The notes beneath the pieces were generated by a model that saw only the letters and a program-made list of their open reading frames with translations, had not been told where the DNA came from and did no database searches. DNA of 64,000 nucleotides from an archaeon GW2011_AR15 (GTDB lineage: Archaea; Nanobdellota; Nanobdellia; Woesearchaeales; GW2011-AR15): contig CP010425.1 of assembly GCA_000830295.1 (NCBI GenBank), positions 960,001 to 1,024,000 of the forward strand, written 5' to 3'. Below, one piece after another: positions 1 to 64,000 of the stretch. Every line of letters begins with the position of its first letter. Positions within the stretch are counted from its first letter, which is position 1. The position numbers were made by a program, and so were the translations under genes.

Positions 1-700
1 TGTATCCAGACTGCCTTATTGCTTCCTCTATAAGCAGCAGAGGGGCCTCGTTGTCTTTTATTGGAGGGGCAAATCCGCCTTCATCACCTACATTGACAGC
101 ATCAATCCCATATCTCTCTTCCAGGATTTTTTTCAGGGCATGATAAACCTCTGAACCCATCATCAGGGCCTCTTTGAAATCTTCTGCTCCGACAGGAACA
201 ATCATATACTCCTGTATGTCAAGGAGGTTGCCTGCATGCTTCCCTCCGTTTATTATATTGAAATATGGAATAGGCATTTTTGGGGTTGTCTCGGCAAGCT
301 CGCTTAGATAATTATAGAGCTTCATGTTCTTTGCCTTTGCGCCTGCCCTGCAGACTGCCAGGCTCACAGCCAGCACTGCATTTGCACCAAGCTTTGCCTT
401 ATTTGGGGTTGAATCAAGCCTTGTCATCAGTACATCTATGAATTGCTGCTGTGTAACATCAAGGCCTATAAGCTTCGGGGCAATCCTCATATTAATATTC
501 TCAATCGCCCTTAAAACCCCTTTCCCTCTGTATCTTTTTCCTCCGTCACGGAGTTCAACAGCCTCATGCTTTCCTGTTGATGCCCCTGACGGCACAGCTG
601 CCCTGACAGAAAATTCCTTAGTAAATAACTCAACCTCAACAGTAGGGTCTCCCCTGGAATCAAGGATTTCTCTTGGCACTATTCTTACAATTTCAGACAT
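1..700 (-). CDS. eno: Enolase (5' part; runs off the window start)
   Basis: Manual translation of the minus strand from ATG at 700: [24 protein letters not shown]...[20 protein letters not shown]...[13 protein letters not shown]...[11 protein letters not shown]...QEYMI...VGDEGGFAP. These are enolase signatures. Absent from the ORF track because it has no stop in the window. Confidence 0.97.
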
Positions 701-797
701 GTTTCACCCCGTTATGTAAAGTAAAGCCCCCAGAATAAAAATATTTCTATAAACTTTATAAAGAACGTGGATTTCTTTTGTTTCAAGTACTAACAAT

Positions 798-962
798 GCC
801 ACGGTGGCACAATCTGGTACTGCGCAGGATTGGAATGCTAAAAAATCAAAGATTTTTGGCACATCAGAAACCTTTGGTTTCCAATGATCCTGTCCCTTTG
901 GGATTCCCGGTTCAAAAGCCAAGGAGGTTAGTTCCTCCGGCATGAAATTCCGGGCCGTGGCG
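798..962 (+). tRNA. tRNA-Ser(GGA) with two introns (836-886 at 37/38; 917-948 at 59/60 in the T-loop)
   Basis: Acceptor stem GCCACGG/CCGTGGC plus discriminator G. Anticodon arm CAGGA-TTGGAA|A-TCCTG, long variable arm TCCCTTTGGGA, T arm CCCGG-TTCAAA|T-CCGGG. Both junctions form BHB-type central helices (TTGG/CCAA; TTCA/TGAA) with 3-nt bulges. Confidence 0.92.
835..862 (+). repeat. Hairpin repeat unit at the start of tRNA-Ser(GGA) intron 1
   Basis: ATGCTAAAAAATCAAAGATTTTTGGCAC is 26/28 identical to the reverse complement of 37051-37078. Confidence 0.85.
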
Positions 963-1032
963 TTTTTCTTCTCGTGAAAACTATAGCTTAACCAAAAAGC
1001 TTTTATATTTGAGAGTAAATGGTAATTTCAAT

Positions 1033-1659
1033 ATGTTTGATATGTTTAAGCGCCTGTTAGATAGCTTCTTTAACAGACTTTTTAAAGGGAAGAAGAAGGC
1101 TAAATTAGGGCTTTACGGGCCTCCAAACGGAGGCAAGACAACTCTGGCAAACAAAATATGCCAGGACTGGCTTGGCGAAGATATGGGAACGACTTCTCCG
1201 ATAGCCCATGAGACAAGAGAAATCCAGATAAAAGAACAGATAACAATAAAATCAAAGGGCAAGGAGCTTACATTTAACCTTGTGGATACTCCCGGGATTG
1301 CTACAAAGATTGATTACGAGGACTTCCTGAAATACATGGATGCCAAGTCAGCCAAGAAAAGGGCTAAGGAGGCAACAAAGGGAGTTATTGATGCCATAAA
1401 ATGGCTGGATGATATGGATGTTGTGATAGTTGTGCTTGATGCAACACTGGACCCTTACAGCCAGGTTAATATAACTATAATAGGCAACCTGCAGGCAAGG
1501 AACATACCTGTAATAATAGCTGCCAATAAGATTGACCTTAAGAAGGCAAGCATAAAAAGAATTGAATCAGCATTCCCACAGTACAAGGTTTTAGGGATAT
1601 CAGCCAAATTCGGCACGCATATGGATGAGTTTTACGAAGAATTAATTAAGGTTTCATAA
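1033..1659 (+). CDS. oapA: Era-like small GTPase OapA/ArvA
   Basis: G1 GPPNGGKT, G3 DTPG, G4 NKID, G5 SAK. First gene of the conserved three-gene archaeal operon. Start placed at ATG 1033. Confidence 0.88.
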   Translation: MFDMFKRLLDSFFNRLFKGKKKAKLGLYGPPNGGKTTLANKICQDWLGEDMGTTSPIAHETREIQIKEQITIKSKGKELTFNLVDTPGIATKIDYEDFLKYMDAKSAKKRAKEATKGVIDAIKWLDDMDVVIVVLDATLDPYSQVNITIIGNLQARNIPVIIAANKIDLKKASIKRIESAFPQYKVLGISAKFGTHMDEFYEELIKVS

Positions 1660-1723
1660 AAAGAGGTTGAAAAACAATGGAGCATTCAGGGTTTGGTGTA
1701 TTGGCCATTGGGGGTCTTTGCTT

Positions 1724-2125
1724 ATGCTGACACTGGAATTTATACCGTATACGGAAATTGCAGGCCTTGACTCTGAGGCACGCATAAAGAAACTGATAAA
1801 TGTCGTGAAGCAGGAGAAGATAGTCCTTCTGGAAGGCAGGCTCAAGGAAGAGGAAGAAGGAGAACTGATAAAGAAAACAATGGAATCAATAAACGACAAG
1901 TTCACAGGAATTGAACTTGGGGTAATAAACCCTGCAGAAAATGATACTTCTTTTTATAAGATAGTGCAGACCATGCTTGCCAGGATTCTTCTTGGCAAAA
2001 GGGAAGGGTTTACAATAATCGGCCCTGCGAATGTAGTCAAGCAGATAAAAAAAGATCCAAATAAGATACAGCTGTTTACAAAAGACAGTACAAGAAGGAA
2101 GAAAAGAGCTTCTGGGAGAAAATAA
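1724..2125 (+). CDS. oapB: OapB/ArvB (DUF2073 family)
   Basis: IVLLEGRL..EEE..LI..TM..I...F.GIE and G.TIIGPA motifs; operon position. Start placed at ATG 1724. Confidence 0.85.
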   Translation: MLTLEFIPYTEIAGLDSEARIKKLINVVKQEKIVLLEGRLKEEEEGELIKKTMESINDKFTGIELGVINPAENDTSFYKIVQTMLARILLGKREGFTIIGPANVVKQIKKDPNKIQLFTKDSTRRKKRASGRK

Positions 2126-2506
2126 ATGCCTCACCAATGCGTAAGATGCGGAAAATTCTATGATGATGGCAGCAAAGAGATTATGTCAGGCTGCGACTGC
2201 GGGGGCAGATTATTCTTTTTTGTAAAGAAAGAAAGGCTTCAGGAGATTCAGGCGGCCCAGTATAAGCTTACAAAAAGCGAGAAGAAACAGATTGAGGAGG
2301 ATGTGTTTGACTTAATCGGGGTTTCAGACAGCCTGAGCAAACCTGTTATTCTTGATTTTGAGTCAATAAGGGTACTGAAACCAGGGAAATATGAGCTTGA
2401 CCTTGTAAACCTTTTCAGGGACAGGCCTTTGGTCTACAAGCTTGATGAAGGAAAGTATGTGATAGATTTGCCTGAAACATTTAAGACAGAGCTCAAAAAG
2501 AAATAA
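2126..2506 (+). CDS. oapC: OapC/ArvC Zn-ribbon protein (DUF2072 family)
   Basis: MPHQCVRCG...GCDCGGRLF zinc ribbon and ESIRVLKPGKYELDL motif; abuts oapB. Confidence 0.88.
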   Translation: MPHQCVRCGKFYDDGSKEIMSGCDCGGRLFFFVKKERLQEIQAAQYKLTKSEKKQIEEDVFDLIGVSDSLSKPVILDFESIRVLKPGKYELDLVNLFRDRPLVYKLDEGKYVIDLPETFKTELKKK

Positions 2507-2511
2507 TTCTT

Positions 2512-5118
2512 CTAATTTTCATGCTTCATGTATTTCCATATTTCTATAAACACTGCCCCTGAGCTTGAAAGCAGGAGTATTGCGAGCAGTTCTGTGGTAT
2601 GGAGAGGGACAATCCCTATTATGCTTCCCAGAGCAGGGATAAACACCAATGCCCCGGTTATGGCCAGTGAAACAGCTACTGCTGCAATAAGCCATATGTT
2701 TTTGAAAATCCCGACCTTGAAGACAGGGTAGATGATTGACCTGCATGTAAAAGAAAGGTAGAGCTCAAACAGGCTTATTGTTACAAATGTCGCTGTCTGC
2801 GCCTTAAGCAGGTCGCCAGAACCAAAGTATATCCATGCGAATATAGACATGGCTACAATAGTCAGTATAATTGGTGCGTAGAGTATGAAAGGGGTAAGGT
2901 CTGCATAGATTGATTCATTCTTCTTCCTTGGCTTCCTGTTCATTGCATTAGGCTCAAATGGGTCAGCACTCAGGGCAACAGCAGGCAGGCCGTCTGTTAC
3001 AAGGTTTATAAGAAGTATCTGTGTTGCAGTCAGGATCAATGGCCAGCCAAGCAGGATTCCAAGTGTTATTATCAGGACCTCTCCTACATTCCCTGACATC
3101 AGCAGGCTAAAATATTTTCTTATGTTGTCATAAACTCCCCTGCCTTCTTCCACTGCATTGACTATACTGGTGAAATTGTCGTCTGTTAGTATCATATCAG
3201 AGGCTTCCTTGGCAACATCTGTGCCCGTTATCCCCATTGATATTCCTATATCAGAGGCTTTGAGGGCGGGTGCGTCATTGACGCCGTCTCCGGTCATGGC
3301 CACAACATGTCCCCTTTTTTTCAGGGCGCTTACAATATGCATCTTGTGCTCAGGGTCAACCCTTGCATAGACACCTATATTTTCAACCTCTTTCTCAAGA
3401 TCTATATCCTTGATTTCCGCTCCTGTTATAGCTTTCCCTTCTATCCCGAGCTCTTTTGCAATTGCCACAGCAGTCCCCCTGTAATCCCCTGTTATCATGA
3501 TGACCTTTATTCCTGCTGTTTTGCATTTCCTGATAGCTTCTTTTACTTCCTCTCTTGGCGGGTCAATCATTCCCTGCAGCCCGACAAAAGTCAGCCCTGA
3601 CTCATAATCTTTTCCTGAGACTTCCCTGTAGGCGAATCCCAGGACTCTCAAAGCCTGGGATGAAAACTCCTCATTTGCCTTCAGGACTTTTTTCTTTGAT
3701 ATATCATCAAGCTTCTTTACTCTGCCGTCTACTATTATACTGTCGCAGAGATTCAGGATTATGTCAGGAGCCCCTTTTACATAAGATACTTTTTTCCCTT
3801 CTATCTTGTGCACTGTAGTCATCCTCTTCCTTGTTGAGTCAAACAATATCTCATCGATTCTCGGATTTTCTCTTGAAAGGGCATGGTAATCTATGCCTGC
3901 CTTGCCTGCCGAGACAAGAAGGCATCCCTCAGTGGGGTCCCCCATAACAGAATATTTCCCGTCTTCAGACACAAGCTTGGCGTCATTATTGAGCGCTCCA
4001 ATTTCCAGAAGAAGGTCGAGGTCTTTTGTCTTTTCCGAAAACTTTCCTGAAGGCTCATAGCCTGAGCCTGAGACTTCAATTGTCTTCCCGTCAACATATA
4101 TCTTCCTGACAGTCATCTCGTTTTTTGTCAGGGTCCCTGTTTTGTCTGTGCATATGACATCGGTGCTTCCGAGAGTTTCAACAGAGGGAAGTTTTCTGAC
4201 AAGAGCATTTCTCTTTATCATTTTCCTCACTCCGAGGGCAAGCGATACAGTCACCACAACAGGGAGGCCTTCGGGTATTGCAGCCACAGCAAGGCTGGCA
4301 GCAGTCTCTATTGCAACCAGAAATGTTTCTTTCCTGAGGAAAAGAATTACAAACAGCACGCTGCATATTCCGAGGATAAGCTTTGTTAGGAATTTTCCGA
4401 GGTTTTCGAGCTTTATCTGAAGAGGGGTCATGGTTTCCTCAGCAGTCTCAATTAAAGTGGCAATTTTCCCGATTTCAGTTTTCATTCCTGTCCTGACAAC
4501 GATTGCCTCTGCCTTGCCTTCAGTGATGATAGTTCCTGAAAAGACCATATTTTTAATGTCGCCAAGCTGCAGCTCTCTTTTATAGGTAGCAATCTCTTTT
4601 TTTACAGGCAGTGATTCTCCTGTAAGGGAAGCTTCCTGGGCCTGGAGATTGTTCAGGCTGATGAGCCTTGCGTCAGCCGGCACCTTTGCCCCTGCATGCA
4701 GTATTATTATGTCCCCCGGCACAAGCTCCTCTGCATTTATCTCCTTTTCCTCACCGTCTCTTACCACAATGGCCTTTAGTGATGCCATTTTTTTCAGTGC
4801 CTCAATGGCCTTTTCTGCCTTGTATTCCTGTATGAACCCTATGACTGCGTTTGCCATAAGAATGGCCAGAATAACATAGAGGTCTATGGTCTCGCCGAGA
4901 ATCCCAGAGATTATGGCAGCCCCTATAAGCACCCAGATGACAGGGTCATTGAACTGCTGGAGAAATAATATAAAAGGATTTATTCCCTTTTTGCCTTCTA
5001 TCCTGTTATAGCCGTATTTCTCAAGCCTGGCTTTTGCTTCAGAAGCAGAGAGTCCTTTCTCTCCAGAGCCTAATTCCTTATAGATTTCCCCCAAATCCAC
5101 CCTGTAAAAGTCCATCAT
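2512..5118 (-). CDS. P-type IIA cation (Ca2+) transporting ATPase
   Basis: TGES, PEGL, DKTGTLT, KGAP, DPPR and TGDGVND motifs; QILLINLVTDG in the membrane region. Confidence 0.95.
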   Translation of the reverse strand: MMDFYRVDLGEIYKELGSGEKGLSASEAKARLEKYGYNRIEGKKGINPFILFLQQFNDPVIWVLIGAAIISGILGETIDLYVILAILMANAVIGFIQEYKAEKAIEALKKMASLKAIVVRDGEEKEINAEELVPGDIIILHAGAKVPADARLISLNNLQAQEASLTGESLPVKKEIATYKRELQLGDIKNMVFSGTIITEGKAEAIVVRTGMKTEIGKIATLIETAEETMTPLQIKLENLGKFLTKLILGICSVLFVILFLRKETFLVAIETAASLAVAAIPEGLPVVVTVSLALGVRKMIKRNALVRKLPSVETLGSTDVICTDKTGTLTKNEMTVRKIYVDGKTIEVSGSGYEPSGKFSEKTKDLDLLLEIGALNNDAKLVSEDGKYSVMGDPTEGCLLVSAGKAGIDYHALSRENPRIDEILFDSTRKRMTTVHKIEGKKVSYVKGAPDIILNLCDSIIVDGRVKKLDDISKKKVLKANEEFSSQALRVLGFAYREVSGKDYESGLTFVGLQGMIDPPREEVKEAIRKCKTAGIKVIMITGDYRGTAVAIAKELGIEGKAITGAEIKDIDLEKEVENIGVYARVDPEHKMHIVSALKKRGHVVAMTGDGVNDAPALKASDIGISMGITGTDVAKEASDMILTDDNFTSIVNAVEEGRGVYDNIRKYFSLLMSGNVGEVLIITLGILLGWPLILTATQILLINLVTDGLPAVALSADPFEPNAMNRKPRKKNESIYADLTPFILYAPIILTIVAMSIFAWIYFGSGDLLKAQTATFVTISLFELYLSFTCRSIIYPVFKVGIFKNIWLIAAVAVSLAITGALVFIPALGSIIGIVPLHTTELLAILLLSSSGAVFIEIWKYMKHEN

Positions 5119-5159
5119 TTTATAGGTTAAACCAGGTCATTTATATTTGTTTTTCTTTA

Positions 5160-6407
5160 TTAGTCGTTTTTTATTATCCTGTCAGGGCTTATGTCATTGT
5201 TCAGTGCATAGAACCCGGCATTTACGCTATCCTCAGCAATCTTGCAGTCACAGTTTGAGATAAGGTTGACAGGTATTGGATTCCCCACATAGCCTCTCTC
5301 AAGCAAGATTTTTCCTCTTCTTATCATTTCTGCAATCCCCTTTGCAAGTTTTTCCCCCCTGCCTGCTGACAGGCTGTACCACTGGCTGAATTTCAGATGG
5401 TTTTTTGACCAGTCAAAATTTCCGTAGCATATTTTTCCAGAGGTGTAGACAAATGGGTGCTTATACGGAACATTGAGCACTCTTGGGGGTTCAAGCACCA
5501 TGACTCTGTGCCCATCTGACCTTACAGGCATTCCAAGCTCAGCTTCTCTAAAATAATAATATCTGCTGTCTTTCTCTATTATATATGGCGGGACAGACAA
5601 GAGGACCATATATTCATCCATACCCAGCTTCCTTACTTTTATGCTTCCGTCTCCTTTTCCTGCAAATTTTTTATAGTTTTTCTGCATGTCTATCCCTTTT
5701 TCAACATTCTCTTTTTTTCTGTTTATGGCATCAAGGACATTAAGAAGCTTGTTTTCTTCTGCCATCATTTTTGATGAAATATGAGTCCTAAGGACTTCAT
5801 TATATTCCTCGCAGAGCTGCTTAAGGCTCTTATAAGGCTTGAGTGAATATTTCCTGCTGCTTACACGCAGGTGCTTTTTTCCTCCGTTATATTTTTCCAG
5901 GGAAAAAGTCTTTCCTTTATGTGCAGCAATCCCGGCTTTATTGCCAAAGAGGGAAGCTATATGATTTTTAGGTGCAAAATCTTCAGGCTTCGGCATGGCA
6001 AGGCTTATTTCCTGAAGGATATCAATTCCTGCTTTCCCTGTTCTGTGGTTATAGGCATTCAGCACATCAATCATTATGAATTTCTCAACTGAATAATCGG
6101 AAATAGAGAGGTAGGCATCTTCTGCTGATTTAAGCTGCCCCCTTAGTTTCTCTATATCTCCTATGATAAAATTAAATCCAGCCACAAGATAATCCGCAAA
6201 TTCTCTGTCTGCTCTGAAAAGCATTTTTTCAAGTTCTGAAACTTCCTCAGATTCATGAAGGGAAAATGTTCCTTCCTCCAGAGAGATATGCCTGCCTGTA
6301 TTTTCAGATTTATCGCCGAAAGTGTACAGCCTGTTATTGGCAACTGCAAAAGACTCCCCGGAATAATAAAAATTCTTTAGGAAATTCGGGACAGGTAGTT
6401 CTGCCAT
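5160..6407 (-). CDS. Hypothetical protein with C-terminal ubiquitin-conjugating E2-like motif
   Basis: 415-aa ORF. PPRVLNVPYKHPFVYTSGKICYG resembles the UBC PPxV...HPN...GxIC signature; coiled-coil segments lie upstream. The domain call is tentative. Confidence 0.55.
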   Translation of the reverse strand: MAELPVPNFLKNFYYSGESFAVANNRLYTFGDKSENTGRHISLEEGTFSLHESEEVSELEKMLFRADREFADYLVAGFNFIIGDIEKLRGQLKSAEDAYLSISDYSVEKFIMIDVLNAYNHRTGKAGIDILQEISLAMPKPEDFAPKNHIASLFGNKAGIAAHKGKTFSLEKYNGGKKHLRVSSRKYSLKPYKSLKQLCEEYNEVLRTHISSKMMAEENKLLNVLDAINRKKENVEKGIDMQKNYKKFAGKGDGSIKVRKLGMDEYMVLLSVPPYIIEKDSRYYYFREAELGMPVRSDGHRVMVLEPPRVLNVPYKHPFVYTSGKICYGNFDWSKNHLKFSQWYSLSAGRGEKLAKGIAEMIRRGKILLERGYVGNPIPVNLISNCDCKIAEDSVNAGFYALNNDISPDRIIKND

Positions 6408-6424
6408 TCTCTAATCCACATTCT

Positions 6425-7477
6425 CTAATCCATGTACTGGAGGGAATTCCTGAGGCTGCCTGAGTTGACGTCATTTACAAGCAACCTCAGCTCATCATTG
6501 GTCTCTGCAATAAGGGCTACACCCGGGTGGCTGTCCACTACCTCTGATATTTCCCTCACAGCACTTACATATGCACTGTTCAGCTGCCTGTTGTATTCTG
6601 AAAGAGAGGCTATCCCGTCGCTCACAACCCCCACCACCTTTGCCAGGTCTATTATAGGCTGCCATGCTACAAAATTATTGTCAAGCGCCTGCTGGTAGAA
6701 CTCTGTCTTCACAGCCATCTCCATTACCCTGTAGAGCGTCATCTCGAACAGTGCTTTCTGCAGTTTCAGGTTTTCCACCTGGCTTTCATAATGCTTCTTC
6801 CCGAATGAGCTCCTGTTGTAGTTGAACCCCTGCTTTCTTACAGCTGCCTCAACATCTATAAGTTTTTTCATAAGCCCGTAATATTCTTCAGGCTGCTCAT
6901 CCCTGCTGATCTCCTGAAGCTTTGTTTTTACTGCATCATACCGGCTAATCTCCTGGGGGATTATGGTCTTCAGCTCGTTCCTCTTCAGCGTCTCATTTGC
7001 GGCATCTCCAAGGATATTGTAAAGCCTTGATTCGATATCCTCCAGGTTGGAGCTGTAGGATTTTATCATTGATGCAAGGTTGTGGTTCAGGCTTCTGACA
7101 TTTCCCTGCTGCTGCACAAAAAGGTCATATATCCCCTGCCTCAGCGGTTTCCTTCCGAAAAGTCCGAGAACAGCATCAGACAAAGTGACCATGCCCCTGT
7201 AGACAGCAGACCTGCTCATCCTTGCAACTTTTTCAAGCTGCTTCTGGTTCTCATTTATCCTCTTTACATAATGATCAATAGCCATAAGGCCGTAGTATTC
7301 CCCGCTATTCTGGGAGGTGACGCTGTGTACTCTTCTGACCAGGGTATTACCGGGGTTTTCCTTTTCCAGGCTGAAATTATCATCCCGCAGATTAAGATTA
7401 TTATGTGTGTTTTGAGAAACAGCAGTTTCCAAACTGCGGCGCTTCTTTTTTAATCTCTGTCTTATGGTGTCGTGCAT
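6425..7477 (-). CDS. Hypothetical all-helical/coiled-coil protein
   Basis: 350-aa ORF with heptad-like composition; 17 bp upstream of and co-oriented with the E2-like gene. Confidence 0.7.
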   Translation of the reverse strand: MHDTIRQRLKKKRRSLETAVSQNTHNNLNLRDDNFSLEKENPGNTLVRRVHSVTSQNSGEYYGLMAIDHYVKRINENQKQLEKVARMSRSAVYRGMVTLSDAVLGLFGRKPLRQGIYDLFVQQQGNVRSLNHNLASMIKSYSSNLEDIESRLYNILGDAANETLKRNELKTIIPQEISRYDAVKTKLQEISRDEQPEEYYGLMKKLIDVEAAVRKQGFNYNRSSFGKKHYESQVENLKLQKALFEMTLYRVMEMAVKTEFYQQALDNNFVAWQPIIDLAKVVGVVSDGIASLSEYNRQLNSAYVSAVREISEVVDSHPGVALIAETNDELRLLVNDVNSGSLRNSLQYMD

Positions 7478-7539
7478 TGCTATCTATATCAGATTATCTT
7501 TAATATCCGTTGTCCTGAAGAAAGCGGAAGATTTACGGC

Positions 7540-8331
7540 TTAAGCATCAAAAAAGAGTATCTCGCAGTTTCTGTTTATCATTGTTGAGACATCTATTTCA
7601 GGCAGCCTTTTCAATTCTGATATTTTTTTTACTGTTTCTGTTATGAAGCTCGGCTCGTTTTTCCTGTCTTTGAAAGGGCTCAGGAACGGCGAGTCTGTCT
7701 CAAGCAGAAGCTGCCTCAGCTGTGTTTCCTTCACTATCTTCTGGAAATGCTCGTCCCTCACAATAGAGGTTGGGATGGAGAAATACCAGTTGTTCTCCCT
7801 TATCCTCCTCACCTGTGAATGCTTTCCGCCGAAGCAGTGCATTATCACCTTGCTATAATTGTATTCTTCCAAAATGTCGATGACTTTTGACTCTGCTTTT
7901 CTTGAGTGGATAATTATAGGCTTTTTTATTCTCATGGCCAGCTCAATCATCTTCCTGAAAGTTTTCTCCTGCATCTCAAAGTCAGTGCCGTCCTTGAAAT
8001 CCATTCCGACCTCCCCGACAGCCACAATATTGTCCTTGTTTTTCTCTATGAATTCTATTTCCCTGTCTATGTCATAGTCGAGGTTCAGCTTATTTTCTGA
8101 TCCCTCGGTCTCTTTTTTCAGTGCGTCAGGAGGATATATGCCAAGGCTTGCATGGACCACATCAGGGTATTTTTTTTTCAGCATCAGCACATTCCTGTTT
8201 GTGCCGGGATTTACTCCTGCTGCCACAGCAGACACATTATTCTGCCGGCATCTATCAATGACTTCATCAATATCCTCTTTGTAGAAGAACTCGTCAAGAT
8301 GGCAGTGGACATCCAAAAGTTTCATACGCAT
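7540..8331 (-). CDS. tatD: TatD family DNase
   Basis: DVHCHL, AVGEVGMD, IIHSR, MHCF, LLETDSPFL and NEP motifs. Confidence 0.95.
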   Translation of the reverse strand: MRMKLLDVHCHLDEFFYKEDIDEVIDRCRQNNVSAVAAGVNPGTNRNVLMLKKKYPDVVHASLGIYPPDALKKETEGSENKLNLDYDIDREIEFIEKNKDNIVAVGEVGMDFKDGTDFEMQEKTFRKMIELAMRIKKPIIIHSRKAESKVIDILEEYNYSKVIMHCFGGKHSQVRRIRENNWYFSIPTSIVRDEHFQKIVKETQLRQLLLETDSPFLSPFKDRKNEPSFITETVKKISELKRLPEIDVSTMINRNCEILFFDA

Positions 8332-8502
8332 TAGAAAATCCCAATTATTATATAAATCTTATACTGAAAAAAATAGACAGATACTACTCTAAAGTTAAAT
8401 CAAAATAATTAAATAGGCATTATAGCATTAAAATTAGAGTTATATTAATTTGGGCCTTACAAAGGCTTTGTGGGCAACCGGGAGGATTAGCGTACACATA
8501 CA

Positions 8503-11500
8503 ATGAAATTTAAAACAGCTGTTTTGATTTTAGTATCGCTGCTTTCTCTCTCCATCTTCTCAAGTTTTTCTGTAGCTGAAACCCAATGCTGGAACTATGA
8601 TGATAACCAGACAGGATGTGAAGCAGCAGCTGACTGTGACTGGGTAGAAGACCCGTGGGGAAGCTGGTGCCAGCAAAAAAGTTGCTGGAACATGTGGAGC
8701 CAAAATGATTGTAACCAAGCTTCCAATTCATCTAATTCTGCTTTTATAAATAAAACATGCAACTGGCGAACAAGCGGTTCAGGTTCTAGTGGGTGGTGTG
8801 GTCAAGTAAGTTGTTGGTCATTTGACGGCACAGATGCAAACTCATGTGTAAATAATTCCGTGGGTGTATCATGCGAATGGATTGATGAATATAATGCTTC
8901 AGAGTATGATTTTCCATGTTCTGGTCCAAGTTCAAAACAATGCTGGACATATACAGACTCTTCTGCATGCCAGGCAGTAGCGGGATGCAGCTGGGGTATG
9001 TGTGAAGAGCAGGGATGCTGGGATTCGAATTCTAAAACAGAGTGTGAAGCCTCAACAGAACAGAACACCACCTGTAAATGGAATACGCAGTACAATTATT
9101 GTTATAAGCCGGGGTGCTGGGATTACACTGATAAATCAACCTGTGAAGCTAACAGCTGCAAATGGGATAACCAGTACTGCAGCAATAAATGGTGCTCAGA
9201 TTTTTCAGGAAAAAATGAGTCCTTCTGTGTGAATAATACAGCTTCTTTGAATTGCAAATATGAGGCCGCCGGCAACACATGCACAGACAACGGCTGCTGG
9301 AATGTGAACAATGAGGCATCCTGCAATGCAACCTCTTCATGCATCTGGGAAACATATGATGAGACTGGATGGTGTGAAGAAGTGAGGTGTTGGTCATTTG
9401 ACGGAACAGATAATTCAACATGTGTGGGTAATAATGCAGGTCTTCGTTGCACATGGGACAACAGCACAGGAAATGAATGGTGTTATGAAGATTTTAGTGC
9501 TAAGAGCTGTACTAATTACCTGTCAGAAAAACAGTGCCTTGACACTTTCTATTGTATGTGGAACACGACAAATTGTCTAGAGCCGGGTTTCGCAGGCATT
9601 ACAACAGACTTTAATCAATGGAATCCAGGATGCTATATATTTGATGGAAATGAGACACTATGCAATTCTACACTGGGATGCACATGGGATAATCCAACCC
9701 TAGACTGCAATGGAAATTCAACAATACAACAAAACGGTTTATCATGTGGAAATGTAAATAGTGCAAATCTATGCAATACAATCCCTGCCTTGGGCAGCTG
9801 CTGTTCATGGGTGAATAACACCTGCCAGACTGATAGGTATAAGACAACATGCTGGGATTCTATTGAGGAGCCTCCTGCAGGAGCAGCCTTCTGTGAAGAT
9901 TATAAGGCTTTTACTGATGACGACCTATGTGCGAAGATAGCCGGAAGCCCATGGTTCATGCCTTGCAGGTGGAACAACGGAACAGCTAGATGTGAGGCAA
10001 AACTGGATAAGATATTTACAGAAGGCAAGGAAAACATTATGCTTATAGACAATAAACAGAATTGTGAATATGCAGGAGGCAAATGGATAACTGAAAGCTA
10101 TTGTGAAGGCGCTACAGCAGTTCCTACAGGAAGGTGCGAATTAAAGTTTGATGAAGAGAGAAATTGTGATAAATCCTGTTTTGCGTGTGAATATAAGACA
10201 GATGGCACTAACTGGAGCACTGTCCAGAAGGCAAAGGATGCATGTACAGCTTCAAAACTTGGAGTGTGTGAATTTACAGAAAACTCAGGTGCACCTAATG
10301 GGTTAGGATCTTGCAATATCAAACAGGGATTTAAGAACTTAGGCGGGAAAACCTGTGATGATGATTGTGGTGCTTGCGCATATACAGGAGACCCTACATC
10401 ATCAGATCCTACTAATAGACCCTCTGCTTATTGTGCAGAGAGCGCGAAAGGATGCAAATGGCTGCCCGACCCTTTATACCCGACAGACGAGAGCAAAGGA
10501 AAATGCACTGGGTTGTCAGAAAAAACATGCAATGACAAATGTGATAAATGCATTGAAACTAATTGTGAGGATGTAGGAGCCAAAAAAGGTGATTCTTCTC
10601 TATCAAAACAATGTAGCTGGAGCGCAACTGAGAACAAATGTAATCCTTTAAGTGGCGGCGATCAGATGGAGACTTGTTTTGATGGTATAGATAATAACAA
10701 TAATGGAGACGTAGATTGTGCTGATTCAATGTGTTTTTCAGATCCTTTTTGTGGCGGCGACTTTTTTTCAACTAATAATAATTGCTGGAACTATAACAAT
10801 GATAATGAGACTTGTATAGCGAATGATTGTAATTGGGTAGAAGAGGCATGGGGCAGCTGGTGTGATATACCCGGAGCAAATTGCTGGAAATTTGACACTA
10901 CAAATGAATCAGTATGTGAGGGCCAGTCAGGCTGCCAGTGGTATCCGTTCTCAGGAAATGGACAATGCGAAGAAAACTGGGAAAAAGAAGAGTTCAATAC
11001 ATGCTTTAATTTTAATAACCAAAGCGACTGCACAGGCAACTGTACATGGATAGTTGATACATGGTGCCAGGAGGTTGGTGGAAGGTGTGAAACAAACTGG
11101 AATTCTACAGGGAATGACTGGAAAGACTGTTGGCAGGTTTACGGGCAATGGGGACAGGAAGACAAAGCTGGGTGTATAGCTGATCCTGCATGCAATTGGG
11201 TTAATGATACCTGGTGCCAATCCCAGGGAGTGAATACAGGATGGTGCGACCATGTTAAGTTTTCATGCTGGAATTATAAAAATGAAACATCATGCACTGA
11301 TGTAGTGGATTCTGTTAACAGGTCTGAATGGTGTGAATGGCGTTCAGATGAATGGGGCGATTGGTGTCAAAGCAAATCTGAGGGAGGATCATCATGTTGG
11401 AATGTTGAAAATGAATCAACCTGTACAAGTCAAGGGTGTAATTGGTTAGTAGGACTTTGTGATCCAATAGGATTTGGCGGTCAAGGTGGCAGTGGAGGAG

Positions 11501-14358
11501 GATTTGCGCAGACCTGCTTTAAGTATACAGGCAATGAGACAGCATGCACAAATACCACAGGATGCGGCTGGTTCCCTGAACCTCAGCCGTTCTGCGATGT
11601 TGATTTCAGCAGTGATTGCCCACAATACTGGAATGATAATACCAGCTGTATAAACAACCCTCAATGTGAATGGAAAACTGATGGATTTGGAGGAGGATGG
11701 TGTGATTCAAAAATATTTAATTGTTTCCAATTAAATGACAACGCATCATGTACAAACTCAACACATTGTACTTGGTCTGGATATAGTTGTGAGCCTAGCT
11801 GTTTTGTTGGAAATAAAGACGAATCTGCCTGTGGAGCTGTCTTATTAAATAGTTCAAGTGTACCTGCATGCAGATGGACTTCAGGTTGGTGCGATTCTGG
11901 GTTGAATACACAGTTCTTTAAAGATATGGAGGGAGGAGAGCCTGTAATGCTTGGAGTTGACCCTGTAGGAGATGCAAGCACCAATGAGACTGATATTATT
12001 GGACTGGGAATGAAAGATATGGGCAATGCATTTGGATTTGGCATCCCAGTTGTTGATTTGGCCAATGCAGCTGTATGTAATAATATGAATCTGCGAAACG
12101 GAGGCAAGGGGGCCGGAAAAAACACAACAAAATTCTTCTGGTATCTTGATGCAGATGGTGATAAAACAAATAATTGTGCAGCTAAACATAATATCTCAGA
12201 TACAGGATATGAATTTTACTTTACTTATGCTGTCGGATGGGACCAGCAGAGCAATGATATAAGCGAGAATATGACCTCATTTAAATGCTCATCAGGAAGC
12301 TTTGTTGCTACAGACATTAAATTAAGCGTATTTAGGAACATGTTATGCAATGAGATTGGCGGAGGCATGGTAGCTGTTGAAAAAACAGATTTAGAAAAAT
12401 TCACAATATTATATAATGCAAGCGCAGATTTGAGAGTTAGTGCAGCAACAGCCGGAGATGGGAATAATATCACTTCTGTAAGTGATTACATAAGCCCAGG
12501 ATTCGCTACTCCGGGAGCAATTGATTTCTCACTTGATTCCTTTGACCTATTTAAAATGCAGGGTAATAATTCAAATAATAAAGGCCAGGACAATGCTTTC
12601 AAAGGCTTTGTACAGTATGATGCAGATTGCTGGACGTCATCAGGATGTTCAGATTATTCATGTATGAACCATCCTTATTGTGTTGCTAACTCTTTAGGCG
12701 TGCATGCTGCAGGATTTGAGGATACAAGAATGCCTAAGATAAAGGCAATTACAAGAGAAACCTACAGGGATGCTGCACTGATAAACTATTTCACAGATAA
12801 GCCAGCTAACGGAACATTGCACTTCTATAGCACAGACAGCACATGCACAACAGAGAATGCTACAATATACGATACAGGAATTAACAATTCATATGTGAGA
12901 GATTACAGACTGCCGCACGTAGCTGAGATATATAACGATGGCGGGGCAGATTCACTGCCATACGCTCTTTCAGAAGATACAAAATATTACTTTAAGTTAG
13001 AAATATGTGATGAGGACGGAAAATGCGGAAAAAGTGCCTGCTCATCATTTAAGACAGAAACTACAGCATCATGCGGTTTCTGTAACTTTGTTACAAGGCT
13101 GCAGACGCCAGCAGGATGGGTTGTAAGCTATGACCTTGACCAGGACGGCACATATGAACATGTCCAGGGTGAAGTATGCGGTGTTAATGCGGGTATGAAG
13201 ACTAATTATAGCACAGGTAGAGCAGCAAATATACTGCTTAAACAATCAGATAACACCTCCTGGATTGAATTTAAAGATGCCAGATTGACAAAAACAGGAC
13301 TTGGCAGTAAGATAAGCAATATACAATCAACATCAGCTCTTGCACAGGGAACCACAACAGATGCATCAGGAAATAACATAGGCTATGTTGGTATGGTATC
13401 TGACACAAGAGATAAAATCATAAATAATCTATATCCGGAACAATGCCTGATAAAGATACCCGGGACAGGAAGCTGTACAGAATTATGGCACTGCAACGAC
13501 GAGTTAACTACTTGCGTAGACAGGACAGATGAAGCAACATTAAATGAAACAGGCAGCGATTACTGCATCTGGGAGATACCTTTCTGTGAATTCTCTGTCT
13601 GGGCAGGAGGCCAGCCAAGCACCAATGAAGATAATGGCGGTGGAGGCAGCGGTGGCGGAGGCGGCGGAGGCGGGGGCGGCAGCTCAGGCGGAGGAGGGGG
13701 AAGTTCTGCGGCTTCAGATAAAACTTCAAGGAAAATGACATGGACGGCTGTCAGAGCCGGGCAGGTGCTGACTTTTAAACCAAACAGCATCAGTATACCT
13801 GTTGATGACGTAGTGTTTACTTCAAAAAATGATATCTCCCTAATGGTTCTGGAAGTGATTGTACATGAAATAAAGCCAGGCAGCATAACTGAGCTTGAAA
13901 ATTCATTTAATTATCTTGAATTTCAACCTGAGAATTTCACTCAGTCAGATATTGAAGGTGATGTTGAAATAAAATTCTCTATAGAAAAATCATGGGTAGA
14001 TGAAAACGCGAAGGACAAAAATTCTGTTTACCTATACAAGTATTTTGGTGATACCTGGAATAGGCTTGAGACAGGGCTGATAAACGAAAGCGAAGAAAAA
14101 TACACCTACAAAGCCACAACAGCATTTTTCAGTTATTATGCTATTGCTGCAGATGAAAAGCCGGAAGAGCAGGCAGAAGATGAACCTGAAGCTGCAGATA
14201 ATGGTGAGGGGGAAGAAATCACATTCAATAAGATTATTGAGCCTATTGTAGAAAAAATTTCTGAGTTTAGATGGTGGATCGTGGGAGCAGGAATGATTGT
14301 GTTTGTTATATTATTACTGGTATTTCACAATCCGCATAAACATGTTGATAAGAAATAA
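8503..14358 (+). CDS. Giant Cys/Trp-repeat cell-surface protein with PGF-pre-PGF-like domain and C-terminal TM anchor
   Basis: Signal peptide; dozens of CW-x-C-x-CxW-x-GWC units over about 1130 aa; DGIDNNNNGDVDCADSMC metal-binding-like motif; poly-Gly linker; ...TTAFFSYYAI beta domain; acidic stalk, TM helix and basic tail. Confidence 0.85.
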   Translation: MKFKTAVLILVSLLSLSIFSSFSVAETQCWNYDDNQTGCEAAADCDWVEDPWGSWCQQKSCWNMWSQNDCNQASNSSNSAFINKTCNWRTSGSGSSGWCGQVSCWSFDGTDANSCVNNSVGVSCEWIDEYNASEYDFPCSGPSSKQCWTYTDSSACQAVAGCSWGMCEEQGCWDSNSKTECEASTEQNTTCKWNTQYNYCYKPGCWDYTDKSTCEANSCKWDNQYCSNKWCSDFSGKNESFCVNNTASLNCKYEAAGNTCTDNGCWNVNNEASCNATSSCIWETYDETGWCEEVRCWSFDGTDNSTCVGNNAGLRCTWDNSTGNEWCYEDFSAKSCTNYLSEKQCLDTFYCMWNTTNCLEPGFAGITTDFNQWNPGCYIFDGNETLCNSTLGCTWDNPTLDCNGNSTIQQNGLSCGNVNSANLCNTIPALGSCCSWVNNTCQTDRYKTTCWDSIEEPPAGAAFCEDYKAFTDDDLCAKIAGSPWFMPCRWNNGTARCEAKLDKIFTEGKENIMLIDNKQNCEYAGGKWITESYCEGATAVPTGRCELKFDEERNCDKSCFACEYKTDGTNWSTVQKAKDACTASKLGVCEFTENSGAPNGLGSCNIKQGFKNLGGKTCDDDCGACAYTGDPTSSDPTNRPSAYCAESAKGCKWLPDPLYPTDESKGKCTGLSEKTCNDKCDKCIETNCEDVGAKKGDSSLSKQCSWSATENKCNPLSGGDQMETCFDGIDNNNNGDVDCADSMCFSDPFCGGDFFSTNNNCWNYNNDNETCIANDCNWVEEAWGSWCDIPGANCWKFDTTNESVCEGQSGCQWYPFSGNGQCEENWEKEEFNTCFNFNNQSDCTGNCTWIVDTWCQEVGGRCETNWNSTGNDWKDCWQVYGQWGQEDKAGCIADPACNWVNDTWCQSQGVNTGWCDHVKFSCWNYKNETSCTDVVDSVNRSEWCEWRSDEWGDWCQSKSEGGSSCWNVENESTCTSQGCNWLVGLCDPIGFGGQGGSGGGFAQTCFKYTGNETACTNTTGCGWFPEPQPFCDVDFSSDCPQYWNDNTSCINNPQCEWKTDGFGGGWCDSKIFNCFQLNDNASCTNSTHCTWSGYSCEPSCFVGNKDESACGAVLLNSSSVPACRWTSGWCDSGLNTQFFKDMEGGEPVMLGVDPVGDASTNETDIIGLGMKDMGNAFGFGIPVVDLANAAVCNNMNLRNGGKGAGKNTTKFFWYLDADGDKTNNCAAKHNISDTGYEFYFTYAVGWDQQSNDISENMTSFKCSSGSFVATDIKLSVFRNMLCNEIGGGMVAVEKTDLEKFTILYNASADLRVSAATAGDGNNITSVSDYISPGFATPGAIDFSLDSFDLFKMQGNNSNNKGQDNAFKGFVQYDADCWTSSGCSDYSCMNHPYCVANSLGVHAAGFEDTRMPKIKAITRETYRDAALINYFTDKPANGTLHFYSTDSTCTTENATIYDTGINNSYVRDYRLPHVAEIYNDGGADSLPYALSEDTKYYFKLEICDEDGKCGKSACSSFKTETTASCGFCNFVTRLQTPAGWVVSYDLDQDGTYEHVQGEVCGVNAGMKTNYSTGRAANILLKQSDNTSWIEFKDARLTKTGLGSKISNIQSTSALAQGTTTDASGNNIGYVGMVSDTRDKIINNLYPEQCLIKIPGTGSCTELWHCNDELTTCVDRTDEATLNETGSDYCIWEIPFCEFSVWAGGQPSTNEDNGGGGSGGGGGGGGGGSSGGGGGSSAASDKTSRKMTWTAVRAGQVLTFKPNSISIPVDDVVFTSKNDISLMVLEVIVHEIKPGSITELENSFNYLEFQPENFTQSDIEGDVEIKFSIEKSWVDENAKDKNSVYLYKYFGDTWNRLETGLINESEEKYTYKATTAFFSYYAIAADEKPEEQAEDEPEAADNGEGEEITFNKIIEPIVEKISEFRWWIVGAGMIVFVILLLVFHNPHKHVDKK

Positions 14359-14389
14359 CTTTTTATTCTAATTATAAATTATAGTGAAT

Positions 14390-15097
14390 ATGGAGATATA
14401 TGACCATATTGAGATGCTTGACCTTGGGCTTTACCTGAAGGATTACGGGATTCTTGCTATTTCAGACACGCAGATAGGCTATGAGGAGTCTCTTAACAAG
14501 CAGGGGATCATGCTTCCGAGGTTCCAGCATAAGGACCTTATGAAAAGGGTAAAGAAACTTGTGGAGATATGCAGGCCCGGGAAAATAATCATAAACGGAG
14601 ACCTGAAGCACGAGTTCGGCAGGGTTAGCGGGACAGAGTGGAGATATACGCTTGAGCTTATAGACTTCCTTGGAGAGAAAGCAGAGCTGGTGCTGGTAAG
14701 GGGAAACCATGACAAGACTCTCGGGCCGATTGCTGAGAAAAAAAACCTTGAGATTGTGGATTACTATGTCGTGGGGGATATTTATTTCTGCCACGGCCAC
14801 GAAATCCCGGAAAACAGCGATTTCAAAAAAGCAAAGGCAGTCATCATAGGCCATGAGCATCCTGCAATAGGATTAAGAGAGAATGGCAGAGTTGAGAGAT
14901 TCAAATGCTTTCTCAGAGGGAAGTATAAGAACAAAACACTCTTGGTGCTGCCGTCATTCAACCTGCTTACAGAAGGCACTGATGTGCTCAGCGAAAAACT
15001 TTTGAGCCCGTTCCTGAAGCAGAATATTAAAGACTTTGAGGTTTTTGTGGCTGCGGATAGAATAAGGAGTTTTGGAAAAATAAAAGAGCTGCTGTAA
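14390..15097 (+). CDS. Calcineurin-like metallophosphoesterase (archaeal SbcD/Mre11-related family)
   Basis: SDTQIGYE, NGDLKH, RGNHD, HGH and GHEHP motifs. Confidence 0.9.
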   Translation: MEIYDHIEMLDLGLYLKDYGILAISDTQIGYEESLNKQGIMLPRFQHKDLMKRVKKLVEICRPGKIIINGDLKHEFGRVSGTEWRYTLELIDFLGEKAELVLVRGNHDKTLGPIAEKKNLEIVDYYVVGDIYFCHGHEIPENSDFKKAKAVIIGHEHPAIGLRENGRVERFKCFLRGKYKNKTLLVLPSFNLLTEGTDVLSEKLLSPFLKQNIKDFEVFVAADRIRSFGKIKELL

Positions 15098-15643
15098 TCA
15101 GCTGCTGTAAAGCACCTTGAGAAGATCAGCCTTGGTTATGACGCCAAGCAGCTCTCCCCTTTCTTCTATAAGGACAAGGGGAAAATCCTTCAGCAGATTT
15201 CCTATAACTTCCTGCGAAGTGTAGGGCGGCATTACAGGAGGGTTGCCTTTCATGACCTCACGGACAAGGGAAAGAGATTTACCCTCTATTACTTTATCAA
15301 GGAGAAGGGATTCGGATATATAGCCTACAACCTTATTCTGCTTTACAACAGGCATCTGTGAAATGTTTTTCTGCCTCATCTTCAGTATAGTATCCTTTAT
15401 TGTGTCTGACTCCTTTGCGGATATGATTTTCCTGTACATTATGTCTTTTGCAGTGAGCCCGCTGCCCTTATCCATGCCCCTCAGGGTCTCAAATATCTTC
15501 TTTGCGTTGGTATAGCTGGGGTCGATTTTCCCTGACTCAATCTTTGCAATCAGGGACTGGGATACACCTGATTTATAAGCCAGTTCAGACTGGGTCAGCC
15601 CAATTTTTTTTCTCATTCTCTTTATCTCTGAAATATCTTCCAT
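15098..15643 (-). CDS. XRE-HTH plus CBS-pair transcriptional regulator (COG3620-like)
   Basis: GLTQSELAYKSGVSQSLIAKIESGKIDPSY HTH followed by two CBS domains (ISQMPVV; GVITKADLL). Start placed at MEDISE. Confidence 0.9.
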   Translation of the reverse strand: MEDISEIKRMRKKIGLTQSELAYKSGVSQSLIAKIESGKIDPSYTNAKKIFETLRGMDKGSGLTAKDIMYRKIISAKESDTIKDTILKMRQKNISQMPVVKQNKVVGYISESLLLDKVIEGKSLSLVREVMKGNPPVMPPYTSQEVIGNLLKDFPLVLIEERGELLGVITKADLLKVLYSS

Positions 15644-15829
15644 AGTCCAGGTTAATCTTGGTTTATTTATTAATTTTCTGTTTTTATTCATAGCGGAATG
15701 AAATGTTTCTCAGAGGGCAGTTTTTTTCGTTGTTCTGAAAATAACCATTTAATATTCTAATAGGAATATTATTTTCAGTAAGCTTTATAACTAAAAGCGG
15801 GGAACCAGAACCCAATAGGAGGGATCATC

Positions 15830-16996
15830 ATGATAAACAACAAGAAGAAATTTTTATTCACATCAGAGAGCGTTACAGAAGGCCACCCTGACAAGATATG
15901 CGACCAGATAAGCGACGGAATACTTGATGCCATATACAGGGAAGACCCCAATGGCAGGGTTGCTGTTGAGTGCCTTACAAAGACAGGCAGTGTCATGATA
16001 GGGGGAGAAGTCACTACCTCCACTTATGTTGAGATGCAGGATATTGCCCGCAATGTGCTGAAGAGGATAGGGTATGACAAGCACCATTACGGATTTGAGT
16101 CAGAGACAGTGGGCGTCTGGATCAATATAAGCAAACAGAGCCCTGAGATAGCTCAGGGAGTTAATGAATCCGGCAATCATGAGCAGGGTGCAGGAGACCA
16201 GGGCATGATGTTCGGGTTTGCCACAAACGAGACTGCTGAGCTGATGCCTCTCACTATATTGCTTGCCCACAGGCTTACACATAAGCTTGCGGAGGTAAGG
16301 AAAAACAAGAAACTGCCATATCTGAGGCCGGACGGCAAGTCGCAGGTTACAGTTGAATATGAGAACGGAGAGCCGAAAAGGGTGCATACGGTCGTGATTG
16401 CTGCACAGCATGATGAAGAGGCCACACTGGAGCAGATAAGGAAGGATGTGATAGAGCATGTCATAAAGCCTGTCTGCGGGAAATGGATTGATGCCAAAAC
16501 AATCTATCATGTCAACGGCACAGGAAAGTTTGTCATCGGAGGCCCTGTTGCTGATGCAGGCTGCACAGGAAGGAAAATAATCGTTGACTCATATGGCGGA
16601 GTCGGAAGGCACGGAGGAGGGGCGTTCTCAGGGAAGGATCCGAGCAAGGTTGACAGAAGCGGAGCCTACTTCGGCAGGTATGTGGCAAAGAACATTGTCG
16701 CAGCAGGGCTTGCAGATGTCTGCGAGGTCCAGGTTGCATACTGCATCGGAGTTGCACAGCCTGTTTCAGTCATGGTTGAAACTTTCGGGACTAATAAAAT
16801 TCCCGAAGAGAAGATTGAGAGCCTTGTCAAAAAGCACTTTGACTTCAGGCCTGCCAGGATAATTGAGAAGCTGAAATTAAGGAGGCCAATATACGAGAAA
16901 ACTGCCTCATACGGTCATTTCGGCCGCAATGACCCGGATTTCACATGGGAAAAGACAGATATGGCTGCTCTGCTGAAAAAAGAAGCAGGCCATTAG
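15830..16996 (+). CDS. metK: S-adenosylmethionine synthetase, bacterial/eukaryotic type
   Basis: [45 protein letters not shown] and YGHFGR motifs. Confidence 0.97.
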
Positions 16997-17041
16997 GTTT
17001 TTTAAATTAGATTTAAATATAAGCTGTTCCTCCGTTGATAA

Positions 17042-18370
17042 ATGCAGCGGATTGATGAGAACACAGTGATGTTTGATAACGGGGTAATGGCGGTTGCTGA
17101 CCCGACTAAAGACCCGGAAATAAAATATTCTGCAACAACAGTGGGAATACATGTCGGCGCTAACGGGGACAAGATTGAAGGGGAAGCGCATGCCCTGGAG
17201 CATATGGTTCTGAATGAGGATGGCATAAGAAAAGATCCTATCTCACTTGCAAGGTATCTGGAGTTTAAAGGATTTAATTTCAACGCCCATACTTCTAATG
17301 ACTATACGACTTATGAGGTGCAATGCCTTCCTGAGCTGCTTCATACGGGTATTGATTTCCTTGATAATACTATAAGAAACGAGAATTACAGCTATGAGGA
17401 GACAACAAGGGAAGTCAGGGGAGTAATAGGCTCTGAGCTTGAGACATATGATAAAGACCCTGTGCAGAGGTTTGGTTCAAGGGTTGTAACTTCAAGAGTT
17501 TTTGACGGGACAGGATATGCACACGATGAAGTAGGCACCCATAAATCACTGGCTCAGATGACCATACCAACGTTTATAGATTTTAAGAGGAGAAATTATA
17601 AGACAAAGGCAAAGCAGGGGGAAAGCAACATCATAATAGCTTCAGCCGGCAGAGTCAATAAGGATGAATTCTTCAATTACGCTGAGGAAGTATTCGGCAA
17701 AATGAAAGATGAGAGGGCGGTTGAGATAGAGGAAAACTGGAATTTCAGGCCTGGAGTTAAGTATGTAGAATACGATGAACTCATTGTCAGAAGCAGGGAG
17801 GATTTTGACCAGGCACTGCTTTCGGTTTCATACAGGATTCCGCCTGTCAGCCATCCTGACAGCTTCGGGCTTGAATTTATTGAATTTATGTTTGGAGAGG
17901 GCTTTACTTCAAGGATGATGGAAGAGATAAGAGTGAGAAGGGGACTTACATATGACGCAGGATCCACTTATCTTTCCATGGGGAACTGCGGAGTTATGGA
18001 GCTCCATGTTACAATGTTCCCGGCAAAAAAGATTGACCAGACTGTTGGACTGGTTCTTGACGTTATTGAAAGCTTTCCTAAAAAGATAAAGGAAGATAAG
18101 GAGTTATTTGAAGGCAAACTTACGCACTATAAGTCAACAATTGCGCAGAAGACATACGCCCCTGACGAATTATGCGAAGAATGGATACTGCATTATTTTG
18201 GTAAATATCCTTACTCTTTTAAGGAGGAATTTGAACTTGCCAGCAGAATAAACAAGGATATGATCCTTGACATTTATGAGAGGAATTTTGCCAATGCAGA
18301 GCCCATAATAGCAATTGCAGCTGCTCCGGGCTACAAGAACAATTATTCTAAATACCTTAACCAAAAATAG
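17042..18370 (+). CDS. M16 (pitrilysin-like) zinc peptidase
   Basis: Inverted zincin motif HALEH, FNAHTS..YT.Y, and C-terminal SRMMEEIRVRRGLTY. Confidence 0.9.
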   Translation: MQRIDENTVMFDNGVMAVADPTKDPEIKYSATTVGIHVGANGDKIEGEAHALEHMVLNEDGIRKDPISLARYLEFKGFNFNAHTSNDYTTYEVQCLPELLHTGIDFLDNTIRNENYSYEETTREVRGVIGSELETYDKDPVQRFGSRVVTSRVFDGTGYAHDEVGTHKSLAQMTIPTFIDFKRRNYKTKAKQGESNIIIASAGRVNKDEFFNYAEEVFGKMKDERAVEIEENWNFRPGVKYVEYDELIVRSREDFDQALLSVSYRIPPVSHPDSFGLEFIEFMFGEGFTSRMMEEIRVRRGLTYDAGSTYLSMGNCGVMELHVTMFPAKKIDQTVGLVLDVIESFPKKIKEDKELFEGKLTHYKSTIAQKTYAPDELCEEWILHYFGKYPYSFKEEFELASRINKDMILDIYERNFANAEPIIAIAAAPGYKNNYSKYLNQK

Positions 18371-18908
18371 GCAGCAGGTCCCTTATGCTCTGCGAGAATA
18401 GGCCGAGGAACTTGGCAAGTGCTTCCAGCATACTCATTTTAAATCTCAGCCATCCTGAAGTTATCTCATAGATGATATTCCCATCTCCGACTTCAGCAGC
18501 AGCCTGCTTTGCCCCGTTTTCAGATTCAAATACCCTGAGCGCAGAAGCCTCGGATGCAAGGATTATGACATCCGGCTCTTCATCCAGCATTTCGCCTTCC
18601 TTTATGGATTTCAGCCTGCTTGACTTTGTCTCCGCTATAATTGCATAAGTAAATGTTTTGTTTTCCCAACTGACAAATGATATCGGGTCATCATCAAGCT
18701 TTGCAGCATAGTCAGAATAGTATTCTTCCGGCACTATGTATGCCTGTATTGTGCTTCCGCTAAGAATAAGGGAAACTCCTGAAGGCAGCTTCTCATCTGA
18801 GCCGTCTTTTGCAAGAAGCTCATTCATATGCTCGTCAAGGGTCTTTGCAGTTACTGAAGACACAAGAAGCAGCATTGCGAGAACAATCAACAGAAGTTTC
18901 AATTTCAT
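18357..18908 (-). CDS. Secreted hypothetical protein (possible SCP2-like fold)
   Basis: Signal peptide. PDVIILASE...GDGNIIYE pattern is loosely like SCP2 lipid-binding domains; fold is tentative. Confidence 0.55.
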   Translation of the reverse strand: MKLKLLLIVLAMLLLVSSVTAKTLDEHMNELLAKDGSDEKLPSGVSLILSGSTIQAYIVPEEYYSDYAAKLDDDPISFVSWENKTFTYAIIAETKSSRLKSIKEGEMLDEEPDVIILASEASALRVFESENGAKQAAAEVGDGNIIYEITSGWLRFKMSMLEALAKFLGLFSQSIRDLLPIFG

Positions 18909-18981
18909 TTAGGGAACTGATGGATAGCCGGTATATAAATTTTTCTGTAAGGTTAATTTAATAAAAAATAAAAGAAAAAAA

Positions 18982-21900
18982 CTATTCTTTTGCTTTACGG
19001 ACTTTCATGTAAAGCAGCAGCCCGCCTACTATTATGGCAAATACAATCAGGTATGTAGCAAGGTTTGCTCCTGCTCCCCCTGTTACTGCTCCTGTAATTC
19101 CTGTAAGGCCAGTATCAGGTGTTTCTGTGGTTCCTGCTGGTGCTGTTTCTTCAGCTGGTGCTGCCTCTTCTGCAGCAGGTGCTTCTTCCTCACCAGATTC
19201 GCCATATGAGAATGCAGTTCCTCCGCTGTTTGAGCCTCCGCCTGATGTTGATCCTGCAGAGCCACTGTCACTCGGATTTGAATTCAGGTTTCCGTATGAT
19301 GTGAAGTGGTAGGTCACAATCTTTGTATTGGTGCCGTCTGTTATGTAACATTCTCCTGGGAAAGTTGGGTTTTCAGGCGCATCATATGTTCCGCCGCACA
19401 CAGTTGTTATCTGCACCCACTGTGATGATCCGGCCGGCTTGTATCCGACAGAACCAGTGACGCCGTTCAGCATGATTGTTACTGCAGTATCAAATATCAA
19501 TACTGAGCTGGATGAGCCGACTTCAATCACAGTTCCGCCTACTGAGAACCCTGATGGCGCAGTGCCATTGCTGGTGCCGCTTGTCGGAGGCAACAGTATT
19601 CCGTCCCATGAAGATGAGGCAAGTATTGTTGTGCCGTTAGGTATGGATACGGTTACACCTGTAAGGTTGGCATTTGTCAGATTTATTGTAGCCCCTGATG
19701 ATGTTGTCAGCTGCACTGCCTTATCTATGCTGACGTTTACATCCCCTATTGTCTCTAAGCTCACGTTAGTGTTATTGAGGTCTCCGCCTGTGTAATCTTC
19801 AATATCTTTTACTTCTCCCCCTATAACAATGCTGCCGTCTGTTGCGTTGTTTGTCTGGTTATTCAGGTCAAGCTCTTCTTCTATCTCTTCATCTACTGTT
19901 GTCTGCCCCTCTTCTTCTGTTGCAGAGCAGCTGGAATCTGTGCAGTATGGTGAGTAGTCGACATTTCCCTCAACATTATCGCTTGGCTCTGTGTCGCCCC
20001 ACCAGTTGCTTGTTGCGTCAATCTCGTTGTCTGTATCCTCAACAATCAAACCTTTGCTGTCATCAGTAATTGAGTTTTGATTGATAGAGACGTCTGCACT
20101 TTCAACATACAGGAGGTGAATACCGGTTCTCTCAGACTCCCCGCCATTGTCTGAGATGGTGTTTTCTTCAATCGTAAGAGTTGCAGGGAGCTCTTCATCA
20201 CCCTCAATGTATTCAACATAGATGCCGGCTTGTCCGTTATCCTCAATAGTGTTGTTTCCGGAAATCGTCACTAGGGCATCGATTGAATAAATATAGATTC
20301 CCTTTCCTATATTGCCGGAAATCGCAGGGTTATCAGTAATATTAAGTGTGCTTCCCTCACCACTTACATATTCGACATAAATGCCGTCGCCCCATCCATC
20401 TTCATTGCCGTTATCTTCAATTCTATTCCTGGAAAATGTGGCCTCTGCGCCCTCACTAACTTCATATACATATATGCCGCCTTCGCTGTTTCCTGAAATA
20501 GTGTTTTCTGAGAAGGTAAGTATATCAAAGTAGGTATCGCTGAGATAGACTCCCGAATAATCATTGTCTTCAATGATGTTCCCTGAAATGTTAATGGTCT
20601 CGTAGGAAACAGAGTCATCTTTTCCGGCATAGATACCATAGCCTTCAGTTGTGACATTGTTGTCGGCAATTGTAAGCTCAAAGCCATCTTCAGCAGAGCC
20701 GATAACAATTCCGTCACCTGTTATACCAGCCAACGCATTATTGCGAATACTGACTTGGTTGGCTCCATAAATGAAGATGCCGTCTCCCTCGTCTTCCCCA
20801 ATATTGTTCATGAGGGTATTCTCTACTGTAAAGACACCCCCTGCATAGTCATCTTCCAGCCAAACAGCACCTCCGGTTATATCCTGAAATACTGTCCCGC
20901 CCGGCACATCAGCCGTAACAGTAATGCGCTCTGTGTAACAGCAGGAATAAACGCCGTAATAAAGGTCAAAGAAGCCGCTGTTGGAAATAATGATGTTGTC
21001 AAGTGCTTCTTCCCCTTCATAGTTAATCTCTACGCCTGTACCTGTTCCATCATCCCCTTCAAATCTAAAACCATCAATAGTTATGTTTGAAGAAAAAATG
21101 CTGAAACCATAGCCATCTTCTGTAATATCAATCACTGTTGTTTCCTCAAACCCGGAACCCTGCAGGGTTATGTCGGATGTTTCAATATCAATGCCTCCTT
21201 CATAGGTGCCGTCGGCAACATTTATTGTATCTCCCTCAAATGCAGCATCTATAGCTTTTTGTATTGTTGCCGGGGATTCGACATTGAATGTATTCCCTGT
21301 TCCGGTTGCATCTGATGCTGCTGTTCCGCCGATAACTTCCTCTGTATCTTCAGTCATTTCAAATGTGTTTGAATTGATTTCTATGCTACTTATTATGCCA
21401 TCTCCGTTTCCAGCACCGACTCTTATAGCCCTTAATCCCCAATTGCTGAATGTATTGTTTTCAAATGAAACCCCGGAAATATCGTAATCTGTTTCTGTCT
21501 CGATAAAGTTTGTAAGCACCGCTACTTCACTTCCACTTGAGCCGCTAACAGTATTGTGTTCAAAAGCAAGATTGCTTAAATCTGATAATTCAGCTGTCCA
21601 GAGGACGTTTGTGCTCTTTGTTGGATCATTTAGGGTTATTTCGTTATAGCTCACTTCAGACTCTGAAACATCATGCAGATCAAGGCCGTCTCCTGTTCCA
21701 CCTTCGCCGTCATTTATTGTAATGAAATTTCCATGTTCTGAGCCTCCTATTAACCAGCCTGTGTGAGGAGAACTTACTTGTTCAGCATATATTCCTGTGG
21801 AGTATCCATCAACAACTATTATAGTATCTTGTACTGTTAGACCTGTTGTTGCTCCATACTCGTTTGGCGTTCCGCCAACCCAGATTCCGTGCGAATCTGT

Positions 21901-22260
21901 TCCTGTAGTGTGTATCTTCAGATTTGCTATTGTTATATCTGAGGAATCTGTTATTGCAAACCCTATTCCTAAGGAAGGTTCAATCAGTGTAGTATCTCCA
22001 ACACCCTGTATTGTCAAATCTGTTTTAGAATCTATAACAATATTTTCATCATAAGTCCCAGCAGCGATAATTATTGTATCCCCGGGGTTTGCAGCATCAA
22101 TTGCAGTTTGAATTGTTGCATACTCTCCAGGTACATTTCTAATCGTAGGATCAGGAACAACAGCAAAAACAGACGCGAGGGTTAAAAGGAATATAAGAGA
22201 AAGAACAGCGAACTTAATCGTGTCGTTGTAAATAGAATCCAAGTTAATAGTGGTTTTCAT
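18982..22260 (-). CDS. Acidic surface protein with right-handed beta-helix (pectin-lyase/NosD-like) repeats and C-terminal TM anchor
   Basis: Signal peptide; two TIQxAIDAAxxGDTIxxAxGTY caps; many N-x-I-x-x-N...GIY repeats; EEAAPA linker; C-terminal TM plus KVRKAKE. Confidence 0.88.
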   Translation of the reverse strand: MKTTINLDSIYNDTIKFAVLSLIFLLTLASVFAVVPDPTIRNVPGEYATIQTAIDAANPGDTIIIAAGTYDENIVIDSKTDLTIQGVGDTTLIEPSLGIGFAITDSSDITIANLKIHTTGTDSHGIWVGGTPNEYGATTGLTVQDTIIVVDGYSTGIYAEQVSSPHTGWLIGGSEHGNFITINDGEGGTGDGLDLHDVSESEVSYNEITLNDPTKSTNVLWTAELSDLSNLAFEHNTVSGSSGSEVAVLTNFIETETDYDISGVSFENNTFSNWGLRAIRVGAGNGDGIISSIEINSNTFEMTEDTEEVIGGTAASDATGTGNTFNVESPATIQKAIDAAFEGDTINVADGTYEGGIDIETSDITLQGSGFEETTVIDITEDGYGFSIFSSNITIDGFRFEGDDGTGTGVEINYEGEEALDNIIISNSGFFDLYYGVYSCCYTERITVTADVPGGTVFQDITGGAVWLEDDYAGGVFTVENTLMNNIGEDEGDGIFIYGANQVSIRNNALAGITGDGIVIGSAEDGFELTIADNNVTTEGYGIYAGKDDSVSYETINISGNIIEDNDYSGVYLSDTYFDILTFSENTISGNSEGGIYVYEVSEGAEATFSRNRIEDNGNEDGWGDGIYVEYVSGEGSTLNITDNPAISGNIGKGIYIYSIDALVTISGNNTIEDNGQAGIYVEYIEGDEELPATLTIEENTISDNGGESERTGIHLLYVESADVSINQNSITDDSKGLIVEDTDNEIDATSNWWGDTEPSDNVEGNVDYSPYCTDSSCSATEEEGQTTVDEEIEEELDLNNQTNNATDGSIVIGGEVKDIEDYTGGDLNNTNVSLETIGDVNVSIDKAVQLTTSSGATINLTNANLTGVTVSIPNGTTILASSSWDGILLPPTSGTSNGTAPSGFSVGGTVIEVGSSSSVLIFDTAVTIMLNGVTGSVGYKPAGSSQWVQITTVCGGTYDAPENPTFPGECYITDGTNTKIVTYHFTSYGNLNSNPSDSGSAGSTSGGGSNSGGTAFSYGESGEEEAPAAEEAAPAEETAPAGTTETPDTGLTGITGAVTGGAGANLATYLIVFAIIVGGLLLYMKVRKAKE

Positions 22261-22394
22261 TCTAGTAACCCCCGATAAATTAAGTAGAGGTAGCCTAAGT
22301 TTATTTATAAATATATGCCCTAAAAGTTATTTTGCAGAACAAGCTAATCCAGAAATTAAAAAACCTTAAATATCTGTTCCATATAAGATAGGCC

Positions 22395-23084
22395 ATGAGA
22401 ATCAAAGAATTTGTATTCCTGTTCGTGAAGTCCCTGAGCCCGCAGCAGTACACCATGCTGATAACCAGGAAAAAAAGGGATGCCGCCCTTTACTTTACTT
22501 ACCTTATGATACTGTTTGTTCTCATATCAGCGGTAATCAATATCCCCTCTTTTTACGATTTTCCACAGACAATCCAGAAATTCAACTTTACAGGCATAGG
22601 TGAGAAGACAACAGTCCTCCAGCAGCCGAAAGTAGTGCTGGATTTCACGCCAGGGGAAAAGGACCTCACAAACGAGGCGCTTATAATCACAGAAGAGAAG
22701 ATTGTGCAGTGGAAATTCCAGCCTAATATCTCCACATTCAGATTATTCGAGCAGGAAACAAAAGAGATCCCCGGATACTTTTACTGGATACTGCTTTTGT
22801 TCCTGCTGCCCTCATACTTCTTTGTGGCATTTGTGATGACCTCAGTAAAATACCTCCTATTAGGCCTTCTTTTTGTAGCAATAGGAATTATATTTGACCT
22901 GATACTGAAAAGGAAAGCAGGAGTGTTCAAGCTTGCAAGGGCAGCAGCATTCTCACTTACCATTCCTGTCCTGCTGGCCTCGGCATCAATCCTGCTGGGA
23001 ATCAATCTTTATCCGGTGTTATTCTACCTTGTTTTCTCTGTCATAATCCTTTTAGTAATAACAAAAAAGCCAATGCTTGGATAA
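22395..23084 (+). CDS. Membrane protein, DUF1189-like
   Basis: N-terminal FVKSLSPQQY...ALYF plus TM, a soluble loop and several C-terminal TM helices. Confidence 0.65.
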   Translation: MRIKEFVFLFVKSLSPQQYTMLITRKKRDAALYFTYLMILFVLISAVINIPSFYDFPQTIQKFNFTGIGEKTTVLQQPKVVLDFTPGEKDLTNEALIITEEKIVQWKFQPNISTFRLFEQETKEIPGYFYWILLLFLLPSYFFVAFVMTSVKYLLLGLLFVAIGIIFDLILKRKAGVFKLARAAAFSLTIPVLLASASILLGINLYPVLFYLVFSVIILLVITKKPMLG

Positions 23085-23085
23085 A

Positions 23086-23244
23086 ATGCCTAAAAAAACA
23101 GATATTCTCTACGAAGAGATAAAGAGAAAAGATGAAATAATCAGGAGGCTAAAGGAGGAAAACATGCTCCTGATGAAGGCAGCCCTGAAAGCCTCTGAAA
23201 GGCAGAAAAAGGCTGAGGAAGAACTCATGAGGCAGGCTAAATAA
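23086..23244 (+). CDS. Small coiled-coil protein (52 aa; not in ORF track)
   Basis: MPKKTDILYEEIKRKDEIIRRLKEENMLLMKAALKASERQKKAEEELMRQAK. Starts 1 bp after the upstream stop and fills the gap. Confidence 0.6.
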   Translation: MPKKTDILYEEIKRKDEIIRRLKEENMLLMKAALKASERQKKAEEELMRQAK

Positions 23245-23701
23245 GCTTTTTTTCAATCTCTTTTTTTAAAGCATTGATGTGAAGCTCAAATTTCAATTTT
23301 AGAATTTTCCAGTCCCGATATCTCAGCAGCTGCCCCATATAATTTATCGCGTTCCTTTTTAGCCTGATTATTTCTAAAAAATCCCAGTCCAGCTCTAATT
23401 CAGGATGCTTAAAGCAGAGATAAGCATTCTTGCACTGGTGATTATCTGCTTTTATACCGTCAAAGAGGAGATAAGCCTCAATCAGCCCTCTTAATGATTC
23501 ATAATGCTCCCTGAATACAAATGTCCAGTCTGTGCTGCTTTCTGGGATGCCTTTTGATTTGCTATTGATGAATTCAAGCCCCTTTTCAGCAACAGTCCTC
23601 AGCGATTTTATAAGCTCAATATCTACAGATTTTTCCTTTATTATTCCAGTGCTTATGCACTGCATGTATGTTTTTTCAAGGTTATCCACTCTGGCTTTCA
23701 T
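23237..23701 (-). CDS. HEPN-domain protein (putative toxin)
   Basis: Helical 154-aa protein with YESLRGLIEA, NH and RLKRNAINY (R-x4-Y variant of the HEPN motif); abuts the MNT gene. Confidence 0.75.
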   Translation of the reverse strand: MKARVDNLEKTYMQCISTGIIKEKSVDIELIKSLRTVAEKGLEFINSKSKGIPESSTDWTFVFREHYESLRGLIEAYLLFDGIKADNHQCKNAYLCFKHPELELDWDFLEIIRLKRNAINYMGQLLRYRDWKILKLKFELHINALKKEIEKKLI

Positions 23702-24253
23702 CTATGCAACCTCTGCAATATCATGTATTTGTCCTTTTATTACATATCCATTGATGATATTTTTCATAAGTCCTGTCCTAACTTGATCGATTTCTTTTTT
23801 GCTTTCAAAGACATGCATCTCTATATTTCTCCGCAGCCTTTTTTCATAAAGATTTTTGTCAAAATCCGAAACATTTCCGAAAACAAAAATGTCGACATCA
23901 GAATCTTTATACCAGTCTCCCTTTGCAATGCTTCCAAAAAGTATTATTGTTCTCGCTGATTTCAGCGACAAAAGCTTTGGTATAAGCCCGCTTTTGTGAA
24001 GCTGCTCCAGAGCATAAATTCTTTTTAGAGAGTAATAAATGTGATTATTGCTTCCGGCTGTAAAATAAGGGAATTTTCCTTTTTCCTTTGTGTAATTAAG
24101 CAGCCCTTCAGCAGTATATTTCCTTAGCCATTTATTAGCAACTGCTTTTGTAACCCCTGCTTTCCTGACTATTTCCTGGAAGTGCCATTCTTTTAACGGG
24201 CTGTCCTCTAAAATTAATTTCAGCACGTTTTCTTCTTTGCTCGGGCTTGCCAT
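23702..24253 (-). CDS. wHTH plus minimal nucleotidyltransferase (MNT antitoxin)
   Basis: N-terminal HTH (HFQEIVRKAGVTK) and IILFGSIAKGDWYKDSDVDIFV pol-beta NTase motif. Confidence 0.88.
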   Translation of the reverse strand: MASPSKEENVLKLILEDSPLKEWHFQEIVRKAGVTKAVANKWLRKYTAEGLLNYTKEKGKFPYFTAGSNNHIYYSLKRIYALEQLHKSGLIPKLLSLKSARTIILFGSIAKGDWYKDSDVDIFVFGNVSDFDKNLYEKRLRRNIEMHVFESKKEIDQVRTGLMKNIINGYVIKGQIHDIAEVA

Positions 24254-24254
24254 A

Positions 24255-24281
24255 AAATAGTATAACTGAGATATACTATTT
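24255..24281. promoter_or_regulatory. Palindromic operator of the MNT-HEPN operon
   Basis: Perfect inverted repeat AAATAGTATA-N7-TATACTATTT between the TATA-like TTTAAATA (24279-24286) and the start codon at 24253. Confidence 0.65.
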
Positions 24282-24369
24282 AAATATTTGTATCTTTATT
24301 CAATACTAAGCATTGCACTATAGAATTTGAGCATCATATTTATAAATAACTTTTCACTACTCATTAGTA

Positions 24370-25059
24370 ATGGTAAAAAAAGTATTTTGGGGAGACTACG
24401 GAAACTCTGCTGTGAGGGATGAGGGAACTCTAAAACTGCAGAAGCTTGTAGAGGAGAAGGCAGAGCTTACATATTCAAAAGATCCCGCTTCAATAGAAGA
24501 GCTGCTTGAAGGGGAATTTGATTTTGTAATACTAACTCCGTACTGGCCTCCGTTAGCAGGGACTGGAGAAGATATATCCGAAAAAATCTACCCATATGAA
24601 GCAATCTTCGGAAAAGGAAAATTCAGGGAATTCCAGACAGAAAGAAACATGCTTATGCTTGGTATGCTCCTATATGACCAGCCAGGCTTATCCAGGTTAA
24701 GTATAGAGGAGCTTCCTGATGAAATAAGGTCAGAGTTGGAAAATGCGAATTATGATGCGGGCACAAGAAGATTCCCGGATATGAATTCGCTTTCAAAGGC
24801 CCTGGAAAGGATAGAAACACTGATAGACTATGTGAAGCTCCCATTAAGTGTAAAGGCAAAGCTTGATGAGCACGGCCTGTATTCCACGTCAGGGTTCTAT
24901 GTTGCTGACAGGCTCAGGAAAAAAAGCGATTCTCCTATAGTTTTTCTCACATATAATGATTATGACGAGAAAGCTGCCGGCGCAATAGGGAATGTATTTT
25001 TTGTAAAGGAATCTGAAATATACAGCGGCTTCCAAAAACTCCTGGACGCACTGAATTAA
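24370..25059 (+). CDS. Pseudo-receiver (CheY-like) domain split by a large insertion
   Basis: KKVFWGD (b1), EFDFVILTPYWP (b3), then about 110 aa, then SGFYVADRLRKKSDSPIVFLT and FFVKE (a3-b4-b5). Confidence 0.6.
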   Translation: MVKKVFWGDYGNSAVRDEGTLKLQKLVEEKAELTYSKDPASIEELLEGEFDFVILTPYWPPLAGTGEDISEKIYPYEAIFGKGKFREFQTERNMLMLGMLLYDQPGLSRLSIEELPDEIRSELENANYDAGTRRFPDMNSLSKALERIETLIDYVKLPLSVKAKLDEHGLYSTSGFYVADRLRKKSDSPIVFLTYNDYDEKAAGAIGNVFFVKESEIYSGFQKLLDALN

Positions 25060-25125
25060 TTCTCAGAGAAAAGTTTAAATACCGCAAAGCCAATTGAATC
25101 TTAAAATTAATCTGAGGTATAAAAA

Positions 25126-25344
25126 ATGGCGAAATCCAAAAAAGTTTCTAAAAAATCAAAAGCAAAAATTCCTGCTGAAGAATTGTACGAGCTGGAGCAC
25201 GCGGCAAAGGTCTATCTTTCATTCGTGCTTGAATACGCTGAAATTCTTGATCCGAAAAAAGGGGTGTCTAAAATAAAAAAGCATGCCTTGGCAATTGCCA
25301 GGGGCGTGGATGAACTGGCTGCTGAGGCCGGAAAGGTGAGATAA
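25126..25344 (+). CDS. Small hypothetical protein with Lys-rich N-terminus
   Basis: 72-aa ORF preceded by SD-like GAGGT; 1 bp from the next gene. Confidence 0.65.
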   Translation: MAKSKKVSKKSKAKIPAEELYELEHAAKVYLSFVLEYAEILDPKKGVSKIKKHALAIARGVDELAAEAGKVR

Positions 25345-25345
25345 A

Positions 25346-26011
25346 ATGGGAGTTGGAGACTGGCTTAACAGGAAACTTACAGGAAAGGCCCCTGCAGCTG
25401 TAAAAGCTATGGAACAGGTAAAGCATGATGAGATGGAACTAAATAAGCTTATCCAGGCTGAGGGAGAGCTTGTGAGCGGCCTGAGGCTTATGTATGCAAA
25501 CAAGGCAGGGCTTACAGAGAAGCTTGTAGCAGTGGTTGACTGGGAAATTAAAAGAGATGCTATTGGGCTGGAAAGACTGAAGGCATGGAAAGCCAGGCAG
25601 GCAGGAGCATTCAGGAAATGGAGAACAAGAATCGGCTCAATGAGAACCGCATTTAAGGAAGGCAAGGCAGATATCACAAAAGACATAGCAAGTCTTGAAA
25701 ATGAGCTCAGGACCATTGAACTGCAGAAAAATCAGACAATTCATGCACTGGATCCGACAAGGGCAAGAGTTTCAAGGAATCTTGCGCAGGTCACAGACCA
25801 GCTCAGGCAGGCAGAGGCCCTTGTAAAGAACCTGAAGATGCAGAAAACAAAGCTTACCAATGTCCAGAGGGATATGGGAAGAGTAGTGACAAGAGATGTC
25901 AATCCTGATGATATCCACAGGCAGGTGCTTCAGCTTGCAGCATCCATGAATCAGTTACAGGCAGCAAGGAGCCCGGCAGAGGTTCAGGAAGCAGTAAAAA
26001 GAATTAAATAA
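25346..26011 (+). CDS. Hypothetical coiled-coil protein
   Basis: 221 aa, basic and helical, with an amphipathic N-terminus. Confidence 0.7.
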   Translation: MGVGDWLNRKLTGKAPAAVKAMEQVKHDEMELNKLIQAEGELVSGLRLMYANKAGLTEKLVAVVDWEIKRDAIGLERLKAWKARQAGAFRKWRTRIGSMRTAFKEGKADITKDIASLENELRTIELQKNQTIHALDPTRARVSRNLAQVTDQLRQAEALVKNLKMQKTKLTNVQRDMGRVVTRDVNPDDIHRQVLQLAASMNQLQAARSPAEVQEAVKRIK

Positions 26012-26083
26012 TTTTTTCTTTTATTTACTATAAAGTAGTGAAAAATAGAAACATTTATAAGCCATGCAGAAGTTTCTCTGCTT

Positions 26084-26857
26084 ATGGGCTTAGGAAGCAT
26101 TATAAAGGCAGCCGCAGGAGGCCTATTGGCATTCTCAGTCTGCGGAATGGTATATTATGGGTTTATGCAGCCGGCCGACAGCATGCCTGCAGCCAAGGCA
26201 GCAGAGCCACAGCCAGTCTATGCTGAAGCATCAGTGGATGAAGCAAATCAGCAATCTGGTGTTTTATGCTATACTGTTCAGCCCGGAGACACGCTTTCTG
26301 AAATAACTGTCAACACGCTCGGCTATGATCATACTCTGGTAGATGTCATTGCAGGGCTCAGCAATATTAAAAACTCGGGCATCATTGAAGCAGGCCAGCA
26401 GATTTACTGCCCCGATAATAATTTTAATATTAATCAGGATGCCCCTGAAGAAGAACCGGCTTATGATGCACAAAGCAGCCCTGAAGAGCAAAGCCCTGCA
26501 GAAAATCCCGCGGTTCCAGAGTACTCAAAAAATTTGTCAATGGAAGAAATAAGGGAAGTTGCGTTCCAGGTATTTCCTGCTAATGTGGCAGAATATTTTG
26601 CAAGGCTTAGCAGTGAATGCGAAGTAAAAGATGGGAATACAGGAGCCATAGGCGGGGCAGGGGAAAGAGGGCTGTGGCAGATTCATCCGGTCCACGCAGC
26701 AACTTTCCCTGAACTTTGGGAAGACTGGCAGAACCCGTACAGCAATGCGCAGATGGCTTATATTGTAAGCACGCAGTATATGCCTGACGGTGTTTTTGAT
26801 CTAAGTCCCTGGACATGCCAGGCAGTATTAGGTCTGCCAGCACAGGTCACAGAATAA
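26084..26857 (+). CDS. Membrane-anchored LysM plus lysozyme/SLT-like transglycosylase
   Basis: N-terminal TM; LysM (YTVQPGDTLSEI...SNIKNSGIIEAGQQIYCP); P/E/Q linker; SECE...ERGLWQI...NPYSNAQMAY...SPWTC lysozyme-like motifs. Confidence 0.8.
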   Translation: MGLGSIIKAAAGGLLAFSVCGMVYYGFMQPADSMPAAKAAEPQPVYAEASVDEANQQSGVLCYTVQPGDTLSEITVNTLGYDHTLVDVIAGLSNIKNSGIIEAGQQIYCPDNNFNINQDAPEEEPAYDAQSSPEEQSPAENPAVPEYSKNLSMEEIREVAFQVFPANVAEYFARLSSECEVKDGNTGAIGGAGERGLWQIHPVHAATFPELWEDWQNPYSNAQMAYIVSTQYMPDGVFDLSPWTCQAVLGLPAQVTE

Positions 26858-27310
26858 TCATTTCTGGCCGAAGTAGAAGTATTTCTCTATTGAGAAATCA
26901 TCATTCTTGAACTTTTCCCTGCTGACAGCCAGCTCAACCTTCTCTTCTTTTTTCTTTTCCTGGACAAGCTGTGTCTGCGGCTCTTCCCTCTGCACAGGCC
27001 TTTCAACATAGACCGGCTTGGCGTTCACCCTTACATCATTAATTTCCCTTTCAAGCTTTCCGACTTTTAGTTTAAGGTCTTTTATTTCAAGAATAGCATC
27101 CTTAAGCGCAAATGTCAGTTTCCTTACATCCTTCTTGAGCTCGGCGCTGTCATCAAAATGCTCCTCGTCAGCGAACTCAGTTGAGAAATTATTTTCATTC
27201 CCATATATCCTTTCGGCGTGGGAGAGCGCGTCTTCTTTGTTGAAGACGAGATTGTGTCTTTTCAACTCTACAGCAAGATTGTTCAGCTTTTGTACTTTTG
27301 CGATATCCAT
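26858..27310 (-). CDS. Hypothetical protein with central coiled coil
   Basis: 150-aa ORF with TATA-like element upstream; aromatic C-terminal tail SIEKYFYFGQK. Confidence 0.7.
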   Translation of the reverse strand: MDIAKVQKLNNLAVELKRHNLVFNKEDALSHAERIYGNENNFSTEFADEEHFDDSAELKKDVRKLTFALKDAILEIKDLKLKVGKLEREINDVRVNAKPVYVERPVQREEPQTQLVQEKKKEEKVELAVSREKFKNDDFSIEKYFYFGQK

Positions 27311-27433
27311 GCCCGATTTTATGATATAATTAGTATATAAATATATCGTTTTTTGATATTAGTATAGTAAAAAGTATATTAATTATACTTACTCCTCCAA
27401 GAAATTTTTATATATGCCTAACTCAAAAGAAGT

Positions 27434-29442
<2,009 letters not shown>

Positions 29443-29456
29443 TTAGCTTATAAAAC

Positions 29457-29927
29457 TTATTTAACATCCGTCACCAGGCTCAGCAGATCAGGCTCTGCCA
29501 TAAACTCCTCTTTTTTTATGTCCTCAACAATATAGTATGTCTCTTTTTCCTCAATCTTGAATTTCTGGTCCAGCTTCTCGATAAAACCCTCAAGCTCCAC
29601 TATGCTCCTGAAAACAGCCTCGAACATATAGTCAAAGCCGTTGTTTATCCTGAAGACAGAATTTATGTTAGGATGCTTCTGGAGATAATTCCCTGCTTCT
29701 GCCCTGAACTCTCTGCTTACTTTTACAAGGATATGTGCCCTTGTGTGGAAGCCGAGGGTGCTGAAATCTATAAGAGTTGTATGCCTGACAATAATATTCT
29801 CCTCATTTGCCTTTATCCTGTCAAATATTGTAGAAACCGGTATGCTTGTCTCCCTGCTCAGCTTTGTCAGCGGCACTCTTGCATTTTTCCTGAGGTGCGA
29901 TATAATCCGGTAATCTTTTGATTTCAT
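29457..29927 (-). CDS. Lrp/AsnC family transcriptional regulator
   Basis: N-terminal HTH (LRKNARVPLTKLSRET.IPVSTIFDRI) and a RAM-like C-domain. Confidence 0.9.
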   Translation of the reverse strand: MKSKDYRIISHLRKNARVPLTKLSRETSIPVSTIFDRIKANEENIIVRHTTLIDFSTLGFHTRAHILVKVSREFRAEAGNYLQKHPNINSVFRINNGFDYMFEAVFRSIVELEGFIEKLDQKFKIEEKETYYIVEDIKKEEFMAEPDLLSLVTDVK

Positions 29928-30069
29928 GCAGAAACGCTAATTGGAATGTTTTAAAATAGATTGTTCCCGTGATAATGGAGATTATCCGTGTTTTATGGAA
30001 ATCATTTAGGGGTGATGGAAAGATTTCGGAAAATTAAAAAGATGTAGAAAATCCTACATTATAGCTGAA

Positions 30070-30852
30070 CTATCCAAACCTCCCGGTCACATAATCCTCA
30101 AGAGTCTTGTCCTTTGGATTGACAAATGTATCTTCCCTGGTTCCAAAATGATGGAGGTATCCTTTCCTGCTGCCGTCGCTGTCATCAACATTGAGGAAGA
30201 TTACCCAGTCAGCAATCCTTGCAGCCTGCTGTATGTTGTGCGTCACAAGCACGATTGTCCTTTCTTTTTTGAACTCATTGATAAGGTCCTCAATCCTTTT
30301 TGTTGCAATCGGGTCGAGCGCAGAGCACGGCTCATCCATTAAGATAACATCAGGGTTCACTGCAAGCGCCCTGGCAATGCAGAGCCTCTGCTGCTGCCCT
30401 CCTGATAATGCATAAGCTGATTTTTTTAAATTATCTTTAACTTCATCCCATAATGCAGATTTCTTCAGTATGTATTCAACGTGCTCGTCCATATTTCCTC
30501 TATAGCCATTTATTCTCGCTCCCCATGCAACATTTTCATATATGGATTTCGGAAAAGGGTTCGGCTTCTGGAATACCATGCCTATGTGCCTTCTTACCTC
30601 CACAGGGTCAACTGATTTACTGTCAGGATTGTATATATTCAGTCCCCTGTATAGCACTTGGCCCTCTGTTTTGCTGTGCGGGATAAGCTCGTTCATCCTG
30701 TTCATTGCCCTTATGAATGTAGATTTTCCGGAGCCGGATGAACCGATTATGGCAGTAACCTGATTCTCATATATATCAACACTAACAGGTTTAAGAACAC
30801 TCCTGCCGTTGTAAGAAACAGAGACATCTCTTAACTCGATGATGGGGTTCAT
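30070..30852 (-). CDS. pstB: Phosphate ABC transporter ATPase
   Basis: [50 protein letters not shown] and YVTGRFG motifs. Confidence 0.95.
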
Positions 30853-30972
30853 CACTATTATGCAGAAACCCTTTGTTTTATTAATTTTTACTATAACTCT
30901 GGGGAGGCTGGGAGCAGGACTTTTGGTTTTTCAAGGCAAAATTTTAAATACAAACCTGAATTAAGCATTCTT

Positions 30973-32043
30973 ATGGGTATTTTTGACAGGATGCTTGGGG
31001 ATTCTGAATCGCTGTTCATGGACCCTGTTCCACTTGACTATGATTTCATGCCTAAACTTGTGCCGTACAGGGAGAAAGAGCAGCAACAGATAGCTGTTGC
31101 TATAAAGCCTCTTTTTTCAAACAGGAACGGGAAGAACATACTTATCCATGGTCCGCCGGGAGTGGGAAAGACCGTTGCAGTGCGCCATGTCCTCAATGAG
31201 CTTGGCGAGAAGACAGACGATATTATCCCCATCTACATAAACACCTGGCAGAAGAACACCACATTTAAGATAGTGATTGAGCTGTGCGACCAGCTGGACT
31301 ATAAATTCACGCATAACAAGAAGACAGAAGAGCTTTTCAACATAGTCCAGAAGGACCTTAACAAGAAATCCGTGGTGTTCTGTTTTGATGAGATAGACAA
31401 GGTGGAAGACCTTGATTTCCTCTATATGCTGCTGGAGCAGATATACAGGAAGACCATAATCATGATAACAAACTACAAGTCATGGGCAATTGAGATGGAT
31501 GAGAGGATAAAATCCAGGCTCTCCCTTGAATTTCTCGAGTTCAGGAAGTACACACCTGCCGAAGTTACAGGGATACTGAAGGAGAGGCTCAGGTATGCGT
31601 TTGTCCCTGATGTCTGGCAGCCTGAGGCATTCAATATTGCAGCAGAGAAGACAGCTGAGATAGGCGACATCAGGACAGGGCTCTACATACTCAGGGAAGC
31701 AGGCAATATTGCAGAGAACAGGGCATCAAGGAAAATAGAGTCTAAAGACACAGAAGAAGCCATTAAAAAAATTTCTGAGATGAAGGTTAAAAAGACAGCA
31801 GAGCTTAAGGATGACGAGCAGGCAATACTTGACCTTATAAAAAACAATTCAGGAAAGAAAATAGGAGACCTTTTCAGCATCTACAAGGAAAAGGGAGGGG
31901 AGGGAGTGTACAAGACATTCCAGAGAAAAATAGAATTCCTCAGCAGGAACAAGTTCATCTCAACAGAAAAACAGCTCGGCGGAACAGAGGGCACGACCAC
32001 AATAGTGAAATATGAAAGGGATGCCAAACTGGATGAATACTAA
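30973..32043 (+). CDS. cdc6: Orc1/Cdc6 replication initiator family AAA+ ATPase
   Basis: DFMPKLVPYRE, GPPGVGKT, FDEID, RIKSRL and GDIR motifs; short C-terminal wH region. Confidence 0.9.
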   Translation: MGIFDRMLGDSESLFMDPVPLDYDFMPKLVPYREKEQQQIAVAIKPLFSNRNGKNILIHGPPGVGKTVAVRHVLNELGEKTDDIIPIYINTWQKNTTFKIVIELCDQLDYKFTHNKKTEELFNIVQKDLNKKSVVFCFDEIDKVEDLDFLYMLLEQIYRKTIIMITNYKSWAIEMDERIKSRLSLEFLEFRKYTPAEVTGILKERLRYAFVPDVWQPEAFNIAAEKTAEIGDIRTGLYILREAGNIAENRASRKIESKDTEEAIKKISEMKVKKTAELKDDEQAILDLIKNNSGKKIGDLFSIYKEKGGEGVYKTFQRKIEFLSRNKFISTEKQLGGTEGTTTIVKYERDAKLDEY

Positions 32044-32077
32044 ATTTTAAATACTACTCTGACTTGTCATTTTTTCT

Positions 32078-32713
32078 ATGGGGGAAGATTCAGCAATCAC
32101 TTTTGAGTCGCTTTATAATCTCGTGAGAAATGAGAAAGTAAATGAGGCTATCCAGAAACTCAGCCCAGATATACACAGCGAGATAATAAGCTATCTCAAC
32201 ACCAAAATAAGCATATACAAGGACGCGAAAGCCAAGAACCTGAATCCTGATGAAGCCGAGAAAATCAGAACCCAGATTGTAAGCGCGAGGAAGCTCATAA
32301 AAGAGATTTATGAGAGGAGGGAAAGGAAAATCCTGCAGCTTGCAATCAACAAAAGCAGGATAAGGAAAGTTGATGAAACCACTTTGCTCACGCATGAGAG
32401 AATGCTGCTTGATGAAGTGACAGAGATTCTTGACACTTACAGGAAAGATATCCTGCTCAGCCTTGTGAATGCAAAGCTCCCTTCAGGATCTCCGCAGCAG
32501 GAAAAAAAGGAAGCAGCTGAGCCTGAAGAGGAAGATATGGTCCAGGAAGCAGAGGAAGTAATCTTGATTGAGGTGAAATTCACAAAGCCTGTCCCGAAAT
32601 TCTTAGGGAAAGAAGCTGAGGTTCTCGGGCCTTTTAATCCAGGTGATACTGCAAAGCTGGATAAGGACATTGCGAATATCCTGATAACTAAAGAACACGC
32701 AATAAAAATTTAG
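32078..32713 (+). CDS. GINS subunit (Gins51/Gins15 type)
   Basis: Helical A domain (IYERRERKILQLA) then B domain (VPKFLG...GPFNPGDTAKL...ANILI); directly after cdc6. Confidence 0.8.
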   Translation: MGEDSAITFESLYNLVRNEKVNEAIQKLSPDIHSEIISYLNTKISIYKDAKAKNLNPDEAEKIRTQIVSARKLIKEIYERRERKILQLAINKSRIRKVDETTLLTHERMLLDEVTEILDTYRKDILLSLVNAKLPSGSPQQEKKEAAEPEEEDMVQEAEEVILIEVKFTKPVPKFLGKEAEVLGPFNPGDTAKLDKDIANILITKEHAIKI

Positions 32714-33018
32714 ACAAGTTCTAATCTCTTTGTCCTGAAACCCTTTCTCTGAAGGTGGTATTTCTTGCAGACACTGCACTGGAATTTCAAATCTGTCTTT
32801 TTAGTCTGCTTCTTTCCTGTCATCTTGAATTTTGTGACAGCCGGCTTGGAATACCTGCCTAGGTTACCGAAACCCCTGGCCCTTCCCCTTTTTCTTGCCC
32901 TTACTTTAGAACCATAGCTGAGACTGCTGGGCTGGCCTTTCTTCACTTCAAAGACTTTATGCTCTGTATGCTTCCTGCATGTAGGGCAGTAAGTCCTCTT
33001 TGTCTTGGGCATTTTCAT
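32710..33018 (-). CDS. rpl44e: 50S ribosomal protein L44e
   Basis: MKMPK..RTYCPTCRKHTEH...KQTKK.DLKFQCSVCKK zinc-ribbon pattern. Confidence 0.95.
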   Translation of the reverse strand: MKMPKTKRTYCPTCRKHTEHKVFEVKKGQPSSLSYGSKVRARKRGRARGFGNLGRYSKPAVTKFKMTGKKQTKKTDLKFQCSVCKKYHLQRKGFRTKRLELV

Positions 33019-33057
33019 GCTACTCTGGAAAAAAGGGGGATTTAAAAAGGTTTCTAA

Positions 33058-34494
33058 TTAAGAATAAGAGGGAATATTCTCATACATGAATTCCTGACCC
33101 TTTAGGTTTTTGCTGGCCCAACTCCATTCAGGAAACAGACCCATTTTATTGAATTCTCTTGCCAAGTCCAAAGCATAGCTGAAATACCCTCTGGAAGGAG
33201 CCCGCCCAAAGCCAATAGTGTAGTTTGGTATTCCGGGGTCAACTGTGCCTGTCCTGAACTGCCTGATGAAATTTTTCATGAATAATTTTTGCATGTCAAG
33301 AGTATTGAAAACATCTCCGTTGCTTCTTCTTTCCTGCATATGAAAATATCTTATTGAGCAGCTCTCAATATTGTTGAAATCAGCCTCAGGATTCTCGTAT
33401 GCCCATTTTATGAGGTTTTTCGACTCATCAGAGTATCCATCAAACATTGTTTTTACCTTAGGTATTTTAAGAAGGTCTTTTACAATGTGTTCGTCCTGCC
33501 CGCCATCATAGCTGAGAAGAGCAACTTTTTCAAGAGTGTCCTCTAGGTCGCCGTCATTTATGCCGTCAAAGCCCTTCCTCCCAAAAAGGAACCATCCCCA
33601 TATTCTCGCCATGAAATCAGAAGTCCCTGCATTTTTAGGGGCTTTGAATACTCTTATATATCCGTTGCTTAGGTCTTCATTCTGCTCTGAAATTCCCGGG
33701 ACAACAATTCCCATATCATGAAAGCTAGGCAAATAAGCATTGTAGAATCTTTGCAGGGTTTCCATTTTGGAAACAGTTTCATCAAGGCCAAGCTCCTTTC
33801 TTACATCTGTCTGGGACAGCGATTTCATATCATGGGCAAAGCCATCAATGCCATATTGTTCTATCAGCCTTTTCCTGCTCAGTGTGACGCTTGTTCCTGC
33901 CCCTATCTCCTTAACTCCGGAGATTGCTCTCCAGTAGTCACTGTCCATGACTCCCAGGCTCATAAGACTTGTAACAAGATATGCATCAGCTTCCTTCTGG
34001 CTCGCAAACCTGTTGTCATTGCCGCCATTAGCTATATTGACAAGTGAATTCCTGTAATTATCGATATAATTCTGCACAGAAAGCATCAGTTCACGCGGTG
34101 TTTTTTTCATTAACCGTTTTTCATGCCATACAGCCAGTATGTCATGTGGGGTTGTATTGACATATGGCATGCCTATTGCATCCATATACTCCTCTTTGCT
34201 CGTTATATCTCTTGGAACCTTTACATTATACTCTCTGCGCATGTTTCTCCTGTTTTTGAACAAAAATCTAAGGGCATTATTGAGATGGCCGCTGGACATA
34301 TGGCCCTGAATTGAAAGAGCCCTTATGGCAGCATCCAGATCAGGATCAGTAAAGCCTTTTAATGTAACCCTCTCCCTGAAGTCCAGGGTGTCAGCAACAA
34401 CCAGGCCAGAAAATAAACCATAATCAGGAGAGCCTTTCTGAGCCATGTCGATTCTTAAATCTAAAGAACCAGTGTATCTGCCATAAGCCCCCAT
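33058..34494 (-). CDS. Hypothetical protein (478 aa)
   Basis: Long ORF; start moved to ATG 34494 (MGAYGRY) to avoid overlap with mtnP. No recognisable motif. Confidence 0.7.
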   Translation of the reverse strand: MGAYGRYTGSLDLRIDMAQKGSPDYGLFSGLVVADTLDFRERVTLKGFTDPDLDAAIRALSIQGHMSSGHLNNALRFLFKNRRNMRREYNVKVPRDITSKEEYMDAIGMPYVNTTPHDILAVWHEKRLMKKTPRELMLSVQNYIDNYRNSLVNIANGGNDNRFASQKEADAYLVTSLMSLGVMDSDYWRAISGVKEIGAGTSVTLSRKRLIEQYGIDGFAHDMKSLSQTDVRKELGLDETVSKMETLQRFYNAYLPSFHDMGIVVPGISEQNEDLSNGYIRVFKAPKNAGTSDFMARIWGWFLFGRKGFDGINDGDLEDTLEKVALLSYDGGQDEHIVKDLLKIPKVKTMFDGYSDESKNLIKWAYENPEADFNNIESCSIRYFHMQERRSNGDVFNTLDMQKLFMKNFIRQFRTGTVDPGIPNYTIGFGRAPSRGYFSYALDLAREFNKMGLFPEWSWASKNLKGQEFMYENIPSYS

Positions 34495-34605
34495 TGCCAA
34501 ATCATTTTTTTGATTATTATTAAACCTTTCCACCACATATGTTCTCAAAAACAGATATATTTTTAAAGTGGTTTTTCGCATGTATGTGCTGGGTGATTTA
34601 CAGGT

Positions 34606-35388
34606 ATGGCGATAGGGATTATTGGGGGGACAGGGGTATATGACCCGGATCTTCTTGAAAGTATAGAGCAGGTAAAGGTCGAGACGCCTTTCGGAGAGCC
34701 ATCTGGCCTCATAACAAAGGGGAAGATTGAAGGCAAGGATATAGTTATAATCCCAAGGCACGGAAGCAAGCATTCTTTCAATCCGGGCAAAGTGCCGTAC
34801 AGGGCAAATATCTGGGCCATGAAGCAGCTCGGAGTTACAAAACTGATTTCTGTCTCTGCTGTGGGTTCATTGAAAGAGGACATAAAGCCCGGTGATTTTG
34901 TTTTCACAGACCAGTTCATAGACAGGACAACAAAAAGGGATCAGACATTTTATGAAGAAGATAAGGTCTGCCATATCTCAGTTGCAGAGCCTTTCTGCAG
35001 GGGGCTGAGGGGAAAGCTTGTCCCAAGGGCAAAAGAGCTAGGATACCACTTTCATGAGAACGGAACATGCGTTGTAATAGAGGGCCCCAGATTCAGCACA
35101 AAGGCAGAATCCAGCCTTTTCAGGTCATGGGACGCTGATATAATTAATATGACTCTCGTTCCTGAGGCAGTGCTTGCAAGGGAAGCTGAGATGTGCTACG
35201 CAAACATTGCAATGGTTACAGACTACGATGTCTGGCATGACAAGCCTGTGAGCAATGAGGAAGTTCTGAAGACAATGAAGCAGAACATAGAGAAAGTAAG
35301 GAAGCTCCTTATGGCAGTTGTGCAGGACATTGACGATACAAAAGTCTGCCCCCAGTGCAACCAGGCATTAAAGGATGCAATGATGTGA
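34606..35388 (+). CDS. mtnP: 5'-methylthioadenosine phosphorylase
   Basis: IGIIGGTG, PRHG, YRANIWA, DQFIDRT, EGPRFSTKAES, NMT.VPE and VTDYD motifs. Confidence 0.95.
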   Translation: MAIGIIGGTGVYDPDLLESIEQVKVETPFGEPSGLITKGKIEGKDIVIIPRHGSKHSFNPGKVPYRANIWAMKQLGVTKLISVSAVGSLKEDIKPGDFVFTDQFIDRTTKRDQTFYEEDKVCHISVAEPFCRGLRGKLVPRAKELGYHFHENGTCVVIEGPRFSTKAESSLFRSWDADIINMTLVPEAVLAREAEMCYANIAMVTDYDVWHDKPVSNEEVLKTMKQNIEKVRKLLMAVVQDIDDTKVCPQCNQALKDAMM

Positions 35389-35431
35389 TTTTCCAGCAAA
35401 TTTATTAAACATAGTTGTTTCTGAGCATAGT

Positions 35432-36208
35432 ATGAAAGTCTCGCTTAATCCAAGAAAATCTGTTGAAGAGAATGCAGCAGAATACTTTGAGAAGTCAAAA
35501 AAAGCCAAGAGAAAAATAGAGGGGGCTAAAAAAGCCCTTGAGGAAACAAGAAAAAAGCTTAGCAGGATAGACGAGCTAATAAAAAAAGAGCAGGAGATAC
35601 AGGACAGGCCTGAAAGAAAAAAAGAGTGGTATGAGAAGTTCAGGTGGTTCTATACATCAGATGATATGCTGTTCATAGCTGGAAGGGATGCAACTACAAA
35701 TGAGATTATAGTAAAGAAACATACAGAGAAGAATGACCTTGTTTTCCATTCAGAGATGGCAGGCAGCCCCTTCGGAGCATTGAAAACAGAAGGCAGGATC
35801 CCCGGGGAAAAAGCCGTCCGGGAGTGCAGCCAGTTCATTGCCTGCTACTCAAAGGCATGGAAAGGCGGAAGCACCATAACTGATGTTTTCTATGTGAACC
35901 CGGACCAGGTTACAAAAGAAGCGCCTTCAGGAGAATACATAGGCAAGGGCTCTTTCATGATTTACGGCAAGAAAAATATTGTTACAGCAGAGCTGAAGCT
36001 TTTCATCGGAAAAACTAATGACGGGAAAATAATGCCTGGTCCAGAATCAGCAGTGAAAAAGCACTGTAAAGAGTATATCCAGATAAGGCAGGGCGATGAA
36101 AAAACAAGCAGCCTGGCAAAAAAATTAAGGGCAATACTTAATTCTGATGACCTGGATGACATAATAAAAGTTATCCCGGTAGGAAGCGCATTGATGCAGA
36201 AGAGATAG
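35432..36208 (+). CDS. Short NFACT-R (DUF814) RNA-binding protein, Rqc2/NEMF-related
   Basis: ENAAEYFEKSKKAKRK coiled coil; WYEKFRWF, GRDATTNE and QVTKEAPSGEY..KGSFMIYGK motifs. Confidence 0.88.
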   Translation: MKVSLNPRKSVEENAAEYFEKSKKAKRKIEGAKKALEETRKKLSRIDELIKKEQEIQDRPERKKEWYEKFRWFYTSDDMLFIAGRDATTNEIIVKKHTEKNDLVFHSEMAGSPFGALKTEGRIPGEKAVRECSQFIACYSKAWKGGSTITDVFYVNPDQVTKEAPSGEYIGKGSFMIYGKKNIVTAELKLFIGKTNDGKIMPGPESAVKKHCKEYIQIRQGDEKTSSLAKKLRAILNSDDLDDIIKVIPVGSALMQKR

Positions 36209-36209
36209 C

Positions 36210-36473
36210 ATGGCTGACATAAAAGAATTAAAAGAGAAAACCAGGAATCTTGAGCCCATAATCAGGATAGGGAAGAACGGCCTGAATGAAAATGTGCTTC
36301 TTGAAATAGAAAAATTAGTTAAAAAGAGGAAACTCATAAAGATAAAAATACTGAATAACTGCCAGCAGGATAAAAATGAAATTATTGATACTGTTCTTCA
36401 AAAGACTAAAGCACTTCTTGTCGGAGAAGTTGGAAATACATTCTCTGTTTTCAGAGAAAAGCAAGAGAAATAA
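36210..36473 (+). CDS. yhbY: YhbY/CRM-domain RNA-binding protein
   Basis: LEPIIRIGKNGL...LIKIKIL...VGNT motif pattern. Confidence 0.88.
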   Translation: MADIKELKEKTRNLEPIIRIGKNGLNENVLLEIEKLVKKRKLIKIKILNNCQQDKNEIIDTVLQKTKALLVGEVGNTFSVFREKQEK

Positions 36474-37005
36474 GTATATACTTAGACTTTTCCTTGTGTT
36501 TGCAATATTTTTATTTCTCATTTTTACTTTTAGTGCATTCAGGAAAATAACAGTCCTTATGCTGTTCATAACAGCAAATTATGTCTTTGCCTTCTTAAAG
36601 AGAAAGGTGCCGTTTTCTTTTGTAAGAAAATACCTTTTCGGCCTTGAAATAATAATGATATGCACAGTTGCAACGAGCATTGCAATGGGGCCCAAAACAG
36701 GCGCAGTGATGGGAGGGCTTCTTATGATTGTAAACTATCTTGCTGAAGGCAGATCCTCAGAGTATTTTATAGTAACTATCCTGCTCTATACAATTGCAGG
36801 GTACGCTGCCTATTATTATAGGAGCTATGATTTTATTGCCCTCGGTGTACTTATTACCTCCATATACAATTTCTTTGCATTTATATTTTCAAAATTAATG
36901 GGGGCAAATACAGTGACTCTCCTTGTATTCAGCGCTGTGAATATAGCTTCAAATATACTTCTTTTTACAATCTACGGGAATTTTGTGCTGGGTCTGCTTT
37001 CCTAG
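36376..37005 (+). CDS. Multi-pass membrane protein (ECF S-component-like); true start probably downstream
   Basis: About 6 hydrophobic helices with GLE...MGPKTGAVMG. The annotated start overlaps yhbY by about 100 bp. Confidence 0.55.
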   Translation: MKLLILFFKRLKHFLSEKLEIHSLFSEKSKRNKYILRLFLVFAIFLFLIFTFSAFRKITVLMLFITANYVFAFLKRKVPFSFVRKYLFGLEIIMICTVATSIAMGPKTGAVMGGLLMIVNYLAEGRSSEYFIVTILLYTIAGYAAYYYRSYDFIALGVLITSIYNFFAFIFSKLMGANTVTLLVFSAVNIASNILLFTIYGNFVLGLLS

Positions 37006-37011
37006 AAAAAA

Positions 37012-37105
37012 ACGCCAGCGCCCGGATTCCCAAATGAGCAAAGCGAATGGGTGCCAAAAATCTGTGATTTTTGAGCATGTTCAAATCCGGCAATCTAAAA
37101 AATAG
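37012..37105 (-). repeat. Duplicated tRNA-Ser(TGA) 3' end plus 77-bp hairpin cassette
   Basis: ACGCCAGCGCCCGGATT at 37012-37028 equals 37106-37122. The spacer contains hairpins CCCA-aatGAGCAAAGCGAA-TGGG and CAAAAATC-tgt-GATTTTTG, and an inverted T-arm copy GTTCAAATCCGG. Confidence 0.85.
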
Positions 37106-37106
37106 A

Positions 37107-37212
37107 CGCCAGCGCCCGGATTTGAACCGGGAATCCCCGAAGGGACCAGCTTGCTTTTCCTGATTACTCAGGTACTCAAGGCTGGCGCAATACCGGGTTA
37201 TGCGACGCTGGC
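37107..37212 (-). tRNA. tRNA-Ser(TGA) with a 23-nt intron at 37/38 (37152-37174)
   Basis: Minus strand: acceptor GCCAGCG/CGCTGGC plus G; anticodon arm CCAGC-CTTGAG|A-GCTGG; variable arm TCCCTTCGGGGA; T arm CCCGG-TTCAAAT-CCGGG; intron hairpin CCTGA-gtaa-TCAGG. Confidence 0.92.
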
Positions 37213-37254
37213 ATACAAAAGACAGAAAAAAACCCTGTATTTATATATTATGTT

Positions 37255-38277
37255 TTAGGCCGAGTCTATCTTGTATATTTTCAGCAGTGCAGTCATAATA
37301 GACAGTATAACTGGGCCGAGGACAACCCCGATGATTCCGAACGTGGTAATTCCGCCGACAATGCCGAGTATAATAAGCACAGGATGCACATTAACCTTCC
37401 CGCTTATGACAACAGGCTTCACAACATTGTCCACCATGCTTATCACTCCAATACCGAATGCAAGCAGCGCAAGCCCCCTAAACACGCCGGCTGTTGAGCC
37501 TGAGGAAATCAAGGGGACAACAATCATTGTTATGCTTATGGGGATATAGGCAAATGCAGGCCCTACCATGGGTATGACTGAGAACACAAGAGTCAGCAGG
37601 CCGAAGAAGAGTGGGACCCGAAGCCCGAGAACATAGTATGCAGCAGTCGCAAGTATTGCCTGGAGTATTGCAGTAACCACCTGTCCATATATTACAGCAT
37701 CCATTGTATTTTTTACTTCGCCTATCAATATCTGGCTCTTTGCTTTGCCGAAAGGGAGATATGCCCTAATGCTGTTTACCAACACATCCCCGTCTTTGAA
37801 AAAGAAGAACAGGAAAAGAATGGCCAGAGTGAAGTTCAGTATCCTCCCGGGAACTGATGTGAGGATTGCACGGAGGTTTTCCAGCAGGGAAGAGATGAAT
37901 CCGTCAATTACCCCGTTAAAATTTGACTCCACACCGACACTGCTCAGGATATTCTGGTATAAGCTGACAAGAGTCCCTGTATCACTGGCATAGCCTGAAA
38001 GCCATATATATACTGAAGGGATCTCCTTTATGAGGACATTCACAACATAGAAGACCGGGATTGTAATGATAAGAAGCACAAGCACACATATCAGGAGAGA
38101 GGCCAGCCAGTCGTATCTTATGGCTTTCCTGGCTACTTTGTAGAGAGGATAAAACAGATATGCTATGATCAGTGCACCAAGCATGGTCATTAAGTAAGGC
38201 CTGAACATGACAAAGGAGAGATAGGTAAGCAGAATCAGCATAAAGAGAGGACCGTAGTTCCTGTACAGGTCTTTCAT
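37255..38277 (-). CDS. AI-2E family transporter (UPF0118/PerM)
   Basis: AYLFYPLY, FFFFKDG, IPMVGP, DNVVKP and HP...GG...FGIIGVVLGP motifs. Start placed at MKDLY. Confidence 0.92.
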   Translation of the reverse strand: MKDLYRNYGPLFMLILLTYLSFVMFRPYLMTMLGALIIAYLFYPLYKVARKAIRYDWLASLLICVLVLLIITIPVFYVVNVLIKEIPSVYIWLSGYASDTGTLVSLYQNILSSVGVESNFNGVIDGFISSLLENLRAILTSVPGRILNFTLAILFLFFFFKDGDVLVNSIRAYLPFGKAKSQILIGEVKNTMDAVIYGQVVTAILQAILATAAYYVLGLRVPLFFGLLTLVFSVIPMVGPAFAYIPISITMIVVPLISSGSTAGVFRGLALLAFGIGVISMVDNVVKPVVISGKVNVHPVLIILGIVGGITTFGIIGVVLGPVILSIMTALLKIYKIDSA

Positions 38278-38363
38278 CCTAACTCTTTTGTTAAATACAG
38301 TATTTATATCTATCGGTTTTAGAGAGGACAAAATATATATACCTCTCATGATAATTACAACCT

Positions 38364-38624
38364 ATGAAATTTCATTTCATCAGCTCGGTAATATTCAGCG
38401 TATTGCTGGCCCTCATGGCGCTCAATGGCAATATCAAAATCAGGATGCTCTACATGGCAGGGGTGCTTGTGCTGTTCTATGTTACCCTTATCTCATTTGC
38501 CCTTGATTATGATGCACAGAGGAGAAAACAGTGGAGAGAAAAAGAGAAGAAAGTGTCAGAAGAGGTATATCAGAAGTTTGTAAAGCGGCACAGAAAATCC
38601 AGGCCAAAAAGAAAACATAAATAA
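38364..38624 (+). CDS. Small membrane protein with basic tail
   Basis: Two TM helices and a K/R-rich C-terminus. Confidence 0.6.
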   Translation: MKFHFISSVIFSVLLALMALNGNIKIRMLYMAGVLVLFYVTLISFALDYDAQRRKQWREKEKKVSEEVYQKFVKRHRKSRPKRKHK

Positions 38625-38647
38625 ATCATCAGGAATTTTCAGTTCTA

Positions 38648-39484
38648 ATGCACTTTGCAATCATTGTCTCAAAAAAAGATATAGCAGGCATGAACATAAG
38701 GAAAAACCTGCTGGAGATGTTTGATTTTTCTGAGAACGGAGAGTTCCCGGGCAGCAAAACATACAGCCTTAATTCTGATAAAAACATGGTAACATTATAC
38801 ACTATAGACGGAGACACTATTGTTTTTGAGGCAGCAGAGCAGGAGATAGAGGCAGATTATTTTATTTTTGCCACAAGGCACCAGAGCAAGTCAGGGGAAA
38901 AGACGCTTTCAGTGCACTTCCCCGGAAATTTCGGCGAGGCATCTGATTATGGGGGCAGAACAGGGGAGTTATGCACAGCTCCGGCAGGACTGCTGAAAGA
39001 GGGATTTAAGCTGCTTTCTGCTTCTGAAGACATAGGCTTCAGCATAACGCTTGAGGCAACGCACCATGGCCCGTTCATCAGGAAGCCGGTATTATTTATT
39101 GAAATCGGCTCAAGGGAAGAGCAGTGGTCAGATGCCAGAGCAGGAAAGATAACGGCAAAAATAATAATTGAAATGATTAAAAATTACAACCCAGAGAAAA
39201 AATATGAGACTGCAATCGGGTTCGGGGGAACTCACTACTGCAACAGCTTCAACAGAGCTGAGGCAAGCAGGGAAATTGCAATGAGCCACATCTGCCCGAA
39301 GCATTCCATTTCACAGCTTGATGAGACAATGGTAAAGAAAATGATTGATTCAACGCATGAAAAAGTGGACTATGCGCTCATAGACTGGAAAGGAATGTCA
39401 GCTGATGACAGAAACAGGGTAATAGGAATTCTTGATAATTTAGGGGTTGAGTGGAAGAAGACTAAGGGATTGGGAACTGAATAG
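38648..39484 (+). CDS. dtdA: D-aminoacyl-tRNA deacylase (archaeal DTD2)
   Basis: FATRHQS, LSVHFPGN, EATHHGP, FIEIGS, GFGGTHY and HICPK motifs. Confidence 0.94.
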   Translation: MHFAIIVSKKDIAGMNIRKNLLEMFDFSENGEFPGSKTYSLNSDKNMVTLYTIDGDTIVFEAAEQEIEADYFIFATRHQSKSGEKTLSVHFPGNFGEASDYGGRTGELCTAPAGLLKEGFKLLSASEDIGFSITLEATHHGPFIRKPVLFIEIGSREEQWSDARAGKITAKIIIEMIKNYNPEKKYETAIGFGGTHYCNSFNRAEASREIAMSHICPKHSISQLDETMVKKMIDSTHEKVDYALIDWKGMSADDRNRVIGILDNLGVEWKKTKGLGTE

Positions 39485-39489
39485 GAATC

Positions 39490-40104
39490 TTATATTTTTG
39501 GGATTAATATATTTCTTACATAATGCCCTGTCCCATTTCTAGGGATTAAAATGGGAACTATATCTCTTACCCAGTCTTTTTCAGGAATCCAGTCTCCCGG
39601 AGTCCCGTCTTTGTGCCTTATATTGAAATCATAGACAAGACCGCAGTCATATGCAACCCAGTGCGTATGGGAATAGGCCTGAGCCCATGCTTTCCAGCCT
39701 GAATATTTCCCCCCGGACCCTGTGAACTGTATAAATGCCAGCCCCGAAGGAAATTCGCCGAATGCTTCACTGGGCAGCTGGGGCTCTCCTGTTGTCCTGA
39801 TGCTTTTATGCGGCTCTCCGAATTCTCCCAGCAGTTCAAGCATAGGCTTTATTGAAATCCATCCTTTCTCCTGCCAGGCATAAGACCTCTCAATTACTTC
39901 CATGCATGATTTATTCAGGTAAGCTGCAGCTGAGGTAGGGCCGCAGTTTGCCAGTGTTTCCAATACATCATCTGGAATTCCTCTACCGGTCGGAACTTGC
40001 ACCATAAAAAGAGCGATTAGCATCTTATTTATAAATTTGCCTCGGTGCTCTTGAAAATGGGTATATGACAGATAATTTTTTATAGTCAGGGGCAAATCAG
40101 CCAT
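39490..40104 (-). CDS. Hypothetical protein, papain-fold/C39-like cysteine protease candidate
   Basis: NCGPTSAA...HWVAY...VYDFN gives Cys-His-Asp order and context. Start uncertain. Confidence 0.55.
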   Translation of the reverse strand: MADLPLTIKNYLSYTHFQEHRGKFINKMLIALFMVQVPTGRGIPDDVLETLANCGPTSAAAYLNKSCMEVIERSYAWQEKGWISIKPMLELLGEFGEPHKSIRTTGEPQLPSEAFGEFPSGLAFIQFTGSGGKYSGWKAWAQAYSHTHWVAYDCGLVYDFNIRHKDGTPGDWIPEKDWVRDIVPILIPRNGTGHYVRNILIPKI

Positions 40105-40110
40105 ATTGAG

Positions 40111-40323
40111 ATGGAATACATATATGTCTATCTGGTAACAGGGTTGTCTTTTTTTGCCATCTGGCTGACCATATTTATAGCGAGAAAAACAGGCTCAGCA
40201 GTGGCAATGATTGTGCTTTACCTGCTCTTTCTTATGATGGAGTTCAAACCATATTATGTAGACCTGCTTATTGGCGAGATGCGAAAAATGTACTATCGGA
40301 TATTAAGCAGGAACAAAATTTAA
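40111..40323 (+). CDS. Small membrane protein
   Basis: 70 aa with two hydrophobic helices. Confidence 0.5.
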   Translation: MEYIYVYLVTGLSFFAIWLTIFIARKTGSAVAMIVLYLLFLMMEFKPYYVDLLIGEMRKMYYRILSRNKI

Positions 40324-40348
40324 ATAGCCCTGAATATCACATTCATAT

Positions 40349-41035
40349 ATGCACAAATTAGTTCTGCTGAGGCACGGCGAAAGCGTCTGGAATAAGGAAA
40401 AGATATTCACCGGCTGGACAGATGTCGGGCTTTCAGAGAAAGGCATAGAGGAAGCAAAACAGGCCGGCAGGATTCTGAAGAAAAAGGGATACAAATTTGA
40501 CCTTGCATATACTTCTGTCCTGAAAAGGGCAATAGATACTCTTAAGCTTACTCTTGGCGAAATGGGGATTAAGGTTCCTGTGAAAAAGAGCTGGAGACTT
40601 AATGAGCGGCATTATGGTGCCCTTCAGGGATTCAGCAAAACAGAGATGGCTGAGAAAGTCGGCAAAGAGCAGGTTTTTACCTGGAGAAGGAGCTACGATG
40701 CAAGGCCGCCTGCACTGGAGAAGACAGACAGAAGATATCCTGGAAAAGATCCTCTCTATAAGGATGTTGATAAAAAAGATATCCCTGCATGCGAGAGCCT
40801 CAAGGACACAGTTGCAAGAGTGCTGCCATACTGGGAGGAGGAAATACTGCCCAGCATAAAATCAGGAAAAAGAGTAATCGTTTCAGCCCATGGCAACAGC
40901 CTGAGGGCGCTTGTAAAACACATCGACAATATTTCTGATGACGATATACCTAAGCTGGAAATACCCACCGGAATCCCTCTCGTATATGAATTTGATGAAG
41001 ATATAAGGCCTATAAGGCATTATTACCTGCAATAG
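40349..41035 (+). CDS. gpmA: 2,3-BPG-dependent phosphoglycerate mutase
   Basis: [42 protein letters not shown] and IPTGIP motifs. Confidence 0.97.
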
Positions 41036-41063
41036 CCGAGCTTCATGCTTTCCCTAGAGTTCC

Positions 41064-41084
41064 CGGAAACCCCCTTAGTTTCCG
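41064..41084. promoter_or_regulatory. Inverted repeat (possible operator or gpmA terminator)
   Basis: CGGAAAC-N7-GTTTCCG immediately upstream of TATA-like TTTAAAAA preceding ORF 41129. Confidence 0.35.
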
Positions 41085-41128
41085 AAAAATTTAAAAAAAA
41101 CAGCTTCACACCCCGTTCTTGATATAAA

Positions 41129-41296
41129 ATGTCAGATGACTACGTTGAGGACGAGTATGACGATTCAATAGAGGAGTCAAGCGAGGATCTTCTTGATGAT
41201 GATGAGCTTACCCCAGAAGAGCAGGCATTCCTGGAAGGCTATGAGGAGGACTCCGCTGAGGAAGAAGACGATGACCTTGACAAAGAATTTGAATAG
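41129..41296 (+). CDS. Small hyper-acidic protein (55 aa; not in ORF track)
   Basis: MSDDYVEDEYDDSIEESSEDLLDDDELTPEEQAFLEGYEEDSAEEEDDDLDKEFE; TATA-like element upstream; fills the intergenic gap. Confidence 0.75.
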   Translation: MSDDYVEDEYDDSIEESSEDLLDDDELTPEEQAFLEGYEEDSAEEEDDDLDKEFE

Positions 41297-41298
41297 CT

Positions 41299-42849
41299 CT
41301 AAATCTCAATATATTCCTTGAATTTTGAAATTGATTCCCTGTATTTTTTTATTTCTTCTGCTTTTTCCTTCAGTTTTTCGAGTTCAGAGACATAGTGCGC
41401 CCTTATCTTGTCGAGGCTCTCTTTTCCCTTTACCAGCTCATGCTCTTTTTTTCTTATTTTAGCCTCCTTTTTCTCAATATCCTGTGTCCTGCTCCTGATA
41501 TGCTCTTTTATGTTCTTTTTGTCATTGCTCAGTTTTTCAACCTCAAGCTTCAGTTCAGACAGCCTTTTTTCTTCCCTGTTTCGCATATCCAGCAGGTTCT
41601 TCACTTCAGCATCCAGCTCTTTTTTCTTTGTCTGGAAATCACTTTCATAAGAGCCGAGGACTTTCTCTTTTTCAGCAACAAGGTCAAGCCGTTCCAGCAG
41701 CTGGGTCCTCAGCATATTCAGTTTTTCACTTCTCTTCCCAAGTGCTTTTTCTTTTTCTGCAATTCTTCCCTTTTCGCTGTCTAATTCCTTATTCCTTCTC
41801 TCAAATTCTGCCTGCTCAGCTTTATTTGCGAGCCTGTCTTTTTTCATTGTTTTGTCCAGCTTCTGGAAGTCTTCTATCCTTTTTTCAAATTCCCTGGTTT
41901 TGTTTGCCAGTTTCTCTTCCAGTTTGATGACTCTGCTTTCCCTCTTGTTAAGCTCAAGGTCCAGGACATCAGTGTGAGTTTGCCTTTTCTTTAAGTCAGA
42001 AGACTCCTCTTTTAGTATTTCAGAAAACCTCAGCAGGTCTTTTTTCTTTGATTCAAATGCGCTCCTTTCTTTTTCAAAAGAATCTTTTTTTCCGGAAATA
42101 ATTACTTCTCTCTGCTTTATCTCAGACTCTTTCTCACCAAGCGCATTTGAATATTTCCTGAGCTCAGTTTCCTGCTTCCTGAGGCTTTTGGAGGATCTTT
42201 CAAGCAAAGCCTCCTCTGCCTCCATCTCTTTCATCAGCTTTTCAATTTTTTCACGGGTTTTTCCAAGCTCAATCTGCCTGTTCTCAAGCACCCTGTTTTC
42301 CTCAAGTGCATGCCTGTAAATCAGCTTTGCCTTGTGCTCCCTTATTTTTGTATGCTCAAACTTTTTCTCAAGAAGCGCCTCATACTCAGCAAGATGTTTT
42401 TCATACAGTTTCACGCCTGTCAGCTTTGCCTTGTAATCCTTCTTGTGCTTTTCAAAGCTTACTGCAAGCCCAGGCAGCTTATCTTCCAGCTCTTTCAGCT
42501 TCTTTTCCTTATAGTCAAGCTCACTGAATCTCTTTTTCAGCCCCTTGCCCAGAATATCAAGCTTCTTTTTCTTATCAGAGAGCTTTTTGTTGTGCCTTTG
42601 TATATGCCTGTGCTTTCTTTCAAGAGCCTCTTTCTCAGATTCAACTTTAAACAGCTCTCTTTTCCTGGATTCTTTCTCATTAAATATTCTTTTCAGGCTG
42701 TGCCTGACAAGCAGCTCTTTTCTTGCAGCATCCCTCAATTTAGAATCAACTCTGCTGTGAAGAGACTCAAGAGCCTGCTTTCTTTCAGAAATCTGTCTCT
42801 CAAGCTCTTTCAGCTCTTTCTGTTTTTTTCCAGTCTTTTTTTTAGCCAC
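41299..42849 (-). CDS. Long K/E-rich coiled-coil protein
   Basis: 516 aa of nearly continuous heptads; GTG start; no globular or ATPase domain. Confidence 0.8.
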   Translation of the reverse strand: MAKKKTGKKQKELKELERQISERKQALESLHSRVDSKLRDAARKELLVRHSLKRIFNEKESRKRELFKVESEKEALERKHRHIQRHNKKLSDKKKKLDILGKGLKKRFSELDYKEKKLKELEDKLPGLAVSFEKHKKDYKAKLTGVKLYEKHLAEYEALLEKKFEHTKIREHKAKLIYRHALEENRVLENRQIELGKTREKIEKLMKEMEAEEALLERSSKSLRKQETELRKYSNALGEKESEIKQREVIISGKKDSFEKERSAFESKKKDLLRFSEILKEESSDLKKRQTHTDVLDLELNKRESRVIKLEEKLANKTREFEKRIEDFQKLDKTMKKDRLANKAEQAEFERRNKELDSEKGRIAEKEKALGKRSEKLNMLRTQLLERLDLVAEKEKVLGSYESDFQTKKKELDAEVKNLLDMRNREEKRLSELKLEVEKLSNDKKNIKEHIRSRTQDIEKKEAKIRKKEHELVKGKESLDKIRAHYVSELEKLKEKAEEIKKYRESISKFKEYIEI

Positions 42850-43016
42850 AAGAATCCCCAGGAGAATAAATTGTTCTGTGATGGTTTATATATATTTCGA
42901 TTTGTTGTCTGCATTTAATTAATAGAAAAATATTGTATTTACTTAATGATAGTAAAAATAGGAATCTTTAAATATAGCCGGCTTTTTTTGATAGTATCTT
43001 TTAAGAAGGTGAAAAA

Positions 43017-43379
43017 ATGGACGCAAATCAGGACCTGGAAAAAGCATTAAAAATTTTACAATCAGTTCCAATAGACTCATGGAAACAAACTCAAGAAGCA
43101 AATACATTTGCAGCATATATAGAGAGTCCTAACGGGACACCATTAAACTTAAACTTAAGCTATCACATGGTGATGGGGCGCGTAGTTCTTTTACCCGGGC
43201 AAGAGGAACCTGAACCTAATAGAGGATATTATCTAAATATCAGAAATGGGAACGATCCTCTTAATGTTCTGTATACCGGGGTAATGTACGAACCAGACAG
43301 TGAATTTGGAAAGATATATCATCAACTCAAGGAGGAGAGATTTGCAAGAGAACATTTAACTTTGGAGGATGTATTTTAA
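43017..43379 (+). CDS. Hypothetical protein
   Basis: 120-aa ORF with SD AAGGTGA and TATA upstream. Confidence 0.7.
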   Translation: MDANQDLEKALKILQSVPIDSWKQTQEANTFAAYIESPNGTPLNLNLSYHMVMGRVVLLPGQEEPEPNRGYYLNIRNGNDPLNVLYTGVMYEPDSEFGKIYHQLKEERFAREHLTLEDVF

Positions 43380-43395
43380 TTTTATTCCAGTTCTC

Positions 43396-43737
43396 TTATT
43401 TTATTATAATCCTTTCAGCAATAATCTCTTTTTCACCATTGTATTCAGATATCTTTCCTGCAATCTCTACGCTGTCGCCAGGGGCAATTTCAATATCAGA
43501 TGAGAAGACAACAGCATTTATTTCAGTGGTTTCTGCCAGCACAAGACGTGTTGCCTCTCCCTTCCGGCTTACTGAAACAACTTTCCCTGCTACCTTTACA
43601 GATTCTTCTGTTTCCCCACTAGTTATCTTGTCTATGGTTGTGTCGTTTATCTCAATCGACTCAGCAACAGCATAGATCAGGCATAGCCCGACCAGTGATA
43701 CGAGTATAGCTATCCTTAGCAGGGTTGATTCTTTCAT
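43396..43737 (-). CDS. Membrane-anchored OB-fold protein
   Basis: N-terminal TM; VKVAGKV...INAVVF...GDSVEIAGKISEYNGEKEII OB pattern. Confidence 0.8.
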   Translation of the reverse strand: MKESTLLRIAILVSLVGLCLIYAVAESIEINDTTIDKITSGETEESVKVAGKVVSVSRKGEATRLVLAETTEINAVVFSSDIEIAPGDSVEIAGKISEYNGEKEIIAERIIIK

Positions 43738-43749
43738 TTTAACGGGAGA

Positions 43750-45660
43750 CTAATGCTTTTTTGTTTTTGCCCTGAGCTGATGAAGTACTTTTTCATGCCC
43801 TTTCCAGTCAAGGGCAGTCTCAAGGACTTCAAGAATGTTTTCCACAGGTATGACTTTTATTTTTGAAAGCTGCTCAGGAGAGATTATAATATCCCTCATG
43901 TTACTCTTGGGCACAATGACATACTTAAGTCCTGCTTCAATTGCTGCTTCCACTTTGCTTGTCACACCGCCTACAGGCAGCACTTCCCCTCTTACAGAGA
44001 GTGAGCCGGTCATTGCATGATCCTGCTTGATAGGCACTTCCTTCAGCGCGGAGATTATTGTTGTTGCAACAGCAATGCTGGCTGAATCCCCCTCAACACC
44101 TTCGTGAGTCTGGAGGAACTGGACATAAATGTCATATTTGTGCTGGATATCCTCTCCAAAGTATTTCCTTACGATAGCAGTGACATTTTTTATAGCTTCC
44201 TTGGCAATTTCCCCAAGGTTTCCGGTTGCAATTACCTGAGACTCTTTTCCGCCAAGCGTAACCTCTGATTCAATAGGGAGTATAATTCCTGAGAAAGCTG
44301 CTCCTCCGCCGATTACAGCAAGCCCGTTTACCCTTCCGACCTGCTTTCCTGATGTCCTTATCACTTCGTATTCCTTTTTCCTGTCTATATATTTGTCAGC
44401 TATCTGCTGCTCAAGTGTCCTTGAAATCTGCTTTGCCTTCTTTATGTGTTCAGGCTCAACAAGCTTATCTCCTTTTTCAGCAGCAACATCACCGGCAGCC
44501 CTTACAAGCCCTCCGAGATCCCTTAACCTCAGCGTAAGATGGCCTTTCCTGTTGGCCCTTTTCCTTGCCTCTTTTATTATCTCTTCGACAGCGGCTTTTG
44601 AGAAATGGGGGATCCTCTCATCTTTCTGGACTTCCTGGGCTATGAAAACAGCCAGCTTTTCCCTGTTTTCTTCATTATCCGGAATAGTCTCATCCATGAA
44701 AACCTCATAGCCGTATCCCCTTATCCTTGACCTTAAAGCAGGATGCATGTGCTTTACAGTCTCAAGGTTGCCTGCTGCCACGAGAATGAATTTGCATGGT
44801 ACAGGCTCTGTCCTTACCATAGCTCCCGCCGACCTTTCGGACTGGCCTGTAATTGCATACTTGCCTTCCTGCAGTGATGTAAGCAGCTCCTGCTGCGTCT
44901 GCGGCTGCAGTGTTGCAATCTCATCTATAAACAGCACACCCATATGGGCCTTGTGTATCATTCCCGCAACAACCCTGTCATGGCTGGGAGTGCCGAGCCC
45001 TCCGGACTGGAACGGGTCATGGAGGACATCCCCAAGCAGAGCTCCGGCATGGCTACCTGTTGCATCAAAGAATGGTGCCTGTTTTTTCCCAAAATTATCA
45101 ACAATAACCCTTGGAGCAAGTGTTTTCTGCTCCATCTTCCTCCCGAAGTTCATCATGAATATAAATCCGAACACAAACACGATTCCTGTCACCATTGATG
45201 CAGAATATATTATTGCGTTTGCAGTCGGGTTTCCCGGAACAAAGAATTCGTTCTTCCACAAATAGTAAGGCACAAGTGTTGAAATTATTATAAGTATTAT
45301 CATGATTACATTCATATGGCTCATTGAGGTATTGCTCTGTATCTTTGCCTTCATGGCAAATTCCCTTCCTTTTCCGCCTGCCATTGTCCTTATCAGCGGC
45401 TGGTTTTCATCATTGGGATTCGGGAAAGACAGGATATCAACAAGCTTTTCTTTTGGCAGAAGCTCAGCAAGAGCAATGCCCAGCATGGATTTTCCGGTTC
45501 CGGGCTCTCCTATAAGCAGGACGTGCCTTCTCTGCCCAGCAGCCTTTTTTATTATATTTACGGCATGCTCCTGTCCTATTACCTGGTCCACAATTTTTTT
45601 GGAAACAGGTATATCCTTTGTAGTCCTGAATTTGAGCCCCTTTGCCTTTTTTTCAGCCAT
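43750..45660 (-). CDS. lonB: Archaeal membrane-bound Lon protease
   Basis: [10 protein letters not shown] insertion, [17 protein letters not shown], catalytic GVEGDSAS and PVGGVTSK. Confidence 0.96.
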
Positions 45661-45716
45661 TCTAAACCGTAAAATGCACTTGGTATTTAAATTTAGTGAT
45701 AGAAAATATGCAGATT

Positions 45717-46421
45717 TTATTTCTCGGAAACAGCAGATGAGTAATATTCAACAGCCTTGGCTATATCATGCTTTGTTATCTCTGCCACTTTTTTATTGAG
45801 CTGGAATATTTTTGAGCCTGCAGAATCCCACAGGAAAGTCCCTGAAAAATTCCTTGAAGGCTCCACTATCATATCTGGCGGGACAAAAAAAGAGCTGTAG
45901 ATATTCTCTTTCAGCATGTCCGGAGTTATTGAATCAATGTCAAGCTTCTCGTCCAGTATTTTTCTTATTATCACTCTTGACGCATCAGCAATCTCCTGCT
46001 TAGGGTCATAGTTTATGCATATGTTAAGGAAGAAGTGGTCGAAATCATGAGTCTCGCTGCTGAGCTTTTTCAGCTCTTCAACAAGCTGCCCTTGCAGATC
46101 ATACCACCTGCCAAAGACATTTATGTTCATCTTATGCTCTATGGCTTTTTTCAGAAGCACTTTGCACTCTCCGTAAAGCGCTTTTTCACTTATGTTTTCT
46201 TTTTTTCCGAGAGATACTGTAAGAATAGGAATGTTTTTTTCTTTCTGAAGATCCATTAGTTCAGAGAAGAAGCCTAAAAGTTTCCTGAAGTCCTCTTCTT
46301 TGCTCTCTTCTGCTGAATTCAGCGGATAAAGGTTTATCAGGACATGCTTCGGAAGATTCTTTTCCTCCGGAGTCCTCTGCAGCAATGCCTGCAGTTTTTT
46401 CAGGTCGATTAATCCGGGCAT
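45717..46421 (-). CDS. Degenerate cis-prenyltransferase (UppS-like)
   Basis: [34 protein letters not shown] and FSGTFLWDS resemble UppS, but the DGNRR and RTSG catalytic motifs are absent. Confidence 0.75.
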
Positions 46422-46493
46422 ATATTTTTGGATATCTCAGATCTTTTTAAGAGTTTGGTTATATTTTTAAAAGCAGCCAGTTTCCCAGAAGCT

Positions 46494-48179
46494 ATGGAAG
46501 GATTTTATGAAGAGATAGTATCAGTGCTGAAAAAGAAGAAGCTTTCGAAAAAAGAGCTTAACAGGCTGAAGACCAAGCTTTCAAAAAAATACGGGCTCAG
46601 GAAGATTCCAACAGACGCAGATATAATCCTTAATGCTGATCCTGAATATGCAGAAAAACTGGAGCTTATCACAAAGCCGACAAGAACATTGTCAGGAGTC
46701 GCTCCAATAGCACTGATGACAAGACCCCATAAGTGCCCGCACGGGACATGCATATACTGCCCCGGAGGACCTGGCAGCATCTTTGGCGATGTCCCACAGT
46801 CATACACAGGCAGGGAGCCAAGCACAATGAGGTCTGCAAGAAACCATTATGACCCTTATCTTGTTGTTTTCAACAGGCTTGAGCAGTTCTTCATACTCAA
46901 CCAGAACCCTGAAAAGACAGAGATCATCATACAGGGCGGCACATTCCCTTCGCTTGACGATAAGTATAAGGAAGAGTTTGTCATGTATGTATTCAAGGCA
47001 ATGAATGATTTTTCGGACAAGTTCTACAAAAATAATAAGTTTGATTTTGTCTCATTCAAAAAATTCTTTGAGCTGCCGGGAGACATAAAGGATGCAGAAA
47101 GAACCAGCAGAGTCCAGCAGAAAGTGCTGAAATTAAAAAAGAGTTCCGGGCTTGAAAAAGAAAAGAAGAGAAATGAGAGCTCAAGAATAAGATGCGTAGG
47201 CCTCACAATAGAGACAAAGCCTGACTGGGGGCTCCTTAAGCAGGGAAACGAGATGCTGGAATATGGCTGCACAAGAGTCGAGCTTGGAGTCCAGGCAACA
47301 GATGACAGGATACAGAGGTTCACAAACAGGGGACATGGCATAAAGGAGACAGTAGAGAGCACAAGGATACTGAAAGACCTTGGATTCAAGATAAATTATC
47401 ACATGATGCCAGGGCTTCCGCTCAGCAGCCCTGAAAAAGACCTTGAGATGCTCAGGGAAACAATAGAAAACCCAGATTTCAAGCCGGACATGTTCAAGAT
47501 ATATCCGACAATGGTGCTGAAAGGCACAGCGCTTTACAGGATGTGGCAAAAAGGAAAATACCTGCCAATGACGAGAGAAACAGCAGCGGAAATAATTTCA
47601 GAGTTCAAGCGCTACATACCGCGCTGGGTGAGGATAATGAGGGTCCAGAGGGATATTCCCACATATGTCACAGAAGCCGGGGTTGACAGGACTAATCTCA
47701 GGCAGTATGTTGAAGAAAAACTCAGGCAGAAAAAAATTGCATGCAGATGCATAAGGTGCAGAGAAGCGGGACTTGTCTCAAGAAAGGAAAACATCAGCAA
47801 AATTATTCCTGAGCTTTTTGTTGAAGAATACGAGGCAAGCAGGGGAAGAGAATTTTTTATTTCTTTTGAGAGCCGTGACAGGAAAGTGCTTTTCGGCTAC
47901 TGCAGGCTGAGATTCCCCTCGCAGTTTTTGAGGAAAGAAATAACAGAGGGGAGCGCACTGCTGAGGGAGCTGCATGTTGTGGGAACAGCAACAGGGATAG
48001 GGGGGGAAGGGAATGTGCAGCACAGGGGCATGGGGAAAAAGCTGCTTGAGAAAGCAGAGAAAATTGCCTTAGAGAATGGCAAGAGCAAGATGGTCGTCAT
48101 TTCAGGGGTCGGAGTAAGGGAATATTACAGGAAGCTTGGATATAAGAGACAAGGACCATACATGGCAAAATTACTCTGA
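46494..48179 (+). CDS. elp3: Elp3 tRNA U34 acetyltransferase (radical SAM plus GNAT)
   Basis: KPTRTLSGVAP, CPHGTCIYCPGG, QSYTGREP, RVQRDIP, RELHV, QHRGMG and GVGVREYY motifs. Start placed at MEGFY. Confidence 0.96.
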   Translation: MEGFYEEIVSVLKKKKLSKKELNRLKTKLSKKYGLRKIPTDADIILNADPEYAEKLELITKPTRTLSGVAPIALMTRPHKCPHGTCIYCPGGPGSIFGDVPQSYTGREPSTMRSARNHYDPYLVVFNRLEQFFILNQNPEKTEIIIQGGTFPSLDDKYKEEFVMYVFKAMNDFSDKFYKNNKFDFVSFKKFFELPGDIKDAERTSRVQQKVLKLKKSSGLEKEKKRNESSRIRCVGLTIETKPDWGLLKQGNEMLEYGCTRVELGVQATDDRIQRFTNRGHGIKETVESTRILKDLGFKINYHMMPGLPLSSPEKDLEMLRETIENPDFKPDMFKIYPTMVLKGTALYRMWQKGKYLPMTRETAAEIISEFKRYIPRWVRIMRVQRDIPTYVTEAGVDRTNLRQYVEEKLRQKKIACRCIRCREAGLVSRKENISKIIPELFVEEYEASRGREFFISFESRDRKVLFGYCRLRFPSQFLRKEITEGSALLRELHVVGTATGIGGEGNVQHRGMGKKLLEKAEKIALENGKSKMVVISGVGVREYYRKLGYKRQGPYMAKLL

Positions 48180-48222
48180 TATTCAGATAAATTTAAATAT
48201 CCTCTTTTTCATTGTCACTGAA

Positions 48223-48486
48223 ATGACGAATGCCCAGGGCTTCCTGGATGAGATTATTATTAATATCAAGACAAGCATTGCTACTGGCATTGATGTTTCT
48301 TCTGTTAAATTCTGCGAAACTCTCTGCAATCCCCCTTTTCTTATGAATGAGCGCGGGAAGTGCAACATGTATGTAGAAAGGCCTGAATTAAAAGAAGCAT
48401 ATATATGCCCTTATCTAAAGAAAGAAGACAGATGCGGCAAGGACTCAAGAACTCCGTTAGGTAAAAATTACCTTACCTATGCATAA
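48223..48486 (+). CDS. Small Cys-containing hypothetical protein
   Basis: 87 aa from ATG 48223 with five Cys; TATA-like TTTAAATA upstream. Confidence 0.55.
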   Translation: MTNAQGFLDEIIINIKTSIATGIDVSSVKFCETLCNPPFLMNERGKCNMYVERPELKEAYICPYLKKEDRCGKDSRTPLGKNYLTYA

Positions 48487-48547
48487 TTACCCAAAATTAT
48501 TTAAAGAATATAATACTCACACAATTCTATAAGGTGTTTTTCGGGTT

Positions 48548-48838
48548 ATGAGTAAAATAAGACTGTTAGTTTTAGACGTTCTAAAACCACACGAGCCGTC
48601 AATAATGCGGATTGCTACAGCATTAAGCGACCTTGAGGGAGTTGATGGCGCAGATATTACGGTATATGAGATAGACAGCAAAGTGGAGAACGTAAAAGTC
48701 ACGCTGCAGGGCAAGGATATTGATTTCGCGCAGGTCAAGGAAATAATGGAAGAGAATGGCGCTTCTATACACAGTATCGACAAGGTATCAACCGGAGCTG
48801 TGATTGTTGAGGAGGCCCATACCCATCAGGATACTTAA
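48548..48838 (+). CDS. DUF211 family protein
   Basis: IRLLVLDVLKPHEP...GASIHSIDKV motif. Confidence 0.9.
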   Translation: MSKIRLLVLDVLKPHEPSIMRIATALSDLEGVDGADITVYEIDSKVENVKVTLQGKDIDFAQVKEIMEENGASIHSIDKVSTGAVIVEEAHTHQDT

Positions 48839-48853
48839 TCCAGATGAAAACTC

Positions 48854-49435
48854 ATGGAATTCTTAAAAAAATTAAAGGAATACAACAGGATTGCAAAAAT
48901 TTCTGAGATAGCAAGAAGATACTTTGTAATGAATTCTTTTGACGGCATACTTACTATACTGGGCATCCTCATAGGAACCTATGTTGCAAAAGTGGAGAGC
49001 CCGCACATTATCATTTCCACGGGAATTGCAGCAAGCATTGCCATGGCTGTTTCAGGCATGTGGGGAACATATCTGACTGAAGAGGCAGAGCGAAAAAAGA
49101 AGCTGAAGGATTTAAGAAAGCATATCATGGTGGACCTGGAGAAGACCAAGCTTGGGGAAGCGGAAAGGGCAGCTGCAATAATAGTGTCTTTCATAGACGG
49201 AGCTGCGCCATTCCTTTCAGCAGTGATTGTGCTCATACCTTTTTTCCTTATTAACCTTATCAACCTTCAGATTGCATATTCAATCAGCATAGCACTGGCG
49301 TTTGTGCTCCTTATAATACTCGGCGGGTTCCTGGGGCATATATCAAAAGAAAGCATACTGAAGAATGCACTGAAGATGCTGCTTGCAGGCATTGTTTCTG
49401 TGGTATTGATACTCCTTCTTGGCAGCTATGGTTAA
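48854..49435 (+). CDS. VIT1/CCC1-related membrane protein (TIGR00267-like)
   Basis: ARRYFVMNSFDGILTILG and SGMWGTYLTEEAER motifs; usual partner of DUF211. Confidence 0.88.
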   Translation: MEFLKKLKEYNRIAKISEIARRYFVMNSFDGILTILGILIGTYVAKVESPHIIISTGIAASIAMAVSGMWGTYLTEEAERKKKLKDLRKHIMVDLEKTKLGEAERAAAIIVSFIDGAAPFLSAVIVLIPFFLINLINLQIAYSISIALAFVLLIILGGFLGHISKESILKNALKMLLAGIVSVVLILLLGSYG

Positions 49436-49467
49436 TTTTTTAAATGAGGCAGTCCTCTTCCGCAAAT

Positions 49468-50430
49468 ATGGAACTAAAAGCTTTCCCTGACAAGGAAGAC
49501 ATAAAGCTGAAAAAAGCCTTTGAGGAGAGGTACAGGATGCTTCTCGGAGAGAGGTTTGAGGAGTATATGAAGTATTCGCTTTCTTTTCTTACAAGGTCAA
49601 TAAGGGTAAATACAGTCAAAGCTTCTGTTAAAGATGTGAGAAGAAGGCTGGAGGAAAAGGGATGGAAGCTTTATCAGATCCCTTTCTGCAAAGAAGGCTT
49701 CTGGGTTGAGCATGAAACAGGAAGGATTGATATCGGAAATACAAGAGAGCACGCGCTCGGCTATTATTATGTCCAGGAAGCGGCTTCTATGATACCCCCG
49801 ATTGTGCTGGGCCCAAAAAAGCATGAGCTGATACTTGACATGTGCGCTGCTCCGGGAAGCAAGACAACACAGATAGCGCAGTATATGGGGAATACAGGCC
49901 TTCTCATAGCGAATGACCTCACAGGAGACAGGATGAAGCCTCTCGGCATAAACATCCAGAGGATGGGGCTTACTAATGTAATTATCACGAAAATGTACGG
50001 CCAGTGGTTCAGCAGGAGAAAAATAGAGTTTGACGGGGTGCTTGTCGATGCTCCGTGCTCAGGCACAGGCACGATAAGGAAAAGCCTGAAGACGCTTACA
50101 ATATGGAATCCCGGGATGATTGAAAGGCTGGCAGCAACCCAGAGAAAGCTTATCTCAACAGGCTTTGAAAGCCTGAAGAAAGGCGGAGTTATGGTGTATT
50201 CGACATGCTCAACAGAACCATTAGAGAATGAGGCAGTTATTTCTTATTTGTTGGAAAGCCGCAAAGCCGCAAAAATTGAAGAGATTAAGATGGATTTAAA
50301 GAGGTCTGAGCCTGTCATGGAATTTGAAGGTCAGAAATTCAATCCTGAAGTCAAGAAATGTTTAAGATTGTGGCCGCAGGATAATAATACAGAGGGTTTT
50401 TTTGTGTGTAGAATAAGAAAAACCAGTTAA
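49468..50430 (+). CDS. RsmB/NOL1/NOP2 RNA m5C methyltransferase
   Basis: YYVQEAASM.P, DMCAAPGSKT, DAPCSGTG, YSTCS..P.ENE and EGFF motifs. Confidence 0.95.
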   Translation: MELKAFPDKEDIKLKKAFEERYRMLLGERFEEYMKYSLSFLTRSIRVNTVKASVKDVRRRLEEKGWKLYQIPFCKEGFWVEHETGRIDIGNTREHALGYYYVQEAASMIPPIVLGPKKHELILDMCAAPGSKTTQIAQYMGNTGLLIANDLTGDRMKPLGINIQRMGLTNVIITKMYGQWFSRRKIEFDGVLVDAPCSGTGTIRKSLKTLTIWNPGMIERLAATQRKLISTGFESLKKGGVMVYSTCSTEPLENEAVISYLLESRKAAKIEEIKMDLKRSEPVMEFEGQKFNPEVKKCLRLWPQDNNTEGFFVCRIRKTS

Positions 50431-50461
50431 GCTTATAAATAAATTCTATCTCGCTGAAAAA

Positions 50462-51628
50462 ATGGGACTTAGCAGAAGAGAGTTTTTAAATTTGAGTTTG
50501 CTGTGCTTAGCTACACCGGCTCTCCGTTCTATTGATTTAATGTTATCTATGCCTCTCTTAGGCGGTAGTCAAAACTCTACTTTGCTTTTAGATGATATAC
50601 TTTCTGGAAAAAACTACTCAGTTCCTGCATTTATTGATATGATCAAAGAAACTAGCGGTGGAGATTATAGAACCTTAAGCTTTGGCGAATCACATGGTGT
50701 TAATGAACAGAGAGGATTGGCACGCAGAATTTTGACAGCAATTAAAGAGGATATTGATCTTTTTATTGAGGAGAAGAACACATTCTTTACCTCTGATCAG
50801 ACCATTGACAAATGGAATCAAGGGTATGACAAAGAGATATTTGATCCATGGATACCTCTTCAATTCATAATGCGGGGCTTAAATAGAATAGAAGAAGGAT
50901 TATTAGTCACATATTCAGGAAATATGCATACGCATAGCAGTCTTCATGACAAATATTATTTTGGATCAGTCACTGATCATTATTTTAGTAAGACCCAAGA
51001 TTCACGTTACCGAACTATTGATGAATCTTTAGAATATATGGATTCTAAAGGAATTACCCTGCTAATGCTGGAGGAAGATAATATTTCTAAAGACTTGCAA
51101 AATAAATTTCTTGCAGCGAACTTTTCCAGAATAGAAGGTTTTAAGGATCATGTTCCAAAAGAGGGATATTGGAGAGAGATATGCGATTATTTTATGAGTG
51201 AGACAAGCCAAAAGCTGGAAGAGATAAATAATCATAGAATCTATGAGTTAGACCAAGAGTTATTCATTTATGTTTCTCCTCCCGAAGATGTTAAAAAAGG
51301 TCAACTTGAAATAATTGAGAATTTCATGACAGTATTTAGCCATCCCACATTAAGACAATACATACTGGAAAATAATTTAGGATATATGAAAGGAGACCAT
51401 TTTAAGGGGGGATATGGGACCACGCCTGGCAAAATAGCCGGCTTAATGAGCTTCCAGTTTCCTGACGAAAGACCAGAGAAGGAAAGAAGACATCTTGAGA
51501 TTATTCTTAAACATAATCCTTGGAAAGAAAGAGTGCCTGTTTTAGCAAAATTATTTGATCCACAGAAAGGAGAGTATGGAGAATATGAAGAGCTGAATTT
51601 GCTTTCTAGACATGGCCATTCTGATTAA
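50462..51628 (+). CDS. Twin-arginine-signal hypothetical protein, possible EreA/ChaN-like fold
   Basis: MGLSRREFL plus hydrophobic stretch; LSFGESH and LVTYSGNMH motifs. Confidence 0.6.
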   Translation: MGLSRREFLNLSLLCLATPALRSIDLMLSMPLLGGSQNSTLLLDDILSGKNYSVPAFIDMIKETSGGDYRTLSFGESHGVNEQRGLARRILTAIKEDIDLFIEEKNTFFTSDQTIDKWNQGYDKEIFDPWIPLQFIMRGLNRIEEGLLVTYSGNMHTHSSLHDKYYFGSVTDHYFSKTQDSRYRTIDESLEYMDSKGITLLMLEEDNISKDLQNKFLAANFSRIEGFKDHVPKEGYWREICDYFMSETSQKLEEINNHRIYELDQELFIYVSPPEDVKKGQLEIIENFMTVFSHPTLRQYILENNLGYMKGDHFKGGYGTTPGKIAGLMSFQFPDERPEKERRHLEIILKHNPWKERVPVLAKLFDPQKGEYGEYEELNLLSRHGHSD

Positions 51629-51666
51629 AACATAATTTTAAATATAAATTTTCTGTCCCTGAATCC

Positions 51667-51969
51667 ATGAGTGATTTATATAAGCTTGATATTGACCTTG
51701 AAGGAAGTGTTACATTATATAATTCTCCTGTTCAGGCAATGCCATTAGGACTTCCAATATTTGTGTTCTCTACAAACCCGACAGACGGAGAAAAAGACCC
51801 AATGAAAAGAGATCCTCTTGCTTTTAATGAAGAAGAAGCTATGGCCACAGATTATATAAAAGCTTTCAGGCCGCCGAGAGCAAATGCTTATGTCATTGGC
51901 AGCTCTGTACGCACTCCCAGAAACATAATCTACAAGGCCGTCCAGTTCTACAGAGTTGATAAGATATGA
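51667..51969 (+). CDS. Hypothetical protein
   Basis: 100-aa ORF with TATA upstream; stop overlaps the next start. Confidence 0.65.
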   Translation: MSDLYKLDIDLEGSVTLYNSPVQAMPLGLPIFVFSTNPTDGEKDPMKRDPLAFNEEEAMATDYIKAFRPPRANAYVIGSSVRTPRNIIYKAVQFYRVDKI

Positions 51970-52679
51970 TAAAAAGGCTTTCCACAGTTACGTTATCCCA
52001 GCAAATTCCGCAAAGGGGCACAGGGAAAAAAATTTCTAGGGATGAAGCAATTGTTTATGATTTTATGCCTGCTGTTCTTGGAAATAAATTCAGGACAAAT
52101 GAGATTCTTTCAAGGATGTTGTTAAGGCGAGCACCAGAAACTGCTCCATTTATGCTGCTGACTGATGCCTACGAGGAATTAGGCCTAAGATATGCGGGGG
52201 AGGGAAGCATAATCCCTGCCTTGGAATGCTACAGGATTGCCCTGCAAAGCAGAACTAGTTTTGCAAGAGCAATGGGGCTTATTCAGGGCAAAGCACTGCA
52301 TGATGAAAATGAAATAGACCACATGACACTTTCAGACAGCCTTGAGCAAAGACTTGTAGGATTAGTGGCAGAATCTGAGAAAGAGGTTGATTATGTTGCC
52401 TATAACTCATGGATTGAAGAACTGAGGGAAGCTCAGAAGAATTGGTGGAGATTAAACAGGACCCAGCATGGCTCTGAAAAATACATAGAAGCTTGCCTGA
52501 AGATTGGAGAATACCAGGAAGCCCTGGCAAGCGCAGAGGTTCTAAAAGACAGCAATCTGATTAGGAAAGTAAAAAAGGCGCAGCCACCGGAAATTCTTGA
52601 TTTAGATTTCCTGAAAAAATATATCAACGATAATTATCCTGACAGCACAATTGGCAGGGACTCGGTAGGGGTTATGTGA
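51966..52679 (+). CDS. Hypothetical helical (TPR-like) protein
   Basis: 237 aa; AYEELG...ALECYRIAL and ACLKIGEYQEAL helical-repeat patterns. Confidence 0.65.
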   Translation: MIKRLSTVTLSQQIPQRGTGKKISRDEAIVYDFMPAVLGNKFRTNEILSRMLLRRAPETAPFMLLTDAYEELGLRYAGEGSIIPALECYRIALQSRTSFARAMGLIQGKALHDENEIDHMTLSDSLEQRLVGLVAESEKEVDYVAYNSWIEELREAQKNWWRLNRTQHGSEKYIEACLKIGEYQEALASAEVLKDSNLIRKVKKAQPPEILDLDFLKKYINDNYPDSTIGRDSVGVM

Positions 52680-52772
52680 GCTCTTTCTCGCTTATGTTCG
52701 GAAAATAAAATTTGCAAAAATAGCAAATTTTATATACAATACTCTACTAGGGAATAGTCAGAAGGTGATAGC

Positions 52773-53186
52773 ATGCCGGAAGATGACATTCGCAGGTTGA
52801 GAAAAGATATTGATTCACTGAAAGATGATATGCAGACAAGGGATTCGCTTGCCCGCTCTGTTAATTCTTTGCTGAAGATATTCGAGGAAGCATCCAAAGA
52901 CCTCAAGATGGACACAAGGGATGCTGTCCTTATATCGGAAAAGATGGATAATATAATGAGGCGGCTGGAAAGGCTGGAAACCCATAATGAGAAGATTGCC
53001 AAGGGAATTGTGGCAATAGCGGACATGCTTGAGGAAAAGGGATTTGCCAAAGTGCAGAAGGGCGAATCAAAATCAATCCTGGCAAGCGCAACCCCTCCGC
53101 CAGCTATGGGCAGCACAAAGCAGCTGCCAACATATGATATCCCTAAAGATGAAAGGAAAAAGACATTTCTGAATTTCAAGAGTTAA
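52773..53186 (+). CDS. Hypothetical coiled-coil protein with Pro-rich tail
   Basis: 137 aa preceded by SD AAGGTGA. Confidence 0.75.
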   Translation: MPEDDIRRLRKDIDSLKDDMQTRDSLARSVNSLLKIFEEASKDLKMDTRDAVLISEKMDNIMRRLERLETHNEKIAKGIVAIADMLEEKGFAKVQKGESKSILASATPPPAMGSTKQLPTYDIPKDERKKTFLNFKS

Positions 53187-53187
53187 A

Positions 53188-53619
53188 ATGCCCGGTTTTG
53201 AACAGTATAACACGGAAAGAGTAAAGACTTTTCTAAAATACCTTGTGCACGCTGCGGCAAAACATAAGCCTGAGAGAGCAGTAATCAGGGAATTGAGAGA
53301 GCAGCGGGAAGAAAGGCTTGTTCCGGCAATAAGGAAGAGGCCTGAGAGGCTCCATATACCTGGCAGTGCAGAAAGGCTTTCTGTAATAACAGATGAGAGA
53401 AAAGAAGAGCTTGAAGTGAAGATAAAGATGCACCACACAAGAAACAGGTTTCTTCCATACGAGCTAAGGCTGAAAAAACTAAAGAAGAGGTATGCAACAA
53501 TAAAGAGAAGAAAAATCTCCACCAAGGCTGATAAGAGAAGGCTGGAAGTGCTGAATAACAGGATAGAAAGATGCGAGAGCCTGCTGAAAGAATTAAAAGC
53601 CAATGCCCACGAATATTAA
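53188..53619 (+). CDS. Hypothetical highly basic coiled-coil protein
   Basis: 143 aa, R/K-rich; 1 bp after the upstream gene. Confidence 0.7.
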   Translation: MPGFEQYNTERVKTFLKYLVHAAAKHKPERAVIRELREQREERLVPAIRKRPERLHIPGSAERLSVITDERKEELEVKIKMHHTRNRFLPYELRLKKLKKRYATIKRRKISTKADKRRLEVLNNRIERCESLLKELKANAHEY

Positions 53620-53624
53620 CTACC

Positions 53625-53710
53625 TCAGATATCTCTTGCCATAAGAGTCTCTGTTTTAAGAAAACAGAGGACAAAACAAGTGGGTTTCGCTTCGCTCAAG
53701 CCCACAGAAA
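53625..53710 (-). repeat. Synonymously diverged duplicate of the histone 3' end plus 62-bp hairpin cassette
   Basis: 53625-53648 reads ACT CTT ATG GCA AGA GAT ATC TGA (TLMARDI*), versus the gene end ACA CTA ATG GCA AGG GAT ATC TAA. The spacer has CTCTGTTTT-aag-AAAACAGAG and GTGGG-tTTCGCTTCGCTCaag-CCCAC hairpins. Confidence 0.85.
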
Positions 53711-53875
53711 TTAGATATCCCTTGCCATTAGTGTCCTTCTTCCGTTTGCAGTTGCCCTTTCAAGAGCCTTCTTTATGACGCTCTCGACTTTCACATTGAG
53801 TGCAGGGTAAAACTCTTCTGAGATATTAACGTCCCCTACAATCTGCTTTATCTGGGCTTTTGTTACCAGGTACAT
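53711..53875 (-). CDS. Short histone-fold protein (DUF1931-like; 54 aa; not in ORF track)
   Basis: MYLVTKAQIKQIVGDVNISEEFYPALNVKVESVIKKALERATANGRRTLMARDI, with the RA..NGRRT...D histone L2/a3 motif; SD GAGGTG upstream. Confidence 0.9.
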   Translation of the reverse strand: MYLVTKAQIKQIVGDVNISEEFYPALNVKVESVIKKALERATANGRRTLMARDI

Positions 53876-53884
53876 ATGACCACC

Positions 53885-55066
53885 TCACATTTCTATGAAC
53901 TTGGGTTCATTATTAATTCTTAATAATTTCCTAACCATCAGTATCCACAGCGGGCTTAGGAGCAGCGCCATGCATATAACTGAAATAATGAGCTTGTAGC
54001 CGGATTCCTCTATGAATCCTATGCTGTAGCCCGCAGTGCCGAGGAGGAAACTGAACTCTCCTATCTGTGCAAGCAGCGCGCCCGCATAAATGCTTTCCTT
54101 CCTGCTGTTGCCAAGCATCATAAGGATAACTGTATTGATAATATTGTTTGTAACAAAGACAGCCAGGGTTATGAGCCCGATGATGAGGAAGTTGCTGAAA
54201 AGGAAAGATAAATCAAATATGAGCCCAATGTAGATGAAAAAAACAGCGACAAACAGGGCCCTGAAAGGCTCAAGGTTTTTCACGACCCAATGAGTTACCC
54301 TGGACTCTGCAACCAGGATTCCTGCAAGAAAGGCTCCCAGGGCAGCAGAAAGCTGAAAAAACAGGGCTATTGAGGCAAGGCCAAAGCATAGGATAATTGC
54401 AGCAAAAATCTGGAGATCATAGTCTTTTTCCAGCTTTCCGACAAGAACATTCATGACTTTTTTTCTTCTGATAAACATGGCGACTATGAAAGTCAATACT
54501 ACCATAATTGTACCTATTATGCTTAGCTGGAAATTCCCAGTTTTTCCCTGTCCGGACATAAAGTTCAGCAGTATAAGCATCGGAACAATCAGCAGGTCCT
54601 GGATAAGCAGTATGCTCAGCACGTTCTGTCCGACTGCAGTAGAGAGCTCGTTCCAGCTTTCAAGCAGCTTCATGGCAACTGCCGTGCTGCTTATGCTTAT
54701 AACAAAGCCGACCAGGAGAATCCTCTGGAAGCTCCAGTCAAAAAAACTGCCCACAAAAAATACAGCCAGCACGCTTAGGATTATCTGGGAAATCGTCCCG
54801 AAAACAGCAACCTTCCAGCTGGAGATAATCTTTGAGATGGAGATCTCCATGCCAATAAAAAACAGAAGAAGGATTATGCCTATCTCTGCTGTAAGGTCAA
54901 CAAACGGAGTCTTCTCCAGCATAGAAAAGCCAAAGGGACCTATTATCATCCCGGCAATGATATAGCCTATTACATAAGGCTGCTTTATGTAATTCATGAG
55001 CAGGGTGATAACAAAGACAATAAGCGCGGCAAATACGCCAAAAAGTAGGAATTCTGATACTGCCAT
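53885..55066 (-). CDS. CPA2 cation:proton antiporter (Kef-like, no KTN domain)
   Basis: GYIIAGMIIGP, LLFFIGME, SSTA, LLIQD, LGAFLAG and LAQIGEFSF motifs. Confidence 0.92.
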   Translation of the reverse strand: MAVSEFLLFGVFAALIVFVITLLMNYIKQPYVIGYIIAGMIIGPFGFSMLEKTPFVDLTAEIGIILLLFFIGMEISISKIISSWKVAVFGTISQIILSVLAVFFVGSFFDWSFQRILLVGFVISISSTAVAMKLLESWNELSTAVGQNVLSILLIQDLLIVPMLILLNFMSGQGKTGNFQLSIIGTIMVVLTFIVAMFIRRKKVMNVLVGKLEKDYDLQIFAAIILCFGLASIALFFQLSAALGAFLAGILVAESRVTHWVVKNLEPFRALFVAVFFIYIGLIFDLSFLFSNFLIIGLITLAVFVTNNIINTVILMMLGNSRKESIYAGALLAQIGEFSFLLGTAGYSIGFIEESGYKLIISVICMALLLSPLWILMVRKLLRINNEPKFIEM

Positions 55067-56749
55067 TTACCTGTTAGTGAACCAGAACACTAATTTATTC
55101 TTTTCCTTTTTGTCCAGCCTGCAGAAACCGAACCTTGCAAACTGGACAATTTCCCCGGCCTTAAGATTTTTTACAGAAGGCTCTGCAAGGCCTTTTTTTA
55201 TTTCATTGTCAGGCATCCTTATTTCCACATTAGCCAGTTCTTCTTCTTTGGGAAGCCAGTGTATTATTGCCGAGCCGTTCTTCCTGTACTCTTCGACGCT
55301 CTTTGAATGGAACTTATACTTTTTTCCTGTAATCTCGAAATTCAGGCAGTCCATAAGCCTTATTAGTTTTCCCTCCCGGAATTTTTCATAATCCTCTTTT
55401 GCAACATAGAAACTTTCTCCAGCAGTGAATCTCCTGCTTCCCCTTTCAGGAAAATCAGGGTGCAGCTTCAGCTCAACCTGCTGCTCAGGAGCCCCTGAAA
55501 TTTTTATCTCAACAGGATTCTCAACAAAGAAATACCTGTTTACATCCTTATCGAGTATTGCCCTGTTTATTGAGGATATCATGCTCCAGTCAATATTTTT
55601 TGCAGTGTTGCTGGAAAGCCGCATCTGGTTCATAAGCTCAATATAAGTTTCGTTAACTATCCCCCTTCTTCTCAGGGCTTTTATTGTTACAAGAGAAGGG
55701 TCATCCCAGCCTGAAACTTTTCCCTCTTTTATCAGCTCCCTTATCTCCCTTCCTTTTGTCGTTGCGCCTTTTATGTTAAATCTGCCATACTGCACAACAA
55801 CCTGCTTTTTCAGGCCGAGCAGGTCCTTTATGTAATCCTGCAGCTCAATCCTCATGCTTCCGAATTCAGAGCTTCTCAGTATGTGTGTTATGCCATTTAC
55901 AGAATCTGATATGGAATTCTCAAAATCATAAAGCGGCCAGACACAGTATTTCTTTTTCTGCCTGTAATGCTCTGCCTTGTTTATCCTGAATATAACAGGG
56001 TCGCGCATGACATGGTTCTTTGATCCCATGTCTCCTGCAAGCCTTAATGTTGCCTCCCCCTCTTCATATTTTCCAGCAAGCATCTTTTTCCATTCTGCCA
56101 TATTTTCTTTTGCATCACTCTTGTCAAGGCAGCATCTTCTTCCCTCATCCCTGTTTTTCTTCATTTCATCCCTGCTGCAGTGGCAGACATAGGCTTTTTT
56201 TTTCATGATAAGCTTTTCAGCCATCTCATAGAACATGGGAAGCTCATCGCTTACATAAATGACTTTGTCGGGCTTTATGCCAAGATAATTGAGGTCATCA
56301 AGCGTTGAATCCACAAACTCCTGTGTCGACTTTTCAGGGTTGGTATCCTCAAAGCGCAGGATACATTTTCCGTCATATTTTTTAGCATAGGTATAGTTTA
56401 TGAGAAATGAAAGCGCATGCCCCAGATGAGTGTATTTGCTTGGTTCCGGTGGGATCCTTGTAACAACTTTTCCTTTTACAGCATCCGGAAGTTCAGGCAG
56501 GCCTTTCTTTTCCTCTTTCTCAGGCCTCTCCAGCTTTGGCAGCCTGCTCAGTGCTTTTTCCTGCTCCTCAGCAGACATAGAGTTTACTTCTTTGATTATT
56601 CCCTGGATCTTTTTAGAGAGGGATTTCATATCCTTCTTAAGCCCTGGTTCAAGAGCAAGTATGCTCCCGATGACTGCCCCGGGGTTTGCTTTGCCCTTAT
56701 ATTTCAGGGCGTTTTCAAGGGCCAGATATCTTATCTTATTATCAACCAT
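55067..56749 (-). CDS. gltX: Glutamyl-tRNA synthetase, archaeal type
   Basis: ALENALKYKGKANPGAV N-domain, HLGH, LRFEDTNP, GWDDP and QFARFGFCRLD motifs. Confidence 0.95.
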   Translation of the reverse strand: MVDNKIRYLALENALKYKGKANPGAVIGSILALEPGLKKDMKSLSKKIQGIIKEVNSMSAEEQEKALSRLPKLERPEKEEKKGLPELPDAVKGKVVTRIPPEPSKYTHLGHALSFLINYTYAKKYDGKCILRFEDTNPEKSTQEFVDSTLDDLNYLGIKPDKVIYVSDELPMFYEMAEKLIMKKKAYVCHCSRDEMKKNRDEGRRCCLDKSDAKENMAEWKKMLAGKYEEGEATLRLAGDMGSKNHVMRDPVIFRINKAEHYRQKKKYCVWPLYDFENSISDSVNGITHILRSSEFGSMRIELQDYIKDLLGLKKQVVVQYGRFNIKGATTKGREIRELIKEGKVSGWDDPSLVTIKALRRRGIVNETYIELMNQMRLSSNTAKNIDWSMISSINRAILDKDVNRYFFVENPVEIKISGAPEQQVELKLHPDFPERGSRRFTAGESFYVAKEDYEKFREGKLIRLMDCLNFEITGKKYKFHSKSVEEYRKNGSAIIHWLPKEEELANVEIRMPDNEIKKGLAEPSVKNLKAGEIVQFARFGFCRLDKKEKNKLVFWFTNR

Positions 56750-56800
56750 TTATTTATGGATAAGGAGCTAGTATTTTAAGGTTTTTAGGAAAAGCTGATA

Positions 56801-58522
56801 TTAGACAACCCTCTTGAACATCTTCTCGAGCTCGTAGAATGACCACGTTATCATTATAGGCCTTCCATGCGGGCAGGTGTAAGGAATGTTCTTCTTTACA
56901 AGCTCTCTGATATACTGCTTTATCTGAGGCAGAGTAATTTCGTCGCCGGCTTTTATTGCAGTCCTGCATGCCATCCTTGCAATCCTGTTGTGGAATATTG
57001 TTGCGAGCGATTCTATCTTGCCTAATTTTCCAAGCTCGTCGAGGAAATCCATGAATATTTTCTTGTCAAAATTTCTCCCGAGCAGGACAGGAATTGTCCT
57101 GATTATTATTGTGTTGTTCCCGAATTCCTCAGTCTTGTATCCCATGCCTTCCAGCAGCTCCTTTTTTTCAAGGCTGAGGCTGAACTGCTTTGGAGGAAGC
57201 TCAATTATGACCGGCTCGAGAAGCTTCTGTATGCTAACTTTTTTATTTTTCAGCTCTTCTGTAAATTTCTCATACAATATCCTTTCAGCAGCAGCGTGCT
57301 GGTCAATAAGAAGGAGATTGCCAGTAATCTCAGCCAGTATGTAGGTCTTGTTTATTATGCCAAGAACATTCAGCTCAGGAAGCAGTTCTGCTTCTGCTCT
57401 CTTATCTTCTTTTACAAGCAATTTCTGCTTTATATCTTCAACATGGTAGCCGCTGTTATTTTTTCCGCTGAAATCACTTAGCTTTTTTGAAGTGCTTTCC
57501 AGGACTTCAGGGATAAGATTGTTCTTCCTTATAGTTTCTCTAACAGCACTGAAAACAGCGTCATAGATGCCTTTTGTATCCTTTATCCTTATCTCCGATT
57601 TCTGCGGGTGGACATTGACGTCAGCCCTTTCAGGCTCAATCTCTACGTCGAGCACAACAACAGGGTGCCTGTTCACCATCACAAGAGTCTTGTATGCGTC
57701 TCTTATTGCTTCGCTTATCCCGCTGTTCTTTTTTATGTATCTCCTGTTGACATAGACAGACTGCTCGTTCCTTGTTGACCTTGTCAGGGACGGCTTTGAG
57801 ATATAGCCGGTAATCCTTATGTCATCGCCATGCTCAACCCTGAGCATCTGCTTTGCTGCGTCTTTCCCGTATATATGCGTGAAATTTGTCAGGCTGTCTT
57901 CAGTTGCAGGGCTGTCGAGAAGTATCTTTTCATGATGGCTCAGCCTGAAATGGACTTTGTGGTGTATAAGTGCATACCTTGTCACAATGTCAGCTATATG
58001 GGAAAGCTCCTGCTCAGTTGATTTCAGGTATTTTTTCCTGGCCGGAGTGTTGAAGAACAATTCCTTAACCTCAACTATTGTCCCCTCAGGGCATCCGTAT
58101 TCCTCGCTTATTATTTTCTTTCCTCCCTCAACAACGATTTTTGTCCCTGAAAGAGCTTTTTTTGGCTTTGTGATAATAGTGAGTTTTGAGACAGCAGCTA
58201 TGCTAGCCAGTGCTTCTCCCCTGAATCCGAGTGTTCTTACAGAAAACAGATCATCTATATTTTTTATCTTGCTGGTGGAGTGCCTCTGCCATGAAAGCTC
58301 AGCATCTTCTTTTGACATGCCATCACCGTCATCTATTACTTTTATGAAAGATTTTCCGCCTTCCTTTACTTCTACAAATATCTTTTCTGCATTTGCGTCT
58401 ATGGAGTTCTCTATTAATTCTTTTACAACAGAAGCAGGCCTCTCAATAACTTCTCCTGCAGCTATCTTGTTTATGAGAGCCTCGTCAAGTATGATTATGT
58501 TCTGAATATCTATCCCCCTCAT
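56801..58522 (-). CDS. mutL: DNA mismatch repair endonuclease MutL
   Basis: IAAGEVIERPASVVKELIENSIDA, GFRGEAL, DVNVHP, DQHAAAERILYE, ACR and CPHGRP motifs. Confidence 0.97.
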   Translation of the reverse strand: MRGIDIQNIIILDEALINKIAAGEVIERPASVVKELIENSIDANAEKIFVEVKEGGKSFIKVIDDGDGMSKEDAELSWQRHSTSKIKNIDDLFSVRTLGFRGEALASIAAVSKLTIITKPKKALSGTKIVVEGGKKIISEEYGCPEGTIVEVKELFFNTPARKKYLKSTEQELSHIADIVTRYALIHHKVHFRLSHHEKILLDSPATEDSLTNFTHIYGKDAAKQMLRVEHGDDIRITGYISKPSLTRSTRNEQSVYVNRRYIKKNSGISEAIRDAYKTLVMVNRHPVVVLDVEIEPERADVNVHPQKSEIRIKDTKGIYDAVFSAVRETIRKNNLIPEVLESTSKKLSDFSGKNNSGYHVEDIKQKLLVKEDKRAEAELLPELNVLGIINKTYILAEITGNLLLIDQHAAAERILYEKFTEELKNKKVSIQKLLEPVIIELPPKQFSLSLEKKELLEGMGYKTEEFGNNTIIIRTIPVLLGRNFDKKIFMDFLDELGKLGKIESLATIFHNRIARMACRTAIKAGDEITLPQIKQYIRELVKKNIPYTCPHGRPIMITWSFYELEKMFKRVV

Positions 58523-58591
58523 TGAAAAACAGGAGATTGATATAAAAAGATTTTGGTAAATCTTAAATATAAAGAAAATATTGGGAATGGC

Positions 58592-59143
58592 ATGGGTGGG
58601 GATGATGGGTTAAACAGCAATATTGTTAAGCCTATAATCAAGATTCTCTATAATTCCAATTATAAGCGGAACGGCACTGAAGATAAGTTCTTAAGAGTTG
58701 CATTGTACAGGCTCAGGATAAAACCCCCTGAAAGCTATGGTGGAGAATATGATGATTATGAGGATTATGAAGAGCCTGAGGGTCCTGAAGAAGAAGATGA
58801 TTTTGAAGAAAGTGAAGATCATAAACTTTTGTATGATAAACTTAGGAATCTTAGCCATGCCGGCCAGGTTGAGGAGCTGAAAACACATCTTTTAGCATAC
58901 GGGGACCCATATGGCTGCAGCATAGAAGCATTTACAGGTGTGCCAGAACAAAAATATTCTCCCCTGATTGAAATCGTGAGGTTTCAGAGGCCTGTCGGGA
59001 TTTTTTACATAGAAGAGGAAGCATACATTGGGGTAAACAGCATCCCGCTTTACAACAACCTGGATGTTCGTGGCAACAGGGAAGAAATCAAGAGTAAGGT
59101 ATTTACGAATCTTGATGAAGTGCTGTTAGCGAGAAGAAACTAG
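58592..59143 (+). CDS. Hypothetical protein with acidic low-complexity segment
   Basis: ORF from ATG 58592 with TATA-like element upstream. Confidence 0.65.
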   Translation: MGGDDGLNSNIVKPIIKILYNSNYKRNGTEDKFLRVALYRLRIKPPESYGGEYDDYEDYEEPEGPEEEDDFEESEDHKLLYDKLRNLSHAGQVEELKTHLLAYGDPYGCSIEAFTGVPEQKYSPLIEIVRFQRPVGIFYIEEEAYIGVNSIPLYNNLDVRGNREEIKSKVFTNLDEVLLARRN

Positions 59144-59145
59144 GA

Positions 59146-59541
59146 TTACCACTTTTTCTTTTCCTGCTCTTGCCTGGCCATGTGCTCTAAATTAGCAAGC
59201 CTCTGGTTTATTGCTTCCATGCCGGCTTTCAGATAGTCAAGCTTTGAAGAAATCAGGTCAAGGTCTTTCTGCAGAGGATTAGGACCATGGAATCCAGGGG
59301 ATGAAGGCTGATAGCCATCATCGCTTCCGTACATGGCTTCCATCCTGCCCTGCCTTATGTTTTCACCCAACGGCATCCTCATCCTTGGGTCATCCATGGG
59401 CTCAGGCTGGCTCATTGAAGGAGGACCGCCATATTCCTGGGAAGAAGGGTTAAATGTGTCATTGCCACCCATGCTATCAAGTGGAGGCAGAGCAAGCTCA
59501 TCCTTTTTCCTGAAAGGATTTATGCTGTCAAAAATTCCCAT
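59146..59541 (-). CDS. Hypothetical protein (disordered P/M/S-rich middle, C-terminal coiled coil)
   Basis: MGIFDSINPFRKK N-terminus and DLDLISSKLDYLKAGMEAINQRLANLE heptads. Confidence 0.75.
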   Translation of the reverse strand: MGIFDSINPFRKKDELALPPLDSMGGNDTFNPSSQEYGGPPSMSQPEPMDDPRMRMPLGENIRQGRMEAMYGSDDGYQPSSPGFHGPNPLQKDLDLISSKLDYLKAGMEAINQRLANLEHMARQEQEKKKW

Positions 59542-59606
59542 AATAGTGTATCATGGAGCCTGCACTTTAATAATTTTTTGCTATTTTCTGCAGCCCTTAA
59601 AGAATT

Positions 59607-60899
59607 TTAATAGCCGAGATCAGGATACAAAGGGAACTCCCTGATGAATTCAAGCACTTCTTCCCTTACTTTCTGCTTTACAGATTCATCACTTGGATTT
59701 TTCAGTGTCCTCACATACCATTCTCCGATCTGCTTCATCTCTGACTCTTTCATCCCCCTGCTTGTTATCGCAGGTGTCCCAAGTCTTATGCCGCATGGAT
59801 TGAATGGCGTTCCTCTGTCTCCGGGAATCATGTTCTTGTTTGTGAATATGTGGACTTCATCAAGCACTGTCTCTGCCTCCTTGCCCATTATGCCGAAGCT
59901 CTTCTCGACATCCAGCAGAATCAGGTGGTTGTCAGTGCCTCCGCTTACCATTGTAACTCCGTTTTCTGAGAAGACTTCTGCAAGCGCCTTTGCGTTCTTC
60001 ACTATCTGCTCTGCATATTTTCTGAAATCAGGCTCTAAAGCCTCCTTGAATGCAACAGCCTTGCCTGCAATCACATGGTCCAGCGGGCCGCCCTGCATGC
60101 CCGGGAAAACAGCAGAATCTATTTTCTGGGCAAGATTTTTCTTATCATTTGGTTTCAGTCTGTCTTGAATCTTTGACATTATCATTGCCCCTCTCGGGCC
60201 TCTCAGTGTCTTGTGCGTTGTGGTTGTCACAACATCTGCTATAGGGACAGGGTTCTCATGCACTCCTGCAGCGCACAATCCTGCGATATGCGCAATATCA
60301 GACATGTGGTATGCACCGACTTCCTCTGCTATCTCCTGGAATGCCCTGAAATCCAGCTTCCTTGGATATGCGGAGAATCCTGACAAAAGAATTTTCGGCT
60401 TGAATTCCAGTGCCTTTTTCCTGACCTGGTCCATGTCAATCCTTCCTGTTTCAGGGTCAACGCCGTAATGCTCCATTGTGTAGAATTTTCCTGAAAAATT
60501 GACAGTGCTCCCGTGAGTCAGATGGCCGCCATGGCTAAGGTCCATTGCAAGGACCTTGTCTTTTAATTCCAGCAGTGCAAAATAGACTTCTGCGTTTGCC
60601 TGTGAGCCTGCATGTGGCTGGACATTCACATGCTCAGCATTAAATAATTTTTTAGCCCTGTTTATTGCCAGCTGCTCTGTTACATCAATATATTTGTTGC
60701 CTGAATAATATCTTTTGTTTGGCAGGCCCTCAGAATACTTGTTTGTAAGCGTTGTCCCGACAACTTCCAGAACAGCCTTTGAGACAAAGTTTTCAGAGGC
60801 AATCATCTCAATGCCCTCTCTCTGCCTCTTTGTTTCATTGATTACAGCGTCATATACAGCTCTGTCAGTATTTTTCAGAGATTCAAGCATTTTCCCCAT
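59607..60899 (-). CDS. glyA: Serine hydroxymethyltransferase, bacterial type
   Basis: IASENF, NKYSEG, NVQPHAGSQAN, GGHLTHG, TTTTHKTLRGPRG, FPGMQGGP and GGTDNHL motifs. Confidence 0.97.
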   Translation of the reverse strand: MGKMLESLKNTDRAVYDAVINETKRQREGIEMIASENFVSKAVLEVVGTTLTNKYSEGLPNKRYYSGNKYIDVTEQLAINRAKKLFNAEHVNVQPHAGSQANAEVYFALLELKDKVLAMDLSHGGHLTHGSTVNFSGKFYTMEHYGVDPETGRIDMDQVRKKALEFKPKILLSGFSAYPRKLDFRAFQEIAEEVGAYHMSDIAHIAGLCAAGVHENPVPIADVVTTTTHKTLRGPRGAMIMSKIQDRLKPNDKKNLAQKIDSAVFPGMQGGPLDHVIAGKAVAFKEALEPDFRKYAEQIVKNAKALAEVFSENGVTMVSGGTDNHLILLDVEKSFGIMGKEAETVLDEVHIFTNKNMIPGDRGTPFNPCGIRLGTPAITSRGMKESEMKQIGEWYVRTLKNPSDESVKQKVREEVLEFIREFPLYPDLGY

Positions 60900-60976
60900 C
60901 AATGCTTGTAATTAGTTCACAATTTAAAAAGGTTTTGACACAGCCAACTTTACGAAAGCATGTGTCTCAACGCCCA

Positions 60977-61004
60977 AAGATTTTGAAATAAAGATTTTGA
61001 AATA
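60977..61004. repeat. 14-bp tandem direct repeat in a divergent promoter region
   Basis: AAGATTTTGAAATA x2, upstream of TATA-like TTTATATA. Confidence 0.6.
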
Positions 61005-61031
61005 CTAACGCAATATTTATATAGGAGATAT

Positions 61032-61856
61032 ATGTTAGTAACCTTCATGAAAAAAGCATGGGTTTTGTTTATTCTCCTGATATTGGTTTTTAGTGTTGTC
61101 AGCGTAGCATATGCCAAGGATGATGACACGTCAGCTGATTCTGGCGACAATTCCGGCAAAGATTCAAAAGATCAAGAGGACGATTTAGACGATGATTCCG
61201 CAGACGACAATTCTGAGGATATTGATAACAACGAAGATGACTTAGATGATGACTTAGATGATGATTCAGACAATTTAGAAGAGGATGAGAACGAAGAATC
61301 TGAAAATAAAGGAAAATCAGAGGAGATAAAAGAGAAATATGAGCTAAAGTACAGGTATATAAATGAGAACGGCGAAGAAGTTGAAGTGGAGATAAAGCAG
61401 GAAACAAAAATAAAAAATGGAGAAGTATTTCAAAAAATAAAAGTCAAGGGTGTTGAGGCAGAGACAGAGCTTGAAATCAGCTCTGACAAAGGGAAATTAA
61501 AAACAAAACTTTCCAACGGGAATGAATATGAAGTAAAGATTATGCCAAGCACTGCTTCTGAGAAAGCAATTGAAAGGCTGAAGACTAACAAGAATCTCTC
61601 TATTGAATTAAAAGAAGTCGGAGAAGGGAATAATTTAAGCGTTGTTTATGACATTGAAGGCAACAGAACAGTAAGGTTTCTCGGCCTGTTCAAAGTCGAA
61701 ACAAAATTAAGAGCAAGAGTTGATGCTGATACAGGCGAGCTTATTGAATTTGAAACGCCATGGTGGTATTTCCTCGCAGGGAGAGAAACTGAAGAGCAGG
61801 ATGGCACCAGCGAAGAGATAAACCAGACAGAAGATAACCAGACTGAGATAGTTTAA
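61032..61856 (+). CDS. Secreted protein with Asp-rich N-region and PepSY-like C-domain
   Basis: Signal peptide, D/E tract, and FLGLFKV...VDADTGELI...PWWYFLA; SD AGGAG. Confidence 0.75.
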   Translation: MLVTFMKKAWVLFILLILVFSVVSVAYAKDDDTSADSGDNSGKDSKDQEDDLDDDSADDNSEDIDNNEDDLDDDLDDDSDNLEEDENEESENKGKSEEIKEKYELKYRYINENGEEVEVEIKQETKIKNGEVFQKIKVKGVEAETELEISSDKGKLKTKLSNGNEYEVKIMPSTASEKAIERLKTNKNLSIELKEVGEGNNLSVVYDIEGNRTVRFLGLFKVETKLRARVDADTGELIEFETPWWYFLAGRETEEQDGTSEEINQTEDNQTEIV

Positions 61857-61966
61857 GTTCCTAAACAAATTCTACTTTTTGCATAATTCAAGGATATTGC
61901 GGAATCTTTTAGAGAACAATAATATTTTTAAATATATTCCTATACTCAAAGCAAGGGGTGTTTGAA

Positions 61967-62485
61967 ATGGATTTGAAATCTTATATTAGGGAAGTGCCGG
62001 ATTACCCGAAGCCGGGGATATTATTTTATGACATTACTACTCTACTCAGCAACGCGGATGCATTCAGGGAAAGCGTTGACAGGATGTATGAGCTTGTAAA
62101 AGATTACAGGATTGACAAAGTTGTCGGCATTGAGAGCAGGGGATATATTTTTGGAGCGCCACTGGCACTCAAACTTAATGCTTCTTTTGTCCCAATAAGA
62201 AAGCCAGGAAAGCTTCCAAGCAAAATAATCTCAGAATCCTACAGTCTGGAATACGGCACAAGCACGCTTGAAATGCATGAGGATGCAATAAAAGCAGGGG
62301 AAAATGTGCTTCTTGTTGACGACCTGTTTGCAACAGGGGGAACAACAGTAGCCGCAAAAACCCTTGTTGAAAAACTAAAAGGAAACGTAGCCGCGATTGT
62401 TTACCTTATAGAGCTTGATTTCCTTAACGGCAGAAAAAAACTGGAGGGCTACAACGTACACAGCGTGCTGCATTATGATAAATGA
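61967..62485 (+). CDS. apt: Adenine phosphoribosyltransferase
   Basis: PDYPKPGILFYDIT, GIESRG, RKPGKLP, YSLEYG and LLVDDLFATGGT motifs. Confidence 0.96.
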   Translation: MDLKSYIREVPDYPKPGILFYDITTLLSNADAFRESVDRMYELVKDYRIDKVVGIESRGYIFGAPLALKLNASFVPIRKPGKLPSKIISESYSLEYGTSTLEMHEDAIKAGENVLLVDDLFATGGTTVAAKTLVEKLKGNVAAIVYLIELDFLNGRKKLEGYNVHSVLHYDK

Positions 62486-63348
62486 TACCTGAAATCAAGC
62501 TAAAGAGCGGGGTTAAAATACCGCAGATAGGACTTGGAACATGGCAGCTTGCAGGCCAGACATGCGGGAATGCAGTGAAATCAGCCCTTAAGCTGGGATA
62601 CAGGCATATAGATACAGCAGAAATTTACGGAAACCAGAGGGAAATAGGAAAGGCAATAAAGGGATTCCCGAGAAAAGAGCTTTTTATAACATCGAAAGTC
62701 TGGCATGGCAATTTAAGGTATAATGATGTTTTGAAGGCATATGAGAACACAATAAGCGAGCTTCAGACAGACTACCTGGATCTTTATCTCATACACTGGC
62801 CCAACAGGAGGATTCCTATCAGCGAAACATTCAGGGCGCTGAAGAAGCTTTATGATGAAAAAAAGGTAAGGGCAGTCGGCATAAGCAATTTTACAATAGC
62901 GCACATAGAAGAAGCCCTGAAGCATGCTGAAATCCCGCTCGTAGTAAACCAGGTTGAGTTCCACCCTTTTCTCTACCAGAAAGAGCTGCTTGATTACTGC
63001 ACCAAAAAAGGGATAAAGGTAACAGCATATTCGCCGATAGCAAGAGGAGCTGTTTTCAGAAACGATACAATAATCAGGATTGCTGAAAAATACAAAAAAA
63101 CAGCAGCGCAGGTTTCATTAAGATGGCTTCTTGAGCAGGATATGGTGGTAATTCCCAAAGCAAGCACAGAACAGCATCTGAAAGAGAATATGGATGTATT
63201 TGACTTTAAACTGAACGATGAAGATAGGAAAAAACTCGGCAACTTTGACCAGAAAAGGTTTGTTGACCCAATCTCAATAAGCGAATTTGACACTTCAATT
63301 ATAGATAAAGTTAATTCCACCTTCAATCATATTCTGCGTAGTAAATAA
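62482..63348 (+). CDS. Aldo/keto reductase
   Basis: GLGTW, GYRHIDTAEIY, DLYLIHWP, GISNF, NQVEFHP, AYSP and IPKAS motifs. Confidence 0.95.
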   Translation: MIPEIKLKSGVKIPQIGLGTWQLAGQTCGNAVKSALKLGYRHIDTAEIYGNQREIGKAIKGFPRKELFITSKVWHGNLRYNDVLKAYENTISELQTDYLDLYLIHWPNRRIPISETFRALKKLYDEKKVRAVGISNFTIAHIEEALKHAEIPLVVNQVEFHPFLYQKELLDYCTKKGIKVTAYSPIARGAVFRNDTIIRIAEKYKKTAAQVSLRWLLEQDMVVIPKASTEQHLKENMDVFDFKLNDEDRKKLGNFDQKRFVDPISISEFDTSIIDKVNSTFNHILRSK

Positions 63349-63384
63349 AAAAGTATATAAATAAGTATACTGATATACTCTTTT

Positions 63385-64000
63385 ATGTTATTAGTTAACC
63401 TAGCTGTATTCATAGTGGGATGTCTGATTTTAGTTAAAAGCAGCAGTGTTCTTGTCAAATCGCTGGCTAAAATAGCATCGTTCCTCAATCTTAATGAATT
63501 TACAATAGGATTCATAATTGTAGCTGTTGCCACCTCACTGCCTGAAACATTTATAGGGATAATGTCAGCTTTAGACGGGACTCCGGAGCTTTCAGCAGGA
63601 AACGTCATAGGTGCCAATGTACTGGACTTGACTCTTATTATCGGGATTGCAGTTCTTCTGGCAAAAAGAATAGATATAGAGAGCAAGATTGTAAAAAAAG
63701 ACATGATATTCATGCTTCTCCTGGCTTTTCTGCCTGTTGTGCTGATGATAGACCATTATTTCTGGAGCTGGATAGGATTATTCCCCGGCATGGTACCGGG
63801 AATTTCAAGGATGGATGGAGTGGTTCTGCTGGCGGTTTTTGTATATTATATATACAGGATGGTCAGGCAGGAGACAAGATTTTCAAAAACAGTTGACCAT
63901 ACAACTAAAAAAGAGCTCGCTAAGGATATGCTGCTGTTCCTTATAAGCATAGTTTTTATGCTTGGAAGCTCGCAGTTTGTTGTAGGCGCAGCAGAAAACC
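63385..64000 (+). CDS. Ca2+/Na+ antiporter (CaCA/YrbG family), truncated by the window end
   Basis: Manual translation: MLLVNLAVFIVG...IGFIIVAVATSLPE...GNVIGAN alpha-repeat motif. Confidence 0.88.
   Translation, partial: MLLVNLAVFIVGCLILVKSSSVLVKSLAKIASFLNLNEFTIGFIIVAVATSLPETFIGIMSALDGTPELSAGNVIGANVLDLTLIIGIAVLLAKRIDIESKIVKKDMIFMLLLAFLPVVLMIDHYFWSWIGLFPGMVPGISRMDGVVLLAVFVYYIYRMVRQETRFSKTVDHTTKKELAKDMLLFLISIVFMLGSSQFVVGAAEN

Follow-up and report, generated by a model that had tools for sequence, protein, structure and literature searches.

Gene-less hairpin cassettes beside duplicated gene ends in Woesearchaeota-type archaea of the DPANN group

Introduction

Several described systems place short or mobile sequences at gene ends. 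In integrase-type elements and in CIMEs, which are gene-poor derivatives prone to tandem accretion, the direct repeats correspond to the terminal segment of the target gene and the inner copy keeps that gene intact. At integrase sites of the T-loop type the blocks of identity start in the T-loop, so that the repeat runs from there to the 3′ end, and elements pile up in tandem with older copies outward. REP/REPIN sequences and other hairpin MITEs (associated with RAYT or IS200/IS605 Y1) are small hairpins outside genes, imperfect but with mismatches that are conserved; they occur many times per genome, often between convergent genes. Casposons insert through Cas1 at tRNA 3′ ends with target duplication and form tandem arrays. 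At the level of RNA structure, the consensus descriptions of L7Ae-binding kink-turns and of hammerhead domain 2 comprise a helix, three unpaired bases and tandem G·A/A·G pairs beside a short helix. Archaeal tRNA introns with BHB splice motifs, including those of the T-loop (59/60), form a further point of comparison. PMC3293823 describes gene-end direct repeats as an integration footprint at archaeal tRNA genes and presents a model in which archaeal tRNA introns descend from such integrations; a preprint treats the way in which archaeal BHB tRNA introns are acquired as an open question (bioRxiv 10.64898/2026.10.13.758758).

Here we describe an apparently unreported, order-wide family of gene-less hairpin cassettes beside duplicated gene ends in DPANN archaea of the Woesearchaeota type. 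No published description of it was found in the literature, and no Rfam family matches the tandem-G·A hairpin or the cassettes. The cassettes share with integrase-type elements and CIMEs all the repeat properties given above. Unlike these, they measure 40-90 nt, consist of hairpins, carry no genes and have no integrase nearby; a single hairpin core serves many targets, and cassettes also lie at 5′ ends and inside introns. They have the size, location, mismatched hairpins and abundance of REPs and hairpin MITEs; unlike REPs, which do not duplicate gene ends, they do so, their copies have diverged, and Y1/HUH enzymes are absent here and do not co-occur with them in relatives. The likeness to casposons ends with the absence of Cas1 here and of terminal inverted repeats, and with the variable length of the duplication.

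Two cassettes in one window

In the window, that is, the whole 64,000-nucleotide stretch analysed, two stem-enclosed motifs were read off the sequence: CCCA-AAT-GAGCAAAGCGAA-TGGG at 37029-37051(+), hereafter site 1, and GTGGG-CTT-GAGCGAAGCGAA-A-CCCAC at 53680-53705(-), site 2 (Table 1). Both lie exactly where the original prediction had placed them, and its further description was accurate: each motif is followed by an A/T-rich perfect hairpin with a 3-nt loop (8 bp, TGT; 9 bp, CTT), and each site is bracketed by a 23-nt direct repeat of a gene end. This repeat duplicates the tRNA 3′ end at site 1 (91% identity, spacing 94) and the last 7 codons of the 54-aa ORF at site 2 (87% identity, spacing 86). 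The motif layout is common to both sites, as proposed, but its orientation is not, being antisense to the tRNA at site 1 and sense to the gene at site 2.

Table 1. Positions of the features of the two cassettes and their host genes within the window
Feature	Positions	Strand	Basis
Site 1: S2, distal duplicate of tRNA 3′ end	37012..37028	-	direct repeat
Site 1: tandem-G·A hairpin, CCCA-AAT-GA-GC-AAA-GC-GA-A-TGGG, antisense to tRNA	37029..37051	+	sequence and fold
Site 1: A/T-tract hairpin, perfect 8-bp stem 37055-37062/37066-37073, loop TGT	37052..37077	+	sequence and fold
Site 1: antisense duplicate of tRNA T-loop and T-stem	37079..37090	-	12 nt, 100% complementary to 37116-37127
Site 1: oligo-T run directly after the tRNA, terminator-like	37095..37105	-	sequence reading
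Site 1: S1, gene-proximal duplicate of tRNA 3′ end (T-loop A58 to discriminator +1)	37106..37122	-	17-nt exact direct repeat, spacing 94
Site 1: host tRNA, long variable arm (Ser-type), 26-nt anticodon-loop insertion	37107..37212	-	Rfam RF00005, 42.8 bits, E 6e-8
Site 2: convergent 143-aa ORF, native neighbour of the gene end, stop 6 nt from S2	53188..53619	+	ORF
Site 2: S2, distal gene-end duplicate (…LMARDI, stop TGA)	53626..53649	-	sequence repeat
Site 2: second hairpin, perfect 9-bp stem 53649-53657/53661-53669, loop CTT (- strand)	53647..53672	-	sequence and fold
Site 2: conserved linker TTGTTTTGT; family consensus yTGTTTyy	53671..53679	-	alignments A2, A4
Site 2: tandem-G·A hairpin, GTGGG-CTT-GA-GC-GAA-GC-GA-AA-CCCAC	53680..53705	-	sequence, fold, alignment
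Site 2: S1, gene-proximal duplicate (last 7 codons and stop TAA)	53711..53735	-	sequence repeat
Site 2: host gene, 54-aa conserved histone-fold-like ORF	53711..53875	-	ORF; Pfam CBFD_NFYB_HMF weak, 16.8 bits, under cut-off

Site 2 is a typical member of the family, in which an oligo-T run, the tandem-G·A hairpin, a TGTTT linker and a second hairpin follow one another, and it is matched by the covariance model R1 at 53646-53709 (73.6 bits). S2 differs from S1 at three places, all synonymous or stop positions. Site 1 represents a separate cassette type, with the tandem-G·A hairpin inverted and an antisense duplicate of the T-arm; pairing of 37079-37090 with 37116-37127 is predicted in the minimum-free-energy fold. 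ARAGORN, run with introns, calls the tRNA at 37107..37212(-) Ala-tgc; its homologues in relatives are called Ser. This cassette type recurs behind homologous Ser-type tRNAs in three relatives, and the tandem-G·A motif follows the homologous tRNAs of L045 and L057 in the same orientation as at site 1. Both cassettes of the window belong to the order-wide family, but they are of different types with one hairpin module in common, and R1 does not recover site 1.

A structurally conserved family

The commonest form runs from oligo-T through the tandem-G·A hairpin (stem-CTT-GA-NN-loop-N′N′-GA-AA-stem) and the TGTTT linker to the second hairpin, and other forms swap modules. The covariance-model search that the original prediction had suggested gave 17 matches at E<=0.001 in the 1.16-Mb genome of this groundwater archaeon, 16 of them being rows on which R1 was trained. 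Matches were present in 31/60 relatives, among them 16/19 within the same family. When 46 matches from 28 genomes were aligned, 88.1% of pair cells were paired, a value reached by 0/500 shuffles, for which the figure was 70.7%; slid controls gave 25-53%. Of the pairs, 14/16 vary on both sides, and GA..GA is retained in 35/46 matches. The hairpin fold is thus maintained by compensatory changes, on strong evidence, and the prediction of a miniature, modular, structure-defined family at gene ends is borne out. The window by itself holds two motif matches where 0.51 are expected, a count that is not significant alone because 6/100 shuffles gave two or more. Genome-wide the exact 12-mer occurs five times, three times in cassettes and twice in a different repeat close to the start of the genome.

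The U-G-A / G-A-A arrangement of the cassette hairpin is reminiscent of the extended stem II in hammerheads, and its helix, three unpaired bases and tandem G·A pairs recall a kink-turn. It is not a canonical kink-turn, however, having one or two extra A's between the 3′ GA and the outer stem, and unlike the hammerhead it misses two conserved-core bases and has no three-way junction.

Such conservation could indicate that the cassettes are useful to their host as REP-like structural elements, whether as stabilisers of 3′ or 5′ RNA ends, as terminator insulators between packed genes or as protein-binding sites, spreading occasionally by illegitimate recombination with the duplicated gene ends as by-products. 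Even orthologous copies (G000 and L148) differ by compensatory change that preserves the fold. Oligo-T lies on the hairpin side of the cassettes, which at 3′ ends stand where a terminator is needed, and within introns and 5′ leaders the cassettes have the inverted orientation, in which the T-run would leave transcription unterminated. The genome also has no mobility genes, and its copies are old and diverged. We nevertheless consider this explanation unlikely, if deserving of serious attention. Where the motif strand runs antisense to the host transcript, as it does in introns, at 5′ ends and at site 1, the same DNA strand still retains the non-Watson-Crick G·A pairs; the cassette is dispensed with at the histone-fold site in 19/19 relatives, and tandem pile-ups with decaying outer copies look selfish.

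Duplicated gene ends and mode of entry

Association with duplicated gene ends, as predicted, extends well beyond the window. About 21 tRNA genes of this genome (20/39 called by ARAGORN and one uncalled) have a cassette bracketed by copies of their 3′ end, and there are five protein-gene hosts, namely the histone-fold gene, Nop10, an Asp/Asn-tRNA-synthetase-like gene, a pilin-like gene and a 181-aa ORF. The proposed targeting of 3′ ends holds for many copies but is too narrow, since both tRNA and protein genes also have cassettes at their 5′ ends, and others lie in anticodon-loop introns; here, the 5′ ends of tRNA genes hold two further cassettes and another fills the intron of tRNA-Gly(ccc). 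One copy departs from the association altogether: it sits in an intergenic spacer and lacks a duplication.

In this genome the duplications measure 11-42 nt; in relatives they reach 49 nt. Those of protein genes end 0-4 nt from a start or stop codon in 5/5 cases, and those of tRNA genes begin in the T-loop. Coding differences between paired copies are synonymous in 20/21 cases; this includes L118, where 8/8 differences over 12 codons are synonymous in copies 79% identical. The copies at tRNA genes are usually identical. In tandem arrays (Phe, His, pilin-like) the most diverged copy is the outermost.

These properties bear on a MITE-like transposon, mobilised by a transposase either of unknown kind or supplied from outside by a virus or plasmid, whose long-stagger cut would have left the repeats as target-site duplications. 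A homologous core is common to many sites, both insertion orientations occur, the histone-fold insertion is lineage-specific and the tRNA copies are usually identical, all of which speaks for such an element. Set against this are repeats of 11-49 nt that stop at gene termini, a relative (L152) with an inverted cassette and no duplication, the lack of terminal inverted repeats at site 2, the almost exclusively synonymous differences, L118 included, and the absence of Cas1, Y1, TnpB and RT from the genome, with no HUH or RT co-occurrence in relatives. A transposon of this kind is therefore quite improbable, and the repeats do not resemble simple target-site duplications.

The reading we favour, at a little under an even chance, is that these are miniature att-like, non-autonomous integrative cassettes, related to tRNA introns and moved in trans by a putative enzyme. 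They would be selfish attachment-site modules without cargo, entering by recombination just inside a gene terminus; integration would put a working copy of the terminus next to the gene and leave the displaced one beyond the cassette, like attL and attR of integrase-borne elements. The hairpins would serve in cis as the module recognised by a recombinase acting in trans, and lodged cassettes would persist under selection for the fold. An origin of this kind is favoured because the duplications vary in length, coding differences between paired copies are nearly all synonymous, the repeats of protein genes end within 0-4 nt of a start or stop codon, those of tRNA genes start in the T-loop, outermost copies are the diverged ones, and integrases lie beside tRNA genes in relatives.

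The histone-fold site allows both gain and persistence to be followed. The 54-aa gene is present in 54/61 genomes, and the absence of a cassette behind its orthologue in 19/19 relatives compared supports gain. Persistence is supported by the closest metagenome relative, L148 (94% aa identity), in which this site holds the same cassette with a compensatory change of the inner stem (AC/GT for GC/GC). L148 and G000 also differ by two synonymous changes common to both gene-end copies; given this concerted change, gene conversion could yield part of the synonymous-only pattern with no need of a foreign allele.

Several observations count against the att-like reading. It does not account for the way in which one core would acquire a different gene end at each target; no polymorphism between empty and filled sites was seen within a population; L152 has its cassette without duplication; and strand preference is weak (G·U versus A·C counts of 26 to 16). 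Copies within the genome are diverged, none near-identical, and so give no sign of recent bursts.

Candidate enzymes

Genes for Cas1, RT, HUH/Y1 and TnpB number 0 in this genome (96.8% complete, one contig). Y1/HUH is encoded in 19/60 relatives, 11 of which have cassettes, and RT in 9/60, with cassettes in 3; neither co-occurs with cassettes across the 60 relatives, and no RT was found in the 5 same-genus genomes. These distributions do not support the HUH/TnpA-REP-like or RT enzyme originally proposed. The only recombinase candidates here are one Xer-like tyrosine recombinase and a weak 165-aa integrase-like ORF. The distribution of the former is uninformative because an Xer-like gene is nearly universal among the genomes compared, and the failure to find any recombinase linked to the cassettes also weighs against the att-like reading; mobility through recombination by an enzyme acting in trans is what we infer.

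In relatives, ordinary large integrases adjoin tRNA-Ser, His and Thr genes. The cassettes might accordingly be plain scars of ordinary viruses or plasmids that used an integrase to enter gene ends and later lost nearly all of their sequence, since gene-end direct repeats are the normal footprint of such elements, as PMC3293823 describes for archaeal tRNA genes. This would require more than 25 independent deletions, every one of them sparing the same 60-90-nt two-hairpin core, though, and this core is structurally constrained and also occupies introns. A cassette profile (nhmmer, E<=1) found nothing in 8 integrase-bearing regions of relatives, 5 of which contain a tRNA gene, and we regard scars as highly improbable.

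Relation to tRNA introns

The att-like cassettes would be kin to the tRNA introns of the lineage, because anticodon-loop introns of several genera have the same core as their body. It lies inside ARAGORN-called introns at 5/27 best-hit loci of relatives (tRNA-Thr, Gly), as in tRNA-Gly(ccc) here. This genome has three genuine 32-nt T-loop introns, whose 3′ junction (TGAR, 3 nt and the T-stem strand) recurs where cassette meets S2. Pairing of that junction with the T-loop is 4/4 in 7/18 tRNA loci, compared with 0.018 for random 4-mers, and the 3′ splice half of T-loop introns is mimicked before S2 in four cassette types. Judged from sequence, several tRNA-linked copies could thus form the BHB of a T-loop (59/60) intron; site 1 is among them, with TGGG-AAT upstream of S2 on the tRNA strand able to pair with the T-loop in BHB geometry (H 4/4, h 5/5). 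Unlike BHB introns, most cassettes lie outside a mature gene that is complete without splicing, their protein-gene copies have no splice motif, and splicing here is a prediction. The misfit of the motif in 9/18 tRNA loci and in every protein locus, site 2 included, counts against the intron link.

On a bolder view the cassettes are themselves mobile introns: cassette and one gene-end copy would be excised from read-through transcripts by the tRNA splicing endonuclease, and circularised by RtcB. Reverse splicing or recombination would then bring them back into 7-nt loops (T-loop, anticodon loop), and a single cycle would have the gene-end cassette and the T-loop intron as its two stages. The intron bodies and the junctions of four cassette types just described suit this view, as do the EndA and RtcB genes in the genome, two predicted bulges that are both AAU and a predicted spliced product that is a normal tRNA. 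It seems improbable all the same, for RT is absent in this genome and in 5/5 same-genus genomes, intron copies are antisense to gene-end copies, and protein-gene cassettes have no splice motif. T-runs also precede many cassettes; at about half of the tRNA cassettes at least five T's stand just before, which should stop transcription ahead of the cassette and weighs against the att-like reading as well. With a core that also fills anticodon-loop introns, the cassettes may show how archaeal tRNA introns originate.

Two cassettes in the window

The genome (G000) is a single contig of 1.158 Mb, 96.8% complete, in which the window spans G000:C1:960001-1024000. The original prediction placed a stem-enclosed 12-nt motif at two sites, and direct reading confirmed both sequences (see table). 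At each site the motif is followed by an A/T-rich hairpin with a perfect stem and a 3-nt loop, together forming a gene-less insert, here called a cassette, that is bracketed by copies of a gene end. At site 1 the bracket is the 3' end of a tRNA gene, copied over 17 nt exactly (23 nt at 91%). ARAGORN calls this tRNA Ala-tgc, but because its variable arm is long and its homologues are called Ser, we read it as Ser-type. The site 1 cassette also holds 12 nt that match the T-arm perfectly in antisense, and the inverted repeats found there are either internal or involve the tRNA itself. At site 2 the last seven codons of a histone-fold-like ORF, whose Pfam match is weak and below cut-off, are present in two copies (23 nt at 87%). 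Among contigs from four DNA runs covering window positions 36500-54500, one bridging contig carries the cassette sequence unchanged, and no joint falls at either site among the minority of joints listed.

Coordinates of the features discussed
Feature	Position	Strand	Remarks
Site 1 motif	window 37029-37051	+	CCCA-AAT-GAGCAAAGCGAA-TGGG
Site 1 host tRNA gene	window 37107-37212	-	Rfam 42.8 bits; 26-nt insertion in anticodon loop
Site 2 motif	window 53680-53705	-	GTGGG-CTT-GAGCGAAGCGAA-A-CCCAC
Site 2 host, 54-aa histone-fold-like ORF	window 53711-53875	-	conserved, 54/61 genomes
tRNA-Ser(gga), two introns	window 797-963	+	51-nt intron in anticodon loop; 32-nt T-loop intron 917-948 at 59/60
Further T-loop-intron tRNA, Asp	genome 1,031,973	+	
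Further T-loop-intron tRNA, Ala	genome 1,043,127	-	
GAGCG(A/T)AGCGAA, three strings	G000:C1 ~690-710, 1565-1600, 5360-5380		near genome start, outside window
Second hairpin and linker beside RNase P RNA signature	G000:C1:561739-561800		signature GAGGAAAGTCC
165-aa integrase-like ORF	G000:C1:119542-120039 (L145:1043-1540)	+	tyrosine-recombinase catalytic domain, 26.5 bits

Over the whole 64-kb window, ARAGORN with default settings reported 0 tRNAs and the default Rfam gathering scan none, yet the window holds at least two tRNA genes, which are hidden by introns and filters; run in intron mode, ARAGORN finds 39 tRNAs genome-wide. Cassettes defeat tRNA finders. Within the window alone, the two occurrences of the 12-mer compare with 0.51 expected, and two or more were seen in 6 of 100 shuffles, so that the local count is not significant.

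A family of cassettes at gene ends

Genome-wide, the exact 12-mer occurs five times: three of these belong to cassettes built alike, and two to a different repeat close to the start of the genome. That repeat comprises three related strings flanked by GA-rich runs and a palindrome, with no gene-end duplication; two of the three hold the exact 12-mer, at ~696 and ~5365. Relaxing the loop to GAGC-NNN-GCGA yields more copies adjoining tRNA 3' ends. The full tally combines a short-range direct-repeat scan (334 pairs, of which 25 at gene ends were chosen by eye), a profile search and a covariance model. By this count, cassettes bracketed by tRNA 3'-end copies stand behind 21 tRNA genes (20 of the 39 called by ARAGORN and one that it missed, at genome 762,961), two lie at tRNA 5' ends, and in tRNA-Gly(ccc) one fills the 80-nt intron. 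Protein genes are hosts as well: cassettes occur at the 3' ends of the histone-fold gene, an Asp/Asn-tRNA-synthetase-like gene and a 181-aa ORF, and at the 5' ends of Nop10 and of a pilin-like gene, the latter with two in tandem. A weak model match (E 0.7) suggests that a further cassette may lie at the 5' end of RNase P RNA; there, a cassette-like second hairpin and a TGTTTCC linker adjoin the RNase P RNA signature.

The commonest build runs from an oligo-T through a tandem-G·A hairpin and a yTGTTTyy linker to a second hairpin. In other builds an A/T hairpin takes the place of the first hairpin, and short builds of 37-47 nt consist of an antisense copy of the tRNA end and a GA-NN-GNRA-NN-GA hairpin. 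The covariance model finds 17 matches at E<=0.001 in this genome; model matches number 17-26 per 1.16 Mb. The strand of the motif follows the host gene and orientations are mixed, and a replication-strand bias was rejected.

The original prediction treated the two window sites as members of one family, and this holds in part, since one module is common to both but the cassette model misses site 1. Site 2 is a typical member (73.6 bits, second best of the genome), and its nearest relative within the genome is the Nop10 copy. At site 1 the family's hairpin runs opposite to its usual orientation with respect to the host gene, and the site gives no match to the cassette covariance model. Cassettes of the site 1 type are found behind the homologous tRNAs of three relatives, with the motif kept in two of them and another hairpin in the third. 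Downstream of tRNA-Ser at L045 (G001:C130), a locus of the same genus, a cassette of this type has three tandem copies of the inverted motif hairpin, as 40-nt units standing before the distal tRNA-end copy. Over 1500 nt downstream of 31 tRNAs, no two-gene element with the same bracketed arrangement was found.

Conservation of the hairpin

RNAalifold applied to the raw MAFFT alignment recovered the outer stem only, and the structure was then supplied by hand. With that structure, 77.3% of cells are paired across 16 cassettes compared with 64.9% after shuffling, a value reached in 0 of 500 shuffles. For 46 model matches from 28 genomes the figures are 88.1% and 70.7% (0/500), with 25-53% in slid controls, and 14 of 16 pairs show changes on both sides; this alignment was fitted to the model and is therefore biased toward the supplied structure. 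The inner two pairs appear as GC/GC, AC/GT, CC/GG and CT/AG. The flanking GA..GA is retained in 35 of the 46 matches, and one copy has Watson-Crick pairs instead. The counts of G·U and A·C (26 to 16) are a weak hint as to which strand matters.

Tandem G·A pairs recall the kink-turn, in which the 3' G·A pairs abut the canonical stem. In the cassettes, by contrast, the 3' GA is set off from the outer stem by one or two additional A's (GA, AA and stem in the consensus, with 34/46 ending in AA; GA-A-stem at site 1), and a canonical kink-turn is ruled out. A hammerhead reading of the motif was rejected as well, because core features are missing. Rfam found no family at gathering score in the whole window and, apart from tRNA, only chance-level matches around both sites. 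The cassettes correspond to no family of Rfam release 15, and no description of them was found in the literature searched.

Distribution and orientation in relatives

Model matches at E<=0.001 were obtained in 31 of 60 relatives, made up of 16/19 of the same family, among them 5/5 of the same genus, and 15/41 from the order's remaining families; the highest number (17) is that of this genome. Cassettes sit on roughly half of the tRNA genes of this reduced genome and occur in half of the sampled relatives. Gene context was read at the best-hit locus in 27 relatives and could be assigned in 14. At five of these loci the cassette lies inside an ARAGORN-called anticodon-loop intron (tRNA-Thr, Gly), antisense to the tRNA; three loci have it at a tRNA 3' end and two at a tRNA 5' end, each with a duplicate, and at four it adjoins the end of a protein gene, where the duplicate measures 29-49 nt. 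At 3' ends the oligo-T side faces the gene, and cassettes in introns or 5' leaders have the reverse orientation. We infer that this bias results from selection rather than from the insertion mechanism, because a sense T-run in introns or 5' leaders would stop transcription.

Gain of cassettes and the duplicated gene ends

The histone-fold gene offers a view of cassette gain. None of 19 relatives with the orthologous gene has a cassette behind it (0/19), and in all of them a convergent gene directly follows the stop codon. In this genome the distal copy occupies the native position, 6 nt from the stop of the neighbour, so that it is the outer copy that adjoins the native neighbour. Eight metagenome loci contain the gene, six of them without a cassette. 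The closest, L148 (94% amino acid identity), shares both the cassette and its position, with AC/GT in place of GC/GC in the inner stem. L152, a metagenome contig with 72% identity, has an inverted cassette directly after the histone-fold stop codon that fills the spacer of the convergent genes without any duplicated end. Cassettes are therefore gained in single lineages and then kept by selection for the fold.

The duplications measure 11-49 nt, and at each of the five protein genes the start or stop codon is 0-4 nt from where they end. Coding differences between copies are synonymous in 20 of 21 instances: 8/8 in this genome (histone-fold 3, with TAA/TGA counted, 181-aa ORF 2, Nop10 2 and synthetase-like gene 1), and in relatives 1/1 at L131, 8/8 over 12 codons with identical peptides at L118, and 3/4 at L148. 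Where cassettes stand in tandem arrays, divergence is greatest in the outermost copy. By analogy, the pattern of copies looks like the attL/attR of elements carrying a replacement gene end. Gene conversion between copies also appears to be at work, because two synonymous changes are common to both gene-end copies of this genome and L148, and it could explain part of the synonymous pattern. The original prediction had envisaged insertion by a REP/MITE-like system. Variable lengths, stops at gene termini, one copy (L152) without duplication and almost wholly synonymous differences together count against a fixed-stagger transposase, and this part of the prediction is not borne out.

Candidate enzymes and comparison with known systems

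The cassettes had also been predicted to be mobilized in trans by an HUH enzyme, a tyrosine recombinase or a reverse transcriptase. In this genome no match to Cas1 (PF01867), RVT_1, Y1_Tnp (PF01797), TnpB-type or GIY-YIG proteins was found. Of 60 relatives, 19 have Y1_Tnp, 11 with and eight without cassettes, and it is absent from 20 cassette-bearing genomes, so HUH enzymes do not track the cassettes. Neither do reverse transcriptases: RVT_1 occurs in 9 of 60 relatives, three of which bear cassettes, and in no member of the same genus. Tyrosine recombinases are found in 57 of 61 genomes, which makes their co-occurrence uninformative. This genome encodes one Xer-like member (123 bits). A second, integrase-like ORF gives a weak match just below the Pfam cut-off and has no clear catalytic tyrosine by eye; ORFs close to it in size (170-200 aa) are found across many genomes of the family. 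Large integrases adjoin tRNA genes in several relatives, but the cassette profile had no match in eight such regions that were fetched, and hence no link between these integrases and the cassettes emerges.

Comparison with known systems separates form from mechanism. Like REP/REPIN sequences, the cassettes are short extragenic imperfect palindromes in many copies, with conserved mismatches, and the predicted REP/MITE-like form is upheld. The analogy fails for mechanism and enzyme: REPs are tracked by a RAYT (Y1/HUH) gene, whereas the cassettes lack such tracking. DDE-type MITEs have terminal inverted repeats, where site 2 has an internal 9-bp hairpin only, and a short target-site duplication of fixed length, unlike that of the cassettes. 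Casposons combine Cas1 with a 14-15-bp duplication; here Cas1 has no match and lengths vary. Integrative elements and CIMEs are closer. They too are bordered by direct repeats of the target gene's end and restore the gene, and the element-borne copy differs as an allele would, although the concerted change in L148 and this genome offers an alternative cause. Such elements have a cognate integrase, in cis or in trans, for which only the Xer-like protein and the weak integrase-like ORF are candidates here. Our preferred reading, held tentatively and at a little under an even chance, is that the cassettes are miniature att-like integrative cassettes, akin to the tRNA introns of the lineage and moved in trans by a putative recombinase. 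Their wider significance is that very small enzyme-less DNA modules can colonize the ends of essential genes without harm.

A possible link to tRNA introns

Three tRNA genes of this genome, Ser(gga), Asp(gtc) and Ala(tgc), contain a 32-nt T-loop intron at 59/60, and ARAGORN recognizes them only after its removal. The 3' junction of these introns reads TGAA or TGAG, three bases and the 3' strand of the T-stem. Judged from sequence, four bases would pair with T-loop positions 54-57, placing both splice sites in 3-nt bulges. Of 18 tRNA-linked cassettes in this genome, seven, belonging to four cassette types and including site 1, have a comparable string (TGRG, AAT or a near variant, and the T-stem strand) ahead of the distal copy, with a full T-stem copy in five of the seven. 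Splice-motif pairing at 59/60 is complete (4/4) in 7 of the 18 tRNA loci, reaches 3/4 in 2-3 and fails (0-2 of 4) in 8-9, while random 4-mers pair fully in 1.8% of trials; these counts come from an offset scan, as ARAGORN misplaces the ends of several genes by 1-2 nt and scoring from them is unreliable. At site 2 and the other protein loci, pairing is no better than chance. Copies at a true intron-loop position (37/38 or 59/60, between bases 6 and 7 of a 7-nt loop) are those inside the anticodon-loop introns of tRNA-Gly in this genome and of five relatives, whereas copies at gene ends, sites 1 and 2 among them, flank a gene that is already complete.

A more specific scheme, in our judgement rather unlikely, is that the cassettes are the DNA stage of mobile splice-motif introns. 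A cassette would land at a gene end with a harmless spare copy of that end, the tRNA splicing endonuclease could cut read-through transcripts in the T-loop, with circularization to follow, and loss of the inner copy would leave an obligate T-loop intron. Genes for EndA and RtcB are present. One article proposes that archaeal tRNA introns may be gained when the attachment site of an integrating element carries an intron, and describes direct repeats of tRNA fragments at integration borders (PMC3293823); a 2026 preprint calls the arrival route of archaeal tRNA introns an open question (bioRxiv 10.64898/2026.10.13.758758). If true, the scheme would be the first concrete route for archaeal tRNA intron gain, and integration and introns would be bound to one and the same set of 7-nt loops. 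The family supplies dozens of natural intermediates for testing how archaeal tRNA introns arrive. Mobile elements and introns share the same loops of archaeal tRNA genes but are usually handled apart, and this family links both. In two further relatives, a perfect TGAA was seen by eye before the distal copy.

Follow-up and report, generated by a model that had tools for sequence, protein, structure and literature searches.

The last codons of a small histone-fold gene of the archaeon GW2011_AR15 are present twice, on the two sides of a 62-bp segment made of two hairpins, and this segment is one member of a family of very small mobile inserts that the lineage carries at many of its tRNA and protein genes. 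We analyzed the gene within a stretch of 64,000 nucleotides of the chromosome, here called the window (contig CP010425.1, positions 960,001 to 1,024,000), and in related genomes. On balance, and with somewhat better than even confidence, we read the histone insert as a non-autonomous mobile two-hairpin cassette of this DPANN lineage that travels with a spare gene end. Behind this reading stand the existence of the family, its uniform polarity, sites that are empty in related genomes, the orthologous insert of a second organism, the covariation of a hairpin stem, and the coding type of divergence between the gene-end copies.

The finding bears on how small structured inserts, archaeal tRNA introns included, enter genes without destroying them. 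The hairpin cassettes of these DPANN archaea enter essential protein genes too, among them genes for a histone-like protein, chaperones, a tRNA synthetase, and Nop10, and a spare gene end accompanies the cassette at each of these protein genes. Protein genes are informative where tRNA genes cannot be, through the synonymous sites of the two copies. Annotators of these genomes meet odd short ORFs and "partial tRNA" calls, for which cassettes and relic gene ends provide the explanation.

The histone-fold gene and its insert

The target gene (53711..53875, minus strand) is a complete ORF of 54 aa with its own TAA stop. Its last seven codons and stop, encoding TLMARDI*, form the inner copy (53711..53734, minus strand) and are spelled ACA CTA ATG GCA AGG GAT ATC TAA. 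The outer copy (53625..53648, minus strand) is an untranslated second spelling of these eight codons, ACT CTT ATG GCA AGA GAT ATC TGA. The recoded copy that a sequence-only reading of this DNA had described was borne out: 20 of the 24 bases are identical and all four differences, TAA/TGA included, are silent. Counted by hand, the single-base changes that these codons allow number 72, of which 17 are silent, and the probability of four silent changes of four is ~0.003. A 24-mer pattern allowing both spellings matched the window exactly twice (53625-53648 and 53711-53734), with no match expected from 100 dinucleotide shuffles. A repeat search reported a direct repeat of 23 nt with 87% identity and a spacing of 86 nt. 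Synonymous sites of the 24-nt repeat were saturated in a codon comparison with relatives.

The name "histone" is fair for the 54-aa gene but weak by profile. Its protein scored under the cut-offs of both Pfam CBFD_NFYB_HMF (E 0.0085; 16.8 bits, cut-off 21.4 bits) and NCBIfam archaea_histone (E 0.0044), and solved histone-fold proteins in the PDB matched it with E values of 1.3e-8 to 3.6e-5. The gene was present in 54 of the 61 genomes searched, the source genome included. Beyond the insert lies a convergent gene of 143 aa (53188..53619, plus strand) that belongs to no known family, with no match in Pfam or NCBIfam. The outer copy is 5 nt from the stop of this gene, and the two together mark the native downstream flank. 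Homologues of the 143-aa gene sit downstream of the histone gene in relatives, and where one is the immediate neighbor, 0 to 11 nt lie between its stop and the histone stop. Separately, an 11/14 match joins the end of the cassette and its tail (53700-53713) to the native flank (53605-53618). A longer duplication reaching into the neighbor's last codons was considered for it, but the C-terminal tail of the neighbor varies among relatives and looks ordinary, and the match was therefore taken as chance or microhomology.

Between the two copies, the 62-bp segment (53649-53710) begins with hairpin 1 (53649..53669), the conserved core of the family, which has a 9-bp stem and a 3-nt loop and abuts the outer copy. 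It continues with a conserved linker (53670..53679) that ends in AAAACA on the plus strand (alignment A1, 17 copies), and with hairpin 2 (53680..53705), the variable module of the cassette, here of type A and also found at four other places in the genome. A tail of 5 nt (53706..53710) separates hairpin 2 from the histone stop codon. Folding against shuffles confirmed the two-hairpin make-up that had been read from the letters: the z-score was -3.56 on the plus strand, where none of 200 shuffles folded as well, and -2.54 on the minus strand, where 2 of 200 did. Minimum-energy folds of eight loci in both orientations gave nothing but the two hairpins. In hairpin 1, both bases change in six of the nine pairs, pairing holds in 91.5% of cells, and none of 500 shuffles reached the score; the stem covaries and the apex and linker are constant. 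A model of hairpin 1 plus linker, R1, matches the histone cassette at E 1.5e-8. The cassette contains no ORF except a 26-aa read-in, and in a search of the 3.3-kb histone locus no Rfam 15 family reached E<=0.01. At 3′ ends of genes the cassette is antisense to the gene. Read in the sense of the histone gene, the hairpin and T-rich linker might, at low confidence, serve as its 3′ untranslated end or terminator.

The sequence-only reading had called for empty alleles to be sought in kin, and the site proved empty in relatives. A histone ORF was identified in 27 of them, where even the closest downstream counterpart of its final 24 nt has 8 to 13 mismatches; none of the 27 has a second gene-end copy at the locus, and the cassette profiles found no match at the histone loci of 29 relatives. 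Compared with kin, 86 bp, namely, the cassette and the second copy, are thus inserted. A full second histone gene in tandem, named beforehand as evidence against the integration idea, was not present downstream in any of the 27.

A metagenome contig (L120) from a different organism, a closer relative whose histone has 94% amino acid identity, matches the layout of the source genome from the tail through hairpin 2, the linker, and hairpin 1 to the outer copy. The two cassettes are identical at 51 of 63 positions; the same 5-nt tail is kept, and the stem of hairpin 2 is decayed in the contig. Their histone genes differ at 25 of 55 third codon positions and at 7 of 20 fourfold sites. Two inner/outer differences, AGG/AGA and TAA/TGA, are common to both organisms, and at three sites the two copies share lineage-specific bases within each organism. 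An interleaved pattern of this kind requires the copies to have exchanged sequence more than once, and one integration alone does not neatly predict it. The contig also disposes of an assembly artefact, together with a 920-nt contig from an independent run that spans 53300-53980 without difference. Contigs of four runs over 53300-54200, which are short and possibly from one campaign, showed no joint, gap, empty allele, or island-bearing allele there; two single-base differences lay elsewhere in these contigs. Since the four runs yielded neither an empty nor an island-bearing allele of the organism itself, movement is deduced from comparison rather than observed.

A family of cassettes at gene ends

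In the 1.16-Mb source genome, R1 found 19 copies at E<0.01. Of 60 related genomes, 31 have copies, among them all but one of the 19 genomes of the same family. Direct repeats of the gene end, 12 to 57 nt long, flank 16 of the 19 copies. The tRNA targets account for eight copies at seven tRNA 3′ ends, one tRNA having two in tandem, and protein genes are occupied at four starts (GroEL-like, DnaK, pilin-like, and Nop10) and four ends (AspRS/AsnRS-like, an unknown gene, Pth2, and histone). The complete gene lies on the hairpin-2 side in all 16 repeat-flanked copies; the relatives have 22 repeat-flanked loci, and the same holds in 16/16 of those whose gene could be named. The gap from hairpin 1 to the outer copy is -6 to +10 nt in most repeat-flanked loci. 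Cassettes also stack: the tRNA at 594584 carries two of them along with three ends, and the pilin-like gene has three starts. An oligo-T run follows the first copy at the tRNA loci. Identical repeat cores of 21 to 42 nt, flanked by diverged arms, were seen at Pth2, at enolase, and at the gene at 863844, and the DnaK copies are identical over 39 nt.

Two family members of the source genome are tRNA introns, one at the canonical position of tRNA-Gly(CCC) and the other in tRNA-Thr(UGU). These two introns, a copy inside RNase P RNA, and locus L124 have no repeat at all, and such bare copies indicate that a flanking repeat is not obligatory for insertion. In the T-loop cases, cutting out a stretch that begins where hairpin 1 has its foot gave a tRNA recognized by ARAGORN in five of the seven tested loci of relatives, with the junction 11 to 20 nt from the 3′ end. 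A strict cassette motif had six matches in three records of genome contigs and was too strict for a census; two cassette motifs had no match in viral contigs.

The proposal that the histone gene is an integration target was thus upheld in one part, as the 86 bp are inserted relative to kin, and lost in the other. The gene is no dedicated att site, since the family also occupies tRNA ends, protein starts and ends, and tRNA introns. The further suggestion of a minimal non-autonomous element mobilized in trans agrees with at least 19 genome copies that carry no ORF and lie mostly between direct repeats of gene ends.

The two copies of a gene end can be compared codon by codon at protein genes. 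Over 15 protein loci and 140 codons, 23 differing codons were synonymous and 7 were non-synonymous, which gives a P of 3e-11 for an expected synonymous fraction of 0.198, and a P of 1.3e-6 under a model in which one copy is neutral (expected fraction, 0.33). The enolase start of the related genome G009 contributes seven synonymous differences against one non-synonymous, and its repeat has the multi-step synonymous switches TCT/AGT, between serine codons, and CGC/AGA. The outer Pth2 tails of the source genome and of G003 have kept frame and stop and resemble tails in use by other lineages. Non-synonymous differences include two at locus L057, two in the outer copy of L120, and several in the Pth2 tails. 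Given that 23 of the 30 differing codons across the 15 loci are synonymous, both copies have a coding history, and a difference lying mainly at synonymous sites implies that both have served as real gene ends. This bias argues for exchange between related genomes and against local copying errors. It also suits the analogy, drawn in the sequence-only reading, with the replacement ends brought by e14 and phage 21.

How the cassette may have arrived

Our preferred reading is that the cassette would enter the 3′ end of the histone-fold gene along with a spare copy of that end, after which one copy would finish the gene and the other would stay as a displaced, untranslated relic beside hairpin 1. 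The mobile unit would be the cassette plus one gene-end copy. Recombination within the homologous gene end would carry this unit from one related genome to another, either through site-specific integration or through double-strand-break repair that leaves the relic after end replacement. The enzyme would be supplied in trans. Profile searches of the source genome found no match for RVT_1 (reverse transcriptase), Cas1 (PF01867), GIY-YIG, Y1_Tnp (Y1 transposase), the TnpB zinc-ribbon domain, HNH, Piwi, or IS110 DEDD. The sole recombinases found there were a 319-aa XerA/IntI-like protein, under curated cut-offs, and a 165-aa fragment-like protein, and the nearest tyrosine recombinase is ~140 kb from the histone insert on the chromosome. 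If a trans-acting enzyme exists, its action on a hairpin unit of ~60 nt and arbitrary gene ends would be a new kind of targeting. The failure of these searches to turn up an enzyme speaks against this reading, and so does the longest identical run of the histone repeat, which at 8 nt is short for homologous recombination. The interleaved bases of the two organisms, the non-synonymous differences at some loci, and the bare copies also count against it.

The cassette could instead have been copied in by an error of replication or repair, such as template switching or the filling of a staggered break, that duplicated 24 nt in situ; the repeats would then involve gene ends merely because spacers in a compact genome are few bases, as the 0- to 11-nt spacers beside the immediate histone neighbor would allow. 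Repeat lengths that vary from 12 to 57 nt, unlike the fixed stagger of a transposase, and the failure of the searches to find a mobilizing enzyme in the source genome would suit such an error, and so would the 11/14 match at the cassette end. The same is true of the outer copy being closer to its own gene than to the orthologous outer copy, a likeness seen between the source genome and L120 and again between the gene at 863844 and locus L068 of genome G004. However, a neutral copy is expected to differ mostly at non-synonymous sites, and the 23 synonymous differences against 7 (P = 1.3e-6) and the multi-step switches of the enolase repeat go the other way; nor would random error be expected to yield the strict polarity or a hairpin 1 that usually abuts the outer copy. 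We therefore hold this account unlikely, although it keeps a modest share of our belief. An integrase-bearing island that had entered the histone gene and lost its interior is much harder to credit. Gene-end direct repeats with silent differences do look like the attL and attR of such islands, as with e14 and phage 21 in icd. But the same unit of hairpin 1, linker, and hairpin 2 lies between the repeats at 16 loci of the source genome and at 22 of the relatives, and the scar that the sequence-only reading had entertained would need this one junction to have been left at ~20 loci. No large insert was seen at the histone site in the loci of 29 relatives or in eight metagenome loci, none of the latter showing an integrase-bearing allele, and the viral contigs had no motif match. 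Practically negligible, finally, is the chance that the arrangement is a coincidental likeness, the remains of a decayed tandem paralog of the histone gene, or a product of faulty assembly: the shuffles led us to expect no pattern match, the 27 relatives have no second histone copy downstream, and an independent contig and a second organism have the same layout.

Two further accounts place the function of the cassette in RNA, and both seem improbable to us, the second by a shade more than the first. Read along the cassette strand, each repeat-flanked copy runs from a 12- to 57-nt match to the gene end at its 5′ side through hairpin 1, linker, and hairpin 2, much like a guide with a small scaffold, and could direct a trans-supplied RNA-guided nuclease or recombinase to cassette-free alleles. 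The uniform polarity, the usual closeness of the gene-end copy to hairpin 1, the covarying stem with its constant apex and linker, and the likeness of stacked units to a repeat-spacer series are all in keeping with a guide. Its length would vary, however, there is no obvious distinction of self from non-self, the DnaK copies being identical over 39 nt, and the source genome gave no match for Cas1, the TnpB zinc ribbon, HNH, Piwi, or IS110 DEDD. The other account makes the cassette a splicing-endonuclease (bulge-helix-bulge) intron or a processing module with the outer copy as an alternative exon end, so that spliced and unspliced transcripts would encode the same protein. Real tRNA introns do occur in the family (tRNA-Gly(CCC) and tRNA-Thr(UGU)), excision from the hairpin-1 foot yields an ARAGORN tRNA at 5/7 loci, and a coding constraint on both copies would be expected if each served as an exon end. 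On the other hand, no in-register bulge-helix-bulge motif emerged: only 4 of 60 locus-orientations beat all 40 off-register controls, and the histone locus was not among them. The antisense orientation at 3′ ends, the oligo-T run after the first copy at tRNA loci, and a histone ORF that is complete without splicing and reaches its own stop codon before the cassette also speak against an RNA-level element.

A related idea is that the cassettes are archaeal tRNA-type introns caught while spreading at the DNA level; the spare end would keep the gene intact on arrival, and later loss of the redundant copy beside hairpin 2 would leave a true intron. We rate it as unlikely, to about the same degree as the copying error. 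This route leads to the polarity that is observed, with the partial gene copy before hairpin 1 and the complete gene after hairpin 2, and the polarity agrees with the sense-oriented anticodon-loop and T-loop introns of the family, which start at the foot of hairpin 1. If true, it would offer a concrete and testable route of archaeal intron gain, one that also acts on protein-coding genes such as the histone gene.

Relation to known mobile elements

A full-text literature search, screened mainly by titles and abstracts, returned no title or abstract that describes such cassettes. The preferred reading, a mobile cassette with a spare gene end, can nevertheless be set beside several known systems. 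When e14 and phage 21 integrate into icd of Escherichia coli, the element supplies a new gene end that differs silently from the old one, and the old end is left beyond the insert as a direct repeat. Like them, the histone insert is bracketed by direct repeats of its target's end, and the site is empty in relatives. However, those elements are tens of kilobases long with their own integrase, whereas the histone insert is 62 bp with no gene, and its hairpin unit occupies many different gene ends, both 5′ and 3′. CIMEs are integrase-less, att-flanked elements, kilobases long, that depend on a known co-resident integrative element and accrete in tandem at tRNA genes. They resemble the cassettes as non-autonomous units bounded by repeats of the target end and stacked in tandem, and differ from them in that the histone cassette has only 62 bp and no co-resident integrative element was found. 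MITEs are likewise small, multi-copy, and protein-less, and their insertions differ between relatives. Unlike MITEs, the cassette has no terminal inverted repeats, each hairpin being internal, and its flanking repeats are variable stretches of 12 to 57 nt that are functional gene ends, not short fixed target-site duplications. It also differs from a casposon, as the Cas1-family integrase (PF01867) was absent from the search of the source genome.

Mobile archaeal tRNA introns are known from "intron transposition" in Thermoproteales. As there, related short structured sequences of our family sit at different positions of different tRNA genes, and some members are tRNA introns. Duplicated gene ends, protein-gene targets, and the antisense orientation at 3′ ends set the cassettes apart from those introns in the descriptions available to us. 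The route by which archaeal tRNA introns arrive is described as open in a recent preprint (10.64898/2026.10.13.758758). At the tRNA-Thr locus of Caldiarchaeum subterraneum, a mobile element beside the tRNA gene is reported to leave part of a tRNA behind and to be connected with the gain of an intron (PMC3293823); in contrast to our cassette, that element has 1.8 kb and encodes a recombinase (PMC3293823).

The WHO homing elements at the yeast aldolase gene FBA1 are eukaryotic and have their own endonuclease (PMC7282813), whereas the cassette is non-coding and the source genome has no match for GIY-YIG or HNH. Integration of a WHO element is described there as replacing the 3′ end of the gene, with relics and old elements stacked downstream (PMC7282813). 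The cassettes are alike in having a replacement end and a displaced relic, and in their stacking, seen in the three ends of one tRNA and the three starts of the pilin-like gene.

A duplicated gene end at the histone locus

The 54-aa ORF at 53711..53875 on the minus strand, with the C-terminus TLMARDI*, is predicted to encode a short histone-fold protein; it matched solved histone-fold proteins with E values of 1.3e-8 to 3.6e-5, its histone profile matches scored under the curated cutoffs, and the gene was found in 54 of the 61 genomes searched. Its final 24 nt (the inner copy, 53711-53734) are found again at 53625-53648 (the outer copy), and a repeat search of the window recovered this direct repeat pair with 87% identity over 23 nt and a spacing of 86 nt. 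One degenerate 24-mer covering both spellings had exactly two matches in the 64 kb, with none expected from 100 shuffles. All four differences between the copies, i.e., ACA/ACT, CTA/CTT, AGG/AGA, and TAA/TGA, are silent (P of about 0.003, given that 17 of the 72 single-base changes possible in these codons are silent by hand count). The ORF, pattern, and repeat searches thus confirmed what the sequence-only reading had described, a 54-aa histone gene with a second version of its 24-nt end that differs only silently, even at the stop codon. Its description of the intervening 62 nt as two hairpins held as well: 53649-53710, which we call the cassette, folds as two hairpins with z-scores of -3.56 (plus strand) and -2.54 (minus strand). 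An Rfam search of the histone locus gave no family matches. A 26-aa ORF on the minus strand (53625-53705) starts with GTG within hairpin 2, runs through hairpin 1, and ends as TLMARDI* in the outer copy, with no sign of translation. There is also an 11/14 match between 53605-53618, the last codons of the 143-aa convergent gene downstream (53188..53619, plus strand), and 53700-53713, the 3′ strand of hairpin 2 plus the tail, which may be chance or a microhomology used at insertion.

With the histone protein as the query, 30 loci were recovered, and the cassette profiles matched only the source organism's own. Alleles with a single 3′ end, which the sequence-only reading had suggested looking for, were found in all 27 relatives whose histone ORF was identified, where the best match of the last 24 nt to downstream DNA still had 8 to 13 mismatches. 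The stop-to-stop distance is 0 to 11 nt in relatives that have the convergent gene as the immediate neighbor, compared with 91 nt (5 + 86) in the source genome. Together with the empty sites, this spacing identifies the 86 bp as an insertion.

A metagenome scan added eight histone loci. One of them, L120 (94% amino acid identity in the histone), carries the same insert at this place and in this orientation. It has the 5-nt tail and the linker; hairpin 1 is intact, hairpin 2 has decayed, and the outer copy reads KLMARNI*. Another, L124 (72%), has a closely similar two-hairpin cassette at 1666-1730, again in the spacer between the histone and convergent genes but reversed. Its hairpin 1 adjoins the stop codon of the histone gene, no gene end is duplicated, and it looks like a "bare" insertion that arose independently. 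The other six showed nothing comparable. Between its outer copy and the convergent gene (L120:1752-1850), L120 has about 100 nt extra with two other long hairpins, possibly a further insert, different from the first, stacked at this site.

The source organism and L120 are identical at 115/141 positions of the coding sequence without the last 8 codons, 20/24 of the inner copy, 51/63 of the cassette, and 17/24 of the outer copy. Since the two histone genes differ at 25/55 third codon positions and 7/20 fourfold sites, the cassette is no more diverged than the silent sites of its host gene, and perhaps less. At three sites, the bases are lineage specific and common to both copies (GCA/GCA versus GCC/GCC, ATC/ATC versus ATT/ATT, and C versus T at base 1 of the Leu codon), and AGG/AGA and TAA/TGA distinguish the inner from the outer copy in both organisms. 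We take these interleaved sites to mean that the insertion is old or has been renewed repeatedly and that the copies have exchanged sequence, a reading that would not fully account for the interleaving.

A cassette family at gene ends

Segments of the 62-nt cassette recur elsewhere in the 1.158-Mb single-contig source genome (G000), downstream of tRNA genes and upstream of a Nop10-like gene, in the layout of the histone locus: gene end, hairpin 2, linker, hairpin 1, and second gene-end copy. A census combining a profile search, a flanking-repeat scan, and an ARAGORN run gave 19 copies matching R1, a covariance model of hairpin 1 and the linker, at E < 0.01. Eight lie at tRNA 3′ ends (at seven tRNA genes, one of which carries two cassettes in tandem), four at protein gene starts (GroEL-like, DnaK, pilin-like, and Nop10), four at protein gene ends (AspRS/AsnRS-like, a gene of no known function, Pth2, and the histone gene), two inside the introns of tRNA-Gly(CCC) and tRNA-Thr(UGU), the cassette being the intron of the former, and one, antisense, inside the RNase P RNA gene (RF00373, 98.7 bits). 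The 16 copies at tRNA 3′ ends and protein starts or ends have direct repeats of 12 to 57 nt on both sides that include the gene terminus and also take in the oligo-T run at tRNA genes and the ribosome-binding site at DnaK and GroEL. The complete gene is on the hairpin-2 side in all 16, and the partial copy usually adjoins hairpin 1, the gap ranging from -6 to +10 nt at most loci that have flanking repeats. The proposal that the histone gene is an integration target stands as far as the 86-bp insertion at its end is concerned, but the family also occupies many other gene ends.

Hairpin 1 covaries strongly in alignment A1, which covers hairpin 1 and the linker of 17 copies: six of nine stem pairs change on both sides, paired cells amount to 91.5%, and the covariation score was reached by 0/500 shuffles, with slid controls far below. 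Hairpin 2 occurs as several unrelated types, and the unit is thus modular.

Several copies outside the window have peculiarities of their own. The RNase P RNA gene (G000:C1:561703-562045; L128:704-1046) has its cassette, with hairpin 1 at 561756-561789, without a flanking repeat, which looks like an insertion tolerated within a structured RNA. At the pilin-like gene (G000:C1:635420-635640; L046), the first 7 to 12 codons are present in three copies, the first pair enclosing the family cassette and the second a different, unrelated hairpin insert. The ARAGORN calls include a "tRNA-Phe(aaa)" with a 12-nt intron at G000:C1:594584-594667, for which visual inspection favors tRNA-Thr(CGU), as well as a "tRNA-Stop(tta)" at 179899-179984; anticodon calls for the intron-rich tRNA genes of this genome look unreliable.

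R1 matched 31/60 related genomes, i.e., 18/19 from the same family and 13/41 from other families of the order. In 40 loci from five genomes, flanking repeats scoring ≥12 were found at 22 of 42 hairpin-1 matches, and the gene was on the hairpin-2 side in 16/16 repeat-flanked loci with a nameable tRNA or ORF. Enolase (G009) and pilin-like genes are among those targeted at their starts, and the orthologue (G004, L068) of the source genome's gene at 863844 is another target. In silico deletion from the foot of hairpin 1 gave an ARAGORN tRNA in five of seven further loci, where the cassette is a sense-oriented T-loop intron with the junction 11 to 20 nt from the tRNA 3′ end. Among contig records with the motif (L129-L134), one is titled Candidatus Woesearchaeota and two close relatives "uncultured Methanosarcinales archaeon"; the Methanosarcinales labels look doubtful.

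Coding history and possible mobility

A codon-wise comparison of the inner with the outer copy, confined to the homologous block, covered 15 protein loci (eight from the source genome, six from relatives, and L120). Thirty of 140 codons differ, 23 synonymously and 7 nonsynonymously, where random single-base changes would give a synonymous fraction of 0.198 (P = 3e-11) and a model with one copy neutral and the other constrained 0.33 (P = 1.3e-6); the source genome alone has 11 synonymous differences and 1 nonsynonymous. Across its 19 codons, the enolase repeat of G009 has seven synonymous differences, including TCT/AGT and CGC/AGA, and one that is conservative. In the Pth2 repeats, the frame and stop are preserved through about 20 codons, with about half of the tail bases differing (GITSELKLM* and KITGSLKLI* in the source genome, EITSDLKLV* and KVTSELKLV* in the relative G003), and the outer tails are similar to those serving as real gene ends in other genomes. 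Both copies, on this comparative evidence, have a coding history. A neutral relic made in place would not give the synonymous excess and such Pth2 tails, and gene conversion between the copies, by our own reasoning and not by computation, gives no such excess; two alleles, each once a real gene end, would. In-register splicing that would join the two copies had no bulge-helix-bulge support, with a motif score above controls in only 4/60 locus-orientations, the histone locus not among them.

We consider it somewhat better than an even bet that this is a nonautonomous mobile cassette traveling together with a spare gene end. This reading accounts for the multicopy family and its empty sites, for the strict polarity and the stacking of units, and for the synonymous bias as well as the decay of relics in some lineages (L120, L057). 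Cassette and spare end would form the mobile unit, installed by recombination inside the homologous gene end, either as site-specific integration or as break repair of a "replace the end, leave a relic" kind, with the enzyme supplied in trans. We thereby adopt the minimal element mobilized in trans that had been one option of the sequence-only reading, on account of the multicopy family, its position mostly between direct repeats of gene ends, and a cassette with no ORF of its own. None of eight enzyme families searched in the source genome was found (reverse transcriptase, Cas1, GIY-YIG, Y1 transposase, TnpB zinc-ribbon domain, HNH, Piwi, and IS110 DEDD domain). The genome does encode one 319-aa tyrosine recombinase, with similar scores for archaeal XerA and integron integrase, both under the cutoff, and a 165-aa partial look-alike. 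The Nop10 cassette (G000:C1:1152658-1154396; L036; outside the window) is about 1.2 kb from the 319-aa protein, the only full-length tyrosine recombinase, which may be coincidence. The cassette motif was absent from the viral contigs searched.

Relation to known systems

Such cassettes were described nowhere among the matches of a full-text literature search screened by titles and abstracts. New in this analysis are the protein genes as targets, the test for synonymous bias, the finding of an orthologous insert at the histone gene of a second organism, and the negative result for splice motifs. Prophages integrate into icd with the same logic as is proposed for the cassette. That logic also recurs in yeast, where WHO elements exchange the 3′ end of FBA1 for a new one with each integration and build up clusters (PMC7282813), and in the mobile-element model for tRNA disruption set out for Caldiarchaeum (PMC3293823). 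The route by which archaeal tRNA introns arrive is presented in a 2026 preprint as still open (10.64898/2026.10.13.758758). Unlike the icd prophages, the WHO elements, and the Caldiarchaeum element, the cassette measures about 60 nt, contains no gene, has tRNA introns among its relatives, and targets the 5′ or 3′ ends of many different genes.
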